Shown: positions 1-64,000 of the stretch, piece by piece
How the letters are laid out: every line of letters starts with the position of its first letter
Position numbering within the stretch: position 1 is the stretch's first letter
NCBI GenBank assembly: GCA_010909165.1
Contig: VJWM01000209.1
Span: 62,001-126,000 of the forward strand
Length of the DNA: 64,000 bases
Origin: Anthoceros angustus
Lineage: Eukaryota; Plantae; Anthocerotophyta
Direction of reading: 5' to 3'
Program-made: the position numbers and the translations under genes
The notes under the pieces: generated by a model
The model's database searches: none
Seen by the model: the letters and a program-made list of their open reading frames with translations, nothing else
Told to the model about the DNA's origin: nothing

Positions 1-680
1 CAGCGCGAAGGCGCGTCCCTCCCAGATCGCACCCTCGGTGATACGGCTCAAGCAGTGGAGATCTCTGGCGTCCTTGCGGCGCACTGGATCGGGAGGAGGC
101 TGTAGGTGAGGTTGCACCACAGGGTAGCCTTGCAGGAGATGTGCAAGGTGAGGCAGCGCCCTATTGGATCGAGCTGCGGCTGATTTTGCTCTGGATTAAA
201 GGCGCAGGTTTCTAGACCTTTGTGGGAGCAAGTCTTGCAGGATATGATGGCTGATTACAGGCCTTTGTAAGGCGAGTACTTGTTGGGCGCCGGCCCTTGT
301 CGGGTGTGTGCAGGCGCTCCCATCCTCGATCCCACTCGGACGTGCTGGTCATCAGCTCCCACTCACATCTGCAAGGTCGGTCAAAGGAGCAACCTTGCAC
401 ATGTCTGCTGGTTCGACGATAATGGATGGTGCTCCTCCAATTCTCTCCCTCGGCGGTGGACAGGCGGTGCTCGTCAATAACAACACTCCTGAATACATGA
501 TCCGAGTCTCGGGGTTCACCAGCTTGTATCCCTTTATGCCTTGAGATATCCCACAAACAGATCTTGTTGGCCTTAGCATCGAGCTTGGCGAAGTTGTTTG
601 GATATATGAGCATATGCAGTGCTCATCTGAAGATGCGACAAATGGGGTTTGAGTCCTAACGTCTCTCGCATAGGGTTATT
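1..680 (-). mobile_element. Ty1/copia remnant (post-integrase-core region and linker), cut by the window start; duplicate of 19632-20365
   Basis: Near-identical to 19632-20365. It translates in shifting frames to AYAHISKQLRQ..LDAKANK..GIKGYKLVNP, the conserved copia segment C-terminal to the integrase core. Confidence 0.85.
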
Positions 681-1900
681 CTCCATTAAAGAGGTTTGGG
701 TCCCTAAAGACCAAAAATGACCCAGCAGGCCAAAATGCATCATCTTTAGCAAACCACTCTTTAGACATGTCTTGAAGACATTGACCATGTTATTTTCTCG
801 TGAATACTTACGCTACTTGAGTTTAAGCGAAGAAGGTTTTGATTTCACCTTCACAAGGAAGGGATTTCAAGGATTTTAACGGTGCTAGGAATCCTAAACA
901 CCTCTTTCGCGCGATAGTACTTCCTAGTAGGGTGAGCGTAGGCAAACCAAACAAAACTAGTCCAAGCCAAAGCTGCCGGACGTCGGCGCAACCAACATGC
1001 GACAATTGCAAGCCGAAAAGAAGCAACTTCGTCGGACGTCCGGCGCAATTGTGATAGAACGATCGATAGCTTGATCATGGCCATCTCGAGCAAACTCGAC
1101 TCTAGAAAGTAGCGGACGATACGGGTGCCTTGTACACAACCCGAGGATCTCCATTGTTAGAGTGAAAAACATAGGAATTGGAGCAAGCACGGACGTTCGG
1201 CACTTTGGTGCGAGTCTAAAACTGCGCCGGACGTCGGCGCAATTTAGACCCCAATCTTGCGGGCGTCCAGCGAGATGGAAATGGTGGAGTGGATGCGGCG
1301 GACGTCCGTATAAATGTATATATATTGTTTGTATCCCTTCTAAAGCATCCACTCGGGTAAGGGTGGAGATAGACACCTGGTATAAGAGGTAAGGGTGGAG
1401 ATAGACACCCGTATAAGAACTCCAGATTAAGCACCTCGGGTCGGATCGATGTCGAGGATGGGGTGCTTTGACTTTGGTGCTTTGAGAACTCCACGGATCG
1501 CACTTCTTGGGTCGGATTAGTCCTAGGACGGGTTGCTTGTTTTGGAAGAACTCCAAGGTTAAGCACCCGGTCGGATCGATGCAGATGGGGTGCTTGACTT
1601 TGGTGCTTTGAGAACTCCGTTAAGCACTCTTGGGTGGATTAGTACTAGGATGGGTTGCTTGTTTTGGCGCTTTGAAAACTTTGTAACAACTCCTTTGTTA
1701 AGCAACCTAGGCGTATCAATACCGGGATGGAGTGTTGATTTTTAGTGGTTTGAAAAATTTGTAAATCATCCGGTATCTAGAAGCGTAAAGTCATGAATAT
1801 TATTTTTGAAAATCATTTGTTGGTTGATGTTATATTCTCACATTAGCACTTGATGTCACCTGTGACGGTGACATCAAGTTAAGCAGCTAGAATATATCGG
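680..1900. repeat. Non-coding repeat block with several CGGACGTC(C)G motifs and internal tandem sub-repeats; duplicated at about 20365-21830
   Basis: CGGACGT motifs near 978, 1033, 1190, 1227 and 1299. The segments GTAAGGGTGGAGATAGACACC and GGGGTGC(T)TTGACTTTGGTGCTTTGAGAACTCC each occur twice. The family is not identified. Confidence 0.55.
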
Positions 1901-3777
1901 TACTGCAAGGCGTGGGTCGAGAGAGGATGGAAAGGGCTCCAAAGGCCGGGCGGAGGGCAGCCATCTGCCTCCTCGTCCTGGACCTCAATTCTTCATCCTC
2001 TCGCGATTTTCCTCACTTCACAAAATTAGAAAATCCGACATGAAAGCCATACTTCTTATCACAATTCCGTGCTCATGGGAAGGATCAAAAAATATGGCTC
2101 GATACCATATCGTTGTGTGGATTGTGGGTGAGAGCACGGGAGGCGAGAGTGCACGAGGCACGAGGCGGAAGGTAGTTATCGTTATGATCAAAGAAAAAAT
2201 AAAAAGAGTATATATGAGTATTTAGGTATTTAATTAAGTATATAACCTGATTATGAAACTAACCTAAACTAACATAATTTCCTTTAAGCTCGGGAGGTTG
2301 CTGTATCTTGGTTTGGGTCTTCATCTTCAAGGTTGAAGAAATCTGCGATAATAGGATCTTCATTCAGTCAGTGCACTCATTGTAAAGCTCCAAATATCAG
2401 AGACCACAGGTGCCACAAAATTTTTGGTTTGTGCCCAAGAAGAAGTCCATCTGCTCAAAAAGGCCAAGAGCGGTGTCCCCTTGATACATGCTTTTTTCTC
2501 CTTCATCGTGTTCTTCTTCGCCTCTACTACTTGCTTACCTTGCTTCAACGACGGTCCAAATATATGGTGAAACCGCTGCAAATTTCATCACGAATGCTTC
2601 ACCTCCAAATTGCCCTTGTTCACTTTGAAATATTTCTCTTCAACATCAAAATTAGTTTTGGGTGCCTTCATCTGTTCAAGTCGTCTTCTCCAAACCAACC
2701 TGTTGCATTATTCCACATGACCGTGGGAAAAATCTGTGCCGTAATGCAAAAGATCCGCCATGGCTTCCTTTTCAAGGCTAGCTAGGACGCAACGCGACTT
2801 GGTGTGGCTTTGTGAATCTCAATGTGTATTATTTAATACAATACATAACATCTTGGGGCGACCAATATGCACCCGGGATGAAGCACGAGTGAGGGCAATG
2901 TATGCCGTAAACACTTCGACTACGAGGTCTACCGTAGTCGTAGTGGGGAATGCTATATAAAGGCACAACGTCTTTTTATAAACTAGCTAGGCTGGTCATC
3001 ACATAATCTACGCAGTGAAAAGGGCAAAACGAACAGCAGCTTGGTTATTCTATGTGAGCAGATCGGTTTATGATTACGCAAACCACTTCACGATCACATT
3101 TTCTTCACGATTAAGTATATTTCCTGCTGGTCCTAATTAAGTATAGTGAATGAATCACCACCTTTGTGAATAAAGTTGAACTTCAAGTTTCTTTAGGCTC
3201 TGTCTCTAAGGCTCTATCTCTTTAGGGGCATGTTGAAGAAACATTTGTGAATGGTGTTTCAAAAAACTAGACAATATCGTTGAAGTACACACGTAGTGTG
3301 GTTTTTTTAATACAAAATATGCTCAAATAAACCAAATAATATCATTGGAAAAACATGTATTTTATTTTCGAAAACACATATATTTTTGAAGAAACATGGA
3401 TTAGGATTTATGAAATTTAAAAAGACAGCTTGAAGACATACTTGAACAAACATGCATTATGTTGTAAAAACATGTATAGTGTTTGAGGAAACAAGCATTG
3501 TGTTTCAAAAACCATAAAAGAATTGCTTGAAGAAACATTATAGTTAGAAGAAATATTACATTTTTCAAGTCTTGCCATTGTGCAGTGAAATTGATGTTGG
3601 GTATAGGCATGTAAATCCCTATGTCACTGCAAAAGAAAGGACTGAAGATTCAAGCTAGGATGCTTGAGCGTGGCTTCGTCTTTGAATTGGTGCCATTAAT
3701 TTCAACTTAAATGAAGGAGAAGGCATAGCAATCTCAGCACACTTAGCACAACCTGGATGAAGGAATTACACCAACTA

Positions 3778-4304
3778 CAGTCCACCCCCCCTAATTGGGA
3801 CTGGTTCGGAGTGCCTTTAGAGGTCCCATTAAGGGAGGTGTCCCGATTGTATTTTCCCTATTTAAAAATAATAAAAATGTTATAAAATTTAAAACAAATC
3901 AAAAATACCCAAAAAAAAGAAAATTTAAATTTTGATTGATAGGTTTCACTAAAAATAACTTTTACCAGTTCTTTATATAGTTTTTTGAAAGCTAGCACTC
4001 TCTCTAAGCATCAAAAACCTCTACCTATCATAAAGGAAAAAGCTTAGCTTAAGAGTCTTCAATCACACCTAAAAGTCTATAAAGCTCTGAAATAATGGAT
4101 TCTTTTTCTTTTTTAGATTTTTAGTAAAAAATGAGAAATCCCATTTAGGAGGTGAAACTAACATGAATGTATGCTTCAAAAGGTCCCAATTATCATTTAG
4201 GAAAAGTCCCATTTGTTACATTATAAACTAAAGGGAGTAGGATGGGAGGTCCCATTTAGAGAGGAATCCCATTTATAGAATTCCCAATTAGGGGGGGCCG
4301 ACTG
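3778..4304. mobile_element. Tc1/mariner-like MITE (about 527 bp) about 720 bp upstream of the P450
   Basis: Terminal inverted repeats CAGTCCACCCCCCCTAATTGGGA and TCCCAATTAGGGGGGGCCGACTG, flanked by TA on both sides (3776-3777, 4305-4306). The interior is AT-rich and non-coding. Confidence 0.75.
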
Positions 4305-5022
4305 TACTTGTTGTACTTGCACCTGGTGCAAGTGCTAAGAACTCCAGCTCAATCCATTTTCGTTGTCATCTCCATTCAAGTGTGTGACCACGCAGGAATT
4401 GGCGCGCACAAAGCTGATAACGGGCTTATCACGGGCCCGGGAAGTAGAGCATTTAAATATGATTTACGAAACAGGAAACACCAAAAGGGAAGCTTGGATA
4501 AATGAAAACCGTTTTGGTTTTAAAACCGCACGCGACACAGGTACAGTATTCACATGGAGGCGAGTCTTCATCGTACATGCCACATGCACGGACATGGAGG
4601 CAACGACCGTATACTGACCGCATACGGGATGGAGGTGGGGCCGACGGAGGCTGCCCGGATGGTCGGGCCAATCTGCTTTTTTTAAAGAATTCCTTGCAGC
4701 GCTGCTACTGGGGGGAGGGACTGCAGAAGCCTCTGCGTGCTTGAAATGCATTCCAGTCATTGAAAGTATCGCAGGGGCAGTCACGGACGTGGTATTGGTT
4801 GTGGGGATTGGAGTGGCGCTTGCAGCTACGAGAGGATAAGCCGGTCGCACGCCTTAACTTGCCTTCACACTTCACAGCATTGATGCTGAGCATTGTGTGA
4901 CCTCCACAGCTCATGAAGCTGAGCATTGTGTGAAGTGGGAGGGAGTGCAGCTGCCTCTGCCTCTGCCTCTGCCTCTGCATTCTTGAGGTTGAATGCCGTT
5001 GTTGAAATAATCGGAGGCAGCC

Positions 5023-7258
5023 ATGGAAGTGACATTGGGTGAGATTGGAGTGGCGCTTGCAATGCGGTGCTAGCTGTGGCCTGGCCAGTGTGGAGGTACT
5101 GGGAGCGGGGGATGTGGGCGCCCAAGGGCTCAAGCAGCTGCCGGGGACCATGGGCTTCCTGCTGGGAGAGATGGAGCTGCTGGGCTACTTCAAGGTCGGG
5201 GATCCGGAGACATTCACGGCCAAGCGCTTTCGCAAGTATGGCGATGTGTTCAAGTCGCATGTGTTAGGAGTCCGTATGTGTTTTCAGGGCGCCGAGGCGG
5301 CCAAGCTCTTGCTCAATGGAGCACAAGCTGGTACAGGCGCACCAGTTCCTCCCGCGAGGCAGCTGGTGGGCAGGAGTCGCTCCTCAATGTACACGGCCCC
5401 ACGCACAAGTTCTATCGCAAAATTCTCAACGAATCTTCATGGGCGAAGGCATTAGGAAGTATCTGCCGGTGTCGGAGCAATCGGCTCTAGAGACCCTCAG
5501 TTCCTGGAACTGGGCGACGTCCCGTCATGAGACACGAGGGCAAGGAGTGCACAGAATTGGGCCACTCTTACCGTTTGTCTGCAATCTAATTGCAATGTTT
5601 GTGCAGAGCTCGTGATGTTTGCTAACTGGTAGTTGCTGACGGTGCGCAGTTCGCTTATCATGTGATCGTGGGACTGGTGCTGAGCTGGGGTCCTGGTTCA
5701 GTGCGTGACAGGAGCTTGGAGCTCACCAAACAGTGAGTACCAGCTTGATCACGGTGCCCATCAATCTTCCTGGATTCGCCTTCACAAGGCCATGCAGGTG
5801 GGAATTCGTTCAGGCCCAATTTGGAGCACAGGTGTCCAATTTCTCCCAGGGCTTGCAGGACACATTAAATCTAACAGTGCTAGTGGACTGGGCGTGCAGG
5901 CAAGAAAGGAGCTGGGTAAAATGTTCGACACCGAATTTGCGCTGAGAAGGAGCGGAAAATTTGTTCGCAGCGACCTGCTGAATGAAATGATGAAGGCAGT
6001 CGGACCCCGATTCTTCCAGCGACAAGCCTGCCCTGGACGACGAGCAGCTGAGGGACAATGTGCTCACCATGATCGTTGCTGGCTTTGAGACCACCACCAA
6101 CACACTCACCTGGCTTGCCAAGCTGCTGCATGAGAATCCCAGCGTCAAGGAGAAGCTGCTGGTGAGCCTGGCCTGGGGATATATCAAGACGTCGTCCATA
6201 GGAATCGAAATTGGTTTGGAACAGCTTGGATCCAAGCGAGCCCCACCTTGTTGTTTGGTTTTTCTGTCTGTTTAACTGTAGGCTGAGCATTTGGCTCTGA
6301 GAAGAAACAAACAAGCTGGAGAGCCACTGACATGGGCGGATCTCGGCCAACCGATGGCCTACACCTTGAAAGTGAGACTCGGATCCTCAACATTCTCCAA
6401 CCTAGTAGTGGCCCAATACTCACTGGAATCTGGCGCAAGCTAAGATCCATCTGTCTTGTCTCCTGTGTGCATGCAGGTGATCAACGAGGCACCTGAGTGT
6501 CTTCTATCGCTTTGTGGTTGCATCGACAGGTCAAGGAGGACTTTACATTCAACGGTATGTATGCTGCACCTGGCATTGGCAACCGTAAATATTCCTTCCC
6601 TACTCCAAGCGGGAGTCCTAACATGGGTCTGCTTGATTACTGGTATGATTTTCCCGAAGCTTTCTACCTGACACATGTGCCACCTGCAGGATACCACATT
6701 CCTAAAGGCTGGAACTTTGTGCTCGACACTCAAAACTTGCACCATAGTCCAGACATCTTCCAAGACCCAGAGATCTTCAATCCCTCTCGCTTCGATGTAA
6801 GAGCCTGATGCTTGAATTCAACACTAGAATCATTACAGACGTCGCCGAATCATAGACAACGAACAACATCTTGGGAGTTATCTTGTGACACTGCGTTCTG
6901 ATGCTACCAACAGGTGCCACCGAAGCCCTTCACCCTGCTGCCGTGGGAGGTGGAAGCAGATTGTGCCTTGGGAAGGAGCTGGCACTAATGAACATGAAAG
7001 TGATGTTGCATCACATGATGCTTAAATTCAGGTGAGTCCCCATAATTCTTCTGCAATAGCTCACAAGTCATTTACAGTGCCTCTCTACATGTATACTTCT
7101 TTGCTAACCGATGGGTGCCGACCCCGTGTTGAAACAGGTGGACAGTAGACAAGCCAGACACTGGCCTAGTCGTTTCAGGTCTGCCATACCCCAAAACCGG
7201 TGTCCCCATACGCATCGAGGCTGTCCAGGACTACTCGTCTGCCAACCGAGCTATGTAA
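5023..7258 (+). CDS. Cytochrome P450, CYP85 clan, copy A; 8 exons, frameshifted in this assembly
   Basis: N-terminal hydrophobic anchor and LPGTMGF(P)LLGE. I-helix AGFETT (about 6078-6095), ExxR (EALR, about 6486), PSRF (about 6781) and heme motif read as WGGGSRLCLG with one missing G (about 6940-6972). GT-AG introns; approximate exons 5023-5543, 5650-5797, 5900-6161, 6282-6371, 6477-6556, 6690-6796, 6914-7031, 7138-7258. Confidence 0.93.
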
Positions 7259-7794
7259 TACATCAGAGCTTGGCGTAAACCTTGGGATAAAGTGATCCTG
7301 CCGTCGAAGGTTATGGGTCCGACAAGGTCTCCAACTGTAGTGCTTCAATATTTTATCCAGTGGATTTTAGTAAAGGTGAGGTAGGACGTCTGGGACTATG
7401 GATCTTTCTGACAGTCCATTCCAGTTTTAGCAAAAGGTGAGGTACGGACGTCTGCGTCCCTCCGGCAGTCCCATTGCTGTCGCACGTTTCGACGGCACTG
7501 TATTCAGAGAAAGTTGGAGATTCTTTGAGAAAAAGCTGCAGCATCTGCTTGCGACTTGACAAGTTCATACTTCATACTGAGTCAGCAATGTGCGAAAGCA
7601 GGAGGGATTGCTGCAGCATGGCATTCTTGAAATTGCATTCCGTCCTTCAAAGAATCGCAGGCAGCCATGGACGTGACGAGGGGCCTAACACGCGTATGAT
7701 GAATCCTGCGTGGCGAGGAGATGACCAATTTGCTAATGTATCTGAAATATCTCCATGTATCTCAAATACGTGCGGAGATCCAGCCGCGTGCTAC

Positions 7795-9359
7795 GCTTAG
7801 CCGTAGAAATCAGGTGGCCAGGTGCGGGGCCCGCTGACATTGGTGTACTTCATGGTCATGTCTCGCACATTGCCATTAACATCCATGACGTAGAGATCGT
7901 CTATACGGTCCAGCAATTCACCACCGGCCGGGTCCTTGTCCGAGGCATTTTTGTCTTTTGGTTTGTATATGATTACACTTGTCTAGCATGAAGTCATCGC
8001 AGATGCTTTGGTTTAGTGGTCGGATCAGCCCCTGCACCGAAGCGATCCGGTCTTAATCCGTCTAGTCTGCATTTTGTGTGTCGGACACCCTTATGTCTAG
8101 TTTGCATTTTGTGTGTCGGACACCCTATGTCTGGACGCGATAACCCTTGTTGGGTTTGGCGTCACCAGGTTGCCCTTGTTGGGTCCCTTGTTGGTTGTTG
8201 CCCTTGTTGGGTCCCTTGTTGGGTTTGGCGTCACCAGGTTGCCCTTGTTGGGTCTGGCGTGACCTGGGTTGCCCGGCATACAGAGGTATATACATATGAA
8301 TGCATACAGAGGTATACATATTCATATGATTGAGAGGGTATGGACTACATGGTCCTGGGTTGCCCGGTGGCATACAGAGGTATATACATATGAATGCATA
8401 TAGAGGTATATACATATTCTGCCATAGGACCGATGCAAAGCCGAGGCATGAGGCCGGCATGCGGGCATGCCTCTCTTTCTTTCCGGCGTCTCCCTTTCCG
8501 GCAACGGGCGTCCGTCGTCGCTCCTCTCAACGGCTCCTTCCACCCCTCCTCTCAACGGCTCCCGTCCGCGCTCCTTTCAACGCCGTCCAACGCCGTCCTT
8601 CCGCACTGCTCACTCGTATGTGGTCCCAACTTGTTCCCACATCCCCTATTCTCGTTCCTAATGCGCTCCAAAACGAACGTTTCAAGTATCATAACCCACT
8701 TCTAATGCGGCTCAGTTCAGAGGAAGCTTGACTTGGGTACGATCGAGCAAGCAAGCGGTAGTCTCTCCAATATCGTGATGTCAGCGGAATGGAACATTTG
8801 CCTCACTCACTCAAGTGCAGACACCGGAGCCAGCATCTTCACCAAGGAGCCTCACACTCAAGTGCAGACACCGGAGCCCAGCATCTTCACCAAGGAGCAT
8901 TTGTCATGGGCTGTGGGCGATCATCGAGGGAAGATCAAAATGCACATGAATGTGAAGCGCGCTTACATTCCTTCTGACCGTGTAGGTGATTTTATTGCAG
9001 GTGAGAAAACATAATCTATTACAGTATGTTCAAAATGAACAGGACAGTGGGAGTTCGTGATCGAGTGCTTGGTGAAGAGGTTGAGACCCGAGACAGTTGA
9101 GACCCGAGACGGGTGACCATGAGGAGGAGCGCGGACGGAGCCGTTAAGAGGACGACGGATGCCCGTTGCCGGAAAGGAGACGCCAGAAAGAAAGAGAGGC
9201 ATGCCCGCATGTCGGCCTCATGCCTCTCGGCTTTGCATCGTGGCGCCACACGGGCGATACGAATGGCAGGGCTCATTAAGTTTGCGTAAGCCTTAGGCGA
9301 CGGGGTCATGCACGAGGGAGTCAGCGGGCCCCGCACCTGGCCACCTGATTTTCACGTCT
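7795..9359. mobile_element. About 1.57 kb insertion specific to unit A; probable non-autonomous DNA transposon (possibly MULE-derived)
   Basis: Absent at the matching site in unit B (about 31040). It has a perfect 32-bp inverted repeat (7807-7838 / 9320-9351) and is flanked by the 13-bp direct repeat AGCCGCGTGCTAC (7782-7794, 9360-9372). The internal peptide KRAYIPSDRVGDFIAGE (about 8955-9005) resembles the N-terminus of plant MULE-derived SWIM proteins; this is a weak, recalled similarity. Confidence 0.65.
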
Positions 9360-10073
9360 AGCCGCGTGCTACTGTCTCTGAAATATATGCGGAGCTCGAG
9401 CCGCGTGCCAACGTGTTCTAGACTCTGAAATTATGTGCCGAGCTCCAACCGCGTGCCGAATTTGACATATGTGCGGAGGTACAGCCGCGTGGGCCAGGTC
9501 TCTTATTATTTAAACCCGCACAGTTCCTGCAGATGCTCGTATAAATGTGAGGCCCGCAAATCTGAGGCCCGCTTTTACTGACCGGCGGTTGCGTCCCATG
9601 TATGAAATTCACCAGCCTGCTTGTCTGCTGCCTCGCGTCGCAGCCCCGGCGAACATCGCATGTTTCGAGGGTGAGGCCTGTCAGTCTTGGGCTGGTCAGG
9701 CGTCGTCTCGTCAGCCTCTCGACGCTCTGACATGCCTGGTAATGCCACTGGAGGCCACAAGTTTTGCGACCCCGGTGGATGTAAACCAAAATCACGAGTC
9801 TGTCCAATGCCCATCACCCACGCATACCGGCGGTCAGAATGTGACAAAAGTTTTCAACTACGATTCGGCCAGGGTCACTTTGACTTGTCGTACGAAAAGC
9901 GTTTCATGACATCACGAGGACGTAAAAGCGTCCAGTGTCAGTGAAGTGCAGCTTGCGTGCATGTAATACAGAATTCTGTGTGTAAGGTAACGTACAAGTG
10001 AAGCTTGCATGCCTTGTAGACTTTGGGCCATAATATTATAGAAGTCATAGAATACCCCGTCCCTTAGGCTATA

Positions 10074-13000
10074 ATGCCCCGCCGTTTAATCATTCCGGCG
10101 AAGTCAGTTGTGTTGCCCAAGTGCTCACGGTCATCAGGAATGGCTGCAGCGACTGTCACAAGAGCAGCAGCTGCAGCTGCTTCTCCGACCAGCTCAAGGT
10201 GGTGTCCGCAACGCCAACGCGGAGTGGCCAAGATACTCGGGGAGCATCGATATCGTCCAGTCGATCAAGAGAAGAGGATGCAAGGCTTCCAAGGCGGCAC
10301 ATGTCGAGGCTTGGCAGGTGCATGCGTCCGCTGCGCATGGGCTTGGGCCGCTGCAAGCTCAGGCCACAGATTTACAAGCTGCAGAGCGCGAAGTGGAGGT
10401 GCTGGAGCGGCTGTGCCACTTCCGGATGATCGATATGATCCGGATGCAGATGCGGATGCGGAGATCCAGGAGTCGATCCGAAGCATCCAGAGTATGCTGC
10501 GGTCACTCGGGGACGGGGCCATCTCCGGAGCCCCTACGACGCGGCCTGGGTGGCCATGGTGCCGGCGGCGGGCGGCGTCCTGGGCCGCACTTCCCGAGGC
10601 GCTGGAGTGGGTGGTGCGTTCGCAGCTGCCGGAAGGCTGCTGGGCGGGCGACGCGCACCTCTTTAACGTCTACGATCGCCTGGTGGCGACTCTGGCGTGC
10701 GTGGTAGCGCTGCGAACATGGAGCGTGCATCCCGATGCCGTGCGGAAAGGGTGCGCCTTCATCCGGCAGCATATGCACCAGGTGGATTCCGGAACCACAT
10801 CCACAGAACCGTGGGGTTCGAGATGGTGTTCCCGGCTATGCTGGAGCGGGCGAGCGCGCTGGAGCTGGATCTGCCGTACGACGCGCCCGCCAGCACCCTT
10901 CTGCGGGAGCGGGAGCGCAAGCTGAAGCAGATTCCGGTGGAGTTGGTGCAGTCAGCCCACGACGCTGCTGGCGTCGCTGGAAGGGATGGACGCCCTGAAG
11001 GGCTTCGACTGGGACAAGATCCGGAGGCTGCAGTCGCCGGCGGGCCACATGCTCACCTCTCCGGCCTCCACCGCCTGCTTGTACATGCACACCGGGGACA
11101 GCAAGGCGCTGCAGTACCTCACCCTGCTGGTGGAGACGACGGGGTGTTATCCCCAACCACTCGCCTGTCGACATCTTCGAGCGGCTGTGGATCGTGGACA
11201 GGCTGCAGCGTCTGGGAATCGCGCGCTACTTCAAGCCCGAGATCAAGGACATCCTGGACTTCGCCTTCCAGCGGTGGACGGAACGGGGCCTGAGCTGGGC
11301 CACCGATTGCAATGTCACCGACCTGGACGACACCAGCATGGGCTTTCGCTTGCTGCGCCAGCATGGCTATCCTGTCTCTGCAGGTGCCCTCTGTACACTC
11401 ACGCATGTATCTTGGCTTGCATCCTTGGCTTGCTCCCGCTTATCACACTTGTGGTGACTGTGTCTGTCTACTACTCATGTGATGCAGATGTGTTCAAGGC
11501 ATTCTGCAAGGAGACCACTCGTGCTGGGTCGACCACGGGTGCGACCTGGACACCGATGTCACCCCATGTTCAATCTGCACCGCGCGTCCGAGATGCGCTT
11601 CCCACACGAGGACTTGCTGGACAAGGCCTGGGAGTACACGCGCTTTCATCTGGGAGAAACAGCGACAGCCGCAGCTATCGGACAGGTGGGTTGTGTCCAA
11701 AGATCTCCGAGGAGAGCTGGAGTACGCTTTGAGCTGCCCTGGTACGCCAGTATGCCTCGCTTTGAGACCAGGGCTTATATCGACCACTACGGCCCTGGCG
11801 ACGTGTGGATCGCCAAGAGCCTCTACAGGTGAGTACCTTCCGTCTCACATCGCTTTCACGCATTGGCGAGCTCCTGACAGCTGAGAAATCAATTGGGCAT
11901 CCATGTAACTGCATCCATCTCTTTCCAAATTGTACAGGATGTATGGCGTCTGCAATTCAACATTCCTATCCCTTGCAAAAGCAGACTTCAACAAATTGCA
12001 AACCATGTACCGCGCGGAGCTGGAGGCATTGAAGGAGTACGTGCAGTTCAAGTTTCCCATCATCCGATCCTCACTAATAGCCACAATGTCTGAAGAGGAA
12101 AGACTTAAGCTTGCCTATTAACTTCGCTTCCAATTCGCTCTGTGCACCGGTAGATGGGTATCAGAATGTCGCTTCGACCGTCTCCCATTTGCTCGCCACG
12201 ACAGGGTGATTCCAGGCTTCCGTGCGCGGCTGCCACCTCCTTCGAACCGGAGATGGCTGCGGTGCGCAGGCCAGGACCCAACTCATGCTCCTGGCCACCA
12301 TACTCGATTACGATTACACCACCCTGTCAGGAGTTCCCCAGGACGAGCTCGACCGGTTCCAGGCTGCCACCAAAGGTACCGTTAGCCGGTCATCCACTCG
12401 TAGCCATGCCACTGTCACTCGCCGACCGGACCGGCTGTCCCTTCTCACTGCCTGCAATTGCTTGCTTCAACATCTGTGTCCTTCTGCAGCTGGGACCCGT
12501 CCATGATCGACCACACCAACCACAGGCAGCGCATCGTTTTCATGGGCATCTTCGACACCATCGTCGAGATAGCCGACAAAGCATCCAAGGAGCAGGGCCG
12601 CGATGTCAGCAGGCATGTAATCGCATCGGTGAGTGACTTCTCTGGGGCTCTACTGTCCGCATCCCTAACAGCCTAGTGCATCCTCACTTGCTTGTTCAAG
12701 CATTGGCTCACCTACCCCCACGCGCAGTGGCAACGCTACGCCGAATGCGTGAGCATCCGAGCCAAGTGGAAGCGGGAAGACATCATTCCCACCTGGAACC
12801 AATTCATCCCAGTCGGCGCAATCTGCATCAGCGCGGAGCTCTGCAGTTTGGGACCTGGCTTCTTGATACCCGGTGTGGGGTGAGCGAGGAGGCCATCAAC
12901 TCGGAATACTACGACCTCCATGAAGTCTCCATGGTAGCGCGCCTCTTGAACGACCTCAGATCGTACCAGGTACGCTAATATGTAGTGAAGGTGAGATTGC

Positions 13001-13345
13001 ACATGTCTGCATACATCACACAGCATACATGCATATGACCCGTCCCATGTCCAATCCTGAATTGCCACAGAAGGGGATATCGGAAGTGAACAGTATGGTT
13101 GTTCATATGAGAGAGTACCCGGAGAAGAGCGAGGAGGAAGCGGACCACGACATCCGAGCTATAGTGGAATCAACATGATACAGCTGGTGCAACATGTCTT
13201 CACTCCATCGGCTGTGCCCACCCTGCAAACTCGTCTTTTGCACAATGCCATTGTCGCATATTACCTCTACGCAGACAACGACGGCTGGTCCTCCCCTCAG
13301 CCAAGATGCAGCACCACTTTAACCAGCTTCTTTTCAACCGTGTGA
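10074..13345 (+). CDS. Plant-type diterpene synthase (gamma-beta-alpha, CPS/KS-like), copy A; frameshifted in this assembly
   Basis: Ser/Ala/Arg-rich transit-like N-terminus, GAISGAY(D)AAWVAMVP, QLPEGCW, TLACVVAL, TTLLASLEG, PNHSPVDIFERLWIVDRLQRLGI and class II DLDD (11320-11331). Also PWYASMPRFETRAYI, DVWIAKSLYR followed by an intron, and RLLNDLRSY. The C-terminus reads LFQPV-stop after frame correction. Confidence 0.93.
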
Positions 13346-13489
13346 TTTGATGTACTTCAGCCACCTCTATCAACTTCACTGCAGAAGTCGTTACCACAAG
13401 TAGTAACCTAAGAAACCTGTGTACATTTTGAAATCTCACAGTTCAGCAAGTGTGTGCGTGCAAACCCTTTCCTGCCAACCTCTTTTTCT

Positions 13490-14790
13490 GCAGACGGAAC
13501 CATATTCCATGTGTAGCGTCCCACGCTACCTGCCCTGTACACCTGCACAAGTTCCTCCGCCACGTGGCAAGCCACCATGTACCGACTCAGCGAGGATTTT
13601 CAACAGGCCTGACAAGGCCTGCATTTGCTCGTCCACCAAGCCTTCCATCTCCTGCATATCATAGAGGTTCCCTTGAATGACCGATTTTTGCAGCCAGGGT
13701 GTGCCGGACATCTGGTACCCTGTCAGGCACAGCCTGCGAGTAATATATGTCACAAAAGTTTATCTGCAGTCGGGAACCATATCCCATGTAGCGTCCCAAG
13801 GTACCTGCTCTGTACACCTGCACAAGCTCCTGCGCCACACGTGGCGAGCCACCATGTACCAACGCAGCGAGCATTTTCAACAGGCCTGACAAGGCTTCAT
13901 TTGGTTCCGTTGAATGACCGATATGTTGCAGCCAGGGTGCCGGACATCTGATACCCTGTCAGGCACAGACTTCAGTATATATATGACACAATGTTATAAT
14001 AGGGAATGCACAAAAGTTTCCATCTCCCCACACCTCATACCTCTGGACCATTAGGTTGCTCAGCATTACCATGCAGCTTCCAGCTCGAGTAGACATCACG
14101 CGCATTATTCAGTAACGAGAGCGAGTACCTTGCAATCCGCTCATCTCCTACCACGGACTCTTTTGTGGCTCCTGAAGAGCAGGCAGCAACATCAGCCAAC
14201 AGAGTTTCAAGTGTTTCTAACAAAAGCACCGGGCCTGTAGGTGGTGGGAGACTGTACCAGTCAATGACAGCTTCAACCTTGTCTCAACATCACGGATCTA
14301 TTGTACCAGCAATCCAGGTGTGTCAAGCGCATAGATGCTTGGATGTCTACCAACTTGGCACGACGCATGTTACCCACCTATGTCAATTGCCAGCAGGCAA
14401 AGGCTATCACCACTCGCCTCAGGCTGGAAGATGATGACATATATCAAGTGCTGGTAAGGACATATCCCAGACCTGGGAGCCTGATCTGTTTCGGTGACTC
14501 CAGGCAGAGGTCCAAGTTGCTTTTTCAAATGCTCCTGCAGTAGACAAAAGCTACGATCTCAGATAGACAAGGCTTGGCCTCCAAAGGCTCCAATGACTCT
14601 CCTGATGCTATATGACTCTCATGTGCAACAAACAGCGCTAGCAACAAACAGTACCTGGAAACCCCGATCTTGTGAGCTGACCCATCTTGTTCAGAATAGC
14701 TGACTTGCGCACGCCCTGGCGACATCAGCAGCAAGGTGGGCTCTTTCACTGGCTCTCTTTCAGCCAATCCCTTGCTTTCACGCATCAGCG
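13490..14790 (-). pseudogene. Decayed RbgA/YlqF-family (SIN2/DAR GTPase 2-like) GTPase, central and C-terminal exons, last exon tandemly duplicated
   Basis: EPTLLLM..V(R)KSAILN (degenerate G1, about 14695-14740), GPLPGVT (G2, 14493-14513), PSIYALDTPG (G3, 14313-14324), SVVGDERIARY..LLN and the C-terminal VYRAGTLGRYTW. In-frame stops are present (e.g. LLVQ*). The family call is from recalled motif context. Confidence 0.7.
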
Positions 14791-14799
14791 CCTGAAAGC

Positions 14800-15150
14800 T
14801 GAGAAATCAACAATCCATGTGACTGCATCCATCAAGGGTCCACCAAGCTTTCCATCTCCTGCAGGTCATCCAGGTTCCCATTGAATGACCGATATGTTGC
14901 AGCCAGGGTGTGCCGTACATCCGAGACCCTGCCAGGCACAGCCAGCGAGCATGACATAATATTAGAGGAACAAGACTGAACGAAAGTTTCCATCTCCCCA
15001 CACCAACTTGGAGAAGGCTTCATACCTTTGGACCGTCAGGTTGCTCAGCGTTCCCATCCAGCTTCCACCTTGAGTAAACATGGCGCGTATTGAGAAGCGA
15101 GCAAGTACCTCGCAATCCGCTCTTCTCCTACAACCGAGTCTTCTATGGTT
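14800..15150 (-). pseudogene. Second, diverged fragment of the same GTPase gene
   Basis: GTIEDSVVG(E)ERIARYLLASLNTR..WKLDGNAEQPDGPK and DVRHTLAATYRSFNGNLDDLQEMESLVD repeat the exons at 13900-14190 with substitutions. Confidence 0.65.
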
Positions 15151-15356
15151 CCTGAGGATTAAGCAGCAACATCAGCCAAATAGAGTTTCATATGGTTCTA
15201 ACGATGACACCAGTCCTGTAGGTGGTGGGGAGGCTGCAATACCAGTCAACTACCATCTTTAGGGTGGAACACTAATCTTACCTGGCCCAAACAGGCAATG
15301 GCTAGCCAAGACCCTTATTAGGGCCTGCGGAGAGAGGCACATGTCTTCAGAGCTTC

Positions 15357-16370
15357 GTCAGGATAAGAACTTTGGGGTTTCAAACCGACGCTGTAGAACA
15401 TGGTTCCCATGGCCAGGCACAAAGCAATTCATTGCAAGACGTAGCCAGTAGTAACCTACGTCTCTGGACATGTTGATGAAGGACCTTCGAGTGAGGGTAA
15501 AACACTGCATCAGGGTGCTGGCTTCGCTTCCTGTCGACTCTTGCAAGGGGCGGAATCTGCCATGGTGGACAAGGTATACCAGCATCCACAAAATGCTGAT
15601 TCAACACGCGTACGGGACATCCAGTCACCACATGGAAATGACAGGAGCACGCATTCAAATCGCGACGCCTGCTCCACCAATCTGATTATCCTCTACACGG
15701 CACCAACGTAGATCGTCCTGCAGAACTAGGTCGTTGAACAGCTCAAAGACTTCGCTGCTGGGCTGGTGAATAGAAGTGATGACAGTCCGTCCATCTGAAG
15801 CCAAATTCTTCAAGGTAGTCGTAACAAAGAAGGCTGCAGCACTGCAACAAGCCCACCTTCCATTTTAGCACTGAATGATGAGTAGAAGCAACAAAAAAAT
15901 AACTCCGAATGCACCATCCACACCTTTCCAAGTCACTGATAGGCTCATCCAGATGCAAAAAGCGAGGCTTGGTAAGCAGCTCCAAGGCAATGGTGACCCA
16001 TCTCCTCTCACCTCCGCTCACCCCTCTGAGATGTTAATTCTCTATGGGCGTGTGCAAAGCTTACTGAAGACCCATTCCTGGATCGTGGTGTTAATGATTC
16101 TGTGCCCTGGGCATCCTGACCGGAAGCCGGAAGAAAGCCGAGTACACCATAGTCTCAAATACGGTGAGCGTCCCGGGCAAGTTGTCATTCTGCGTCACAT
16201 AGGCCTACAATCACAGCAGCGATGAGCTCCCGAAGTGACAGTAACTGTCCCAGTCCCAGCCCCAAAACTCATTCCCACTTACCGCCACGCCGCACGACAG
16301 CCACTACTTGCTGCCATTGAGATAAATGTGCCCCGGGGCGTCTGCCTCGCATTCTTGGCCAACCTCCCTG
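15357..16370 (-). pseudogene. ABCG half-transporter fragment (ABCG11/WBC11-like), internal portion only
   Basis: AGRLAKNA, AYVTQNDNLPGTLTVFET, signature GVSGGERR (about 16000-16025), [42 protein letters not shown] and [24 protein letters not shown]. In-frame stops occur (MGLQ*, EN*HLRG). No Walker A or C-terminal TM exons were seen. Confidence 0.85.
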
Positions 16371-16779
16371 CCCAAACGACATTGTGATCCATCACACCGG
16401 TCACTTCCTGTGACGCGTTGTGCGAGATCAAGCCCTTCCCCAAGGACTCAACAAAACTGTCACGTCCCACATGCCTGCCAGAGTGTCGAGAAGGGTTGAT
16501 TTGCCGGAGAAGGCCCCATGATGTAGCACGTCATTCCTTATTTAGGCTTTCGTCTGTGACGCCTTCGTGTGATGATGGCATTGTACTTCTCGGTGTGGTG
16601 ATGCCGTCTGTGCTTCTTGGTGTGATCCTCCCAAACGTCAAACATTTTGAATCTGGTAATCGTCATCTCTCCAGGGAATCGAGACTTGTGATGGTGATCC
16701 CAATTGCAACCGGAGGGATCCAGGTGTCACAGTGTGTGTGAGGCAGCAGAGCCTCCGCGAAATTTGGCAGCCTTGAAAC

Positions 16780-17170
16780 GGGTCTGCGCGATGTGGTAAC
16801 CACCATGGTGGTTCCCGCCGGAGATCCAGAGAAGAAATCGCACGAGAACGAAAGGTGTGAGATCCGTAGCCTGGATCAGCTCATCCCCAACGTGTACGTG
16901 CCTTCTCCTGCTGTTCGATAAAACCCCGAGATCGGGATTGGCGGGACTGGTGGAGAGCTCAAACAGTCGCTGGCTAGGGTGCTGGTGCTCTTCTATCCCA
17001 TGGCGGGCAGGGTGGTGGAGAGGGCGGGCCAGCCGCCGCATCTGGTGTGCAACAATGCCGGTGCCGTCTTCACCTCCGCGCACGTGGACGCTCCCATGAG
17101 CCAAGTGTGTGGAGTCGGCATTCACTTCCAGCCGGTGCCACAAATCCAAGGGACATTGATGAGGCACAAA
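16780..17170 (+). pseudogene. BAHD acyltransferase, N-terminal fragment
   Basis: SLDQLIPNVYV, LKQSLARVLVLFYPMAGR (16958-17012) and LVCNNAGAVFTSA, typical of the BAHD N-terminal region. No HxxxD or DFGWG was found before the copia insertion. Confidence 0.7.
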
Positions 17171-17423
17171 GTTGAGATTGCAGAGGCGGAGGTGGAGGTG
17201 GGAAGCAAGCCCTTGTGGTTCATGTAAGCCTCAGCCTCTGAGTGTTGTGCAAATGGAAATCTTCCATGGGTGCTGTGGAATTCAGGTGGCGGGGCTGCGG
17301 CATATGCATGCAGGTGACGGATTTGAGTGTGGAATTCAGGTAGCGTGGCCCTGGCTGTCAGCTGGCTGCATGCCAGAGCATGGCATGACACGGAAGCGTA
17401 AAGAGGAAAGGCAGAAAAACAAT

Positions 17424-20365
17424 TGAGAGTGAAACAACCACGTCGAGGAGAACATATAAAAGTAGTTATAAAACCCAATCTAGGATACCTACTCATATGT
17501 CAGTAACCTAAGTAATAACTAAAAGTATTGTTCAAACGTGCCCTAAGTAGGGCTCTAACTTGCACAATCTCAACACTCCCACTCACGTTTGGAACAACGT
17601 GAAATGAGACTAACAAGCTAACATGTCCAGTTCACTCTTGATAAGAACATAAATGTATAGCAAGTTAACATATGATGAAGAAAAGCTCCCACTTATGAAG
17701 AACCACTTGATAAATCCACAAGGCCTAAAGCGGAAGAGAAATACTCATGCTTGGCCTTAGATAAACCTTTAGTAAATATATCGGCGAGGTTCTCCTCCGT
17801 GGGAACATACTCAATGGCGAGGTTCTCCTCCGTGGGAACATACTCAATAATACGTGATGCTTCGCAACTAATTGTCTTATAAAATGATGATGAACACCAA
17901 TATGCTTAGTTCGAGCATGGTACTTGGCATTCTTAGTTAACGCTATTGCCGACATATTGTCACAATACAATAAAGTTGGTGAGCCTTGAACTTGATCCAT
18001 CTCCGCTAATAAGGATCTTCCAGCTATAGCTTCCTTACCAGCTAGTGTCAAGGAAGCATACTCACTCTCAATTGAGTCTGTCACAATAAAGTTGGTGAGC
18101 CTTGAACTTGATCCATCTCCGCTAATAAGGATCTTCCATTCGGCTTCCTTACCGACTAGTGTCAAGGAAGCATACTCACTCTCAATTGAGCTAAGAGACA
18201 CACTCTGTTGCTTCTTACATGTCCATGAAAGCAATGACACTACACATGGTGAAACAATAGCTAGATAAGCTTTTCCTTGTAGCAGGATCTGCCGGTTGTC
18301 GCACCAACCACAAGTAGCAACCTTCTTGTTCCGGATCTCTTGTCAAGCCCAACATACATAGTTCCATATAGGAAGCGATAGATGCGTTTTACCCAACCCA
18401 ATGTGCTAAACCAGGATTAGAAAGGAATTGCGACACAATGGAAACAGCATGTGTGATGTCTGGACGAGTCCAACCACTAAGGAAAAGTAAACATCCTACT
18501 GCTTCCCTATAAGGTGTATGAAGCATCCTCTCCTGTTCCTCAGTTGTAGTAGGGCTGTCTTGAGTAGATAGGGTTTGCCCAGCTGCAAGTGGAGTGGCTG
18601 CAGGACATGCTGCCTCAAGCTTGAAGTGATTAAGAAGCTCTTTAACATACTTAGATTGATAAATGCTAAGTGTACCTTCTTCCCTATTCCGAGCAATCTG
18701 AACTCCAAGGCAATAAGTAAGAGTTCCAATATCCTTCATCTTGTACTTGGAACTAAGAGTTGCCTTAACTTCTGATAAGAGGTCTTGGCTATTCGTAGCA
18801 ATTATTATGTCATCCACATATAAAGCAATAATAACAAGCTTCCCATCCTTGCGTAGGAAATATACATTCTCATCAGAATCACAACGGACAAAGCCAATCT
18901 CTACAAGAGTGCCATCTATATCAGCATACCACTTCAAAGGAGATTGTTTGAGTCCGTAAATACATTTCAAAAGTCTGCAAACTAAGTCTCTAGTTTTAGG
19001 ATCTACAAACCCTTCGGGTTGCTCCATATAAATAAGCTCCTCTAATTTACCATATAGAAAAGCAGTGGTAACATCCATTTGTTGTAGATCTAAATCTAAC
19101 TCGACTGCTAATGCTAACAAGTATCTAATTGTCTCCAACTTAACAACTGGTGAAAAGGTCTCATGATAATCTACTCCAGGAACTTGACTATATCCCTTAG
19201 CACACAAACGTGCCTTGTAACGTTCTACACTACCATCAGCTTTCAATTTGATACGAAATACCCACTTACATTGAATTGGTTTCCTACCATAAGGGAGCTT
19301 AACTAATTCCCAAGTATTATTCTCTATCAAACTATTATATTCGGATAATATAGCTGCCTCCCACTTCTCCTTATCCGGTCCAGGATAATGCCTCTTCACG
19401 TGTGAGTTCAATAAGATTAATGCTATGTAGGCTTGGACTAATGAGGGACAGGAGTTAATGAGTTCACATCTAAATTGGGTTCATTTCTCAAATTAGATAA
19501 AGGGCAGCTAAAGAATTATTATTTTGGGTGTTGGAAATGGTTGGTGCGCAGTGGCAGATCTCTGGATGAGACTTGGGCGATTCTATGTGCAAAGAGGCAT
19601 CGGTGGTCACGGGATCGGATGTGCCAAGATGCAGCGCGAAGGCGCGTCCCTCCCAGATCGCACCCTCGGTGATACGGCTCAAGCCAGTGGAGATCTCTGG
19701 CGTCCTTGTGGGCGGCCAGTGGCTTGGATCGGGAGGAGGCTGTAGGTGAGGTTGCACCACAGGGTAGCCTTGCAGGAGATGTGCAAGGTGAGGCAAGCGC
19801 CCTATTGGATCGAGCTGCGGCTGATTTTGCTCTGGATTAAAGGCGCAGGTTTCTAGACCTTTGTGGGAGCAAGTCTTGCAGGATATGATGGCTGATTTAC
19901 AGGCCTTGTAAGGCGAGTACTTGTTGGGCGCCGGCCCTTGTCGGGTGTGTGCAGGCGCTCCCATCCTCGATCCCACTCGGACAGCTGCTGGTCATCAGCG
20001 CTCCCACTCACATCTGCAAGGTCAGAAGTCAAAGGAGCAACCTTGCCTGTATCTGCTGGTTCAGACGATAATGGATGGTGCTCCTCCAATTCTCTCCCTC
20101 GGCGGCTGGACAGCAGAGATTGCTCGTCAATAACAACACTCCTCGAATACATGATCCGCTGAGTCTCAGGGTTCACCAGCTTGTATCCCTTTATGCCTTC
20201 AGTATATCCCACAAACAGCATCTTGTTGGCCTTAGCATCGAGCTTCTGACGAAGTTGTTTGGATATATGAGCATATGCAGGTGCTCCGAAAATACGAAGA
20301 TGCAGCAAATGGGGTTTGAGTCCTAACAGCGTCTCTCAGCATAGGGGTTATTCTCCATTAAAGAG
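17424..20365 (-). mobile_element. 5'-truncated Ty1/copia retrotransposon (integrase C-terminal region, RT, RNase H, PPT, 3' LTR)
   Basis: HLRIFGAPAYAH..KLDAKANK..GYTEGIKGY (19853-20308), the RT ORF and RNase H ESEYASL..CDNMSAIAL..HARTKHI (17725-18240). On the minus strand the purine tract GTGAGTGGGAG is followed by TGTTGAGA starting at 17575. The left LTR end is uncertain, and gag and protease are absent. Confidence 0.9.
18389..19411 (-). CDS. Copia reverse transcriptase domain (open for 340 codons)
   Basis: KARLCAKGYSQVPGVDYHETFSPV, QMDVTTAFLYG, IYGLKQSP and LYVDD. Confidence 0.95.
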   Translation of the reverse strand: MNSHVKRHYPGPDKEKWEAAILSEYNSLIENNTWELVKLPYGRKPIQCKWVFRIKLKADGSVERYKARLCAKGYSQVPGVDYHETFSPVVKLETIRYLLALAVELDLDLQQMDVTTAFLYGKLEELIYMEQPEGFVDPKTRDLVCRLLKCIYGLKQSPLKWYADIDGTLVEIGFVRCDSDENVYFLRKDGKLVIIALYVDDIIIATNSQDLLSEVKATLSSKYKMKDIGTLTYCLGVQIARNREEGTLSIYQSKYVKELLNHFKLEAACPAATPLAAGQTLSTQDSPTTTEEQERMLHTPYREAVGCLLFLSGWTRPDITHAVSIVSQFLSNPGLAHWVG

Positions 20366-23300
20366 GTTTGGGTCCCTAAAGACCAAAAAATGACCCCCGA
20401 AAACGGGCCAAAATGCATCATCTTTAGCAAAACCACTCTTTAGACATGTCTTGAAAGACATTGACCATGTTATTTCTCGTGAATACTTACGCTACTTGAG
20501 TTTAAGCGAAGAAGGTTTTGATTTCACCTTCACAAGGAAGGGATTTCAAGGATTTTAACGGTGCTAGGAATCCTAAACACCTCTTTCGCGCGATAGTACT
20601 TCCTAGTAGGGTGAGCGTAGGCAAACCAAACAAAACTAGTCCAAAAGCCAAAGCTGCCGGACGTCGGCGCAACCAACATGCGACAATTGCAAGCCGAAAA
20701 GAAGCAACTTCGTCGGACGTCCGGCGCAATTGTGATAGAACGATCGATAGCTTGATCATGGCCATCTCGAGCAAACTCGACTCTAGAAAGTAGCGGACGA
20801 TACGGGTGCCTTGTACACAACCCGAGGATCTCCATTGTTAGAGTGAAAACATAGGAAGGAATTGGAGCAATGCGGACGTTCGGCACTTTGGTGCGAGTCT
20901 AAAACTGCGCCGGACGTCGGCGCAATTTAGACCCCAATCTTGCGGGCGTCCAGCGAGATGGAAATGGTGGAGTGGATGCGGCGGACGTCCGTATAAATGT
21001 ATATATATTGTTTGTATCCCTTCTAAAGCATCCACTCGGGTAAGGGTGGAGATAGACACCTGGTATAAGAGGTAAGGGTGGAGATAGACACCGGTATAAG
21101 AACTCCAGATTAAGCACCTCGGGTCGGATCGATGTCGAGGATGGGGTGCTTTGACTTTGGTGCTTTGAGAACTCCACGGATCGCACTTCTTGGGTCGGAT
21201 TAGTCCTAGGACGGGTTGCTTGTTTTGGCATAAGAACTCCAAGGTTAAGCACCCCGGGTCGGATCGATGCAGATGGGGTGCTTGACTTTGGTGCTTTGAG
21301 AACTCCAGTTAAGCACTCTTGGGTGGATTAGTACTAGGATGGGTTGCTTGTTTTGGCGCTTTGAAAACTTTGTAACAACTCCTTTGTTAAGCAACCTAGG
21401 CGTATCAATACCGGGATGGAGTGTTGATTTTAGTGGTTTGAAAAATTTGTAAATCATCCGGTATCTAGGCGTAAAGTCATGAATATTATTTTTGAAAATC
21501 ATTTGTTGGTTGATGTTATATTCTCACATTGCTTTGTAACTTGATGTCACCTGTGACGGTGACATCAAGTTAAGCACTCTTGGGTCGGATTAGTACTAGG
21601 ATGGGTTGCTTGTTTTGGCGCTTTGAAAACTTTGTAACAACTCCTTGTTAAGCAACCTAGGCGTATCAATACCGGGATGGAGTGTTGATTTTAGTGGTTT
21701 GAAAATTTGTAAATCATCCGGTATCTAGGCGTAAAGTCATGAATATTATTTTTGAAAATCATTTGTTGGTTGATGTTATATTCTCACATTCGCTTTGTAA
21801 CTTGATGTCACGTGACGGTGACATCAAAGTCTAGCATAAACTCTGTTTATCTCGGCTGCGTGGGTCAGAGAGGATGGAAAGGGCTCCAAAGGCCGAGGCA
21901 GAGGGCAGCCATCTGCCTCCTCGTCACAACGGCCTCGAATTCTTCATCCTCTCGCGATTTTCCTCACTTCACAAAATTAGAAAATCCGACATGAAAGCCA
22001 TACTTCTTATCACAATTCCGTGCTCATGGGAAGGATCAAAAAATATGGCTCTGATACCATATCGAGTTGTGTGGATTGTGGGTGAGAGCACGGGAGCGAG
22101 AGTGCACGAGGCACGAGGGGCAGGAAGGTAGTTATCGTTATGATCAAAGAAAAAAATAAAAAGAGTATATATGAGTATTTAGGTATTTAATTAAGTATAT
22201 AACCTGATTATGAAACTAACCTAAACTAACATAATTTCCTTTAAGCTCGGGAGGTTCTTTGTATCTTGGTTTGGGTCTTCATCTTCAAGGTTGAAGAAAT
22301 CTGCGATAATAGGATCTTCATTCAGTCAGTGCACTCATTGTAAAGCTCCAAATATCAACGAGACCACAGGTGCCACAAAATTTTTGGTTTGTGCCCAAGA
22401 AGAAGTCCATCTGCTCAAAAAGGCCAAGAGCGGTGTCCCCTTGATACATGCTTTACCTTTTCTCCTTCATCGTGTTCTTCTTGGCCTCTACTTTCTACTT
22501 GCTTACCTTGCTTCAACGACGGTCCAAATATATGGTGAAACCGCTGCAAATTTCATCACGAATGCTTCACCTCCAAATTGCCCTTGTTCACTTTGAAATA
22601 TTTCTCTTCAACATCAAAATTAGTTTTTGGGTGCCTTCATCTGTTCAAGTCGTCTTCTCCAAACCAACCTGCTGGCTGCATTATTCCACATGACCGTGGG
22701 AAAAATCTGTGCCGTAATGCAAAAGATCCGCCATGGCTTCCTTTTCAAGGCTAGCTAGGACGCAACGCGACTTGGTGTGGCTTTGTGAATCTCAATGTGT
22801 ATTATTTAATACAATACATAACATCTTGGGGGCGACCAATATGCACGGGATGAAGCACAGTGAGGGCAATGTATCAGTAAACACTTCGACTACGAGGTCT
22901 ACCGTAGTCGTGATGAAATGCTATATAAAGGCACAACGTCTTTTTATAAACTAGCTAGGCTGGTCATCACATAATCTACGATGAAAAGGGCAAAAGCGAA
23001 CACTTGGTTATTCTATGTGAGCAGGCCATCGGTTTATGATTACGCAAACCACTTCACGATCACATTTTCTTCACGATTAAGTATATTTCCTGCTGGTCCT
23101 AATTAAGTATAGTGAATGAATCACCACCGTTTGTGAATCTCAATGTGTATTATTTAATACAATACATAACATCTTGGGACCAATATGCACGGGATGAAGC
23201 ACGCAGTGAGGGCAATGTATGTCAGTAAACACTTCGACTACGAGGTCTACCGTAGTGAGTGGGGAAATGCTATATAAAGGCACAACGTCTTTTTATAAAC

Positions 23301-25810
23301 TAGCTAGGCTGGTCATCACATAATCTCTGCGTGAAAAGGGCAAAAGCGAACACTTGGTTATTCTATGTGAGCAGAGTCGGTTTGTGATTTACAACAAACC
23401 ACTTCACGATCACATTTTCTTCACGATTAAGTATATTTCTGCTGGTCCTAATTAAGTATAGTGAATGAATCACCACCGTTTGTGAATAAAGTTGAACTTC
23501 AAGTTTCTTTAGGCTCTGTCTCCTAAGGCTCTATCTCTTTAGGCTGTGTTGAAGAAACATTTGTGAATGGTGTTTCAAAAAACTAGACAATATCGTTGAA
23601 GTACACACGTAGTGTGGTTTTTTTAATACAAAATATGCTCAAATAAACCAAATAATATCATTGGAAAAACATGTATTTTATTTTCGAAAACACATATATT
23701 TTTGAAGAAACATGGATTGGGATTTATGAAATTTAAAAGACAGCTTGAAGACATACTTGAACAAACATGCATTATGTTGTAAAAACATGTATAGTGTTTG
23801 AGGAAACAAGCATTGTGTTTCAAAACCATAAAAGAATTGCTTGAAGAAACATTATAGTTAGAAGAAATATTACATTTTTCAAGTCTTGCCATTGTGCAGT
23901 GAAATTGATGTTGGGTATAGGCATGTAAATCCCCTATGTCACTGCAAAAGAAAGGACTGAAGATTCAAGCTAGGATGCTTGAGCGTGGCTTAGTCTTTGA
24001 ATTGGTGCCATTAATTTCAACTTAAATGAAGGAGAAGGCATAGCAATCTCACACTTAACAACGGATGAAGGAATTACACCAACTACAGTCCACCCCCTAA
24101 TTGGGACTGGTTGAGTGCCTTTAGAGGTCCCATTAAGGGAGGTGTCGATTGTATTTTCCCTATTTAAAAATAATAAAAATGTTATAAAATTTAAAACAAA
24201 TCAAAATACCCAAAAAAGAAAAAATAAAAAGAGTATATATGAGTATTTAGGTATTTAATTAAGTATATAACCTGATTATGAAACTAACCTAAACTAACAT
24301 AATTTCCTTTAAGCTCGGGAGGTTCTTTGTATCTTGGTTTGGGTCTTCATCTTCAAGGTTGAAGAAATCTGCGATAATAGGATCTTCATTCCACGTTAAG
24401 TGCACGCACTCAAGCAGAAGCTCCAAATATCAATAGACCACAGGTGCCACAAAATTTTTGGTTTGTGCCCAAGAAGAAGTCCATCTGCTCAAAAAAGGGC
24501 CAAGAGCCTGGTGTCCCCTTGATACATGCTTTACCTTTTCTCCTTCATCGTATTTCTTCTTCAGCGCCTCTACTTTCTACTTGCACTGCTTCCAACGTAC
24601 GGTCCAAGTACAGTATGGTGAAACCAGGCTGCAAATTTCATGCGAATGCTTCACCTCCAAATTGCCCTTGTTCACTTTGAAATATTTCTCTTCAACATCA
24701 AAATTAGTTTTTGGGTGCCTTCATCTGTTCAAGTCGTCTTCTCCAAACCAACTGTGGTGCATTATTCCACATGACCGTGGGAAAATGCATGCCGTAATGC
24801 AAAGATCCGCCATGGCTTCCTTTTCAAGGCTAGCTAGGGCCGTGACTTGTGTGGCTTTGTGAATCTCAATGTGTATTATTTAATACAATACATAACATCT
24901 TGGGGCGACCAATATGCTGCACGGGATGAAGCACGTGAGGGCAATGTATCAGTAAACACTTCGACTACGAGGTCTACCGTAGTCGTAGTGGGGAATGCTA
25001 TATAAAGGCACAACGTCTTTTTATAAACTAGCTAGGCTGGTCATCACATAATCTACGCAGTGAAAAGGGCAAAACGAACAGCAGCTTGGTTATTCTATGT
25101 GAACAGGCCATCAGTTTCGCAGTTACAAGCAAACCACTTCACGATCACATTTTCTTCCTGATTAAGTATATTTCCTGCTGGTCCTAATTAAGTATAGTGA
25201 ATGAATCACCACCGTTTGTGAATAAAGTTGAACTTCAAGTTTCTTTAGGCTCTGTCTCCTAAGGCTCTATCTCTTTAGGCTGTGTTGAAGAAACATTTGT
25301 GAATGGTGTTTCAAAAAACTAGACAATATCGTTGAAGTACACACGTAGTGTGGTTTTTTTAATACAAAATATGCTCAAATAAACCAAATAATATCGCGTG
25401 GAAAAACATGTATTTTATTTTCGAAAACACATATATTTTTTGAAGAAACATGGATTGGGATTTATGAAATTTAAAAGACAGCTTGAAGACATACTTGAAC
25501 AAACATGCATTATGTTGTAAAAACATGTATAGTGTTTGAGGAAACAAGCATTGTGTTTCAAAACCATAAAAGAATTGCTTGAAGAAACATTATAGTTAGA
25601 AGAAATATTACATTTTTCAAGTCTTGCCATTGTGCAATGAAATTGATGTTGGGTATAGGCATGTAAATCCCCTATGTCACTGCAAAAGAAAGGACTGAAG
25701 ATTCAAGCTAGGATGCTTGAGCGTGGCTTACTGCTGAATTGGTGCCATTAATTTCAACTTAAATGAAGGCATAGCAATCTCACACTTAGCACAACCTGGA
25801 TGAAGGAATT

Positions 25811-26316
25811 ACACCCCTAATTGGGACTGGTTGAGTGCCTTTAGAGGTCCCATTAAGGGAGGTGTCGATTGTATTTTCCCTATTTAAAAATAATAAAAAT
25901 GTTATAAAATTTAAAACAAATCAAAATACCCAAAGAAAATTTAAATTTTGATTGATAGGTTTCACTAAAAATAACTTTTACCAGTTCTTTATATAGTTTT
26001 TGAAAGCTAGCACTCTCTCTAGCGCATCAAAAACCTCTACCTATCATAAAGGAAAAAGCTTAGCTTAAGAGTCTTCAATCACACCTAAAAGTCTATAAAG
26101 CTCTGAAATAATGGATTCTTTTTCTTTTTTAGATTTTTAGTAAAAAATAGAAATCCCATTTAGGAGGTGAAACTAACATGAATGTATGCTTCAAAAGGTC
26201 CCAATTATCATTTAGGAAAAGTCCCATTTGTTACATTATAAACTAAAGGGAGTAGGATGGGAGGTCCCATTTAGAGAGGAATCCCATTTATAGAATTCCC
26301 AATTAGGGGCCGACTG
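25811..26316. mobile_element. Unit-B copy of the Tc1/mariner-like MITE
   Basis: Same interior as 3778-4304, with ends CCCCTAATTGGGA and TCCCAATTAGGGGCCGACTG. A further truncated copy starts at about 24085. Confidence 0.7.
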
Positions 26317-27014
26317 TGCTTGTACTTGCACCTGGTGCAAGTGCTAAGAACTCAGCTCAATCCATTTTCGTTGTCATCTCCATTCAAGTGTGTGACCACG
26401 CAGGAATTGGCGCACAAAGCTGATAACGGGCTTATCACGGGCCCAGGTAGAAACATTTAAATATGATTTACGAAACAGGAAACACCAAAGGAAGCTTGGA
26501 TAAATGAAAACCGTTTTGGTTTTAAAACCGCACGCGACACAGGTACAGTATTCACATGGAGGCGAGTCTTCATCGTACATGCCACATGCACGGACATGGA
26601 GGCAACGACCGTATACTGACCGCATACGGGATGGAGGTGGGGCCGACGGAGGCTGCCGGATGGTCAGGCCAATCTGCTTTTAAAGAATTCCTTGCAGCGC
26701 TGCTACTGGGGAGGGACTGCAGAAGCCTCTGCGTGCTTGAAATGCATTCCAGTCATTGAAAGTATCGCAGGGCAGTCACGGACGTGGTATTGGTTGTGGG
26801 GATTGGGTGGCGCTTGCAGCTACGAGAGGATAAGCCGGTCGCACGCCTTAACTTGCCTTCACTTCACAGCATTGATGCTGAGCATTGTGTGACCTCCACA
26901 GCTCATGAAGCTGAGCATTGTGTGAAGTGGGAGGAGTGCAGCTGCCTCTGCCTCTGCCTCTGCCTCTGCATTCTTGAGGTTGAATGCCGTTGTTGAAATA
27001 ATCGGAGGGCAGCC

Positions 27015-30000
27015 ATGGAAGTGACATTGGGTGTGGAGATTGGAGTGGCGCTTGCAATTGCGGTGCTAGCTGTGGCCTGGCCAGTGTGGAGGTACTGGGA
27101 GCGGAGGGGATGTGGGCGCCCAAGGGCTCGAAGCAGCTGCCGGGGACCATGGGCTTCCCCCTGCTGGGAGAGACGATGGAGCTGCTGGGCTACTTCAAGG
27201 TTGGGGATCCGGAGACATTCACGGCCAAGCGCTTTCGCAAGTATGGCGATGTGTTCAAGTCGCACGTGTTAGGGAGTCCGTATGTGTTTTTCACGGGCGT
27301 CGAGGCGGCCAAGCTCTTGCTCTCAATGGAGCACAAGCTGGTACAGGCGCACCAGTTCCTCCCCGCGAGGCAGTTGGTGGGCAAGGAGTCGCTCCTCAAT
27401 GTGCACGGCCCCACGCACAAGTTCTATCGCAAAATTCTCAACGAATCCTTCATGGGCGAAGGCATTAGGAAGTATCTGCCGGTGTCGGAGCAATCGGCTC
27501 TAGAGACCCTCAGTTCCTGGAACTGGGCGACGTCCCCGTCATGAGACACGACATGGGCAAGGTGCGTGCACCAGAATTGGGCCACTCTTACCGTTTGTCT
27601 GCAATCTAATTGCAATGTTTGTGCAGAGCTCGTGATGTTTGCTAACTGGTAGTTGCTGACGGTGCGCAGTTCGCTTATCATGTGATCGTGGGACTGGTGC
27701 TGAGCTGGGGTCCTGGTTCAGTGCGTGACAGGAGCTTGGAGCTCACCAAAACAGTGAGTACCAGCTTGTCACGGTGCCCATCAATCTTCCTGGATTCGCC
27801 TTTCACAAGGCCATGCAGGTGGGAATTCGTTCAGGCCCAATTTGGAGCACAGGTGTCCAATTTCTCCCAGGGCTTGCAATGGGCCGCAATAAATCTAACA
27901 GTGCAAGTGGATTGGGCGTGCAGGCAAGAAAGGAGCTGGGTAAAATGTTCGACACCGAATTTGCGCTGAGAAGGAGCGGAAAATTTGTTCGCAGCGACCT
28001 GCTGAACGAAATGATGAAGGCAGTCGACCCCGATTCTTCCAGCGACAAGCCTGCCCTGGACGACGAGCAGCTGAGGGACAATGTGCTCACCATGATCGTT
28101 GCTGGCTCTAGAGACCCTCAGTTCCTGGAAACTGGGCGACGTCCCCGTCATGAGACACGACATGGGCAAGGTGCGTGCACCAGGAATGGGCCACTCTTAC
28201 CGTTTGTCTGCAATCTAATTGCAATGTTTGTGCAGAGCTCGTGATGTTTGCTAACTGGTAGTTGCTGACGGTGCGCAGTTCGCTTATCATGTGATCGTGG
28301 GACTGGTGCTGAGCTGGGGTCCTGGTTCAGTGCGTGACAGGAGCTTGGAGCTCACCAAAACAGTGAGTACCAGCTTGATCACGGTGCCCATCAATCTTCC
28401 TGGATTCGCCTTTCACAAGGCCATGCAGGTGGGAATTCACCAGGCCCAATTTGGAGCACAGGTGTCCAATTTCTCCCAGGGCTTGCAATGGGCACATAAA
28501 TCTAACAGTGCAAGTGGACTGGGCGTGCAGGCAAGAAAGGAGCTGGGTAAAATGTTCGACACCGAATTTGCGCTGAGAAGGAGCGGAAAATTTGTTCGCA
28601 GCGACCTGCTGAACGAAATGATGAAGGCAGTCGACCCCGATTCTTCAAGCGACAAGCCTGCCCTGGACGACGAGCAGCTGAGGGACAATGTGCTCACCAT
28701 GATCGTTGCTGGCTCTAGAGACCCTCAGTTCCTGGAAACTGGGCGACGTCCCCGTCATGAGACACGACATGGGCAAGGTGCGTGCACCAGAATGGGCCAC
28801 TCTTACCGTTTGTCTGCAATCTAATTGCAATGTTTGTGCAGAGCTCGTGATGTTTGCTAACTGGTAGTTGCTGACGGTGCGCAGTTCGCTTATCATGTGA
28901 TCGTGGGACTGGTGCTGAGCTGGGGTCCTGGTTCAGTGCGTGACAGGAGCTTGGAGCTCACCAAAACAGTGAGTACCAGCTTGTCACGGTGCCCATCAAT
29001 CTTCCTGGATTCGCCTTTCACAAGGCCATGCAGGTGGGAATTCGTTCAGGCCCAATTTGGAGCACAGGTGTCCAATTTCTCCCAGGGCTTGCAATGGGCA
29101 CATAAATCTAACAGTGCAAGTGGACTGGGCGTGCAGGCAAGAAAGGAGCTGGGTAAAATGTTCGACACCGAATTTGCGCTGAGAAGGAGCGGAAGTTGTT
29201 CGCAGCGACCTGCTGAACGAAATGATGAAGGCAGTCGACCCCGATTCTTCCAGCGACAAGCCTGCCCTGGACGACGAGCAGCTGAGGGACAATGTGCTCA
29301 CCATGATCGTTGCTGGCTTTGAGACCACCACCAACACACTCACCTGGCTTGCCAAGCTGCTGCATGAGAATCCCAGCGTCAAGGAGAAGCTGCTGGTGAG
29401 CCTGGCCCTGGGGATATATCACAGACGTCGTCCATAGGAATCGAAATTGGTTTGGAACAGCTTGGATCCAAGCGAGCCCAACCTTGTTGTTTGGTTTTCT
29501 GTCTGTTTAACTGTAGGCTGAGCATTTGGCTCTGAGAAGAAACAAACAAGCTGGAGAGCACTGACATGGGCGGATCTCGGCCAACCGATGGCCTACACCT
29601 TGAAAGTGAGACTCGGATCCTCAACATTCTCCAACCTAGTAGTGGCCCAATACTCACTGGAATCTGGCGTAAGCTAAGATCCATCTGTCTTGTCTCCTGT
29701 GTGCATGCAGGTGATCAACGAGGCACTCCGAGTGTCTTCTATCGCTTTCTGGTTGCATCGACAGGTCAAGGAGGACTTTACATTCAACGGTATGTATGCT
29801 GCACCTGGCATTGGCAACCGTAAATATTCCTTCCCTACTCCAAGCGGGGAGTCCTAACATGGGTCACAGTGCTTGATTACTGGTATGATTTTCCCGAAGC
29901 TTTCTCGCTACCTGACACTCATGTGCCACCTGCAGGATACCACATTCCTAAAGGCTGGAACTTTGTGCTCGACACTCAAAACTTGCACCATAGTCCAGAC

Positions 30001-30503
30001 ATCTTCCAAGACCCAGAGATCTTCAATCCCTCTCGCTTCGATGTAAGAGCTTGATGCTTGAATTCAACACTAGAATCATTACAGACGTCGCCGAATCATA
30101 GACAACGAACAACATCTTGGGAGTTATCTTGTGACACTGCGTTCTGATGCTACCAACAGGTGCCACCGAAGCCCTTCACCCTGCTGCCGTGGGAGGTGGA
30201 AGCAGATTGTGCCTTGGGAAGGAGCTGGCACTAATGAACATGAAAGTGATGTTGCATCACATGATGCTTAAATTCAGGTGAGTCCCCATAATTCTTCTGC
30301 AATAGCTCACAAGTCATTACAGTGCCTCTCTACATGTATACTTCTTTGCTAACCGATGGGTGCCGACCCCGTGTTGAAACAGGTGGACAGTAGACAAGCC
30401 AGACACTGGCCTAGTCGTTTCAGGTCTGCCATACCCCAAAACCGGTGTCCCCATACGCATCGAGGCTGTCCAGGACTACTCGTCTGCCAACCGAGCTATG
30501 TAA
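27015..30503 (+). CDS. Cytochrome P450, CYP85 clan, copy B; interrupted by an internal triplication (possible pseudogene)
   Basis: MEVTLGVEIGVALAIAVLAVAWPVW, LPGTMGFPLLGET, FKSHVLGSP, AGFETT (29312-29329), PSRF, heme motif at about 30187-30218 and stop at 30501-30503. Exon 1 ends at 27561, exon 2 is 27670-27818 and exon 3 starts at 27924. Confidence 0.9.
27499..29317 (+). repeat. Three tandem copies of a roughly 607-bp segment inside P450 copy B
   Basis: Copies at 27499-28106, 28107-28713 and 28714-29317. The junction GTTGCTGGC|TCTAGAGACC is seen twice. Confidence 0.95.
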
Positions 30504-31370
30504 TACATCAGAGCTTGGCGTAAACCTTGGGATAAAGTGATCCTGCCGTCGAAGGTTATGGGTCCGACAAGGTCTCCAACTGTAGTGCTTCAATATTTTA
30601 TCCAGTGGATTTTAGTAAAAGGTGAGGTAGGACGTCTGGGACTATGGATCTTTCTGACAGTCCATTCCAGTTTTAGCAAAAGGTGAGGTACGGACGTCTG
30701 CGTCCCTCTGGCAGTCCATTGCTGTCGCACGTTTCGACGGCACTGTATTCAGAAAAGTTGGAGATTCTTTGAGAAAAAGCTGCAGCATCTGCTTGCGACT
30801 TGACAAGTTCATACTTCATACTGGAGTCAGCAATGTGCGAAAGCAGGAGGGATTGCTGCAGCATGGCATTCTTGAAATTGCATTCCGTCCTTCAAAGAAT
30901 CGCAGGGCAGCCATGGACGTGACGAGGGGCCTAACACGCGTATGATGAATCCTGCGTGGCGAGGAGATGACCAATTTGCTAATGTATCTGAAATATCTCC
31001 ATGTATCTCAAATACGTGCGGAGATCCAGCCGCGTGCTACTGTCTCTGAAATATATGCGGAGCTCGAGCCGCGTGTCAACGTGTTTCAGACTCTTTGAAA
31101 TTATGTGCCGAGCTCCTGCCGCGTGCCCAAGAATTTGACATATGTGCGGAGGTCCAGCCGCGTGGGCCGGGTCTCTTATTATTTAAACCCGGACAGTTCC
31201 TGCAGATGCTCGTATAAATCTGAGGCCCGCAAATCCAGGCCCGCAAATCTGGGGCCCGCAAATTTGAGGCCCGCTTTTTACTGACCGGCGGTTGCAGTCC
31301 CATGGTATGAAATTCACCAGCCTGCTTGTCTGCTGCCTCGCGTCGCTAGCCCCGGCGAACATGGCGTGTT

Positions 31371-31766
31371 TCGCCTAAGGCTAACGCAAACTTAATGAGC
31401 CCTGCCATTCGTACCGCCCGTGTGGCCACGCACCCCGATGCAAACCCGAGACGCATGAGGCCGGCATGCGCGGGCATGCCTCTCTTTCTTGAGTTCGTGA
31501 TCGAGTGCTTGGTGAACAGGTTGAGACCAGAGAGTGACCAGTTGGGTGACCATGAGAGGAGCGCGGACGGGAGCCGTTGAGACGAGGGTGGAGGGAGCCG
31601 TTGAGAGGAGCGACGACGGACGCCCCGTTGCCGGAAAGGGAGACGCCGGAAAGAAACAGGCATGCCCGCATGCCGGCCTCATGCCTCTCGGCTTTGCATC
31701 GGGGTGCGTGGCCACACGGGCGGTACGAATGGCAGGGCTCATTAAGTTTGCGTTAGCCTTAAGCGA
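31371..31766. mobile_element. Fold-back MITE (about 395 bp, about 115-bp terminal inverted arms) specific to unit B, upstream of the terpene synthase
   Basis: The left arm TCGCCTAAGGCTAACGCAAACTTAATGAGCCCTGCC... is the reverse complement of the right arm ending ...GTTTGCGTTAGCCTTAAGCGA. It is absent at the matching unit A site (about 9668). Arms of the same family lie inside the unit A insertion (about 8430-8545 and 9050-9300). Confidence 0.8.
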
Positions 31767-32226
31767 CGGGGAGGCATGTCAGTCTTCAGCTGGTCAGGCG
31801 TCGTCAGCCTCTCGACGCTCTGACATGCCTGGCAATGCCACTGGAGGCTACACGTGTTTGCGACCCCCGGTGGATGTAAAACCAAAATCACGAGTCTGTC
31901 CAATGCCCATCACCCACGCATACACCGGCGGTCGAATGTGACACAACCTAAGAGTTTTCAACCACGATTCGGCCAGAGTGACTTTGACTGGTGGTACGAA
32001 AAAGCGTTTCATGACATCACAAGGACGTAAAAGCGTCCAGTGTCAGTGAAGTGCAGCTTGCGTGCCTGTAATACAGAATTCTGTGTAAGGTAACGTACAA
32101 GTGCAGCTTGCGTGCCTGTAATACAGAATTCTGTGTAAGGTAACGTACAAGTGCAGCTTGCATGCCTTGTAGACTTTGGGCCATAATATTATAGAAGTCC
32201 TAGAATTCCCCGTCCCTTAGGCTATA

Positions 32227-35200
32227 ATGCCCCGCCGTTTTATCATTCCGGCGAAGTCAGTTGTGTTGCCCAACTGCTCACGGTCATCAGGAATGGCTGC
32301 AGCGACTGTCACAAGAGCACCAGCTGCAGCAGCGACTGTCACAAGAGCACCAGCTGCAGCAGCGACTGTCACAAGAGCACCAGCTGCAGCAGCGACTGTC
32401 ACAAGAGCACCAGCTGCAGCTGCTTCTTCGACCAGCTCAAGGTGGTGTCCGCAACGCCAACGCGGAGTGGCCAAGATACTCGGGGGGAGCATCGATATCG
32501 TCCAGTCGATCAAGAGAAGTAGAGGATGCAAGGCTTCCAAGGCGGCACATGTCGAGGCTTGGCAGGTGCATGCGTCCGCTGCGCATGGGCTTGGGCCGCT
32601 GCAAGCTCAGGCCACAGATTTACAAGCTGCAGAGCGCGAAGTGGAGGTGCTGGAGCGGGCTGTGCCACTTCCGGATGATCGATATGATCCGGATGCAGAT
32701 GCGGATGCGGAGATCCAGGAGTCGATCCGAAGCATCCAGAGTATGCTGCGGTCACTCGGGGACGGGGCCATCTCCGGAGCCTACGACGCGGCCTGGGTGG
32801 CCATGGTGCCGGCGGCGGGCGGCGTCCGGGGCCACTTCCCGAGGCGCTGGAGTGGGTGGTGCGTTCGCAGCTGCCCGAAGGCTGCTGGGCGGGCGACGCG
32901 CACCTCTTTAACGTCTACGATCGCCTGGTGGCGACTCTGGCGTGCGTGGTAGCGCTGCGAACATGGAGCGTGCATCCCGATGCCGTGCGGAAAGGGTGCG
33001 CCTTCATCCGGCAGCATATGCACCACGTGGATTCCGAGAACCACATCCACAGAACCGTGGGGTTCGAGATGGTGTTCCGGCTATGCTGGAGCGGGCGAGC
33101 GCGCTGGAGCTGGATCTGCCGTACGACGCGCCCGCAACCAGCACCCTTCTGCGGGAGCGGAGCGCAAGCTGAAGCAGATTCCGGTGGAGTTGGTGCAGTC
33201 GCAGCCCACGACGCTGCTGGCGTCGCTGGAAGGGATGGACGCCCTGAAGGGCTTCGACTGGGACAAGATCCGGAGGCTGCAGTCGCCGGCGGGCCACATG
33301 CTCACCTCTCCGGCCTCCACCGCCTGCTTGTACATGCACACCGGGGACAGCAAGGCGCTGCAGTACCTCACCCTGCTGGTGGAGACGACGGGGGGTGTTA
33401 TCCCCAACCACTCGCCTGTCGACATCTTCGAGCGGCTGTGGATCGTGGACAGGCTGCAGCGCTTGGGTATCGCGCGCTACTTCAAGCCCGAGATCAAGGA
33501 CATCCTGGACTTCGCCTTCCAGCGGTGGACGGAACGGGGCCTGAGCTGGGCCACCGATTGCAATGTCACCGACCTGGACGACACCAGCATGGGATTTCGC
33601 TTGCTGCGCCAGCACGGCTATCCTGTCTCTGCAGGTGCCCTCTGTACATTCACGCATGTATCTTGACTTGCATCCTTGGGCTTGTTCCCGCTTATCGCAC
33701 TTGTGGTGACACTGTATGCCTACTACTCATGTGATGCAGAGGTGTTCAAGGGTTTCTGCAAGGGAGACCACTTCTCGTGCTGGGTCGACCACGGGTGCGA
33801 CCTGGACACCGACGTCACCCCCATGTTCAATCTGCACCGCGCGTCCGAGATGCGCTTCCCACACGAGGACTTGCTGGACAAGGCCTGGGAGTACACGCGC
33901 TTTCATCTGGGAGAAACAGCGACAGCCGCAGCTGTCGGACAGGTGGGTTGTGTCCAAAGATCTCCGAGGAGAGCTGGAGTACGCTTTGAGCTGCCCTGGT
34001 ACGCCAGTATGCCTCGCTTTGAGACCAGGGCTTATATCGACCACTACGGCCCTGGCGACGTGTGGATCGCCAAGAGCCTCTACAGGTGAGTACCTTCCGT
34101 CTCACATCGCTTTCACGCATTGGCGAGCTCCTGACAGCTGAGAAATCAATTGGGCATCCATGTAACTGCATCCATCTCTTTCCAAATTGTACAGGATGTA
34201 TGGCGTCTGCAATTCAACATTCCTATCCCTTGCAAAAGCAGACTTCAACAAATTGCAAACCATGTACCGCGCGGAGCTGGGCATTGAAGGAGTACGTGCA
34301 GTTCAAGTTTCCCATCATCCGATCCTCACTAATAGCCACAATGTCTGAAGAGGAAAGACTTAAGCTTGCCTATTAACTTCGCTTCCAATTCGCTCTGTGC
34401 ACCCGTAGATGGGTATCAGAATGTCGCTTCGACCGTCTCCCATTTGCTCGCCACGACAGGGTGATTCCAGGCTTCCCGTGCGCGGCTGCCACCTCCTTCG
34501 AGCCGGAGATGTCTGCGGTGCGCAGGGCTAGGACCCAACTCATGCTCCTGGCCACCATACTCGACGATTACACCACCCTGTCAGGAGTTCCCCAGGACGA
34601 GCTCGACCGTTTCCAGGCTGCCACGAAAAGGTACCGTTGCTAGCCGGTCATCCACTCGTAGCCATGCCACTGTCACTCGCCGACCGGACCGGCTGTCCTT
34701 CTCACTGCCTGCAATTGCTTGCTTCAACACATCTGTGTCCTTCTGCAGCTGGGACCCGTCCATGATCGACCACACCAACCACAGGCAGCGCATCGTTTTC
34801 ATGGGCATCTTCGACACCATCGTCGAGATAGCCGACAAAGCATCCAAGGAGCAGGGCCGCGATGTCAGCAGGCATGTAATCGCATCGGTGAGTGACTTCT
34901 CTCTGGGGCTCTACTGTCCGCATCCCTAACAGCCTAGTGCATCCTCACTTGCTTGTTCAAGCATTGGCTCACCTACCCCCACGCGCAGTGGCAACGCTAC
35001 GCCGAATGCGTGAGCATCCGAGCCAAGTGGAAGCGGAAGACATCATTCCCACCTGGAACCAATTCATCCCAGTCGGCGCAATCTGCATCAGCGCGGAGCT
35101 CTGCAGTTTGGGACCTGGCTTCTTGATACCCGGTGTGGGGTGAGCGAGGAGGCCATCAACTCGGAATACTACGACCTCCACATGAAAGTCTCCATGGTAG

Positions 35201-35611
35201 CGCGCCTCTTGAACGACCTCAGATCGTACCAGGTACGCTAATATGTAGTGAAGGTGAGATTGCACATGTCTGCATACATCACACAGCATACATGCATATG
35301 ACCCGTCCCATGTCCAATCCTGGAATTGCCACAGAAGGGGATATCGAAGTGAACAGTATGGTTGTTCATATGAGAGAGTACCCGGAGAAGAGCGAGGAGG
35401 AAGCGGACCACGACATCCGAGCTATAGTGGAATCCAACATGAAACAGCTGGTGCAGCATGTCTTCACTCCATCGGCCGTGCCCACACCCTGCAAACACGT
35501 CTTTTTGCACAATGCCATTGTCGCATATTACCTCTACGCAGACAACGACGGCTGGACCTCCCTCAGCCAAGATGCAGCACCACTTTAACCAGCTTCTTTT
35601 CAACCGTGTGA
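32227..35611 (+). CDS. Plant-type diterpene synthase, copy B; frameshifted in this assembly
   Basis: GAISGAYDAAWVAMVP, TTLLASLEG (LAS 33217-33225), GGVIPNHSPVD (33403-33414), DLDD (33571-33582), ILDDYTT (34563-34577), RLLNDLRSY and a C-terminal helix region ending LFQPV-stop after frame correction. Approximate introns follow GYPVSA (33633), SLYR (34085) and EALK. Confidence 0.93.
32301..32420 (+). repeat. 30-bp unit x4, in frame (ATVTRAPAAA) in the predicted transit peptide of terpene synthase B
   Basis: AGCGACTGTCACAAGAGCACCAGCTGCAGC occurs four times. Copy A has a single unit. Confidence 0.95.
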
Positions 35612-35749
35612 TTTGATGTACTTCAGCCACCTCTATCAACTTCACTGCAGAAGTCGTTACCACAAGTAGTAACCTAAGAAACCTGTGTACATTTTGGAAA
35701 TCTCACAGTTCAGCAAGTGTGCGCGTGCAAACCCTTTCCCTGCCAACCT

Positions 35750-36739
35750 CTTTTTCTGCAGACGGGAACCATATTCCATGTGTAGCGTCCCACGCTACCT
35801 GCCCTGTACACCTGCACAAGTTCCTCCGCCACACGTGGCAAGCCACCATGTACCGACTCAGCGAGGATTTTCAACAGGCCTGACAAGGCCTGCATTTGCT
35901 CGTCCACCAAGCCTTCCATCTCCTGCATATCATAGAGGTTCCCTTTGAATGCCCGATTTTTGCAGCCAGGGTGTGCCGGACATCTGGTACCCTGTCAGGC
36001 ACAGCCTGCGAGTAATATATGTCACAAAAGTTTATCTGCAGTCGGGAACCATATCCCATGTGTAGCGTCCCAAGGTACCTGCTCTGTACACCTGCACAAG
36101 CTCCTGCGCCACACGTGGCGAGCCACCATCTACCAACGCAGCGAGCATTTTCAACAGGCCTGACAAGGCCTTCATTTGGTCGTCCACCAAGCCTTCCATC
36201 TCCTGCATATCTTTGAGGTTCCCGTTGAATGACCGATATGTTGCAGCCAGGGTGTGCCGGACATCTGATACCCTGTCAGGCACAGACTTCGAGTATATAT
36301 ATGACACAATGTTATAATAGGGGAATGCACAAAAGTTTCCATCTCCCCCACACCTCCTACCTCTGGACCATTAGGTTGCTCAGCATTACCATGCAGCTTC
36401 CAGCTCGAGTAGACATCACGCGCATTATTCAGTAACGAGAGCGAGTACCTTGCAATCCGCTCATCTCCTACCACGGACTCTTTTGTGGCTCCTAAAGAGC
36501 AGGCAGCAACATCAGCCAACAGAGTTTCAAGTGTTTCTAACAAAAGCACCGGGCCTGTAGGTGGTGGGAGGAGACTCAGTCAATGACAGCTTCAACCTTG
36601 TCTCAACATCACGGATCTTTTGTACCAGCAATCCAGGTGTGTCAAGCGCATAGATGCTTGGATGTCTACCAACTTGGCACGACGCATGTTACCCACCTAT
36701 GTCAATTGCCGCAGCAAAGGCTATCACCACTCGCCTCAG
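35750..36739 (-). pseudogene. Unit-B copy of the RbgA/YlqF-type GTPase relic, truncated by a gypsy fragment
   Basis: Matches 13490-14422. It includes SVVGDERIARY and VSDVRHTLAATYRSFNGNLKDMQEMEGLVDDQMKAL..VYRAGTLGRYTWDMVP. Confidence 0.7.
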
Positions 36740-39047
36740 CCGGGACAAGCACTCCATCTTTGCCTACTGACGACCCGCAAGATGACTCACTGGATACCCA
36801 AGGTGTTGCACGGCTTCCGATGCGTAGACATAATCTCCAACTTGAACTTGCGCACCTTGGGTTTCCATGTCCCTCCTCGTGTGTAAGCATAGCGCGATTG
36901 ATCCACATGTTGCGCTATGGCAAGGTTCTCCATTGCCATGGGCATGATCCGTTTGAAAAGCTACGCCGCCTTTCCGGTCTCGTAGGCAATCATCCGCATT
37001 GCGCCAATCCACGGTGCTTGTAGCCTTGCTTGCCTCACGTTTGGCAAAATGGTTGTCGCCCATACAACAAGTAGTATGGTGAAAAATTGCTCAAGGTTGC
37101 TTGATTGCTCACCACTGCCCTAGCACTAGGTATGGCATCCCTTCATCCCATGTCTTGGTCATTTGTGAGACAATATTTGCGCAAGGCCGCTTGAAGGTGC
37201 ACCAAGCGCTCAAGAAGTCCATCGGCTTGAGGATGATCTCTCGGCGTCGTCGATGATCAATCAAGCTCTGTCAAGCAAGTCTTGAAATTCCCCGAATTCT
37301 TTGCCTGTCGGTGAGAACCTCGCACATGCTCCATATCGACTAAGAACGGAAGCCAAGAACGCCTTCTGGTAAGCCGAGAGTCACGCTTGGGTAAGATGGC
37401 AACCTCGCACCACTTGCTGAAATGCTCCACCATTAGCATGACATGCTTGTTTCCGATCTGGCGTCTCGGCATGTCCGGCATGAGATCCACACTCCACAGA
37501 AGAGTCCTCGGATCGGCGGTGAAGCACAACATCATTGGTTGTGAACCTTGCCTTCACTCGATCGCACACTCTACATTGCGACCGCCTTTCCACATCTCCA
37601 TACATCCTTGCCCAGAAGTGTGTGGGCCTGAGCATGATGTAGGTGCGCTTAGCACCAAAATGCCCTAAGCTTTCATGCACCTAGGTGATGAGTCTCACCC
37701 GGTCCTCCGGCTTGGGTACAATTCTATCTCCCACAGAATCACGGACATACATTATGTCCTCCTTCCAATAGTACCGAGCCACCTTCTCACGTAGCTTGGC
37801 CTGCTTCTGAGATGAAAGCCCTTGTGGCAATTCCCCAGACCTTAGGAAGGTCACCGCTATTGCATGCGCCCAGATGTCCCTGACGCACTCTACATACAAA
37901 GCGATGAGTGGAGGGCATCTTGACATCCTCATGCGGCATGGCCAACATGGTATCTGGACTACTCTCCCCCGGTTGCTCGTCATCGAATCTTGCAGCCCTG
38001 TAGTGTCTTCGTTCACGAGGTAGAGGATTCCTTGACAACCCATCAAGATTAGAGTGAACTCTACACTCGGTGTTCGATGACAAAGTCATACTCACGGAGA
38101 ATGAGAGCCCACCTCGCCGCCTTTCGTACGCTCACATCAACCAATGCAAGGGTTGATGGTGGTGATTAGTCGAAATTGATGTCCAAACAAATGCAGACGA
38201 AAGTGTCCGACCCACACCGCAAGACATTCTCCTTCATAGGCGAGTAGTTGGACTCACTTTGGTTGTTGCTCCGTGGCATAGGCAATGACATGTTCCTCTT
38301 CCTTGTCATTGATCTGCGCCAAGGCGCCTATCGTACTTGCTCCAATCAAAGTACGAACGGCCATCAAGTTTGGATGACCAAGAATTGGCGAGCTCATGAG
38401 TCTACCCTTCAACTCCATGAAAGCGACTCCTCCTCTTGAGTCCAACGCCAAGTCACCAACTTCTTCAACAAGTCATTCAATGGCGCAATCCGCTCATCCA
38501 TGGAATGAACTTCTAGTAACCGCCAAACCCAAGAATGCCCTCAACTTCGAGATGTCGTTTGGCACAGGAATGCGCGATTGCCTCCACCTTGGTGGCATGC
38601 GGCGAGATCCGTCGGCGTGATCCAATGACCCAAGTACAACACCTTATCCTCTCCAAATCGACACTTCTGGATGGGCCTTCAACCCACAAGCCCCAGCAAA
38701 GACCGTCAAGATGTTGTAGATGCTCCTCAAAGGTATTCTTGAAGATGATGACGTCATCAATGTAGCACTTGGCGAAATGCAAGTCCTTGAGCTCATTGTC
38801 CATGTACCTTTGGAACTGCGTTGGCGATGTCTTCAACCCAAATGGCATGTAATTCCACTCGTACAAGCAATCTCTACCCCAGAACGCCGTTTTCTTCTTG
38901 TCTTCTTCGGCGATCTCTACTTGGTGAAACCCTAGCCTCAAGTCCAATGTTGAGAAGAACTTGGCAGACCCAATGGTGTCGAAGATCTCTTCAGCCGTCG
39001 GCATGGAATAGTGGTCATGTGAGATTCGCTCGTTCAACGGCCGATAG
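36740..39047 (-). mobile_element. Ty3/gypsy pol fragment (RT, RNase H, integrase), truncated at both ends
   Basis: RT: YRPLNERISHDHYSMP..STLDLRLGFHQ..KTAFWG..MPFGL..CYIDD (38513-39047). RNase H region at about 38100-38450. Integrase HHCC HESLGHFG..C..C (about 37550-37680), MLMVEHFSKW and YAYTRGGTWKPKVRKFKLGDYVY (about 36810-36890). Confidence 0.9.
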
Positions 39048-39060
39048 CACTACTACAAAA
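39048..39060 (+). mobile_element. Probable CACTA (En/Spm) transposon terminus inserted in the gypsy RT
   Basis: CACTACTACAAAA begins exactly where RT homology stops (within the D-Y-R-P-L-N motif). The matching other end was not found. Confidence 0.5.
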
Positions 39061-42000
39061 CGGGGCAGAATATGAGGGTGGCCTTATGTCGGCATCATTA
39101 GCGCGTAGTCCGTTTATGGGGCCGAATGGGGTAACCACTGGATGTGTCCACGCAGCGAGGTGGTTGCGAGCAGTAATGTCGGACATGTCGTCATTACGTG
39201 CAAGGAAAAGCGGGGTCATGACCTCGCCATCCGTGATAGATTGGCGTGTCCGCTCGTCTTTCGGGGGTGTGCACTTGGGGCTGGCACGCTTTGCCGTTCA
39301 AGGTTTGGTTTGTCTACGCACCCGATTCGTCCGTCAATCTTCCAGCGACATGGAACAACAAGCCTTCGCCACGCGAACTTTGCAAGGGTTTGTTCATCGG
39401 GATCATCCGAGGAAGTGCTAAAGCCGCTTCAACGCAACATGCTTGCCCTCTCCCCTCCACAGAGCTATCGCGCATCATGGCCGGTATTGGTGAAGCGAGC
39501 CGCCATCATCATGGTGCCGCTTTGAGAAGACATGGGAGTGGGCGTCCCGTCACGCGGCTTCTCGAGCGTTTCCCTTAGTTCATGGCTAAGGTTAAATCAT
39601 ATGCAAACCACGTGTCATGTGCTGGGATAAATCATATGCAAACCGGCATTGACATTCGATAACCACTTCGCACGGCGTATCGCCTGGCGGGTTGGAGGCT
39701 TTCGAATCGGGATGGATGCACTTTGCGTGAGCAGGCGGCCTGGCCGGCAGTTCCCTTTATATCCCAGTATGGTTCGTATAGAAGCGTTTTGGCATGGCCC
39801 GTCCCCAGTCTTCCACTGTCCGACTTGTCCTTTGAGGCCGGCTGATCATGCCATATTCCGGCAGTTTGCACTTGGATAAAGTCCGGGACACACGGGCCCA
39901 TGCGTCGAATCTTTATGACAGGCGTCGTGAAAAACACAAAGGTAGCCTATGGCCGCACAATCTTCAAACAACATGCCAGCAAAAAGCACATAGCAAGCAA
40001 TCCAAGTCACAAAAATTGCTATGCCTTTGCTACGTGATTAGAGCGGGCGGCTCGGGCGTCACGGCCGAAGCAGTCGAGGCCGTTGTGAGACCGTTCTGGG
40101 CGTGCGCCCGGCGTTCGTTCCACAGCGTAAGGCGGCGGTAGGGGCGAGCAACGCTGCCACTCGACCGAGGCGGGGCGGGAGTCTGCATCTTTAAATTGTT
40201 GCCTTGTGCACCCAAGCTAGAAGTCTTTTTCTCTCTCTTTCGAGTTTTCACTTCGCACTTGAGTTTTACCTTCGCGAGTTTTCACTTTCACGGTTTCGTT
40301 TGTCTTTCGATTTTGGCATTTCTTTTTCTAACTTTCTTGCAGGCGTTGAAGGGTATACAGCGATTTGGATCCTCTGTCTTGAGTAATACTTCTTTCTTTG
40401 TTCATTATACGGTCCAGATAGAAAGTTAATCATTTGAAAATTTCGTCAAGCGGGAATATTTCGAGCAATGGTAAATGTCAAATATAGATATATAATTTCA
40501 CCACTGTAAATATGATATACTAACCTCAAATAGTGCAAACAACTCCTTTTGATTCTTGATAACTACAAACAAAAAAGAGTTAATATTTTACCTCCATTTC
40601 AAGTCGAAGAAGATCTTGCTCGGTAAATACCTTTCTCACTAATGTGAGGCAATGGCTGTGAAGATTTCCCACACTACGGAAATGTGATTGGGCGTTACGC
40701 AAAGAAGTATCAACCTTAGAATTTGCATATTTGGTAAATACGAATATCAATATTTTCCTTGTTTAAATACAGAAATTGTTACGGAACTAACCTTTTGAAT
40801 GTTTTTTGTAGTTTATGGATCTTCCATCAGAGTTAACAAGTCTGTGGTTTTTAGCTCCTTATTTTCAATGGCGGCTGATATTTCTACATTATCAAAACAC
40901 AAAATATTTCATTAGGACTACATCAACTGATTCAAATAAACTATTAAAAACAATACAAACCGATAACACTTACTTTTCTGGATCTCCATGTCTTTGCTCT
41001 AGGGTTCTTTGTCGACCCATCTTCTTGCTGATTGGTCAGGCTGGATCTATTGAGGCTATGTTCCCAAATTTTTCCTTGATGGTCCATACGCTGGCATTAT
41101 CTTCTGACTCACCTATTTTCCTCTTTTTGTCCTTTGGGAAAACAGTAATTAATTAGTAAAATACTAGTTACAAATATATTTAATTATTTACAAATATACA
41201 ATAGCAATTACCTGATGTGAGATGGCTGTGTTGTTGATTTTATCATCCATTTCTTCTATTTTTTCCTTAATTTCCTTAGCTGCAGCTACTTGTTCAGCAG
41301 CACTCTGTAAACAAATATATTAGTACTTCCTAATGTAAACAAATACATATATTACGAAATGTTTGTTGTTTACCTCCAAAATTGACTGAACTGTGATCTG
41401 ATGTCCATTGAATCTTCGGACCAGAGTCATTGTTTCCAACTCTAATTGAGCACTTGATCGGAGATTCTTCTTAATATCCTGTAACCATATACAACCATTG
41501 TAAGTTGCTGATACCTATATTTTTGTTCTATAGTTCTAGAGAAGGTTGCGGAATCAAGTATTTACCTTTTAATTTTTCCAATTGAGCAGGCATCTGGCAA
41601 AGGAGCTGCAAGTCCTTTTTGTCCATTGATGTGAACATAGTGTGCTCTGTGAGTACTGTATCAAATATATCCAATTAGAAATGTTGACAGGAAAGTCAAT
41701 TCAGATAATTGCAATGTACTACCTTTCTCAACTATTTTTCGTATCTCAATGAGAGGGATTTCGAACTTCAGCCTGTCATCATATCCTGGATCCCCATGGG
41801 TGGGAACATGATTGTTCGATCGCCAGTTAGGATTTGTTGGCTCTCTACTATTGTGATCGCTCTCTGGAGAAAAAATCATTTTAGCCATGGATTTATCAAC
41901 CTAAAAATGGATTTAGCGGCTGTAGGCAGAAATCATGATTACCTTCTTGGATTTCGACCATTTCATCGTTGCTCTCATTCTCGGATACCATTCTGAAATA

Positions 42001-42469
42001 AAAACATCGGTCAGGTCAACGCACACAAACAATGCTCATGCTTCAACTTTTGAAACATCTACGGAGTGCCTGCAACATGCTCGATGCTGCTGCTAAAGCA
42101 TGCTAAGGAGCCCTTTGCAAAGCCACGCATGTGGGACTTCGTGCGGGAGGGCGCATGCTATCACCACGGGATCTCACCATGTGGTGATATTACGTGATGA
42201 TCTCCATAAGATGGCATGCTTTTGCCACAGAATGTTGTGGCAGCGTTATGCGATTTACTGCGTGCGCGAGTTCTTTGTTGCGTCTTTGCGCTGCGGTTTG
42301 CGCATCCTTCAGCTATGCTTTGAATCATGCGATTATGCGTACCTTGATTATGCGCATCTTTGTGTGCATGCCACATTGTTACTTCTACAGAGCAGGGAAA
42401 ACAAATTGATACCAACCTTTCAGTATAAGCGATTGATTTCCTACACAAAAAACGGAAAATGATAGGCGC

Positions 42470-45400
42470 GACCACTTGATGTGTTCTCTTGTTGATGCAG
42501 TAGGCGTGGCGCCTTACTCGAAGATTCTTTTGCTATCTACACACGGAGTGATTAGTTTGTTAGGAACTCTGATCACAACATGTGGCGTTCTTTGACGACG
42601 TGCGACTCTAAGTAAATTCAAAACCTGAGGACTGATCTTAATCTGGAGCTTTTGATACTGGAATCTTACCTTGAAGACAGATGAAAGCAGGCTGGTACAT
42701 GAGGCGTATGTGTGCGGTGGCAGCATAAGCGCTCATGACAAGGGCCATGTGCCATGCTAATCAAGGCGAAATTGCACTCACAACCACAGTTAAGATAAGC
42801 GTATTACTGGGCTAACAAAGCAGCGGTCTTAAAGGACAAAATGGGAGCGTCCTTGTCTGTCCGAGGCCACGAACCGTCATCCCTTTACCAAAGCTCACGG
42901 AAAAACCCTTGGGATCCGTGTGGCTACCAATCGAACAAACATCACAATCCGATTTTCTCGTGACCTATGCCCCTTTTATCTACCTCGCGCGGCGTTCTTG
43001 CTGAATCGCGGGCGCCGCGCCGGGCGCCGTGGCGCAATCCGAAATCGTGCCATTGCCATTGCCCGGTCGTTTGGGCAATAATGCGCCGTGACTCACCGGT
43101 CGATTCGTTCCCTTGATGCCCGTGTCTTCACACCGGTCACACATACACATATCGCACGCACATACATGCTCACGGAACACATACCATGCCGACCATGCGC
43201 ATGGTGCACACATTAACCCGGACATCGTAGGCACCAGTGTCGCGGTAGTCGGCGGTGGCATAGCGCTCATGACAAGGGCCATGTGCCATGCTAATCAAGG
43301 CATTGCACTCACAACCACGATTAAGATAAACCGTATTACTAGGCTAACAAAGCAGCGGTCTTGAAAGCAAAATGGGAGCGTCCTTGTCTGTCCGAGCACA
43401 AACCCGTCACTATCCCTTTACCAAAGCTCACGGAAAAACCCTTGGGATCCGTGGTACTGCAATCGAACAAACATCAACAATCCGGTTTTCTCGTGACCTA
43501 TGCCCCTTTTATCTACCTCGCGCGTTCTTGCTTTGAATCGCGGGCGCCGCATCGTGCGCTCAATCCGAAATCGTGCCATATTGCCCGGCTGCCGGTCGTT
43601 TGGGCAATAATGCGCCGTGACTCCACGATCGATTCGTTCCCTTGATGCCCTGTCTTCACACACCATTCACCACATATCGCACATGACATACATGCTCACG
43701 GAACATACCATGCCGACCATGCGCATGGTGCACATACACATTAACCCGGACATCTAGGCGCACCACGCCGTGTCGCGGCGGTAGCGGTGGCAACATAGCG
43801 CTCATGACAAGGGCCATGTGCCATGCTAATCAAGACGAAATTGCACTCACAACCACGATTAAGATAAACCGTATTACTAGGCTAACAAAGCGGCGGTCGG
43901 CCCCTTGCCAAAGGCGGTCACGGTATTCTGCGAGGCGGCACTTTGGCATTCAAATCCATAGAACCTACGATAAAACCTTGAAACATGCTATCGCGTAATT
44001 GGGGTTGAAGGTCGCTCATGCTCTGCGACCCATGGCCAACAAAGCGGCCACCGCCTTTCTTGAGATCAAAATACTCGTCCACATGCTTTTCCCGATCGCT
44101 TCTCTCTAGCTCGATGGCGAGCCATCAGTTCCTCTTCTTCGTCCTTTGTCGAGCTCGTTTTACCACAGCAGACTGGTCCATTCAACCCATTCACGTAGTA
44201 TTGTTTTCAATACCGGACGCATAAATCGCCAACATTGTTATTTAGCAAGTACCGGCATTGATCGGTTCATCCCATTCCGGAATCCACATGTAGACATGTA
44301 AGCAAGATAAAAGGCCCTTGGGTAGCCAATGGCATCGCCCGCTTTCTCCGATGCAAGTGGTGAGCCACACTTTCAAGCTACGCCGTCGGCGGGTTTCTCT
44401 CGTTGTTGTAAACCAATCCTTCTTGAGGCCGGTGATCAAAACACGGTGCATGAATAGGTGATGCTCCAACTGGCAGCTCCCTCGATGGTCCGGACAAATG
44501 TCATCTATTCGCCCATACGCAAGCTCAAACAAATCCACAGCGATCATATGGGAAGTTCTCGATGTTACATGTCTCATGATGAGACTCCACATATAGCAAA
44601 AGCGGAAAATGTTAAGCGCGACCACTTGATGTGTTCTACTGTTGGTACGAGGCGGGCGTGACTGCCTTACTCGAAGATTCTTTTGCTATCTACACACGGA
44701 GTGATTAGTTTGTTAGGAACTCTGATCACAACATGTGACGTTGCTGACTGACACGTGCCTGACTCTAAGTAAATTCAAAACCTGAGGACTGATCTTAATC
44801 TGGAGCTTTTGATACTGGAATCTTACCTTGAGGCAGATGACGGCGGTACATGAGGCGTATGTGTGTGGTGAGCACCAGCGCTCATGACAAGGGCCATGTG
44901 CCATGCTAATCAAGGCATTGCACTCACAACCACAGATTAAGATAAACCGTATTACTAGGCTAACAAAGCGGCGGTCCGGCGGCCAAAATGGGAGCGTCCT
45001 TGTCTGTCCGAGCACAAACCCGTCACTGTCCCTTTACCAAAGCTCACGGAAAAACCCTTGGGATCCGTGTAGCTGCCCAATCGAACAAACATCGGCAATC
45101 CGATTTTCTCGTGACCTATGCCCCTTTTATCTACCTCGCACTTTTCGGCGTTCTTGCTGAATCGCGGGCGCCCGCGGGTGGCCAATCCAATCGTGCCATA
45201 TTGCGGTCGTTTGGGCAATAATGCGCCGTGACTCCAGATCGATTCGTTCCCTTGATGCCCATTGTCTTCACACATTCACACATACACCACATATCGCACG
45301 CGACATACATGCTCACGGAACACATACCATGCGACCATGCGCATGGTGCACATACACATTAACCCGGACATCAGCTACGCGCCGTGTCGCGGCGGTAGCG

Positions 45401-45600
45401 GTGGCGGCATAAGCGCTCATGACAAGGGCCATGTGCCATGCTAATCAAGGCGAAATTGCACTCACAACCACGATTAAGATAAACCGTATTAGGCTAACAA
45501 AGCGGCGGTCGGCGGCCCCAGCAAAGGCGGTCACGGTATTCTGGCGAGCACGCATTCAAATCCATAGAACCTACGATAAAATCTTGAAACATGCTATCGC
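42470..45600. repeat. Complex tandem array of a roughly 430-bp core and roughly 105-bp flanking module; the core recurs at 55907-56340 (candidate LTR)
   Basis: The module GCGCTCATGACAAGGGCCATGTGCCATGCTAATCAAG starts near 42728, 43262, 43798, 44878 and 45413. The core CAAAATGGGAGCGTCCTTGTC...GGACATC occurs at about 42838, 43368 and 44985, and again at 55907 in the same orientation. Confidence 0.8.
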
Positions 45601-46972
45601 GTAATTGGGGTTGAAGGTCGCTCATGCTCTGCAATGGGCCCGCCAACAAAGGCACCCGCCTTTCTTGAGATCAAAGTACTCGTCCACATGCTTTCCCGGC
45701 GCTTCTCTCTAGCTCGATGAGCCATCAGTTCCTCTTCTTGTCAGCGAGCTCGTTTTACCACAGCAAGACTGGTCCATTCAACCCATTCACGTAGTATTGT
45801 TTTCAATACCGGCACGCAAATCGCCAACATTGTTATTTAACAAGTACCGGCATTGATCGGTTCATCCCATTCCGGAATCACATCGTAGACATGTAATAGA
45901 TAAAAGGCCCTTGGGTAGCCAATGGCATCGCCCTTTCTCCGATGCAAGTGGTGAGCCACACTTTCAAGCTAGTCGGCGGGTTTCTCTCGTTGTTGTAAAC
46001 GAAATCCTTCTTGAGGCGGTGATCAAAACACGGTGCATGAATAGGTGATGCTCCAACTTTGGCAGCTCCCTCACGATGGCGGGTCCGGACAAATGTTTGT
46101 CTATTCATACCTCGCCTCAAACAAATCCACAGTGATCATACGGGAAGTTCTCGATGTTACATGTCTCATGATGAGACTCCACATATAGCAACATAGCTCG
46201 AGAATGTTTACGGCCTTTGGTTTCTGGATTGTATTTGCGGACCAAGGAACCCGCCACTTGTCCTCCCAAGGACATTCGAAATTGAGGAACACTATCTTTG
46301 CGATCTTGACAAGTTTTGCAGTGTAATCCGCCTCTGGATCCATAACAAGCCAACTATCCTCACGAAGGTAGGTGATTCTGACTTGCATAATGACTCTGGC
46401 AATAGCGTGCCTCTTGGCAATCGGTGACACCACCGCATGAGTCAATTCCCTTAGCAGCAAAGCAAGCGGACCACGCTATGCGGCAATGAATGTCGGTGCT
46501 TCGATTCACCATGGCGCCTTAACAACTCTTCACGGGAAAACTCCCACGCTCTCACGTTAGCTAGGCCTTCCTTTCGATCGTCCACGGCCTCTGATGCCGC
46601 GAGATCGCACACAAGCGGATCGGCTGTCTTGAAACACGGCAATTGCACCAATCGATGCTTGCGCCTTTTACCGCTGCTTGCTCCTTGAGATCGGTGGATC
46701 GCCTTGTTGGCGACGACAATCCCACGAGTTGTGCAATCCTCAGTTGGGCTATGACCGGCCGTCGGTGCTTCGCCGCCCCAAGACCTCTTGTCCTCCACCG
46801 TACTTGTCCCTTCACCACCAGCCACACCGTGGCGAAACCCACTTTAGACAAGGGCTGGTTCTTCAACAAATCTCACACTCTCCCTCGTGTCATACCCTTG
46901 ATCACCCTTCACTCTCCACCGCAGCGCGTTTGTTGCCGGACAACGGCGGCCGGGCTTTTGTGGGTAACCCTA

Positions 46973-47175
<203 letters not shown>

Positions 47176-50100
47176 CAGCTGGTGGCCTCACGCTTGTGGT
47201 TGCGTCCTTGTGTCAAGGTTGGGTAGGTGACAAGGCGCGGATGCCGCATGTGCTCTTTGCATCGGCGACCATCACATCCCTCAATTCAATTACACCTTGC
47301 TCTCCGTCCTTTTCTGGCGTAAGATTAAGCGACTGTCTGGCGTCTAAGGTCGGAATGATCGATCTTTGTAAATACGAAATCTCCACTTCAAACTTTCTTG
47401 CTTTTGGTTTCCACGAACCACCTCTTGTGAAGCATACCTAAGTTGATCCGGTCTTTGTGCTATGGCGGTTGTCCATCGCCATTGGCATTACCCGTTGGAA
47501 TAACCGTTCTCTGTTGCAACTCGAAAGGCACACCTCGGGATCTGTGCCCGATTCAACGGCTTGGGTATGTGTCATACAATGTTTGGCATCACGCGTTTGA
47601 CCGAACATGATGTAATATGGGCTGAAGTTACCCAAGGCCGCTGTCGCTTATCCGTAACCCAATGCCACATATGGCGGCAACTCATCCCAACAACTAGGCT
47701 CAACTTGTGCGGTTTGCGGCGAATCCTTGAAGGTTTGAACCAACGCTCCGCCAACCCGTCGACTTGTGGATGATCTCGTGATGTCACGTGATCAATCGGG
47801 CTACGGTCAAGCGGTGCGAAACTCACCTCGAATTCATTGCCACAGTGCATCAATACTTGACTCTCCCATACCTACTAAGAACACTGCAAGAAGGCTCGTC
47901 TTTGTGTCTTTGTGAGCTCACCGGAAGGAAGGCTAGCTCAACCCACTTTGAAAAGTGTTCTATCATGAGCATACGATGTCGATTGCCACCGCGTGGCAGC
48001 TCGGGCATCAAGTCTCGGACCATCGAAGAAAAGCCCCACGATAGGTAATGAGTGCGGCATGACATCTTGACTATTAAACGGCTTTACGGCATCACTGGCG
48101 CCTTGGCAACCACCTTCTCCACGTCGGCATACATACGGACCCAGTATGTGTTCTTAAGCATGTGATGCGTCCGTTTAACACCAAAGTGGCCAAGCGTTTA
48201 TGCACCTTGGTCACCGGCGCTTCATCTTCCATAGGTGGAACTTCTTTGAGAATCCGTGATCGTTTACGAATACCTTCGTCATGGCTATATCTTATTTTTG
48301 TGTAGTTTCTTGGCGTAACCATGTCCGGCCCGGCCACATGCCCTTATTGCGGCGGTGCATGGCTTCTTGGTGTTTCCATATGTCTCGCCCTCCTTGACGA
48401 TTGCCCTCCACCTTTCTTGACGGACATTAATGCCATGTAGCTGGGCAAACTTTGTGTGAGTCCAATCGTGCCTTGCTTATCATATCTCTTTTGTTACTGG
48501 GTTCGGTGAGCCATCGGCATTGAGATGCACCTTGCCCTTTCGATGCGATTTTGTCATTAAAGCGGTGCCCACCTAGCAAGCTTTCCGCTCGACTTCATGT
48601 TCGTCATTAGCCAATGTAGTGGTTGATGGTCTGACAATGGAAGCTCCGTCAAACAAATATACGAAATGCAACACGCCCTGCGCTAAGCATTCGCCTTCAT
48701 AGGACGAATAATTTGCTTCTTATTGTTGGACCTACTTGCGTGTCGACAACCGCTCCGCCAACCCGTCAACTTGTGGATGATCTCGTGATGTCCGTGATCA
48801 ATCGGGCTACGGTCAAGCGGCGAAACTCACCTCGAATTCATTGCCACAGTGCATCAATACTTGACACTCCCATACCTACTAAGAACACACCGCAAGAAGG
48901 CTCGTCTTTGTGAGCTCCTCACGGAAGGAAGGCTAGCTCAACCCACTTTGAAAAGTGTTCTATCATGAGCATACGATGTCGATTGCCCCGCTTGGTAACC
49001 GCAGTGCATCAAGTCTACGGACCATCGAAGAAAAGCCCCACGATAGGTAATGAGTGCGATGACATCTTGACTATTAAACCCGGCTTACGGCATCACAAGC
49101 GCCAGCAACCACCTTCTCCACGTCGGCATACATACGGACCCGGTATGTGTTCTTAAGCATGTGATGCGTCCGTTTAACACCAAAGTGGCCAAGCGTTTAT
49201 GCACCTTGGTCACCACCGCTTCATCTTCCATGGGTGGAACTTCTTTGAGAATCCGTGATCGAATACCTTGCCGTCAGTAACTATATCGGCTTATTTTTGT
49301 GTAGTTTCTTGGCGTGACCATGTCCAGCCCACATGCCCTTATTGCGGCGGTGCATGGCTTGGTGTTTCCATATGTCTCGCCCTCCTTCACCGATTGCCCT
49401 CACCTTTCTTGACGGACATTAATGCCATGTAGTGGGCAAACTTTGTGTGTGAGTCCGTCGTGCCTTGCTTCATATCTCTTTTGTTGCACACGGGTTCGAG
49501 CCCATTGAGATGCACCTTGCACCTTTCGATGCGATTTGCACATCGTGAAAGCGGAGTGCCCACCTAGCAAGCTTTCCGCTTAACTTCATGTTCGTCATTA
49601 GCCAATGTAGTGGCTGATGGTCCGTGACAAGCTGGAAGCTCCGGCCAAACAAATATACCCTGAAATGCAACACCGCCCACACTGCTGCTAAGCATTCGCC
49701 TTCATAGGACGAATAATTTGCTTCTGCTGTATTGTTGGACCTACTTGCGTACGCGACAACCCGCTCCTTCCCCTCTTCATCTGTTTGTGCCAACACTGCT
49801 CCAATCCCGGCTGCACTCCAGTCCGTATATAAGATGAAAAGTTTGTCAAAGTTGGGCCTTCTGAGCATTGGTCTCTCCGTCAACGGTTTTTAGCTCTGCC
49901 ATGCTTGTTCTGCGCATGACCCCACGCCCGTGGGCACCTTTCTTGAGCAAGTCATACTGACACTGCGGGTTCCACTCATGTTTCGATGAAGCGGCGATAG
50001 TAGTTGACAAGCCCGAAGGCCCTCAAGGTGGCAACATCTTTGGCACAGGCATAAGGTTCTTGCTGCACCTTGGCCAAGCGCACCCACAGGACAATCTTAT

Positions 50101-50989
50101 GTCCCAAATACTCTATCTCTTTGTAGGCAAACTTGCACTTTTGGGATGTGCTTTCAAACCCGACTTGGCCAATCTCTGCGGCAGGACTTCCGGTGTTCAA
50201 GATGTTCCCCCAATGTGTTACTAAACACCAGAATATCGTCTATGTAGCACCTCACAAAGGGCAACCCTTGTAGCTCTAAGTCAGCCACCCGCTGAAAGTA
50301 TATAGACGCGTTCTTCAAGCCGAACGGCATCGTTTCCCATTCCCAAAGTTGATCCTTGCCCCAAAACGCTGTCTTACACTTGTCTCCCTCTTCAATGACA
50401 ATCTGGTTGAACCCAGATCGAAAGTCTAGTGTAGTGAAATACTTGGCTTGCCCTATGGCATCAAAAATTTCATCAGGAGTGGGCATGGGGTACCGCTCCA
50501 TAGGTGTGACTTCGTTCAGCGATAATCCCGCACATTCGCTTGTCCTTCCATTCACCATGCTCATCCTTCTTCAGCGGCAACAAGTGGCGGCGTATTGAGA
50601 GGTTGACTTCCTAATTAGCCTCGCCAACTCCTTGCATCGCTTGTCCACAATCTCCCTCCATGGGACTCAACTTATGCCTTCGTGAAATATGGGCTCTTGG
50701 TGGTGGTGGTGATCTTGAATTTTACTTTGTCATCGCCCGGCTCATTCAGCTTACACCGGTTGTGTTGCGGCATACCCGAATCTTTTGCCGATCGACCTCC
50801 TCGTTCTTCACAAATCTACCACTCATGTGTTTCCCTTAGATCATTTTGTCCCACAGGTGGCGTTTACATGTTGCGGCGCTCATTCGCGGTGCCCTTGCTT
50901 GGTTCTCTTGGAAAACCGTCGCCTTGACAAGCACACGGCAAAAGCTATTATCCATGTCACTTGGGTGGCCATGCCTGACTAACAACCAT

Positions 50990-51880
50990 TATGGCGATTA
51001 AGGTCAAAAGCACCACCGGTTTGCATCGATATGCTTGAATACCGTGCGTGAAGGTACACTTTGCCGAATCCCATGGCCCGTTCGTTCCTTATGGTGGGTT
51101 CCCGATTTCATTCCGTTCACATCCGGCACCATGCCATCCCCCCCGAGCATATGATTGTGCGGTCCTTACGGTGTGGGCGAGCCCTTGCGGCACCTACTCG
51201 TTGGTGGAAGGCGGTCTATCCTTCTGCGTCTTGTTGAGCGTCGCCCTTCCTCCAGAATTTCATCCACATACTTTTCCACCGGAATCGTCAGTACTTGATG
51301 CTGCCTGAGAATTTCCACTTCAGCCATGTTTGTCCAAAAGCTCCGTACTCGGTGAGCATATGACCCAGTCTGGGCTGCATCGATGATGAACTCTTCACCC
51401 AACCATCGCCTGAGCTGCTCATAGTCCCTCCGGACGTTCTCACGTTTATCAAATGCCCCACATACATTCTCCAAAATGTACCAACAGCTTGGATTGCGCA
51501 ACTGCACTTCCCTTAGGATTCGGATCACCTCGGCGGCCATCTCTACACCGTTGCCATAACCGCGCCCGGCTCTGGAAAAAGTTCGACACTCCCATCCTGC
51601 GATTAGCATGTCCACAGGACACCTGATTGCCTCAAGCTGTCGTTTCCCCACCAACATGATATCCAGGGGCAATCTGCTTTGACAACCCTTGATTGCTTCG
51701 ATGCTCAGCAATTCAGGATACTTCCTTTGCAACGACAATTCTTGCTTTGGCCACGCGTGTCTTCTCATCCGACTCACGCCGTGTATTTCTTTACCATAAG
51801 CCACTTTTCAACACGGCTTCCGGCCAGCTGGCGATGCCGCATAGCTCCATGAGGTGGATCCACGACGTCCGCTTGCCCTC
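50990..51880 (-). CDS. C5-cytosine DNA methyltransferase catalytic domain, DNMT3-like, embedded in gypsy pol
   Basis: Motif I WIHLMELC(G)GIA (51833-51862), motif IV PVDMLIAGWECRTFSRAG, motif VI WYILENV and motif VIII GSYAHRVRSFWTNM, with IV, VI and VIII all in ORF 51166-51804. Downstream are ERAMGF (51066-51086) and GGAFDLN (50997-51017) at the positions expected for motifs IX and X. Confidence 0.88.
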
Positions 51881-54800
51881 GTACTACTTCATTGTTGATC
51901 GCAGCTCCGCCTTATTCGATGTGGCGGTCTTGCGCGTGACCCTCCGGCGTCCACTGGCCATCTGCCATGCCTTGGATTGTCCTTTCCGGACATGCTCTCT
52001 TGCCAACGCTAGTGAAAGCATGGGAGTGTTCTTGATATACATACATCCCCTTACTTGCCATTCGTCGCACTTCTTCCCTCATCGTTCTTGGGTTTCTTCC
52101 CATATCTCGCTTGTCGCGATTTACGCCACACATCTTGTGAGTGCCATCATGGCCCACGCTCATCACGTCGGCGCATGTCCGGTATCCGGCCACATCGTGA
52201 AATCTCCCTCTTGCCATCGCGGCTGTAAGCGCTCACGGGTGTAATGGGTCCACCCCCATCGCCGGACCATGAGTGGCATCGGCAAGCAACACGTCGTAGT
52301 TTACGGCATCGGACACCAAGCATCGTGCCGATGGCGGTGGAATCTTGATCGGGTTTGAGCTCAATCCGTATTGGATCGCGGGTTATGCCCATCACTGCTC
52401 CTTAGTCCTGCGGAGGTGGTGATGCGCACCTCGCATGGCTTTAGCTTACTTCCATACGGTGGCGCTGCTGCCCCGGTAACACCGGATCCGCGGTGTCCAC
52501 TGCGTCAGTGCGAAACCATTAACGGTGATTTCCGGTTACGGTTGTTCACCATGGATGCCTCCTTTGCCTCGCTGTTGGTTTCGGATGCTCTCCTCGTAAA
52601 CTAGCGGTCCGGGCACCACGCCTCCTTCGAGACTCCTTCCTTATCAAGCTTGCATAACTTGCTTGAAAGGTTGTGCTCTTACTCCCGGATCGCAGCTCAC
52701 CATGGGTGCATCCATTGCCCGTTCAAGGAGGATTTCGCACTTGACGCCTTCTTAGCTTGCGGCGACACTCCTTCGTTCTCCTCACTCTGCACGAAGGACT
52801 TGGGCATCTTGAGTTGGTTTCTTTCCTCGACTTCTTTCTTTGAGAATTCCCCAAGCTCATGCGTCCAGCGCCCTTGGGGCCATCAATGCGTATACTTAGT
52901 GTCCGAGTCGTATTCTTGGCCAGGCGCACTTCCCTTAGATTCGGATCACCTCGGCCATCTCTACGCTGCGTTGCAACCGCCTCGGAAAAAGTGACACTCC
53001 CATCCTGCGATTAGCACGTCCACAGGACACGATTGCCTCAAGCGCCGTTTCCCCACCAACTAACATGATGTCCGGGGCAATGCTTTGACAACCCTTGATT
53101 GCTTCAACGCTCAGCAATTCAGGATACTTTCTTTGCAACGACAATTCTTGCTTTGGCCACGCGCGTGTCTTCTCATCCGACTCGGCGCGTGTATTTCTTT
53201 ACCCGCAAGCCACTTTTCAACACGGCTTCCGGCCATGGCGATGCCGCATAGCTCCATGAGGTGGATCCCACGGACGTCCGCTTGTACTACTTCATTGTTG
53301 ATCGCGGCTCCGCCTTATTCGATGTGGCGGTCTTTGCGCGTGACCCTCCCACGCCATCCGCCATGCCTTGGATTGTCCTTTCGAACATGCTCTTGCCAAC
53401 GCTAGAGCATGGGAGTGTTCTTGATATATACATCCCTTACTTGCCTTCGTCTGCACTTCTTCCCTCATCGTTCTTGGGTTTCTTCCCATATCTCGCTCGC
53501 GCAGCCGCCATTACGCCGTGAGTGCCATCATGGCCCCACTGCTCATCACGTCGTCGCATGTCCAGCGGTATCCTGGCCACATGCGTAAAATCTCCCTCTT
53601 GCCATCGCGGCCTGTAAAACGCTACTGAGTGTAACGGGTCCACCCCCATCGCCGGACCATGAGTGGCATCCGCACCGAGCAACACGTCGTAGTTTCTGGC
53701 ATCAGACACCAAGCATCGTGCCGATGGCGGTGGAATCTTGATCGGGTTTGAGCTCAATCCGATTGGATCGCGGGTTATGCCCATCACTGCTCCTTAGTCC
53801 CTGCGGAGGTGGTGATGCGCACCTCGCATGGCTTTAGCTTACTTCCATACAAAGCGCTGCACTGCTGTAACACACCGGATCCGCGCCGGTGTCAACTAAC
53901 ACGCATTCGGTGCGAAACCATTAACGGTGATTTCCCGGTTCTGGTTGTTCACCATCGCGATGCCTCCTTTGCCTCGCGCTGTTGGTTTCAGATGCTCTCC
54001 TCGTAAACTAGCCACCTGTGCACCACGCCTTCCGAGACTCCTTCCTTATCCAAGCTTGCATAACTTGCTTGAAAGGTTGTGCTCTTACTCCCAGATCTCG
54101 CAGGCTCACCATGGGTGCATCCATTGCCCGTTCAAGGAGGATTTCGGCACTTGACGCCTTCTTAGCTTGCGACGACACTCCTTCGTTCTCCTCACTCTGC
54201 CTGAAGGACTTGGGCATCTTGAGTTGGTTTCTTTCCTCGGACTTCTTTCTTTGAAGAATTCCCCAAGCTCAAGCCGGCCCGCCGCCTTGGGGCCATCAAT
54301 GCGTATACTTAGTGTCCGAGTCGATTTTCGACGGGCGACTCACTCTAGTCGCACTCATGCCAATTGCCAACTGTTCTTGCAGCCTGTGTACTTCGCTAAG
54401 CAAGGCTTTCCGGGTGTACCCTACTGTCTGCCTAGCTTTATCGGCGACCCGCTCACCAGACGCCCTAGGCTTAAACTCGGGGTGGGCCTGCCAGCACGCT
54501 GCCTCCGTGTGTCCTGTCTTGGCACAAGCTCTGCACGCCTCCTTTTCCTTAGCTCCACCGGGTCGATATTCGCACTCGTAAGCTTTGTGCGGCCCCCTGC
54601 AGCGCAGGCACTTCACCGTTGCCTTGGTGGTGGCTGCACTGTTGACTGCGCTCTCCTTAGCGGGTGAACTCCTCTGCATAGCGTTTGCCTGCGTCGTCTC
54701 CCGAGGCATATTTCTTCCTTGAAACCGGTGCGTGTTCGAGGCAGGTTGATGCGTCCTGACCAGGTTATGTTCTTCCCAGTACGCGCTGGTCACAGCATCA

Positions 54801-56857
54801 CCTTTCATGACCCTTTCTGCCATCTCGTAGGCTGCTCCAACTCATAATCAGCACCGTGCATCATGTGAAGGAAATTGGCAATCACTCTCCTTTACTGCCG
54901 GGCGGCTATGTATATTTGGGCGGCTTCCCGCATCGTCTTCACCCGTGTGTCCTTCACCAGTTGCCTTAGCCTCAGATAGGCGGACCTGAGAGGTTCATTG
55001 GGCTTGATGACGAACTTTGATAGTTCTTGGATCTTTTCTATGGAGGACACCGGAAACATCTCCCCAAACTTGGCAAACATTTCATCCACCAAATACGTGA
55101 TTGCATCACCTTGCAGGGAGCTTGACGCCTCTTCCTCTTCGCTTCCCTTTGACGCCTTCTTGGCCCTTCTCGCCCTCGCCAAAGTACGGGCATCCTGCAA
55201 AATTTGGTCCTTACAGTCCCTGTAACAAGTCAGCGCTTCTCCTGCTAGAAAAGTGCTCATTTTTCTCAGTGCCATCTCGGGTGTGAACTCAGACTTGTAT
55301 TTGAGCACCATCTCATCGATTGCCACACGAACTTCTCTTCAAAGTCGGCAAGAGACATGCTACGTCTTGCCGGTGAACACATCGTTTTCTTGGCCAGGCT
55401 CGTACTCCATTCTTGCTTATGACACTTTCTTCAAATGCGATGGGGCGAATGGGACTTTGACTCCACTCGAATCGACCTCCTAATCGGTAGGCGATGGATC
55501 TTGAATGGCGGATGAGCTTCTTGGATGGGTGTATTCTCGTTTGTCCACCGGGCGCAAGAACACCATCACCCTCTCACTCTCTTCCCTGCGAGAGACTATA
55601 TGCGGCATTCCATCAAAGTGAGTGTTGGTGCCTCCTTGATCCGATCCGCTAGAGGCCGACTTGTCAATCACTTGTCCCACAATCTGCACTTGCAGTGCGG
55701 GTTCTAGTTCCGCCAAGGCGGCTAGGTGAAGAATGGACCGACCCGCATAAAACAGCATGGAATAATCTATAGCATTCTCAGCAATCTCCACCATTGACTT
55801 ATCTCGAGTGGGTCACGGTTCTTCCGTCGGCGTTCCGCCTGGATGCTCCGCCGCTCTTTCACGCGCACCACTGCCAGGCTGAGCTTTGTAAAGGGATTGC
55901 TGATGTGCAAAATGGGAGTCGTCCTTGTCTAGGCACAAACCCGTCACTGTCCCTTTACCAAAGCTTCCGCACGGAAGAACCCCTTGGGATCCGTATGGCT
56001 GCTCAATCGAACAAACATCAGCAATCCGGTTTTTCTACGTGACCTATGCCCCCTTTTATCTACCTACGCACTCGGCGTTCTTGCTGAATCGCGGCGCCCG
56101 CGCCAGGCGCGGCTCAATCGAAATCGTGCCATATTGCCGCTGCGGTCGTTTGGGCAATAATGCGCCGTGACTCCACGATCGATTCGTTCCCTTGATGCCC
56201 GCCTTCACACACCATTCACACATACACCACATATCGCACATGACATACATGCTCACGAGACACATACCATGCCGACCATGCGCATGGTGCACATACGATG
56301 TTTGGACATCGTCGCACGCACCGCAGCGTGTCATGACATATGCAAGCTCAGCGTACATAAAGCGCAACCGCTATTAAGCGGCGATGCGATTCTTGCTCTG
56401 ACAAGGCGATCTACACATGGCGAAAGGAAAGGAAAGGATGTCGATCGCCATTGCGGTAGTTGAAGGTTGAGGCTGGGCGTTAGGCTGCGATCCCAAGCAC
56501 ACCGCTTACGTCCAAGATGCAGATACCGCTTGCGTCCGGTCAAATGGCAAGTCATGCTTCTGCAACGGCCATGCCCGCGACTACTGTTGCGGAGGCATGC
56601 TTCTGTAACTACTGCATGCGTGATGCAGGCTTCTAAGAGCAGTTGAAGGAAGGACTTACGCTTGTAGGAGTTCTTGTGGTGGGACCACAGCTTCACCCTG
56701 TTGTAGCAGTGTCATTGTTGTGACCTAGGTGAAAACGGCAACGATTAATCCGATGCCATAAACGTCGGATCAAAGACAAGGCGCCGATCACTTGCTAGCT
56801 TCGGGTGATGCGCATTAGCCCGACTTTGAAGGAAACAACCAAGGTAATAAGGTCAGT

Positions 56858-57352
56858 TTGTCTACCTGTAGCCCTGCTAATGTGTCTGAGGACCTCTTTT
56901 GGCGCTGGAACTTGAAGGGTCTTTTTGCAGCGCTGGGTATGAGTTTCTACAGCGACATACCACTTGTGAGAAAGGCAGTTCTCAATGGCAAACTCACAGC
57001 AGCGATTATAGCTCATGCACTAGCAATGGTTGGAAACAAGAGCCCACAAGATAGCTGGGTGTGGGCGAAAGGACTTCAACAAAGTAAGGAGAGCCGACAC
57101 TACCTTAGTGGGCTTGACGTCGTACCTACGAAGGACGCCAAAAAGAGACTTCTTGTTGTCTTATGGGCGGTGGCAGGAGCTAAGCGTAAGCTGGATGCCA
57201 CGGGTATGAGCTGCAAAAAGAGACGTGATCAGATTGTGGCAGAGATCAGAGAGTGCAAATTGGTGTACCCACCTAGGGACTGGAATCAAGAAACTGGACT
57301 GAAAAGAAGCGCATCAAACGACTGGTACGTGTGGTGGGCAGTACCGAGATGA
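56858..57352 (+). CDS. Uninterrupted 164-codon ORF of unknown function
   Basis: Open frame with Trp- and hydrophobic-rich, protein-like composition in a region where known genes are frameshifted every few hundred bases. No motif was recognised. Confidence 0.35.
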   Translation: MSTCSPANVSEDLFWRWNLKGLFAALGMSFYSDIPLVRKAVLNGKLTAAIIAHALAMVGNKSPQDSWVWAKGLQQSKESRHYLSGLDVVPTKDAKKRLLVVLWAVAGAKRKLDATGMSCKKRRDQIVAEIRECKLVYPPRDWNQETGLKRSASNDWYVWWAVPR

Positions 57353-57599
57353 AGGGAACGTGGAGCCGATTGCGTCGTCAGACCTTCCCCGAGGACAGCA
57401 GCCAAACTTGGAGCAAAAGGCACTCTGTCGAACCACTGATCGTAACCCAGAGCACCGACCGCCACATCCTACGCGAGCAGCCTGGCGGCGTGTTGGGCAG
57501 AAGTGAACTAAAACCCTAGGTGTGCTGCTTAAGTACTGAAAACTGAAACTTCTAGATGGTTCGACGGTGGGCTGTGCGTGGCAGCCTGTGGTTGAACGG

Positions 57600-57787
57600 T
57601 AGGTTCGGGTTACGCCCCGCTGCATCGGGGTTCGGAGATTAGGTTTGGTGCGGTTAGGCTAGGTTTGGAATCAAGAACCTAGGTTTGGTTGAACAGTAGG
57701 TTCGATTCGCCCGTGCATCGAGTTGGAGATTAGGTTTGGTGCGGTTAGGCTAGGTTTGGAATCAAGAACCTAGGTTTGGTTGAACAG
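57600..57787. repeat. About 92-bp tandem duplication rich in TAGGTTTGG, followed by a telo-box-like TTTAGGGTTT (about 57910) and a TATA-like CCTATATAAA (about 57925)
   Basis: Two copies of GGAGATTAGGTTTGGTGCGGTTAGGCTAGGTTTGGAATCAAGAACCTAGGTTTGGTTGAACAG. A promoter role is unproven. Confidence 0.6.
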
Positions 57788-59229
57788 AGCGGCGGCGGCA
57801 GCGAATGGCGAACCTACGTAGGTTTGGAATCCGGCTCGGAATCTTAGGTTCGGTTAATTCAAATCAGCTTTGGTAGAGAGAGAACGGCGGCGCCGCCAGA
57901 GGGAGAGTGTTTAGGGTTTGCTGGCCTATATAAATGGCTTCTCCAAAGCGGAGGTCTTTTTGCATTCCGTGTTTTGGAGGCCGAGGCTCAGTGTCTGTCA
58001 AACCCCTCGAGCGTTTGTTCGATCTTTAGTTTTGGCCAAGGTCTTCCTTCTGCATTTGAAGGCCAAGGCACAGTGTCTGTGTTCGTAGGGCCATGGCCTA
58101 TGCCTTGTGCATGCTTCCAGGCTTTGCTCCGAAGGCCATGAGTTGTCTAGTTCTAGTTTCGCAGGCCAAAGTGATTGGCTTCGGTCCGGTCACAGCGCAT
58201 GTAGCCTTCTTTGAAGGCCAAGGTGTTCTAAACCGGGCTTCTAGGCTTTGTATAAGTTTTCGGTGTCCAAGCCGAGTCCTTCAAAGGCTAAGGCCCTTTC
58301 GATATCGTTCAAAGGCCAAGGTCTCTGTATATTGTTTGAAGGCCAAGGTGTTGGTCCGTTGGTTCTTTCGAAGGCCAAGGGTTTTGCCTCGTCCGCGTCA
58401 CGGTGTCTCGCCATCGTTGTCATGGGAAACAGAGGCACCTAAGACTCTATGATTTGATACGATTAGAGCATCACAGGCATAAGCCACGATCTTTGAAATG
58501 ACTAGATATCGATGGAGCATCTCGGGCATAAGCCACGATCTTTGAAGTGTGATGATGTCATGTACATGGCCCATGGATGGCCCGCACATGACATGTATGC
58601 CATGTATGCATGTGTGCCATGTATGCATACGTATGGAGATGAAGGATGACATGTGATGTATGTGGACATGTGGTGTGATGTGGACATGTGGCGGTGATGT
58701 GTCATGGCGCATGCAATCTATATGCATGGTTGTGTATGCGGCGGTGCTATGACGCATATATAGATAGCGGATTTATATTAGAAAATACATAAAATCATAA
58801 ATCAAGGAAAAGGACGAATAGGCTGTTAAACACATAAAATATTATTATTTGAAGGCCAAGGAAAGTAGGATTATAAAGTGCCCACCATCGATATGGGTGG
58901 ACACTTCATCGAGAACTCGGGGTTTTGCCTATATATGTAGGCACCACCATGGATTCTTGGATTGTTGATGTTTGTCTTGTTCTAATAGACAGCCATACTT
59001 CGTCCCTCGTGTCTTTGTCTCCTAGAGGTTCTTGTGGTTCGTTGCACCAGTTGGGAGAATTTTCCATCTTGATTTCACCACATCAACAATCCTCTTGTTG
59101 GGGACTAAGATCTGATCTTGGAGGAGGCGTGGCCGGAGATTGGAGGAAGAGGCGGAAGTCGTCCACCATCCAACCCAGGCAGTGCGATCCGAGAAGGTTG
59201 AGTGTTGCGAGGCGGCACTAAGAGATAGA

Positions 59230-62200
59230 TAGATGTTTTTCGATGGACAGAATTCTGCCATTGATTATACACAGCTTAGGTGTGGTAGTCTCACGATTCG
59301 AGTTAGCGAATTATGCGGAGAAGAGCCTGCATACGTCTGGAGCCGTTTGTGGATAGAGGCAGTGGATGTACTTTTCTGGCTAGCTGGTTGGGCTAACGGT
59401 GGAAACAATTTGCCCTTTGACAACATCCGCAAAGTCGTGCATAGGAGAAGTAACCATTGATGGTGTTCACGAGATCGGGGTGGGTGGCGAAAGGACACCG
59501 CGCTGCCTTCACGGAGAAGTGCACGACGCCTACTACTCGCCATTCAAGAGGACAGGAACAATACGAGACAACGCCATACAAGGAGACAACACGATTGGAG
59601 CGGAGAGTCTGCAAGAATGGAGCTTGAGTTCACACCAAGTAAGAACGATGTCTTCACAGAAAACATGGAAGCATGTCTCTTGCGATTTCGAGGAGAAGTT
59701 TCGTTGGGCAATGGCGGAAAACAAGATGAAATACAAGGACGAGTTCACTCGGAGGATGGCGTTCATGAAGATGTCATCCTACCTTGCGGTGAGGCTCTAA
59801 TGTATTACGAGATGAGAAGGTGATCCCAAGGTGGCCGAGAGAAGAGAAGGCAAGGCAAGAAGAGGGCTGGTTCGACCGCACTTCATCGACGAGGACAAGC
59901 TCGAGCATCCGTGGACTTGATGTTCGCCAAGTTAACCACCATGTTTCCTGCTACCGTGAAAAGATCCGAGGCTCGAGGTTTTCTTCAGCCTAACGAGACA
60001 TTGCGTGCATCTTACCTCAGTTGAAGGTTACGGTGGAAGACACGGATGTCAAGGCGATGAGGGAGGCTGAGATCTTCATGGCGCATTGCCTGCATAGAAG
60101 GAAGGTGATGGACTCACGCATGGAGCGATGGGAGAGAGATATCGGTTGATAGACGCCCTCAAATTCTTGAGAAGGTGCTCAAAGGAGATGCGAAGCCGCT
60201 TACTTGGAGGATCACGAGTCGTGAAGGGCCCTTCGCAAAGACGGGTCCGGAGGACACGGAATTCGAGTTTGTTCCAAGGTACCAAGACGGAGCAAGCACG
60301 ATCCTCGGGACATGGCAAGACCACATGTGCCGAAGGAGAGGCTAACAATGCAGTCAAGCGGTGTGAAGTGTGGCGAGCATCGATGCGGAGCGCATATGCT
60401 CAATGCGACTACAAGCCAGGTGGTCCGAAGGGCAAGGAAGCCTGTAAGTCTTGTGGCAGATGGGGTCATATGGAAGCAGCGTGTTGGGAAGCTCATCCAG
60501 AGCTGAAGCCCAAGCTTGCATCAGCCGAGAAGGAGAAGGGCAAGGGCCCAAGCAGAGGATTTTGTTCTCTGACTCCGATGATGATGAGGCGTTTGGCATG
60601 ATGGCGGTGCGCAAGAAAAAGAAAAAGGCTGTTGCTGACTTTGGTGAAGGCGTCACTGCGAAGGGAGTGCGAACGAATCGACCAAGATGCCGAGAGTTTC
60701 CGCAGTCGAGAAAACTCCACGGCTACGTATGGTGTCAAGATCGGTCGAGACGTTGAGGCGTTGCCGACAAGGCCATGGAGGTGCTGCAGAAGTCTTGTGG
60801 ATCGTACAGGAGTCAACATGGCAAAACAGTGAAGGGCAACAACTTCAAAAACATCATGCGAGAATGGCTGAGAAAGGAGCTTGAATCCGGGATCTCTTCC
60901 TAGTATGGCGGTTGTGTGGCGAGCATCCGATGCGGAGGAGCGAGGTGAAGGAGGTGTTGCCATGATTGATTGATAACACGGACGGCACGTGACCTTTGAT
61001 GGCTATGCTCCAAAGAACGCATTGTAGACACGAGCGGATCCGATCTTCTTGGGAGCACGGTGCAAAAGGCACTAAAGTCACGGACACAAGCTCGCCCGAG
61101 CGTGAACATCACCACCGCAGTACCAAGGCAGTCGGGAATGACGAGGAGGCCCGTGAAGATTGAATTGAAGCTGGCACGAAGGATGCCAAGATCGTTGAAG
61201 TGAGATGTTTGGTCAAGGCAAAGACATATGATGTCTTGCCGGGGTCGGACGGAACTCACCGTCCCCGCCATGGGGTTGATCCCTTGCACTGAAGCTTTCT
61301 GCACTATTCTCGTGGAGAGGAGATTTCACGCATGTTGCACGAATTCTAAGGATGAATAGGAGTGGTGGCAAGAGCGGACGAGGATGACGGCGCCATGATT
61401 GCCCAGTGCTCAGTGAGCATCGACATGAGATGTGGGAGGAAACGCAGAGTTATCCTCTCGGAGATGCCGGGCCAAGAGAGCGTAAGGGTGTGCTTAAGGT
61501 TGTGCCGTAATATTTGGATCAAGCGAGGGTTCGAGAGAACCGGTGAAGGAAGGAGGATCGACCGTGGAATCTCACGGACACATGTCCCGAGAGGTCGATC
61601 CGGTATGAGGCCTCGCCAAGTCGGAGATCGACGATCGACGATGCTCTAGTACGATGGAAGGTGGGTCAAGGCATCCATTTGTTGGAGCTCGCCGGAATCG
61701 CAGCGGGCCCGGAAGCGTTGCAGCGAAGGCCAAGATCAATATACTGCGTGGAAAAGGATGAGAAGATTCGAGCCGCTAGGGTCGAATCTCGTGTTCGCAA
61801 GCGATCCAACACTCATCGAGCGAGGAAGCGCTCGAGGTCCAGAGCTGCCCACGACGTGAACTGGTTGGGAAGCGGCTAGAAGCCTTGTCAAGCCCGGTGG
61901 ATATGCCGATCGCGGGATGGGAATGCAAGACATTTTCGACGCAGTGAGGCAAAGGTGAAGGCGTTTTGTTGGCGAGCTCGCATTTAATCACGCGAGAAGT
62001 CCAGATTGCGAATCCACAATGTTGGTACATTTGGAGAATGTGTGCGACCATGGACAAGCGTCCGTTAGGGCCACATGAAGAGATTCGGCGTGGTTCGGCA
62101 ATGAGTTGATCATGGGCGCGCGTACGGCTCATATGCAGCCGGCTTAGCGATTCTTGGACAAATGTGGCTGGACCGGAGGTGCCTGACAGAATTTGACAAC

Positions 62201-62315
62201 TCAAGCGGAAGGTTGTGGATGATATCCTAGAGTTGGGAAGGTGCTCACAACAGTGAAGAGGATGGACAAGTTGCCATTTACCACCGTGAATCGAGTAGGG
62301 GAAGCCGGAAGGCGT
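59230..62315 (+). mobile_element. Second, diverged gypsy element: gag - protease - DNMT3-like domain, truncated before RT
   Basis: The gag is homologous to the minus-strand element (NSAIDY, MKYKDEFT..KMSSYLA, CKSCGRWGHMEAAC). Protease IVDTSGS (about 61021-61045). Methyltransferase GIHLLEL(.)GIAAG (61670-61710), VDM.IAGWECKTFS (61897-61940), WYI.ENVC (about 62022-62045) and GSYA..R..FWTN (62125-62165). Confidence 0.82.
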
Positions 62316-64000
62316 AAAGTGGCCTCTGCCCGGGCCTCGGCCTTATTGGTTTTCGGGGGTTGAAGGTAGATTCTAGAGAATTGATCTTTTGGTCATTTTT
62401 ACTCAATATAGTAAATTTCATTACAATCGAGTAAAAACCATGCCATATGGGGTAAAAAGAATCCACCTCCAATGTTACAAACAGAGCAGTAGGGTAAAAA
62501 AATGACCACCAAGTGAACATCAGGTACTCTAGTGGAAGCTCTTTCTAGAAATCCCACCAAAATCGCTAATCTGGCAAAAACATTTTCTGTTAAGTAATAT
62601 TCATGCGGATCCAGGATTCATGCACTTACAACAAAGCTTTCCAAACAACCTCCCAGTAGTCCGTTACGTCTTCCAACGTAAGGCACTTCCTGAAACGGTA
62701 AGACCGAGAATCAAACTATGCACAAACACGAAAGCAAGACCGAGAATCAAACTATGCACAACGGATAACAACACGAACAATGCATTTGTAACACAAAAGC
62801 AAGGTCAAAAATTTAAAAGCGTTAAGCGCACTGGCGTCTCCCAATGCATCACGTCACCACATACGGCGCTTCACGAGCGAACAAGGCGGCGTTAGACTAC
62901 AAAAAGTAGGCATCGAGAGAACACCATGCACGGTGAAACAAAAGCGAGAGAAAGTCACGAGACAACACATAGTCACGAGACAACGAACATATCTTGAGCA
63001 CGAGGTAAACAAACCATGCGATCGCAAACTCGGGCGTCAATGGACTTCTTGCAACAAAACTAAGCCGAACTGAACACACTAACCGCGGCATAGAGCATGA
63101 AGCGAGCGACATATATAAAAAGCGGCAGCAAAGGACCGAGACAACCGCGACAAGCAAGCGTGGCGGAAGTCTGGCCTGAGAGGGGCCGCAAGCGCCAACA
63201 ACAATCGAGGCGAAAACAAGCGCGTCACAAAGCGGAGACCAGCCAAAAGACCACATCGGACAAAGTGCAAGCGGAAGCACGATCTTGGCCTTTACAAGAA
63301 CACCAGATATGTCGCAAGACACATGCGGGACACTACAAAACTAGGAGGACAAGAACACATGCAGCGCAATTACAAAATGAGAAGGAACCCAAAGCGCCGC
63401 ACAAAACAACACGGAAAAGACCGGCCTTCAAGCTCGGAACCTTGGCCTTGGCGAACCTATAACGTTCGAAATGAAAAGCGTTGAGCGAAATACAAAATGG
63501 CCTTTGGAAGGACCGAGATAGAAGCCAATACAAGCAAACGTGACAAGGAAATGCAGTGCCGCACACAAAGGCAACGCATCAACAACAATCAAAGGCGGTA
63601 GAAAACAAGCGCACAACACGAGAGCAGACAAAAGCGACATCAAACAAAGGTGCAAGCGTAGCGGATCTTAGCCTTTAACCTCCGAAACTTAGCCGTGGAA
63701 ACCAAGCAACCTTGGCCGGGAAGAGGCGGATGGCCTCTTGGATGAAAAGCGAATCGCCACGAACAACAACTACTAAACTAGACCGGACCTTGGCCTTGGA
63801 CATACCTATCCACCGCAATAAGCACGCAAACCAAGATGATCTTGGCCGGACATACCTATCCCTGCAATAAGGACACAAACCAAGATGACCTTGGCCTTCG
63901 GACGTGCAATATACGAAGAAAAACGAAGCAAACACAGGAAGACCTCGGGCTTCGGACGTTCAAAACTAAGACAAAGAACAAACCAAAAGACACAGGAACC

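Follow-up and report, generated by a model that had tools for sequence, protein, structure and literature searches.

Does the hornwort Anthoceros angustus carry a diterpenoid biosynthetic gene cluster on contig VJWM01000209.1, where a sequence-only reading had pointed to a tandemly duplicated pair of cytochrome P450 and diterpene synthase genes? We analysed a stretch of 64,000 nucleotides (the window; positions 62,001 to 126,000 of the contig). The diterpenoid chemistry and genes of hornworts are almost unexplored, and our literature search found no published description of a hornwort terpenoid gene cluster; should the two genes form a module, hornworts would have their first described biosynthetic gene pair or cluster. 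The reading that we favour, with moderate confidence, is that of a recent tandem block duplication with real synthase paralogues, in which the frameshifts are mostly assembly errors and the synthase is a class II cyclase forming a product other than ent-copalyl diphosphate (ent-CPP). A functional link between P450 and synthase is our hypothesis, drawn solely from adjacency, co-duplication and the precedent of TPS-CYP pairs.

Self-BLAST recovered two collinear copies of one block with 94-98% identity, each containing a P450 gene and a diterpene synthase gene downstream of it, with all four genes on the + strand:

1 to 14422, + strand: duplicated unit, copy A (self-BLAST; copia integrase-like ORFs)
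5023 to 7259, + strand: P450 gene, copy A (PF00067 and copy comparison)
10140 to 13345, + strand: diterpene synthase gene, copy A (Pfam and PDB matches, comparison with DNA and RNA contigs)
14423 to 19631, no strand assigned: stretch between the copies (Pfam, RVT_2, ORF reading)
19632 to 36739, + strand: duplicated unit, copy B (self-BLAST)
27015 to 30503, + strand: P450 gene, copy B (PF00067, motifs, RNA joints)
32293 to 35611, + strand: diterpene synthase gene, copy B (RNA joints; comparison with homologues and contig L001)

The sequence-only reading had described a co-oriented P450 and diterpene synthase duplicated as a block, with 2.8 and 1.7 kb between the two genes, and both descriptions are borne out: Pfam and PDB matches on stop-free exon pieces identify the pair in both copies, and the spacers measure 2880 bp in copy A and 1789 bp in copy B. 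It had also placed the window start inside the repeated unit, correctly, as copy A is truncated by a window start that falls within a copia element common to both copies. Copy B carries private internal duplications at 22146-25937 and 27500-29320, and self-BLAST found no run of N between the block copies. If the duplication is a simple tandem one, the stretch from 14423 to 19631 is the start of unit B; it holds a fragment of an ABCG-type transporter (15361-16033, - strand; Pfam ABC_tran below cut-off), an N-terminal fragment of a BAHD acyltransferase (16742-17423, + strand; Pfam Transferase) and the reverse transcriptase half of a copia element (17728-19480, - strand; RVT_2). We propose that a segment of about 20-22 kb, set in hornwort DNA rich in transposons and comprising the copia element, a CYP85-clan-like P450 and a same-strand TPS-c-type synthase 1.8-2.9 kb downstream, was recently duplicated in tandem.

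The synthase of copy B has seven exons, with a first exon of about 1.34 kb and introns at 33630-33734, about 34087-34194, 34293-34408, about 34632-34749, 34887-34987 and 35233-35334. PF01397 and PF03936 match successive exons, and the exon pieces match residues from about 11 to 300 in the PDB structures of ent-CPS, syn-CPS and SmMDS, which together describe a plant terpene synthase with the three domains gamma, beta and alpha and a total model of about 860-890 amino acids. Four features of copy B bear on its chemistry and its difference from copy A:

32299 to 32420, + strand: 30-bp unit repeated 4.1 times in the N-terminal leader, perfect and in-frame (one unit in copy A)
33217 to 33582, + strand: class II active-site stretch (motif reading), with LAS at 33217-33225, PNH at 33403-33411 and DLDD at 33571-33582
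34563 to 34577, + strand: first class I metal motif, DDYTT (aligned to DDIYD of solved synthases)
35212 to 35232, + strand: second class I metal motif, NDLRSYQ (local alignment)

The class II DxDD motif is intact as DLDD in copy B, in copy A from 11320 and in the relative P0001. In both copies and in P0001, LAS and PNH stand where ent-CPS has LHS and PNV, and this replacement of the catalytic base dyad speaks against an ent-copalyl diphosphate synthase. On the class I side, DDYTT is found in place of DDxxD and recurs in L001, a 3.9-kb Logan contig that is the only close relative found, and the second motif continues as KG across an intron, aligning to NDIQTYKIE and NDIQGFKRE, from which it differs by loss of the glutamate and, relative to homologues, by a gap of 4 residues that follows the motif; the NSE/DTE exon gave no match against PDB. 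DDYTT and NDLRSYQKG at these positions speak against a bifunctional class II/class I enzyme of the CPS/KS type. Since both class I motifs are degenerate and DLDD is intact, the synthase is probably class II only. We infer that it would convert GGPP by cyclisation into a bicyclic prenyl diphosphate that differs from ent-CPP, and that it would then release this product.

In a phylogeny of 40 rows and 309 columns, in which the query row was a frame-patched partial translation, the synthase and P0001 share a long stem (0.74) within a group that unites seed-plant CPS with TPS-c-like proteins of mosses, ferns and lycophytes (SH-aLRT support of only 88), apart from SmMDS/SmCPSKSL1 and Cryptomeria TPS-d3. 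Its dN/dS against the relative is 0.155. In the reading that we favour, both synthase copies stayed under purifying selection. More diverged paralogues are present in public contigs, one of them with expression at a higher contig depth. P0001, P450 exon 1 and the class II exon found no hornwort proteins in word-based searches, whose length filter leaves out full-length relatives of exon-sized queries. The 1.4 kb upstream of the synthase on L001 contain no P450, in a contig too short to decide adjacency.

These features place the synthase close to enzymes already described. The main text of Jia et al. 2022 (PNAS; PMC9169658) sets out a radiation of hornwort TPS-c enzymes and the LHS/PNV rule for ent-CPS, and ties changes at these positions to products other than ent-CPP, such as kolavenyl or hydroxylated diphosphates. 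The synthase resembles the hornwort and liverwort TPS-c enzymes in that text, as a hornwort-restricted TPS-c-like lineage with DxDD kept and LHS/PNV altered, but none of the cases described in the main text combines LAS with PNH, and genome position and P450 neighbours lie outside the scope that it sets. As the LYS/PCH sites of (+)-CPP-forming gymnosperm and lycophyte enzymes are described in the accounts we drew on, the hornwort synthase shares with them the histidine at the third position of P-x-H. The tyrosine of LYS is an alanine in the hornwort synthase, so the Tyr-His dyad would not form; moreover, the LYS/PCH enzymes are bifunctional members of TPS-d3/h. Being under constraint and expressed, the hornwort class II cyclase with its unusual base dyad offers an inexpensive and clearly defined target for the usual GGPP assay in E. 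coli, with the P450 next to it at hand as a candidate partner.

The P450 shows all of the expected fold motifs (AGFETT, EALR, PSRF and (P)WGGGSRLCLG) together with matches to PF00067. In copy B, which carries the motif LPGTMGFPLLGET, these lie at 29312-29329 (AGFETT), 29720 (EALR), 30028 (PSRF) and 30192-30218 (GGGSRLCLG), and RNA supports introns at 29789-29934, 30043-30156 and 30275-30379. Exon 1 matched CYP120A1 best (52 bits), followed by CYP725A4 (36) and CYP90B1 (31.5), with CYP51 behind; in PDB the only match of the I-helix exon was BM3, which is uninformative, and a protein atlas search with exon 1 gave a generic P450 result. The P450 thus resembles CYP85-clan enzymes, and the earlier assignment to that clan stands in the form CYP85-clan-like. 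Copy A has eight exons and many small frame-breaking indels, and copy B contains a larger rearrangement:

27500 to 29320, + strand: unit of 607 bp that occurs three times within P450 copy B (copy comparison; one unit in copy A)

The unit starts where exon 1 ends and extends as far as the I-helix of exon 3, and its junction, GCTGGCT joined to CTAGAGACC, is out of frame; if real, the triplication would break P450 copy B. In addition, one G before the haem cysteine is missing in both P450 copies, and the haem motif reads in frame only with the extra G that RNA carries at 30190; the assembly reads GGG at 30188-30190 and at about 6942-6944 in copy A. Because public DNA contigs also lack this G, the haem-exon frameshift common to both copies may be real, and from these readings the integrity of both P450 copies is doubtful.

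Whether the genes are broken in the plant or only in the assembly can be judged from the differences between the copies, which amount to about 212 small indel events and about 98 substitutions, a ratio of roughly 2:1 in favour of indels. One- to two-base indels break the reading frames of all four genes, and many of those that separate A from B sit in homopolymers. Public DNA and RNA contigs add bases at 33076, 33158 and 35345, and DNA contigs do so at 35559. Of these, the additions at 33076 and 33158 bring synthase copy B back into frame; every checkable frameshift in the synthase is contradicted in this way. Since the contigs restore the frame at checkable synthase indel sites, we conclude that the frameshifts in the window are mostly assembly errors; they are probably long-read errors left in duplicated DNA, beyond the reach of short-read polishing. 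Pfam found no synthase domain on the raw long ORFs of copy A because these ORFs change frame at indels, and the domain matches were obtained from clean stop-free exon pieces of copy B. The lesson for this genome is that one- to two-base assembly errors are abundant in duplicated regions, where a gene that looks broken should not be called a pseudogene without read support.

It is possible, if not the probable case, that the window holds true pseudogenes, namely the P450 of both units and perhaps the synthase of unit B, and that the RNA comes from intact paralogues elsewhere. The G at 30190, missing from A, B and the DNA contigs and present in RNA, fits such decay, as do the out-of-frame 607-bp triplication, the diverged synthase paralogues (one at higher RNA contig depth) and surroundings rich in transposons and gene fragments. 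RNA contigs, spliced at GT-AG borders, span the P450 as well as the synthase genes. In exon 6 the abundant P450 contig departs from both copies at 4 of 108 positions, so that this transcript may come from another paralogue, in line with decay. The synthase contig, by contrast, is spliced and carries copy-A alleles, and two further observations argue against decay: the contradicted synthase frameshifts, and substitutions between A and B that are biased to synonymous sites. For the synthase, 14 coding substitutions are synonymous and 9 nonsynonymous (P = 4.4e-4 against a neutral value of 0.74); the usable P450 coding sites (exon 1 and exon 3) give 5 synonymous and 1-2 nonsynonymous.

It seems to us unlikely that the two genes work as a diterpenoid biosynthetic pair or cluster, with the P450 oxidising what the adjacent synthase makes and block amplification raising output. 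The genes are co-oriented, closely spaced and duplicated together, both families are transcribed in the same sample, and the non-ent-CPS dyad of the synthase points to specialised metabolism. A precedent also exists, since the momilactone cluster that the sequence-only reading named from the moss Calohypnum plumiforme is real, comprising CpMS, CpCYP970A14, CpDTC1/HpDTC1 and CpCYP964A1 (PMC10140866). Against this, the degenerate state of both class I motifs makes a diphosphate the probable product, and a diphosphate is not directly open to oxidation by a P450; a separate class I synthase or a phosphatase would be needed first, and a class I partner is not nearby. The doubtful state of both P450 copies and the possible origin of the P450 contig in a paralogue weigh in the same direction, as does expression evidence that consists of one RNA sample, available as contigs only, in which the depths of the P450 and synthase families are very different (85-99 versus 5-8).

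The window turned out to contain neither a class I synthase nor a GGPP synthase, and no dehydrogenase or further tailoring gene. Where a cluster is taken to be at least three non-homologous pathway genes side by side, the locus offers the P450 and the synthase only; the ABCG and BAHD pieces are ruled out as members, both being fragments, and the block is flanked by transposons and gene fragments. The term cluster was therefore an overstatement for two enzyme classes in such surroundings, and what is present is a testable candidate gene pair. The moss locus is alike in being a bryophyte locus where a labdane-type diterpene synthase adjoins P450 genes (PMC10140866), but it comprises four genes, drawn from three classes of enzyme, and its product is proven, whereas the hornwort pair has two classes and is known from sequence alone. 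The moss synthase, a bifunctional enzyme, forms an olefin open to oxidation by the P450s, whereas the hornwort synthase is probably class II-only; as the latter is neither bifunctional nor closely related, we reject a momilactone-like pathway.

Seed plants also pair terpene synthases with P450s and amplify them locally in tandem, for example in the rice clusters for labdane-related diterpenoids, which combine separate class II and class I synthases with several CYPs, dehydrogenases and co-regulation. The hornwort locus shares the physical pairing and the tandem amplification, but is without the separate class I synthase, the several CYPs and the dehydrogenases. At long odds, a hornwort-specific amplified class II cyclase with LAS/PNH and its CYP85-clan P450 might, together with an unlinked class I enzyme, yield a new labdane-related (hydroxylated or rearranged) diterpenoid.

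The sequence-only reading had taken substitutions and private insertions as a sign, short of proof, that the copies are true paralogues and not one locus assembled twice. Its conclusion finds support, as does the part of the argument resting on substitutions, which look real; most small indels, by contrast, look like assembly errors. The case for true paralogy follows from the synonymous bias and from polarisation in both directions against an outgroup, as L001 sides with copy B at 18 sites and with copy A at 13, and the synthase copies would accordingly be real paralogues. Synonymous divergence between the block copies is about 2%, and each also has private structural features. In public DNA contigs, as in the RNA, the substitution alleles of the synthase are those of copy A only, and depth runs at 27-30 across the genes against about 8 for the spacer private to B, values that are suggestive and not interpretable as copy number; no clear doubling of depth was seen where the copies are identical. 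The copy-A-only alleles and the lack of clear doubling leave the copy number unproven. The vegetative plant of hornworts is haploid. That a single locus, or two strains or haplotypes of one, was assembled twice in tandem is improbable: the region is visibly noisy, the independent DNA contigs show copy-A synthase alleles only and depth is alike in A-specific and shared parts, but the substitutions behave as evolved differences, no N run separates the copies, haploidy speaks against two haplotypes, and the B-private spacer at 31046-31334 occurs, free of substitutions, in the same DNA sample as the A-type synthase alleles.

Self-comparison of the window showed that positions 1-14422 and 19632-36739 are collinear at 94-98% identity, and that each of these two copies, A and B, carries two + strand genes, a P450 followed by a plant terpene synthase, separated by 2880 bp in copy A and 1789 bp in copy B. 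The sequence-only reading had the pair, its coordinates and its spacings right; its claim of a block duplication is borne out, as is its view that the window opens inside the repeated unit, which it does within the copia element of copy A. The features are as follows:

1-700, - strand: copia counterpart in unit A, inside which the window begins
5023-7259, + strand: P450 gene, copy A (exon pieces match PF00067)
10140-13345, + strand: terpene synthase gene, copy A (structure matches, PF01397, PF03936)
15361-16033, - strand: ABCG-type transporter fragment between the units, signature/Walker B region to start of membrane domain
16742-17423, + strand: BAHD acyltransferase fragment between the units, N-terminal part, stopping at the copia element
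17728-20335, - strand: copia element (RVT_2, integrase SH3-like domain) straddling the start of unit B, ahead of copy B
27015-30503, + strand: P450 gene, copy B (exon pieces match PF00067)
32293-35611, + strand: terpene synthase gene, copy B (structure matches, PF01397, PF03936)

Since unit A has a copia counterpart in which the window begins, the insertion predates the duplication. As the element belongs to copy A and also precedes copy B, a simple tandem duplication would make the unit some 22 kb long (14423-36739), starting with the ABCG fragment, the BAHD fragment and copia. Only retroelements lie downstream of copy B, and no class I synthase, GGPP synthase, dehydrogenase or other tailoring gene was found in the 64-kb window. 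Judged from its sequence, the locus is best described as a recently duplicated pair of a P450 and a predicted class II diterpene synthase gene, a reasonable candidate for specialised diterpenoid metabolism. Of the candidate diterpenoid cluster proposed earlier, the duplicated co-oriented pair stands, but with only two enzyme types the locus falls short of what is usually called a biosynthetic gene cluster. Pairing of TPS and CYP genes has precedent, as has a diterpenoid cluster in a moss, the momilactone cluster named in the earlier reading (PMC10140866); the literature searched yielded no hornwort TPS-CYP pair or terpenoid cluster. Close relatives and published work agree with a hornwort source. 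Each synthase gene is followed closely on its 3′ side by a pair of tandem 277-280 bp units (13480-13963 and 35751-36237).

Several lines of evidence bear on whether the two copies are real paralogues. The synthase copies are separated by 23 coding substitutions, of which 14 leave the amino acid unchanged and 9 alter it (P = 4.4e-4 against the neutral expectation), an excess of synonymous changes that random errors would not give. Compared with L001, a 3.9-kb Logan contig of a relative serving as outgroup (79% identical), copy B agrees with this contig at 18 sites where the copies differ, and copy A at 13, so both lineages carry derived changes. Structural differences private to B comprise a 30-bp repeat, a rearranged spacer, an internal duplication of 1.7-2.1 kb and a 607-bp triplication, and the B-private spacer at 31046-31334 occurs without substitutions in a DNA sample that also has A-type synthase alleles. 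Against two copies, the DNA contigs carry A-type alleles only across 33147-34628, and their depth does not clearly increase over sequence that A and B share unchanged; since minor variants are lost in contigs, neither point is decisive. The two copies are real, as the earlier reading suggested, yet copy number is unproven, the contigs showing no clear doubling of depth. The 38 substitutions in the synthase block are unevenly spread: 15 are packed into 220 bp at intron 1 (33594-33813), a pattern suggestive of gene conversion by a third, more diverged paralogue. The internal duplication of copy B (22146-25937) includes stretches that are 100% identical, and the sequence is single in copy A (about 2190-3924).

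Frameshifts in the window break all four genes; every database search was run with exon stretches free of stops. Copies A and B differ by about 212 small indel events, many in homopolymers, and about 98 substitutions, a ratio opposite to that of natural decay. We aligned public contigs of one sample, DNA (probably short-read) and RNA, to 29650-35649. Extra bases appear in both at 33076, 33158 and 35345, with a further addition at 35559 in the DNA contigs; with the added bases at the first two sites, the reading frames join again to give TVGFEMVF|PAMLERAS and DAPA...|ERKLKQ. Two bases missing from copy B at the end of synthase exon 3 are present in RNA, and bases absent from one copy are present in L001 in 17 of 21 cases. 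We attribute most of the indels to long-read errors, which escaped polishing because the DNA is duplicated. Such small errors crowd the whole duplicated region, and other "broken" genes in duplicated parts of this genome may likewise reflect faulty assembly, not decay.

Seven exons make up the synthase gene, about 1.34 kb of it in a single first exon. Pieces of these exons match the solved structures of ent-CPS, syn-CPS and the Selaginella bifunctional synthase, starting at the N-terminus and extending across the gamma domain, and hit PF01397 then PF03936 in the expected order. Among 1.8 billion representatives the closest sequence was P0001, a relative's first-exon ORF (445 residues, 88% identity over the core); all other matches were at or below about 56%, the next best including Sphagnum, Ceratopteris, Selaginella SmMDS and Cryptomeria CPS/LPS. 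In a quick tree, the synthase, entered as a frame-patched partial translation, and P0001 sat on a long stem within a weakly supported TPS-c-like group, separate from TPS-h and TPS-d3. The dN/dS against the relative is 0.155. The copy B leader, a presumed transit peptide, contains an AATVTRAPAA repeat (32299-32420; a perfect, in-frame 30-bp unit, 4.1 times); the unit is single in copy A, and the repeat is shorter in DNA contigs.

The class II motif DLDD is intact. At the catalytic base dyad positions of ent-CPS (LHS/PNV), both copies and P0001 read LAS/PNH, the PNH histidine occupying the position of the PCH histidine in (+)-CPP-type sites. In Arabidopsis CPS, a His-to-Ala change is reported to lead to a hydroxylated CPP. 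The DDxxD site reads DDYTT (aligned with DDIYD and identical in L001), and the NSE/DTE site reads NDLRSYQKG, the glutamate gone and with a four-residue gap. These motifs suggest that the enzyme would cyclise GGPP by class II chemistry to a diphosphate other than ent-CPP, probably with no class I step within the protein. Jia et al. 2022 (PMC9169658) link LHS/PNV to ent-CPP formation and describe hornwort TPS-c enzymes with other products.

Synthase RNA joints are GT-AG at 33629>33735, 34280>34409 (window corrected) and 34886>34988, at depth 5-8, and the contig has copy-A alleles. More diverged synthase paralogues occur in this sample, one represented by an RNA contig at 33194-33593 (26 differences in 400 nt; depth 38.5, above that of the synthase contig) and another by a DNA contig at 35412-35619 (17 differences in 208 nt; depth 7). 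P450 joints have depth 85-99, with GT-AG ends at 29788>29935 and 30274>30380 and ends reported as GT..AA at 30042>30157; this contig may come from another paralogue, since 4 of 108 exon 6 bases differ from both copies. These data are contigs of one RNA sample, and co-expression is beyond their reach.

The P450 gene has eight exons, and its conceptual protein contains LPGTMGFPLLGET, AGFETT, EALR, PSRF and (P)WGGGSRLCLG. Exon 1 best matches CYP120A1, CYP725A4 (taxadiene 5-alpha-hydroxylase) and CYP90B1, with CYP51 behind, which fits the CYP85 clan suggested earlier, by similarity rather than phylogeny. In copy B (27500-29320) a 607-bp unit, covering the end of exon 1, exon 2 and the stretch of exon 3 up to the I-helix, is repeated in tandem to a total of three; copy A has it once. 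The junction between units is out of frame and shows microhomology (GGCTCTAGAGACC / GGCTTTGAGACC). Five codons before the haem cysteine both copies read GGG where RNA reads GGGG; because the DNA contigs lack the extra G, this frameshift may be genuine. The P450 is a member of a multi-copy family, as shown by contig depth and the large number of short contigs. About 360 bp past each P450 stop is a remnant of the 5′ end of a P450 gene (GCATTCTTGA...GGGCAGCCATGGACGTGAC; 30866-30925, in A about 7620-7680), to which an abundant RNA contig aligned, hinting at either an earlier tandem duplicate of the P450 or a paralogue that starts in this way.

Follow-up and report, generated by a model that had tools for sequence, protein, structure and literature searches.

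The question raised by this locus is whether the DNMT3-like cytosine methyltransferase sequence at positions 50990 to 51880 of the window (the entire 64,000-nucleotide stretch of DNA that was analyzed) belongs to a retrotransposon and, if so, to which kind. A sequence-only reading had reported ordered C5-methyltransferase motifs in this interval, with the aspartic protease on one side, the reverse transcriptase on the other, and gag and pol on the same strand. The motifs were confirmed at these coordinates; they lie on the minus strand, which the earlier reading did not specify. The region is very probably the methylase (MT) domain of a decayed Ty3/Gypsy element of the published Gypsy-DNMT3 kind, with the order gag(CCHC)-protease (PR)-MT-reverse transcriptase (RT)-RNase H (RH)-integrase (IN)-PHD. 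Two copies, referred to here as E1 and E2, are arranged head-to-head in the window (Table 1).

Table 1. Positions, strands, and supporting evidence for the features of the two methylase-bearing copies
Feature	Coordinates	Strand	Evidence or remarks
E1, outer bounds as far as traceable (5′ repeat, gag, PR, MT, RT, RH, IN, PHD, 3′ repeat array)	42448..56296	−	tblastn with natural relatives; self-blastn repeats
E1 5′ repeat "A," ~390 bp	55907..56296	−	84-87% identical to 42837-43210, 43367-43737, and 44984-45355
E1 gag, broken (capsid-like N-terminal part and Cys/His Zn-knuckle region)	54296..55416	−	ORFs 55326-54892 and 54823-54296, in different frames
E1 1.4-kb internal tandem duplication, upstream unit	52926..54326	−	88.3% identical to 51504-52914
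E1 1.4-kb internal tandem duplication, downstream unit	51504..52914	−	
E1 DNMT3-like C5 cytosine methyltransferase, broken gene, motifs I-X unpermuted	50997..51871	−	PF00145; frameshift-aware alignment; motif positions
E1 MT motif I	51850-51830	−	
E1 MT motif IV with catalytic Cys	51597-51574	−	
E1 MT motif VI (ENV)	51477-51457	−	
E1 MT motif VIII	51357-51328	−	
E1 MT C-terminal motifs (n = 2)	51086-51063 and 51017-50997	−	
E1 reverse transcriptase, broken gene	49985..50693	−	RVT_1, 62.6 bits on ORF 50564-50154
E1 RNase H	49533..49889	−	RT_RNaseH, 124.2 bits on ORF 49883-49470
E1 1.0-kb internal tandem duplication (RH end and integrase start)	47741..49767	−	Units 48747-49767 and 47741-48756, 88.5% identical
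E1 integrase, broken gene	47434..48247	−	Frameshift-aware alignment to P0022 and P0036 integrases, 38-40% identity; tblastn E 9e-25
E1 PHD-finger region C-terminal to integrase, broken	47036..47482	−	tblastn E 5e-6; 66/145 identical to L002 PHD-bearing product
E1 3′ repeat array, two tandem units	42448..46208	−	Units 42448-44613 and 44598-46208
E2, divergent 3′-truncated copy (gag-PR-MT), head-to-head with E1	59611..62370	+	Collinear tblastx and blastn matches to E1
E2 gag	59611-60601	+	
E2 protease remnant	~61135-61360	+	
E2 methylase remnant, motifs I, IV, VI, and VIII recognizable	~61634-62370	+	

Motifs I, IV, VI, and VIII and the C-terminal motifs of the E1 methylase follow one another in order on the minus strand from approximately 51871 to 50997. 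They are distributed over three reading frames, and the gene is therefore broken as assembled, with one to four frameshifts and zero to two stops depending on the reference used. The longest unbroken piece is an open reading frame (ORF) of 212 aa (51804-51166, minus strand), open over 639 bp. The Pfam profile PF00145, which the earlier reading had named as the check on its assignment, matched this ORF at 23.8 bits (cut-off, 22; E, 3.5e-5), and relatives of the E1 methylase scored 20 to 54 bits against the same profile. An exhaustive search of representative proteins with the ORF yielded 441 matches at E ≤1e-3 and 167 at E ≤1e-10 (best, 7.6e-33); together with the Pfam match, this goes well beyond a chance resemblance. 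A word-indexed protein search with the E1 methylase piece yielded no match. Frameshift-aware alignments to the relatives P0004, P0013, P0053, P0070, and P0022 gave outer bounds of 51066 to 51871 at 34 to 37% identity. The best identity to the closest relatives of the window element is 46% for the methylase and 69% for the RT; because identity to any known relative is this low, the element's own family is unsampled. No methylase-like sequence was present on the plus strand of 50900-52000, and the antisense ORF at 51693-52244 had no Pfam match.

The likeness to DNMT3 noted earlier held in both profile and structure comparisons. A family profile of the relatives of the E1 methylase matched the DNMT3A/3B/3C catalytic domains in the PDB at ~94 bits (E ~1e-25), compared to ≤53 bits (1e-13 or weaker) for DRM, 41 bits (1e-9) for M.HhaI, and an E value of 1e-5 for DNMT2, with DNMT1 absent among the listed PDB matches. 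A single-sequence PDB search with the E1 methylase reached DNMT3A at an E value of ~0.08 only. An AlphaFold model was obtained for the intact relative P0004 rather than for the broken window gene (pLDDT, 93.2), and its best 50 Foldseek matches in the PDB were all DNMT3A/B/C chains (E, 2e-20 to 1e-16; target TM, ≤0.81). As judged from the profile matches and this predicted structure, the E1 methylase family is DNMT3-like in sequence and fold. The host enzymes DNMT3A/3B/3C, which are the best matches by profile and by fold, resemble the window family in motif order and in having a short target-recognition region. Identity, however, is ~23%, and the window methylase is embedded in a retrotransposon polyprotein and belongs to a family in which most members, unlike host DNMT3, carry Glu-Cys in motif IV. 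Pfam scans of relatives returned neither PWWP nor ADD domains. The plant DRM enzymes are distant DNMT3 relatives and ranked second in the family-profile search, but their motifs are circularly permuted, whereas those of the window methylase run unpermuted from I to X; the alignment is confined to profile positions 7-135 (the N-terminal part), which match C-terminal sequence in the DRM chains.

The placement of the methylase proposed by the sequence-only reading agrees with the anatomy of E1, in which a PR motif and gag lie upstream on the same strand and RVT_1 and RT_RNaseH matches lie downstream. The Pol order is PR-RT-RH-IN, with the integrase after RNase H as in Ty3/Gypsy elements, and on the basis of this RT-RH-IN order, E1 is assigned to the Ty3/Gypsy type. 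The RT-RH portion is 52% identical to that of P0022 over 364 codons, and the protease aligns to those of P0017, P0022, and L002. The gag region matches Pfam Retrotrans_gag weakly (14.8 bits; cut-off, 24.1), and a Cys/His knuckle is visible in the translation of the gag ORF. The upstream unit of the 1.4-kb tandem duplication contains the end of gag, protease copy A (~54003-53540; active-site motif D-T-G-A at 53893-53882), and a duplicated N-terminal methylase fragment (53257-52912). In the downstream unit, protease copy B (~52489-52171) lacks an intact active-site motif; this unit also includes the main methylase gene over its N-terminal third. A second RH-like fragment is located at 48719-48443. 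Self-comparison of E1 revealed no canonical LTR pair; the shared sequence is the ~390-bp "A" stretch on one side and a 3.8-kb array on the other. No primer-binding site or polypurine tract was identified. The "A" repeat alone, of the sequence upstream of gag, reappears downstream of pol, and the flanks on either side of it had no match in the 3′ array, whose two units contain two to three or one to two copies each of a ~535-bp unit related to "A." The ends of E1 are undefined because only the ~390-bp repeat is common to the 5′ side and the 3′ array.

The second copy, E2, is ~59% identical to E1 at the DNA level, with 42 to 48% amino acid identity in gag and 50% in the methylase relative to the E1 methylase ORF; tblastn against the relatives gave an E value of 3e-4. 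Compared with the E1 ORF, the E2 methylase contains six frameshifts and two stops and is missing its C-terminal end, and no RT was found downstream of it. E1 and E2 represent two lineages, approximately 50% diverged at the protein level.

As assembled, E1 and E2 are dead, with frameshifts, stops, two internal tandem duplications, and one truncation. It is unlikely, though deserving of some weight, that the element is in fact far less broken and that most of the frameshifts are long-read consensus errors, in which case a young or even intact copy would be possible. Differences between the repeat pairs in the window are mainly indels of 1 to 2 bp, with 79, 49, and 62 gap openings per pair versus 56, 33, and 42 substitutions, respectively, and an unrelated 22-kb duplication in the window has 41 gap openings versus 38 substitutions. 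From 24% to 66% of the indels change the length of a single-base run, and the window's host-type diterpene synthase gene likewise changes frame without introns. Against this explanation, the indel density is uneven: the duplicated methylase fragment has approximately four frameshifts in ~290 bp, whereas its partner is the piece that remains open over 639 bp, and a 1023-bp Copia ORF in the window is clean. In-frame stops are also present in E1, and 33 to 53% of the transitions between repeats are at CpG, which fits real, methylation-driven decay. Moreover, indel errors do not account for either internal tandem duplication of E1 or for the truncated 3′ end of E2. Understood as decayed copies, E1 and E2 are relics that record the presence and diversification of the family in this genome, and no activity is expected from them.

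Motif IV bears on whether the enzymes of this lineage are catalysts. Of the 131 best scorable relatives, 77 have Glu and 43 have Pro immediately before the catalytic Cys. Pro-Cys is the canonical form and is present in the Klebsormidium nitens protein GAQ93235.1; Glu-Cys is found in E1, E2, the Closterium proteins, and the metagenomic P0022, and this variant may be new. Because Glu-Cys stands in place of Pro-Cys, the catalytic competence of the window lineage is not assured. We consider it improbable that in this lineage the methylase module has lost catalysis and instead acts as a DNA-binding or regulatory subunit, in a role like that of DNMT3L. The prevalence of the Glu form in the family, including both window copies, would fit such a role, as would the lack of detectable methylation by the K. 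nitens enzyme in yeast (PMC5890265). The authors of that experiment, however, regarded it as inconclusive, since human DNMT3B failed in yeast too (PMC5890265). In addition, the catalytic Cys, the next Gln, the ENV Glu, the Arg residues of motif VIII, and the Gly-rich loop of motif I show little or no variation within the family, and the Glu form is retained in long uninterrupted ORFs, both of which count against such a role.

The arrangement of E1 recurs among its relatives. P0022 consists of one uninterrupted 2188-aa ORF with the order CCHC-PR-MT-RT-RH-IN, the same order is also present in L002 and Closterium L004 (Closterium spp.), and PR-MT is found in GAQ93235.1 (P0070) of K. nitens. In an alignment-based scan of JGI metagenomes, 80 loci were recovered, approximately 64 of which have the family order, including 13 with the full PR-MT-RT-RH-IN-PHD. 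None of the 80 loci is similar to the window at the DNA level, and a JGI metagenome scan with the single methylase piece found no relative. A rough neighbor-joining tree of methylase domains grouped the window piece within a clade of 33 leaves, of which 14 are PR-MT-type and none are RT-RH-MT-type proteins. One locus, L001, has an inverted methylase segment, around which no inverted repeats were found. Taken together, the compared sequences indicate that gag-PR-MT-RT-RH-IN(-PHD) is a family trait. Since the same order recurs in E2 and many relatives, the methylase domain is no one-off insertion, and the single-copy, separate insertion that the sequence-only reading had named as its refutation was not what was found. 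That a host DNMT3 gene fragment or separate insertion came to lie within one retrotransposon copy by accident, an idea favored solely by the occurrence of DNMT3 among the host gene families of streptophytes, is scarcely credible given the same methylase position and strand in the ~50% diverged E2, the methylase between PR and RT in the single 2188-aa ORF and dozens of metagenome loci, the PR-MT order in the Closterium and K. nitens proteins, and the fact that no separate termini were seen around the E1 methylase stretch.

A related arrangement is found in type B elements (RT-RH-MT-IN-PHD), such as the Scenedesmus sp. PABB004 pol KAF8056149.1, which have a homologous DNMT3-like domain, Gypsy-type RT/RH/IN, and a C-terminal PHD finger. 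The type B methylase is located between RNase H and the integrase, whereas that of the window element is located between the protease and RT. The RT-RH-MT-IN-PHD order in chlorophytes may be a second architecture, possibly a new one.

The methylase-bearing retrotransposons that the sequence-only reading cited from de Mendoza et al. 2018 are indeed described there (PMC5890265). KnitGypsy-Dnmt3 of K. nitens is a Gypsy element whose Pol ORF includes Dnmt3 (de Mendoza et al. 2018; PMC5890265), and purifying selection has been reported for its methylase (PMC5890265). Both KnitGypsy-Dnmt3 and the window element are of the Gypsy type with an unpermuted Dnmt3-type methylase inside Pol, and a K. nitens protein that may be one of the published copies, GAQ93235.1, in which the protease precedes the methylase as in the window, aligns over the whole methylase domain at 34 to 36% amino acid identity. 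The split direct repeats of KnitGypsy-Dnmt3 have the layout A-coding-B-A-B (Fig. 4c legend, PMC5890265). Exactly this layout is present in Closterium L004, in which 9441-9985 matches 16452-16977 and 16342-16447 matches 16977-17082; the layout of E1 (A, coding, and two tandem units each with A) is compatible with it but not clean. The window element belongs to the published Gypsy-DNMT3 kind and is a fresh member of a kind already known.

Two other systems are less similar. SymbioDIRS-Dnmt3 of Symbiodinium resembles the window element in that the Pol of a retrotransposon encloses a Dnmt3-type domain, and its enzymes are the sole ones of this sort shown to methylate CG de novo (PMC5890265). It is, however, a DIRS element with a tyrosine recombinase, whereas the window element is a Gypsy element with a DDE integrase, and it is regarded by the authors as an independent acquisition (PMC5890265). 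Chromoviruses and "EpiLTRs" (bioRxiv 10.64898/2026.05.21.726589) are LTR elements whose Pol has gained chromatin-reader or DNA-methylase modules; as here, the reader lies behind the integrase. The reader of the window element is a PHD finger, not a chromodomain, and its methylase is DNMT3-like, not DNMT4-like as in EpiLTRs; no adenine methylase was seen.

Based on the anatomy of the element and on de Mendoza et al. 2018, the methylase of intact members would be translated within Pol and then freed, or left linked to RT, by the element's protease. Being made and packaged with RT and IN, it would be in a position to methylate newly synthesized cDNA or DNA of the element around integration, and, as for DNMT3 enzymes, CG would be the most likely target. 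By analogy with the chromodomains of chromoviruses, the PHD finger behind the integrase probably reads the histone-tail state and steers integration. Methylation normally silences transposons, and retrotransposons with their own de novo DNA methyltransferase reverse this usual picture. To our knowledge, there is one published streptophyte case of a methylase-bearing retrotransposon. The window adds a possibly new host beyond Klebsormidium and Closterium, one with a land-plant-type diterpene synthase, the single gene that points to a land plant, and from a lineage in which the role of DNMT3 is still under study. Together with its relatives, it suggests that elements with the PR-MT-RT layout occur widely and are old; many of them also have a PHD finger, and the Glu-Cys form predominates. 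Any intact copies elsewhere in the genome would provide DNMT3-type activity carried by a transposon.

More tentatively, Gypsy-DNMT3 elements could be more than a Klebsormidium peculiarity: an old and varied group found throughout green algae and plants, built as PR-MT-RT in streptophytes and as RT-RH-MT-IN-PHD in chlorophytes (e.g., Scenedesmus). On this view, the streptophyte form would have entered a genome with a land-plant-type diterpene synthase, the first embryophyte host, and diverged there into two or more lineages, and most elements would combine the methylase with a PHD reader and a conserved Glu-Cys. If so, the conserved Glu-Cys motif IV could mean a changed catalytic mechanism or specificity.

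With regard to the remaining content of the window, Rfam and tRNA scans returned nothing. Another Gypsy-type RT is located at 39046-36835, and no methylase was found upstream of it or elsewhere in the window besides E1 and E2. A Copia element is also present, the RT of which has a best identity of 51 to 55%. The diterpene synthase gene of the window is of the land-plant type and hops between frames, with no introns.

The DNMT3-like cytosine methyltransferase (MT) reported at positions 50990-51880 by the sequence-only reading is encoded on the minus strand, within a decayed Gypsy-type element (E1, 42448-56296) in which gag, protease (PR), MT, reverse transcriptase (RT), RNase H (RH), integrase (IN), and a PHD finger follow one another in that order, all on the same strand. 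This domain order confirms the placement of the MT between PR and RT on the gag-pol strand. The motif strings quoted in that reading are present on the minus strand of 50900-52000, and nothing methylase-like was found in the three plus-strand frames of the same interval. The motif positions (51850 to 50997) therefore bear out its coordinates, from which only the strand was missing. The motifs are spread over three different frames, and the E1 MT gene is therefore broken as assembled.

Features of E1, the second methylase-bearing copy (E2), a Closterium relative, and other elements in the window
Feature	Position	Strand	Observation
E1 gag	upstream of MT	minus	Cys/His knuckle; two ORFs, not in the same frame (at least 1 frameshift)
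E1 protease	upstream of MT	minus	D-T-G-A active-site motif
E1 protease copy A			2-6 frameshifts, 0-1 stop, by reference (weak alignments)
E1 protease copy B			1-4 frameshifts (weak alignments)
E1 methylase			1-4 frameshifts, 0-2 stops
MT motif I	51850-51830	minus	
MT motif IV	51597-51574	minus	catalytic Cys; Glu-Cys
MT motif VI	51477-51457	minus	ENV
MT motif VIII	51357-51328	minus	
Two C-terminal MT motifs	51086-51063 and 51017-50997	minus	common to relatives
E1 RT	downstream of MT	minus	RVT_1, 62.6 bits
E1 RNase H	downstream of MT	minus	124 bits
E1 RT-RH			4-6 frameshifts, 0-1 stop
E1 integrase and PHD finger	further downstream of RT/RNase H	minus	
E1 integrase			4-7 frameshifts, 1 stop
E1 PHD region			3-6 frameshifts
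E2 gag			4 frameshifts, 2 stops
E2 protease			2 frameshifts
E2 methylase			6 frameshifts, 2 stops
E2 MT motif IV	61915-61938		Glu-Cys
Split direct repeats of L004 (Closterium psl complex NIES-68, BQMA01000470.1)	9441-17082		A about 530-545 bp, 95% identity; B 106 bp, 97%
Ty1/copia element	17000-20600	minus	between the two large repeats; RVT_2, 235 bits
Second Gypsy-type RT-RH-IN-PHD element	39046-36835	minus	different DNA family from E1
ent-Copalyl diphosphate synthase-like gene, plant-type, present twice	about 10400-12650 and 32600-35000	plus	

The longest open MT piece (51804-51166, minus strand, 212 amino acids) gave a significant match to Pfam PF00145, a check that had been proposed, scoring 23.8 bits (E of 3.5e-5) against a gathering cut-off of 22. 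Queries throughout the analysis were either pieces read in one frame or natural relatives. When this piece was compared exhaustively by HMMER with 1.84 billion representative proteins, 441 matched at E ≤ 1e-3, of which 167 at E ≤ 1e-10; the top match had an E value of 7.6e-33 and an identity of only 46%. Chance is excluded as the source of the similarity. As a single query against the PDB, the piece gave only weak matches to DNMT3A (E of about 0.08). A profile (A1) built by aligning it with 19 short relatives matched the catalytic domains of DNMT3A, 3B, and 3C at an E value of about 1e-25 (about 94 bits), followed by DRM (1e-13 to 1e-9, through the permuted half of DRM only), M.HhaI (about 1e-9), and DNMT2 (about 1e-5); DNMT1 was absent among the listed PDB matches. 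An AlphaFold2 model of a near-complete relative (P0004), computed from an alignment of 24 relatives, had a mean pLDDT of 93.2, and its top 50 Foldseek matches in the PDB were all DNMT3A, 3B, or 3C (E of 2e-20 to 1e-16). The profile ranking and the Foldseek matches uphold the proposed DNMT3 likeness and show the MT family to be DNMT3-like in sequence, motif order, and predicted fold, the last taken from the model of P0004.

The MT belongs to the design of the element family, since the order recurs in E2 and in relatives across the family; it is part of gag-pol, as first read, and not a single-copy insertion. E2 lies head to head with E1 on the plus strand (about 59.6-62.4 kb) and is collinear with it through gag, protease, and MT. 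The two share about 59% DNA identity and 42-52% protein identity, so E2 represents a separate lineage of the same kind. Among the best 150 of the 441 representatives, the layout (PR)-MT-RT(-RH-IN) was found in 16 proteins, including GAQ93235.1 of Klebsormidium nitens, proteins of Closterium spp. NIES-53, NIES-54, NIES-65, and NIES-68, and a single 2188-residue ORF (P0022; CCHC-PR-MT-RT-RH-IN). A second layout, RT-RH-MT-IN-PHD, with the MT between RNase H and integrase, was found at loci L058, L060, and L073-L076 and in 54 of the same 150 (e.g., P0020, P0023, P0052, and P0105); one of these 54 is KAF8056149.1, a pol protein from the chlorophyte Scenedesmus sp. PABB004. About 64 of 80 JGI metagenome loci have the window layout (13 complete with PHD) and about 11 the second. 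A rough neighbor-joining tree built from MT domains puts the window piece in a clade of 33 leaves, among them 14 first-layout and no second-layout proteins. For every domain, the closest match is to one Logan contig of run SRR33208241 (L001; RT 69%, RH 61%, and MT 45%), whose MT (3969-5030) lies between protease and RT and is inverted relative to PR, RT, RH, IN, and PHD. No inverted repeats were found flanking it, and the inversion could be an assembly artefact or real.

A clean LTR pair was not found for E1. Upstream of gag, only about 390 bp (56296-55907) are found again downstream of pol, as part of a 3.8-kb tandem array with two units (46208-42448), and the sequences on either side of this 5′ repeat do not match the 3′ array. 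The K. nitens element KnitGypsy-Dnmt3, which carries Dnmt3 in Pol, has the repeat layout A-coding-B-A-B (de Mendoza et al., PMC5890265). Exactly this layout is present in Closterium L004, and that of E1 is compatible with it, though not clean. No description of methylase-bearing Gypsy elements from Closterium was found in the literature searched.

As assembled, both window copies are broken, the breaks of E2 being counted against E1 ORFs. E1 also contains two internal tandem duplications (1.4 kb and 1.0 kb, with units each about 88% identical), the larger of which doubles the protease and the N-terminal third of the MT; the doubled MT fragment itself has 2-4 frameshifts. E2 stops inside the MT, with no RT, RH, or IN after it. 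It is unlikely that these breaks are mostly an artefact of long-read consensus. Residual error of this type is suspected from the indel pattern: all repeat pairs in the window, including an unrelated 22-kb duplication, differ mainly by 1- to 2-bp indels, gap openings are at least as numerous as substitutions, 24-66% of indels between repeats are changes in homopolymer length, and a host-type gene changes frame without introns. However, indel density is uneven, in-frame stops are present, and 33-53% of transitions between repeats are at CpG, as real deamination of methylated CpG would give; the tandem duplications and the truncation of E2 are not explicable as indel errors.

Of 131 scorable relatives (P0001-P0150), 77 have Glu and 43 have Pro immediately before the catalytic Cys of motif IV. 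Glu-Cys is found in both window copies and in long intact ORFs among the relatives, whereas the K. nitens protein has Pro-Cys. Glu-Cys is a notable departure from the canonical Pro-Cys; the other catalytic residues vary little or not at all.

Methyltransferase-bearing retrotransposons, for which the sequence-only reading named de Mendoza et al. (2018), are a published kind (PMC5890265), cited in 2026 as "streptophytes (Gypsy-DNMT3)" (bioRxiv 10.64898/2026.05.21.726589); a literature phrase search found no further paper describing it. E1 has the anatomy of the Gypsy-DNMT3 family and belongs to it, and the window locus adds a decayed member to that family. Possible novelties are the host group, the breadth of the family and its two layouts, the pairing with a PHD finger, and Glu-Cys in motif IV. 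In intact members, the MT would be made as a segment of Gag-Pol, undergo processing by the element's own protease, and be packaged together with RT and IN. Its substrate could be the fresh cDNA or the element around integration, with CG as the probable target; in yeast, SymbioDIRS-Dnmt3 methylated CG de novo, and the K. nitens enzyme was inconclusive there (PMC5890265). The PHD finger behind the integrase may plausibly guide integration towards a given histone-tail state.

Transposons are abundant in the window, and scans of it for rRNA and tRNA genes were negative. The copia RT ORF is open (19411-18389, minus strand, 340 amino acids), and the CpG observed/expected ratio of this element (0.57) is the lowest in the window; E1 and E2 (0.93 and 1.00) are without CpG depletion. 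No MT was detectable within the window upstream of the RT of the second Gypsy-type element, and the sequence from 39 to 42.4 kb is AT-rich. The diterpene synthase gene best matches Arabidopsis CPS in the PDB (E of 9e-20), then other plant diterpene synthases. Its pieces are collinear with CPS residues ~11-260 but switch frame without intervening introns; either the gene is a processed or decayed copy, or assembly indels have disrupted it. The closest relative of this gene, at 62% identity, was sequenced in SRR33208241, the same run as that of E1. Terpene synthases of this three-domain family are considered land-plant-specific, so the earlier impression of a land-plant host is plausible on this one gene. 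Judging by the low identities, the host is neither K. nitens nor a sequenced Closterium, and the contig is not of human origin. The diterpene synthase gene is contained in a large direct duplication (1-14422 versus 19632-36739; period about 20-22 kb, 94-98% identity), which also holds 607-bp tandem units at 27496-29326 and one such unit at 5483-6092. After the truncation point of E2, 62400-64000 is strongly A-rich on the plus strand (AT skew of 0.35).
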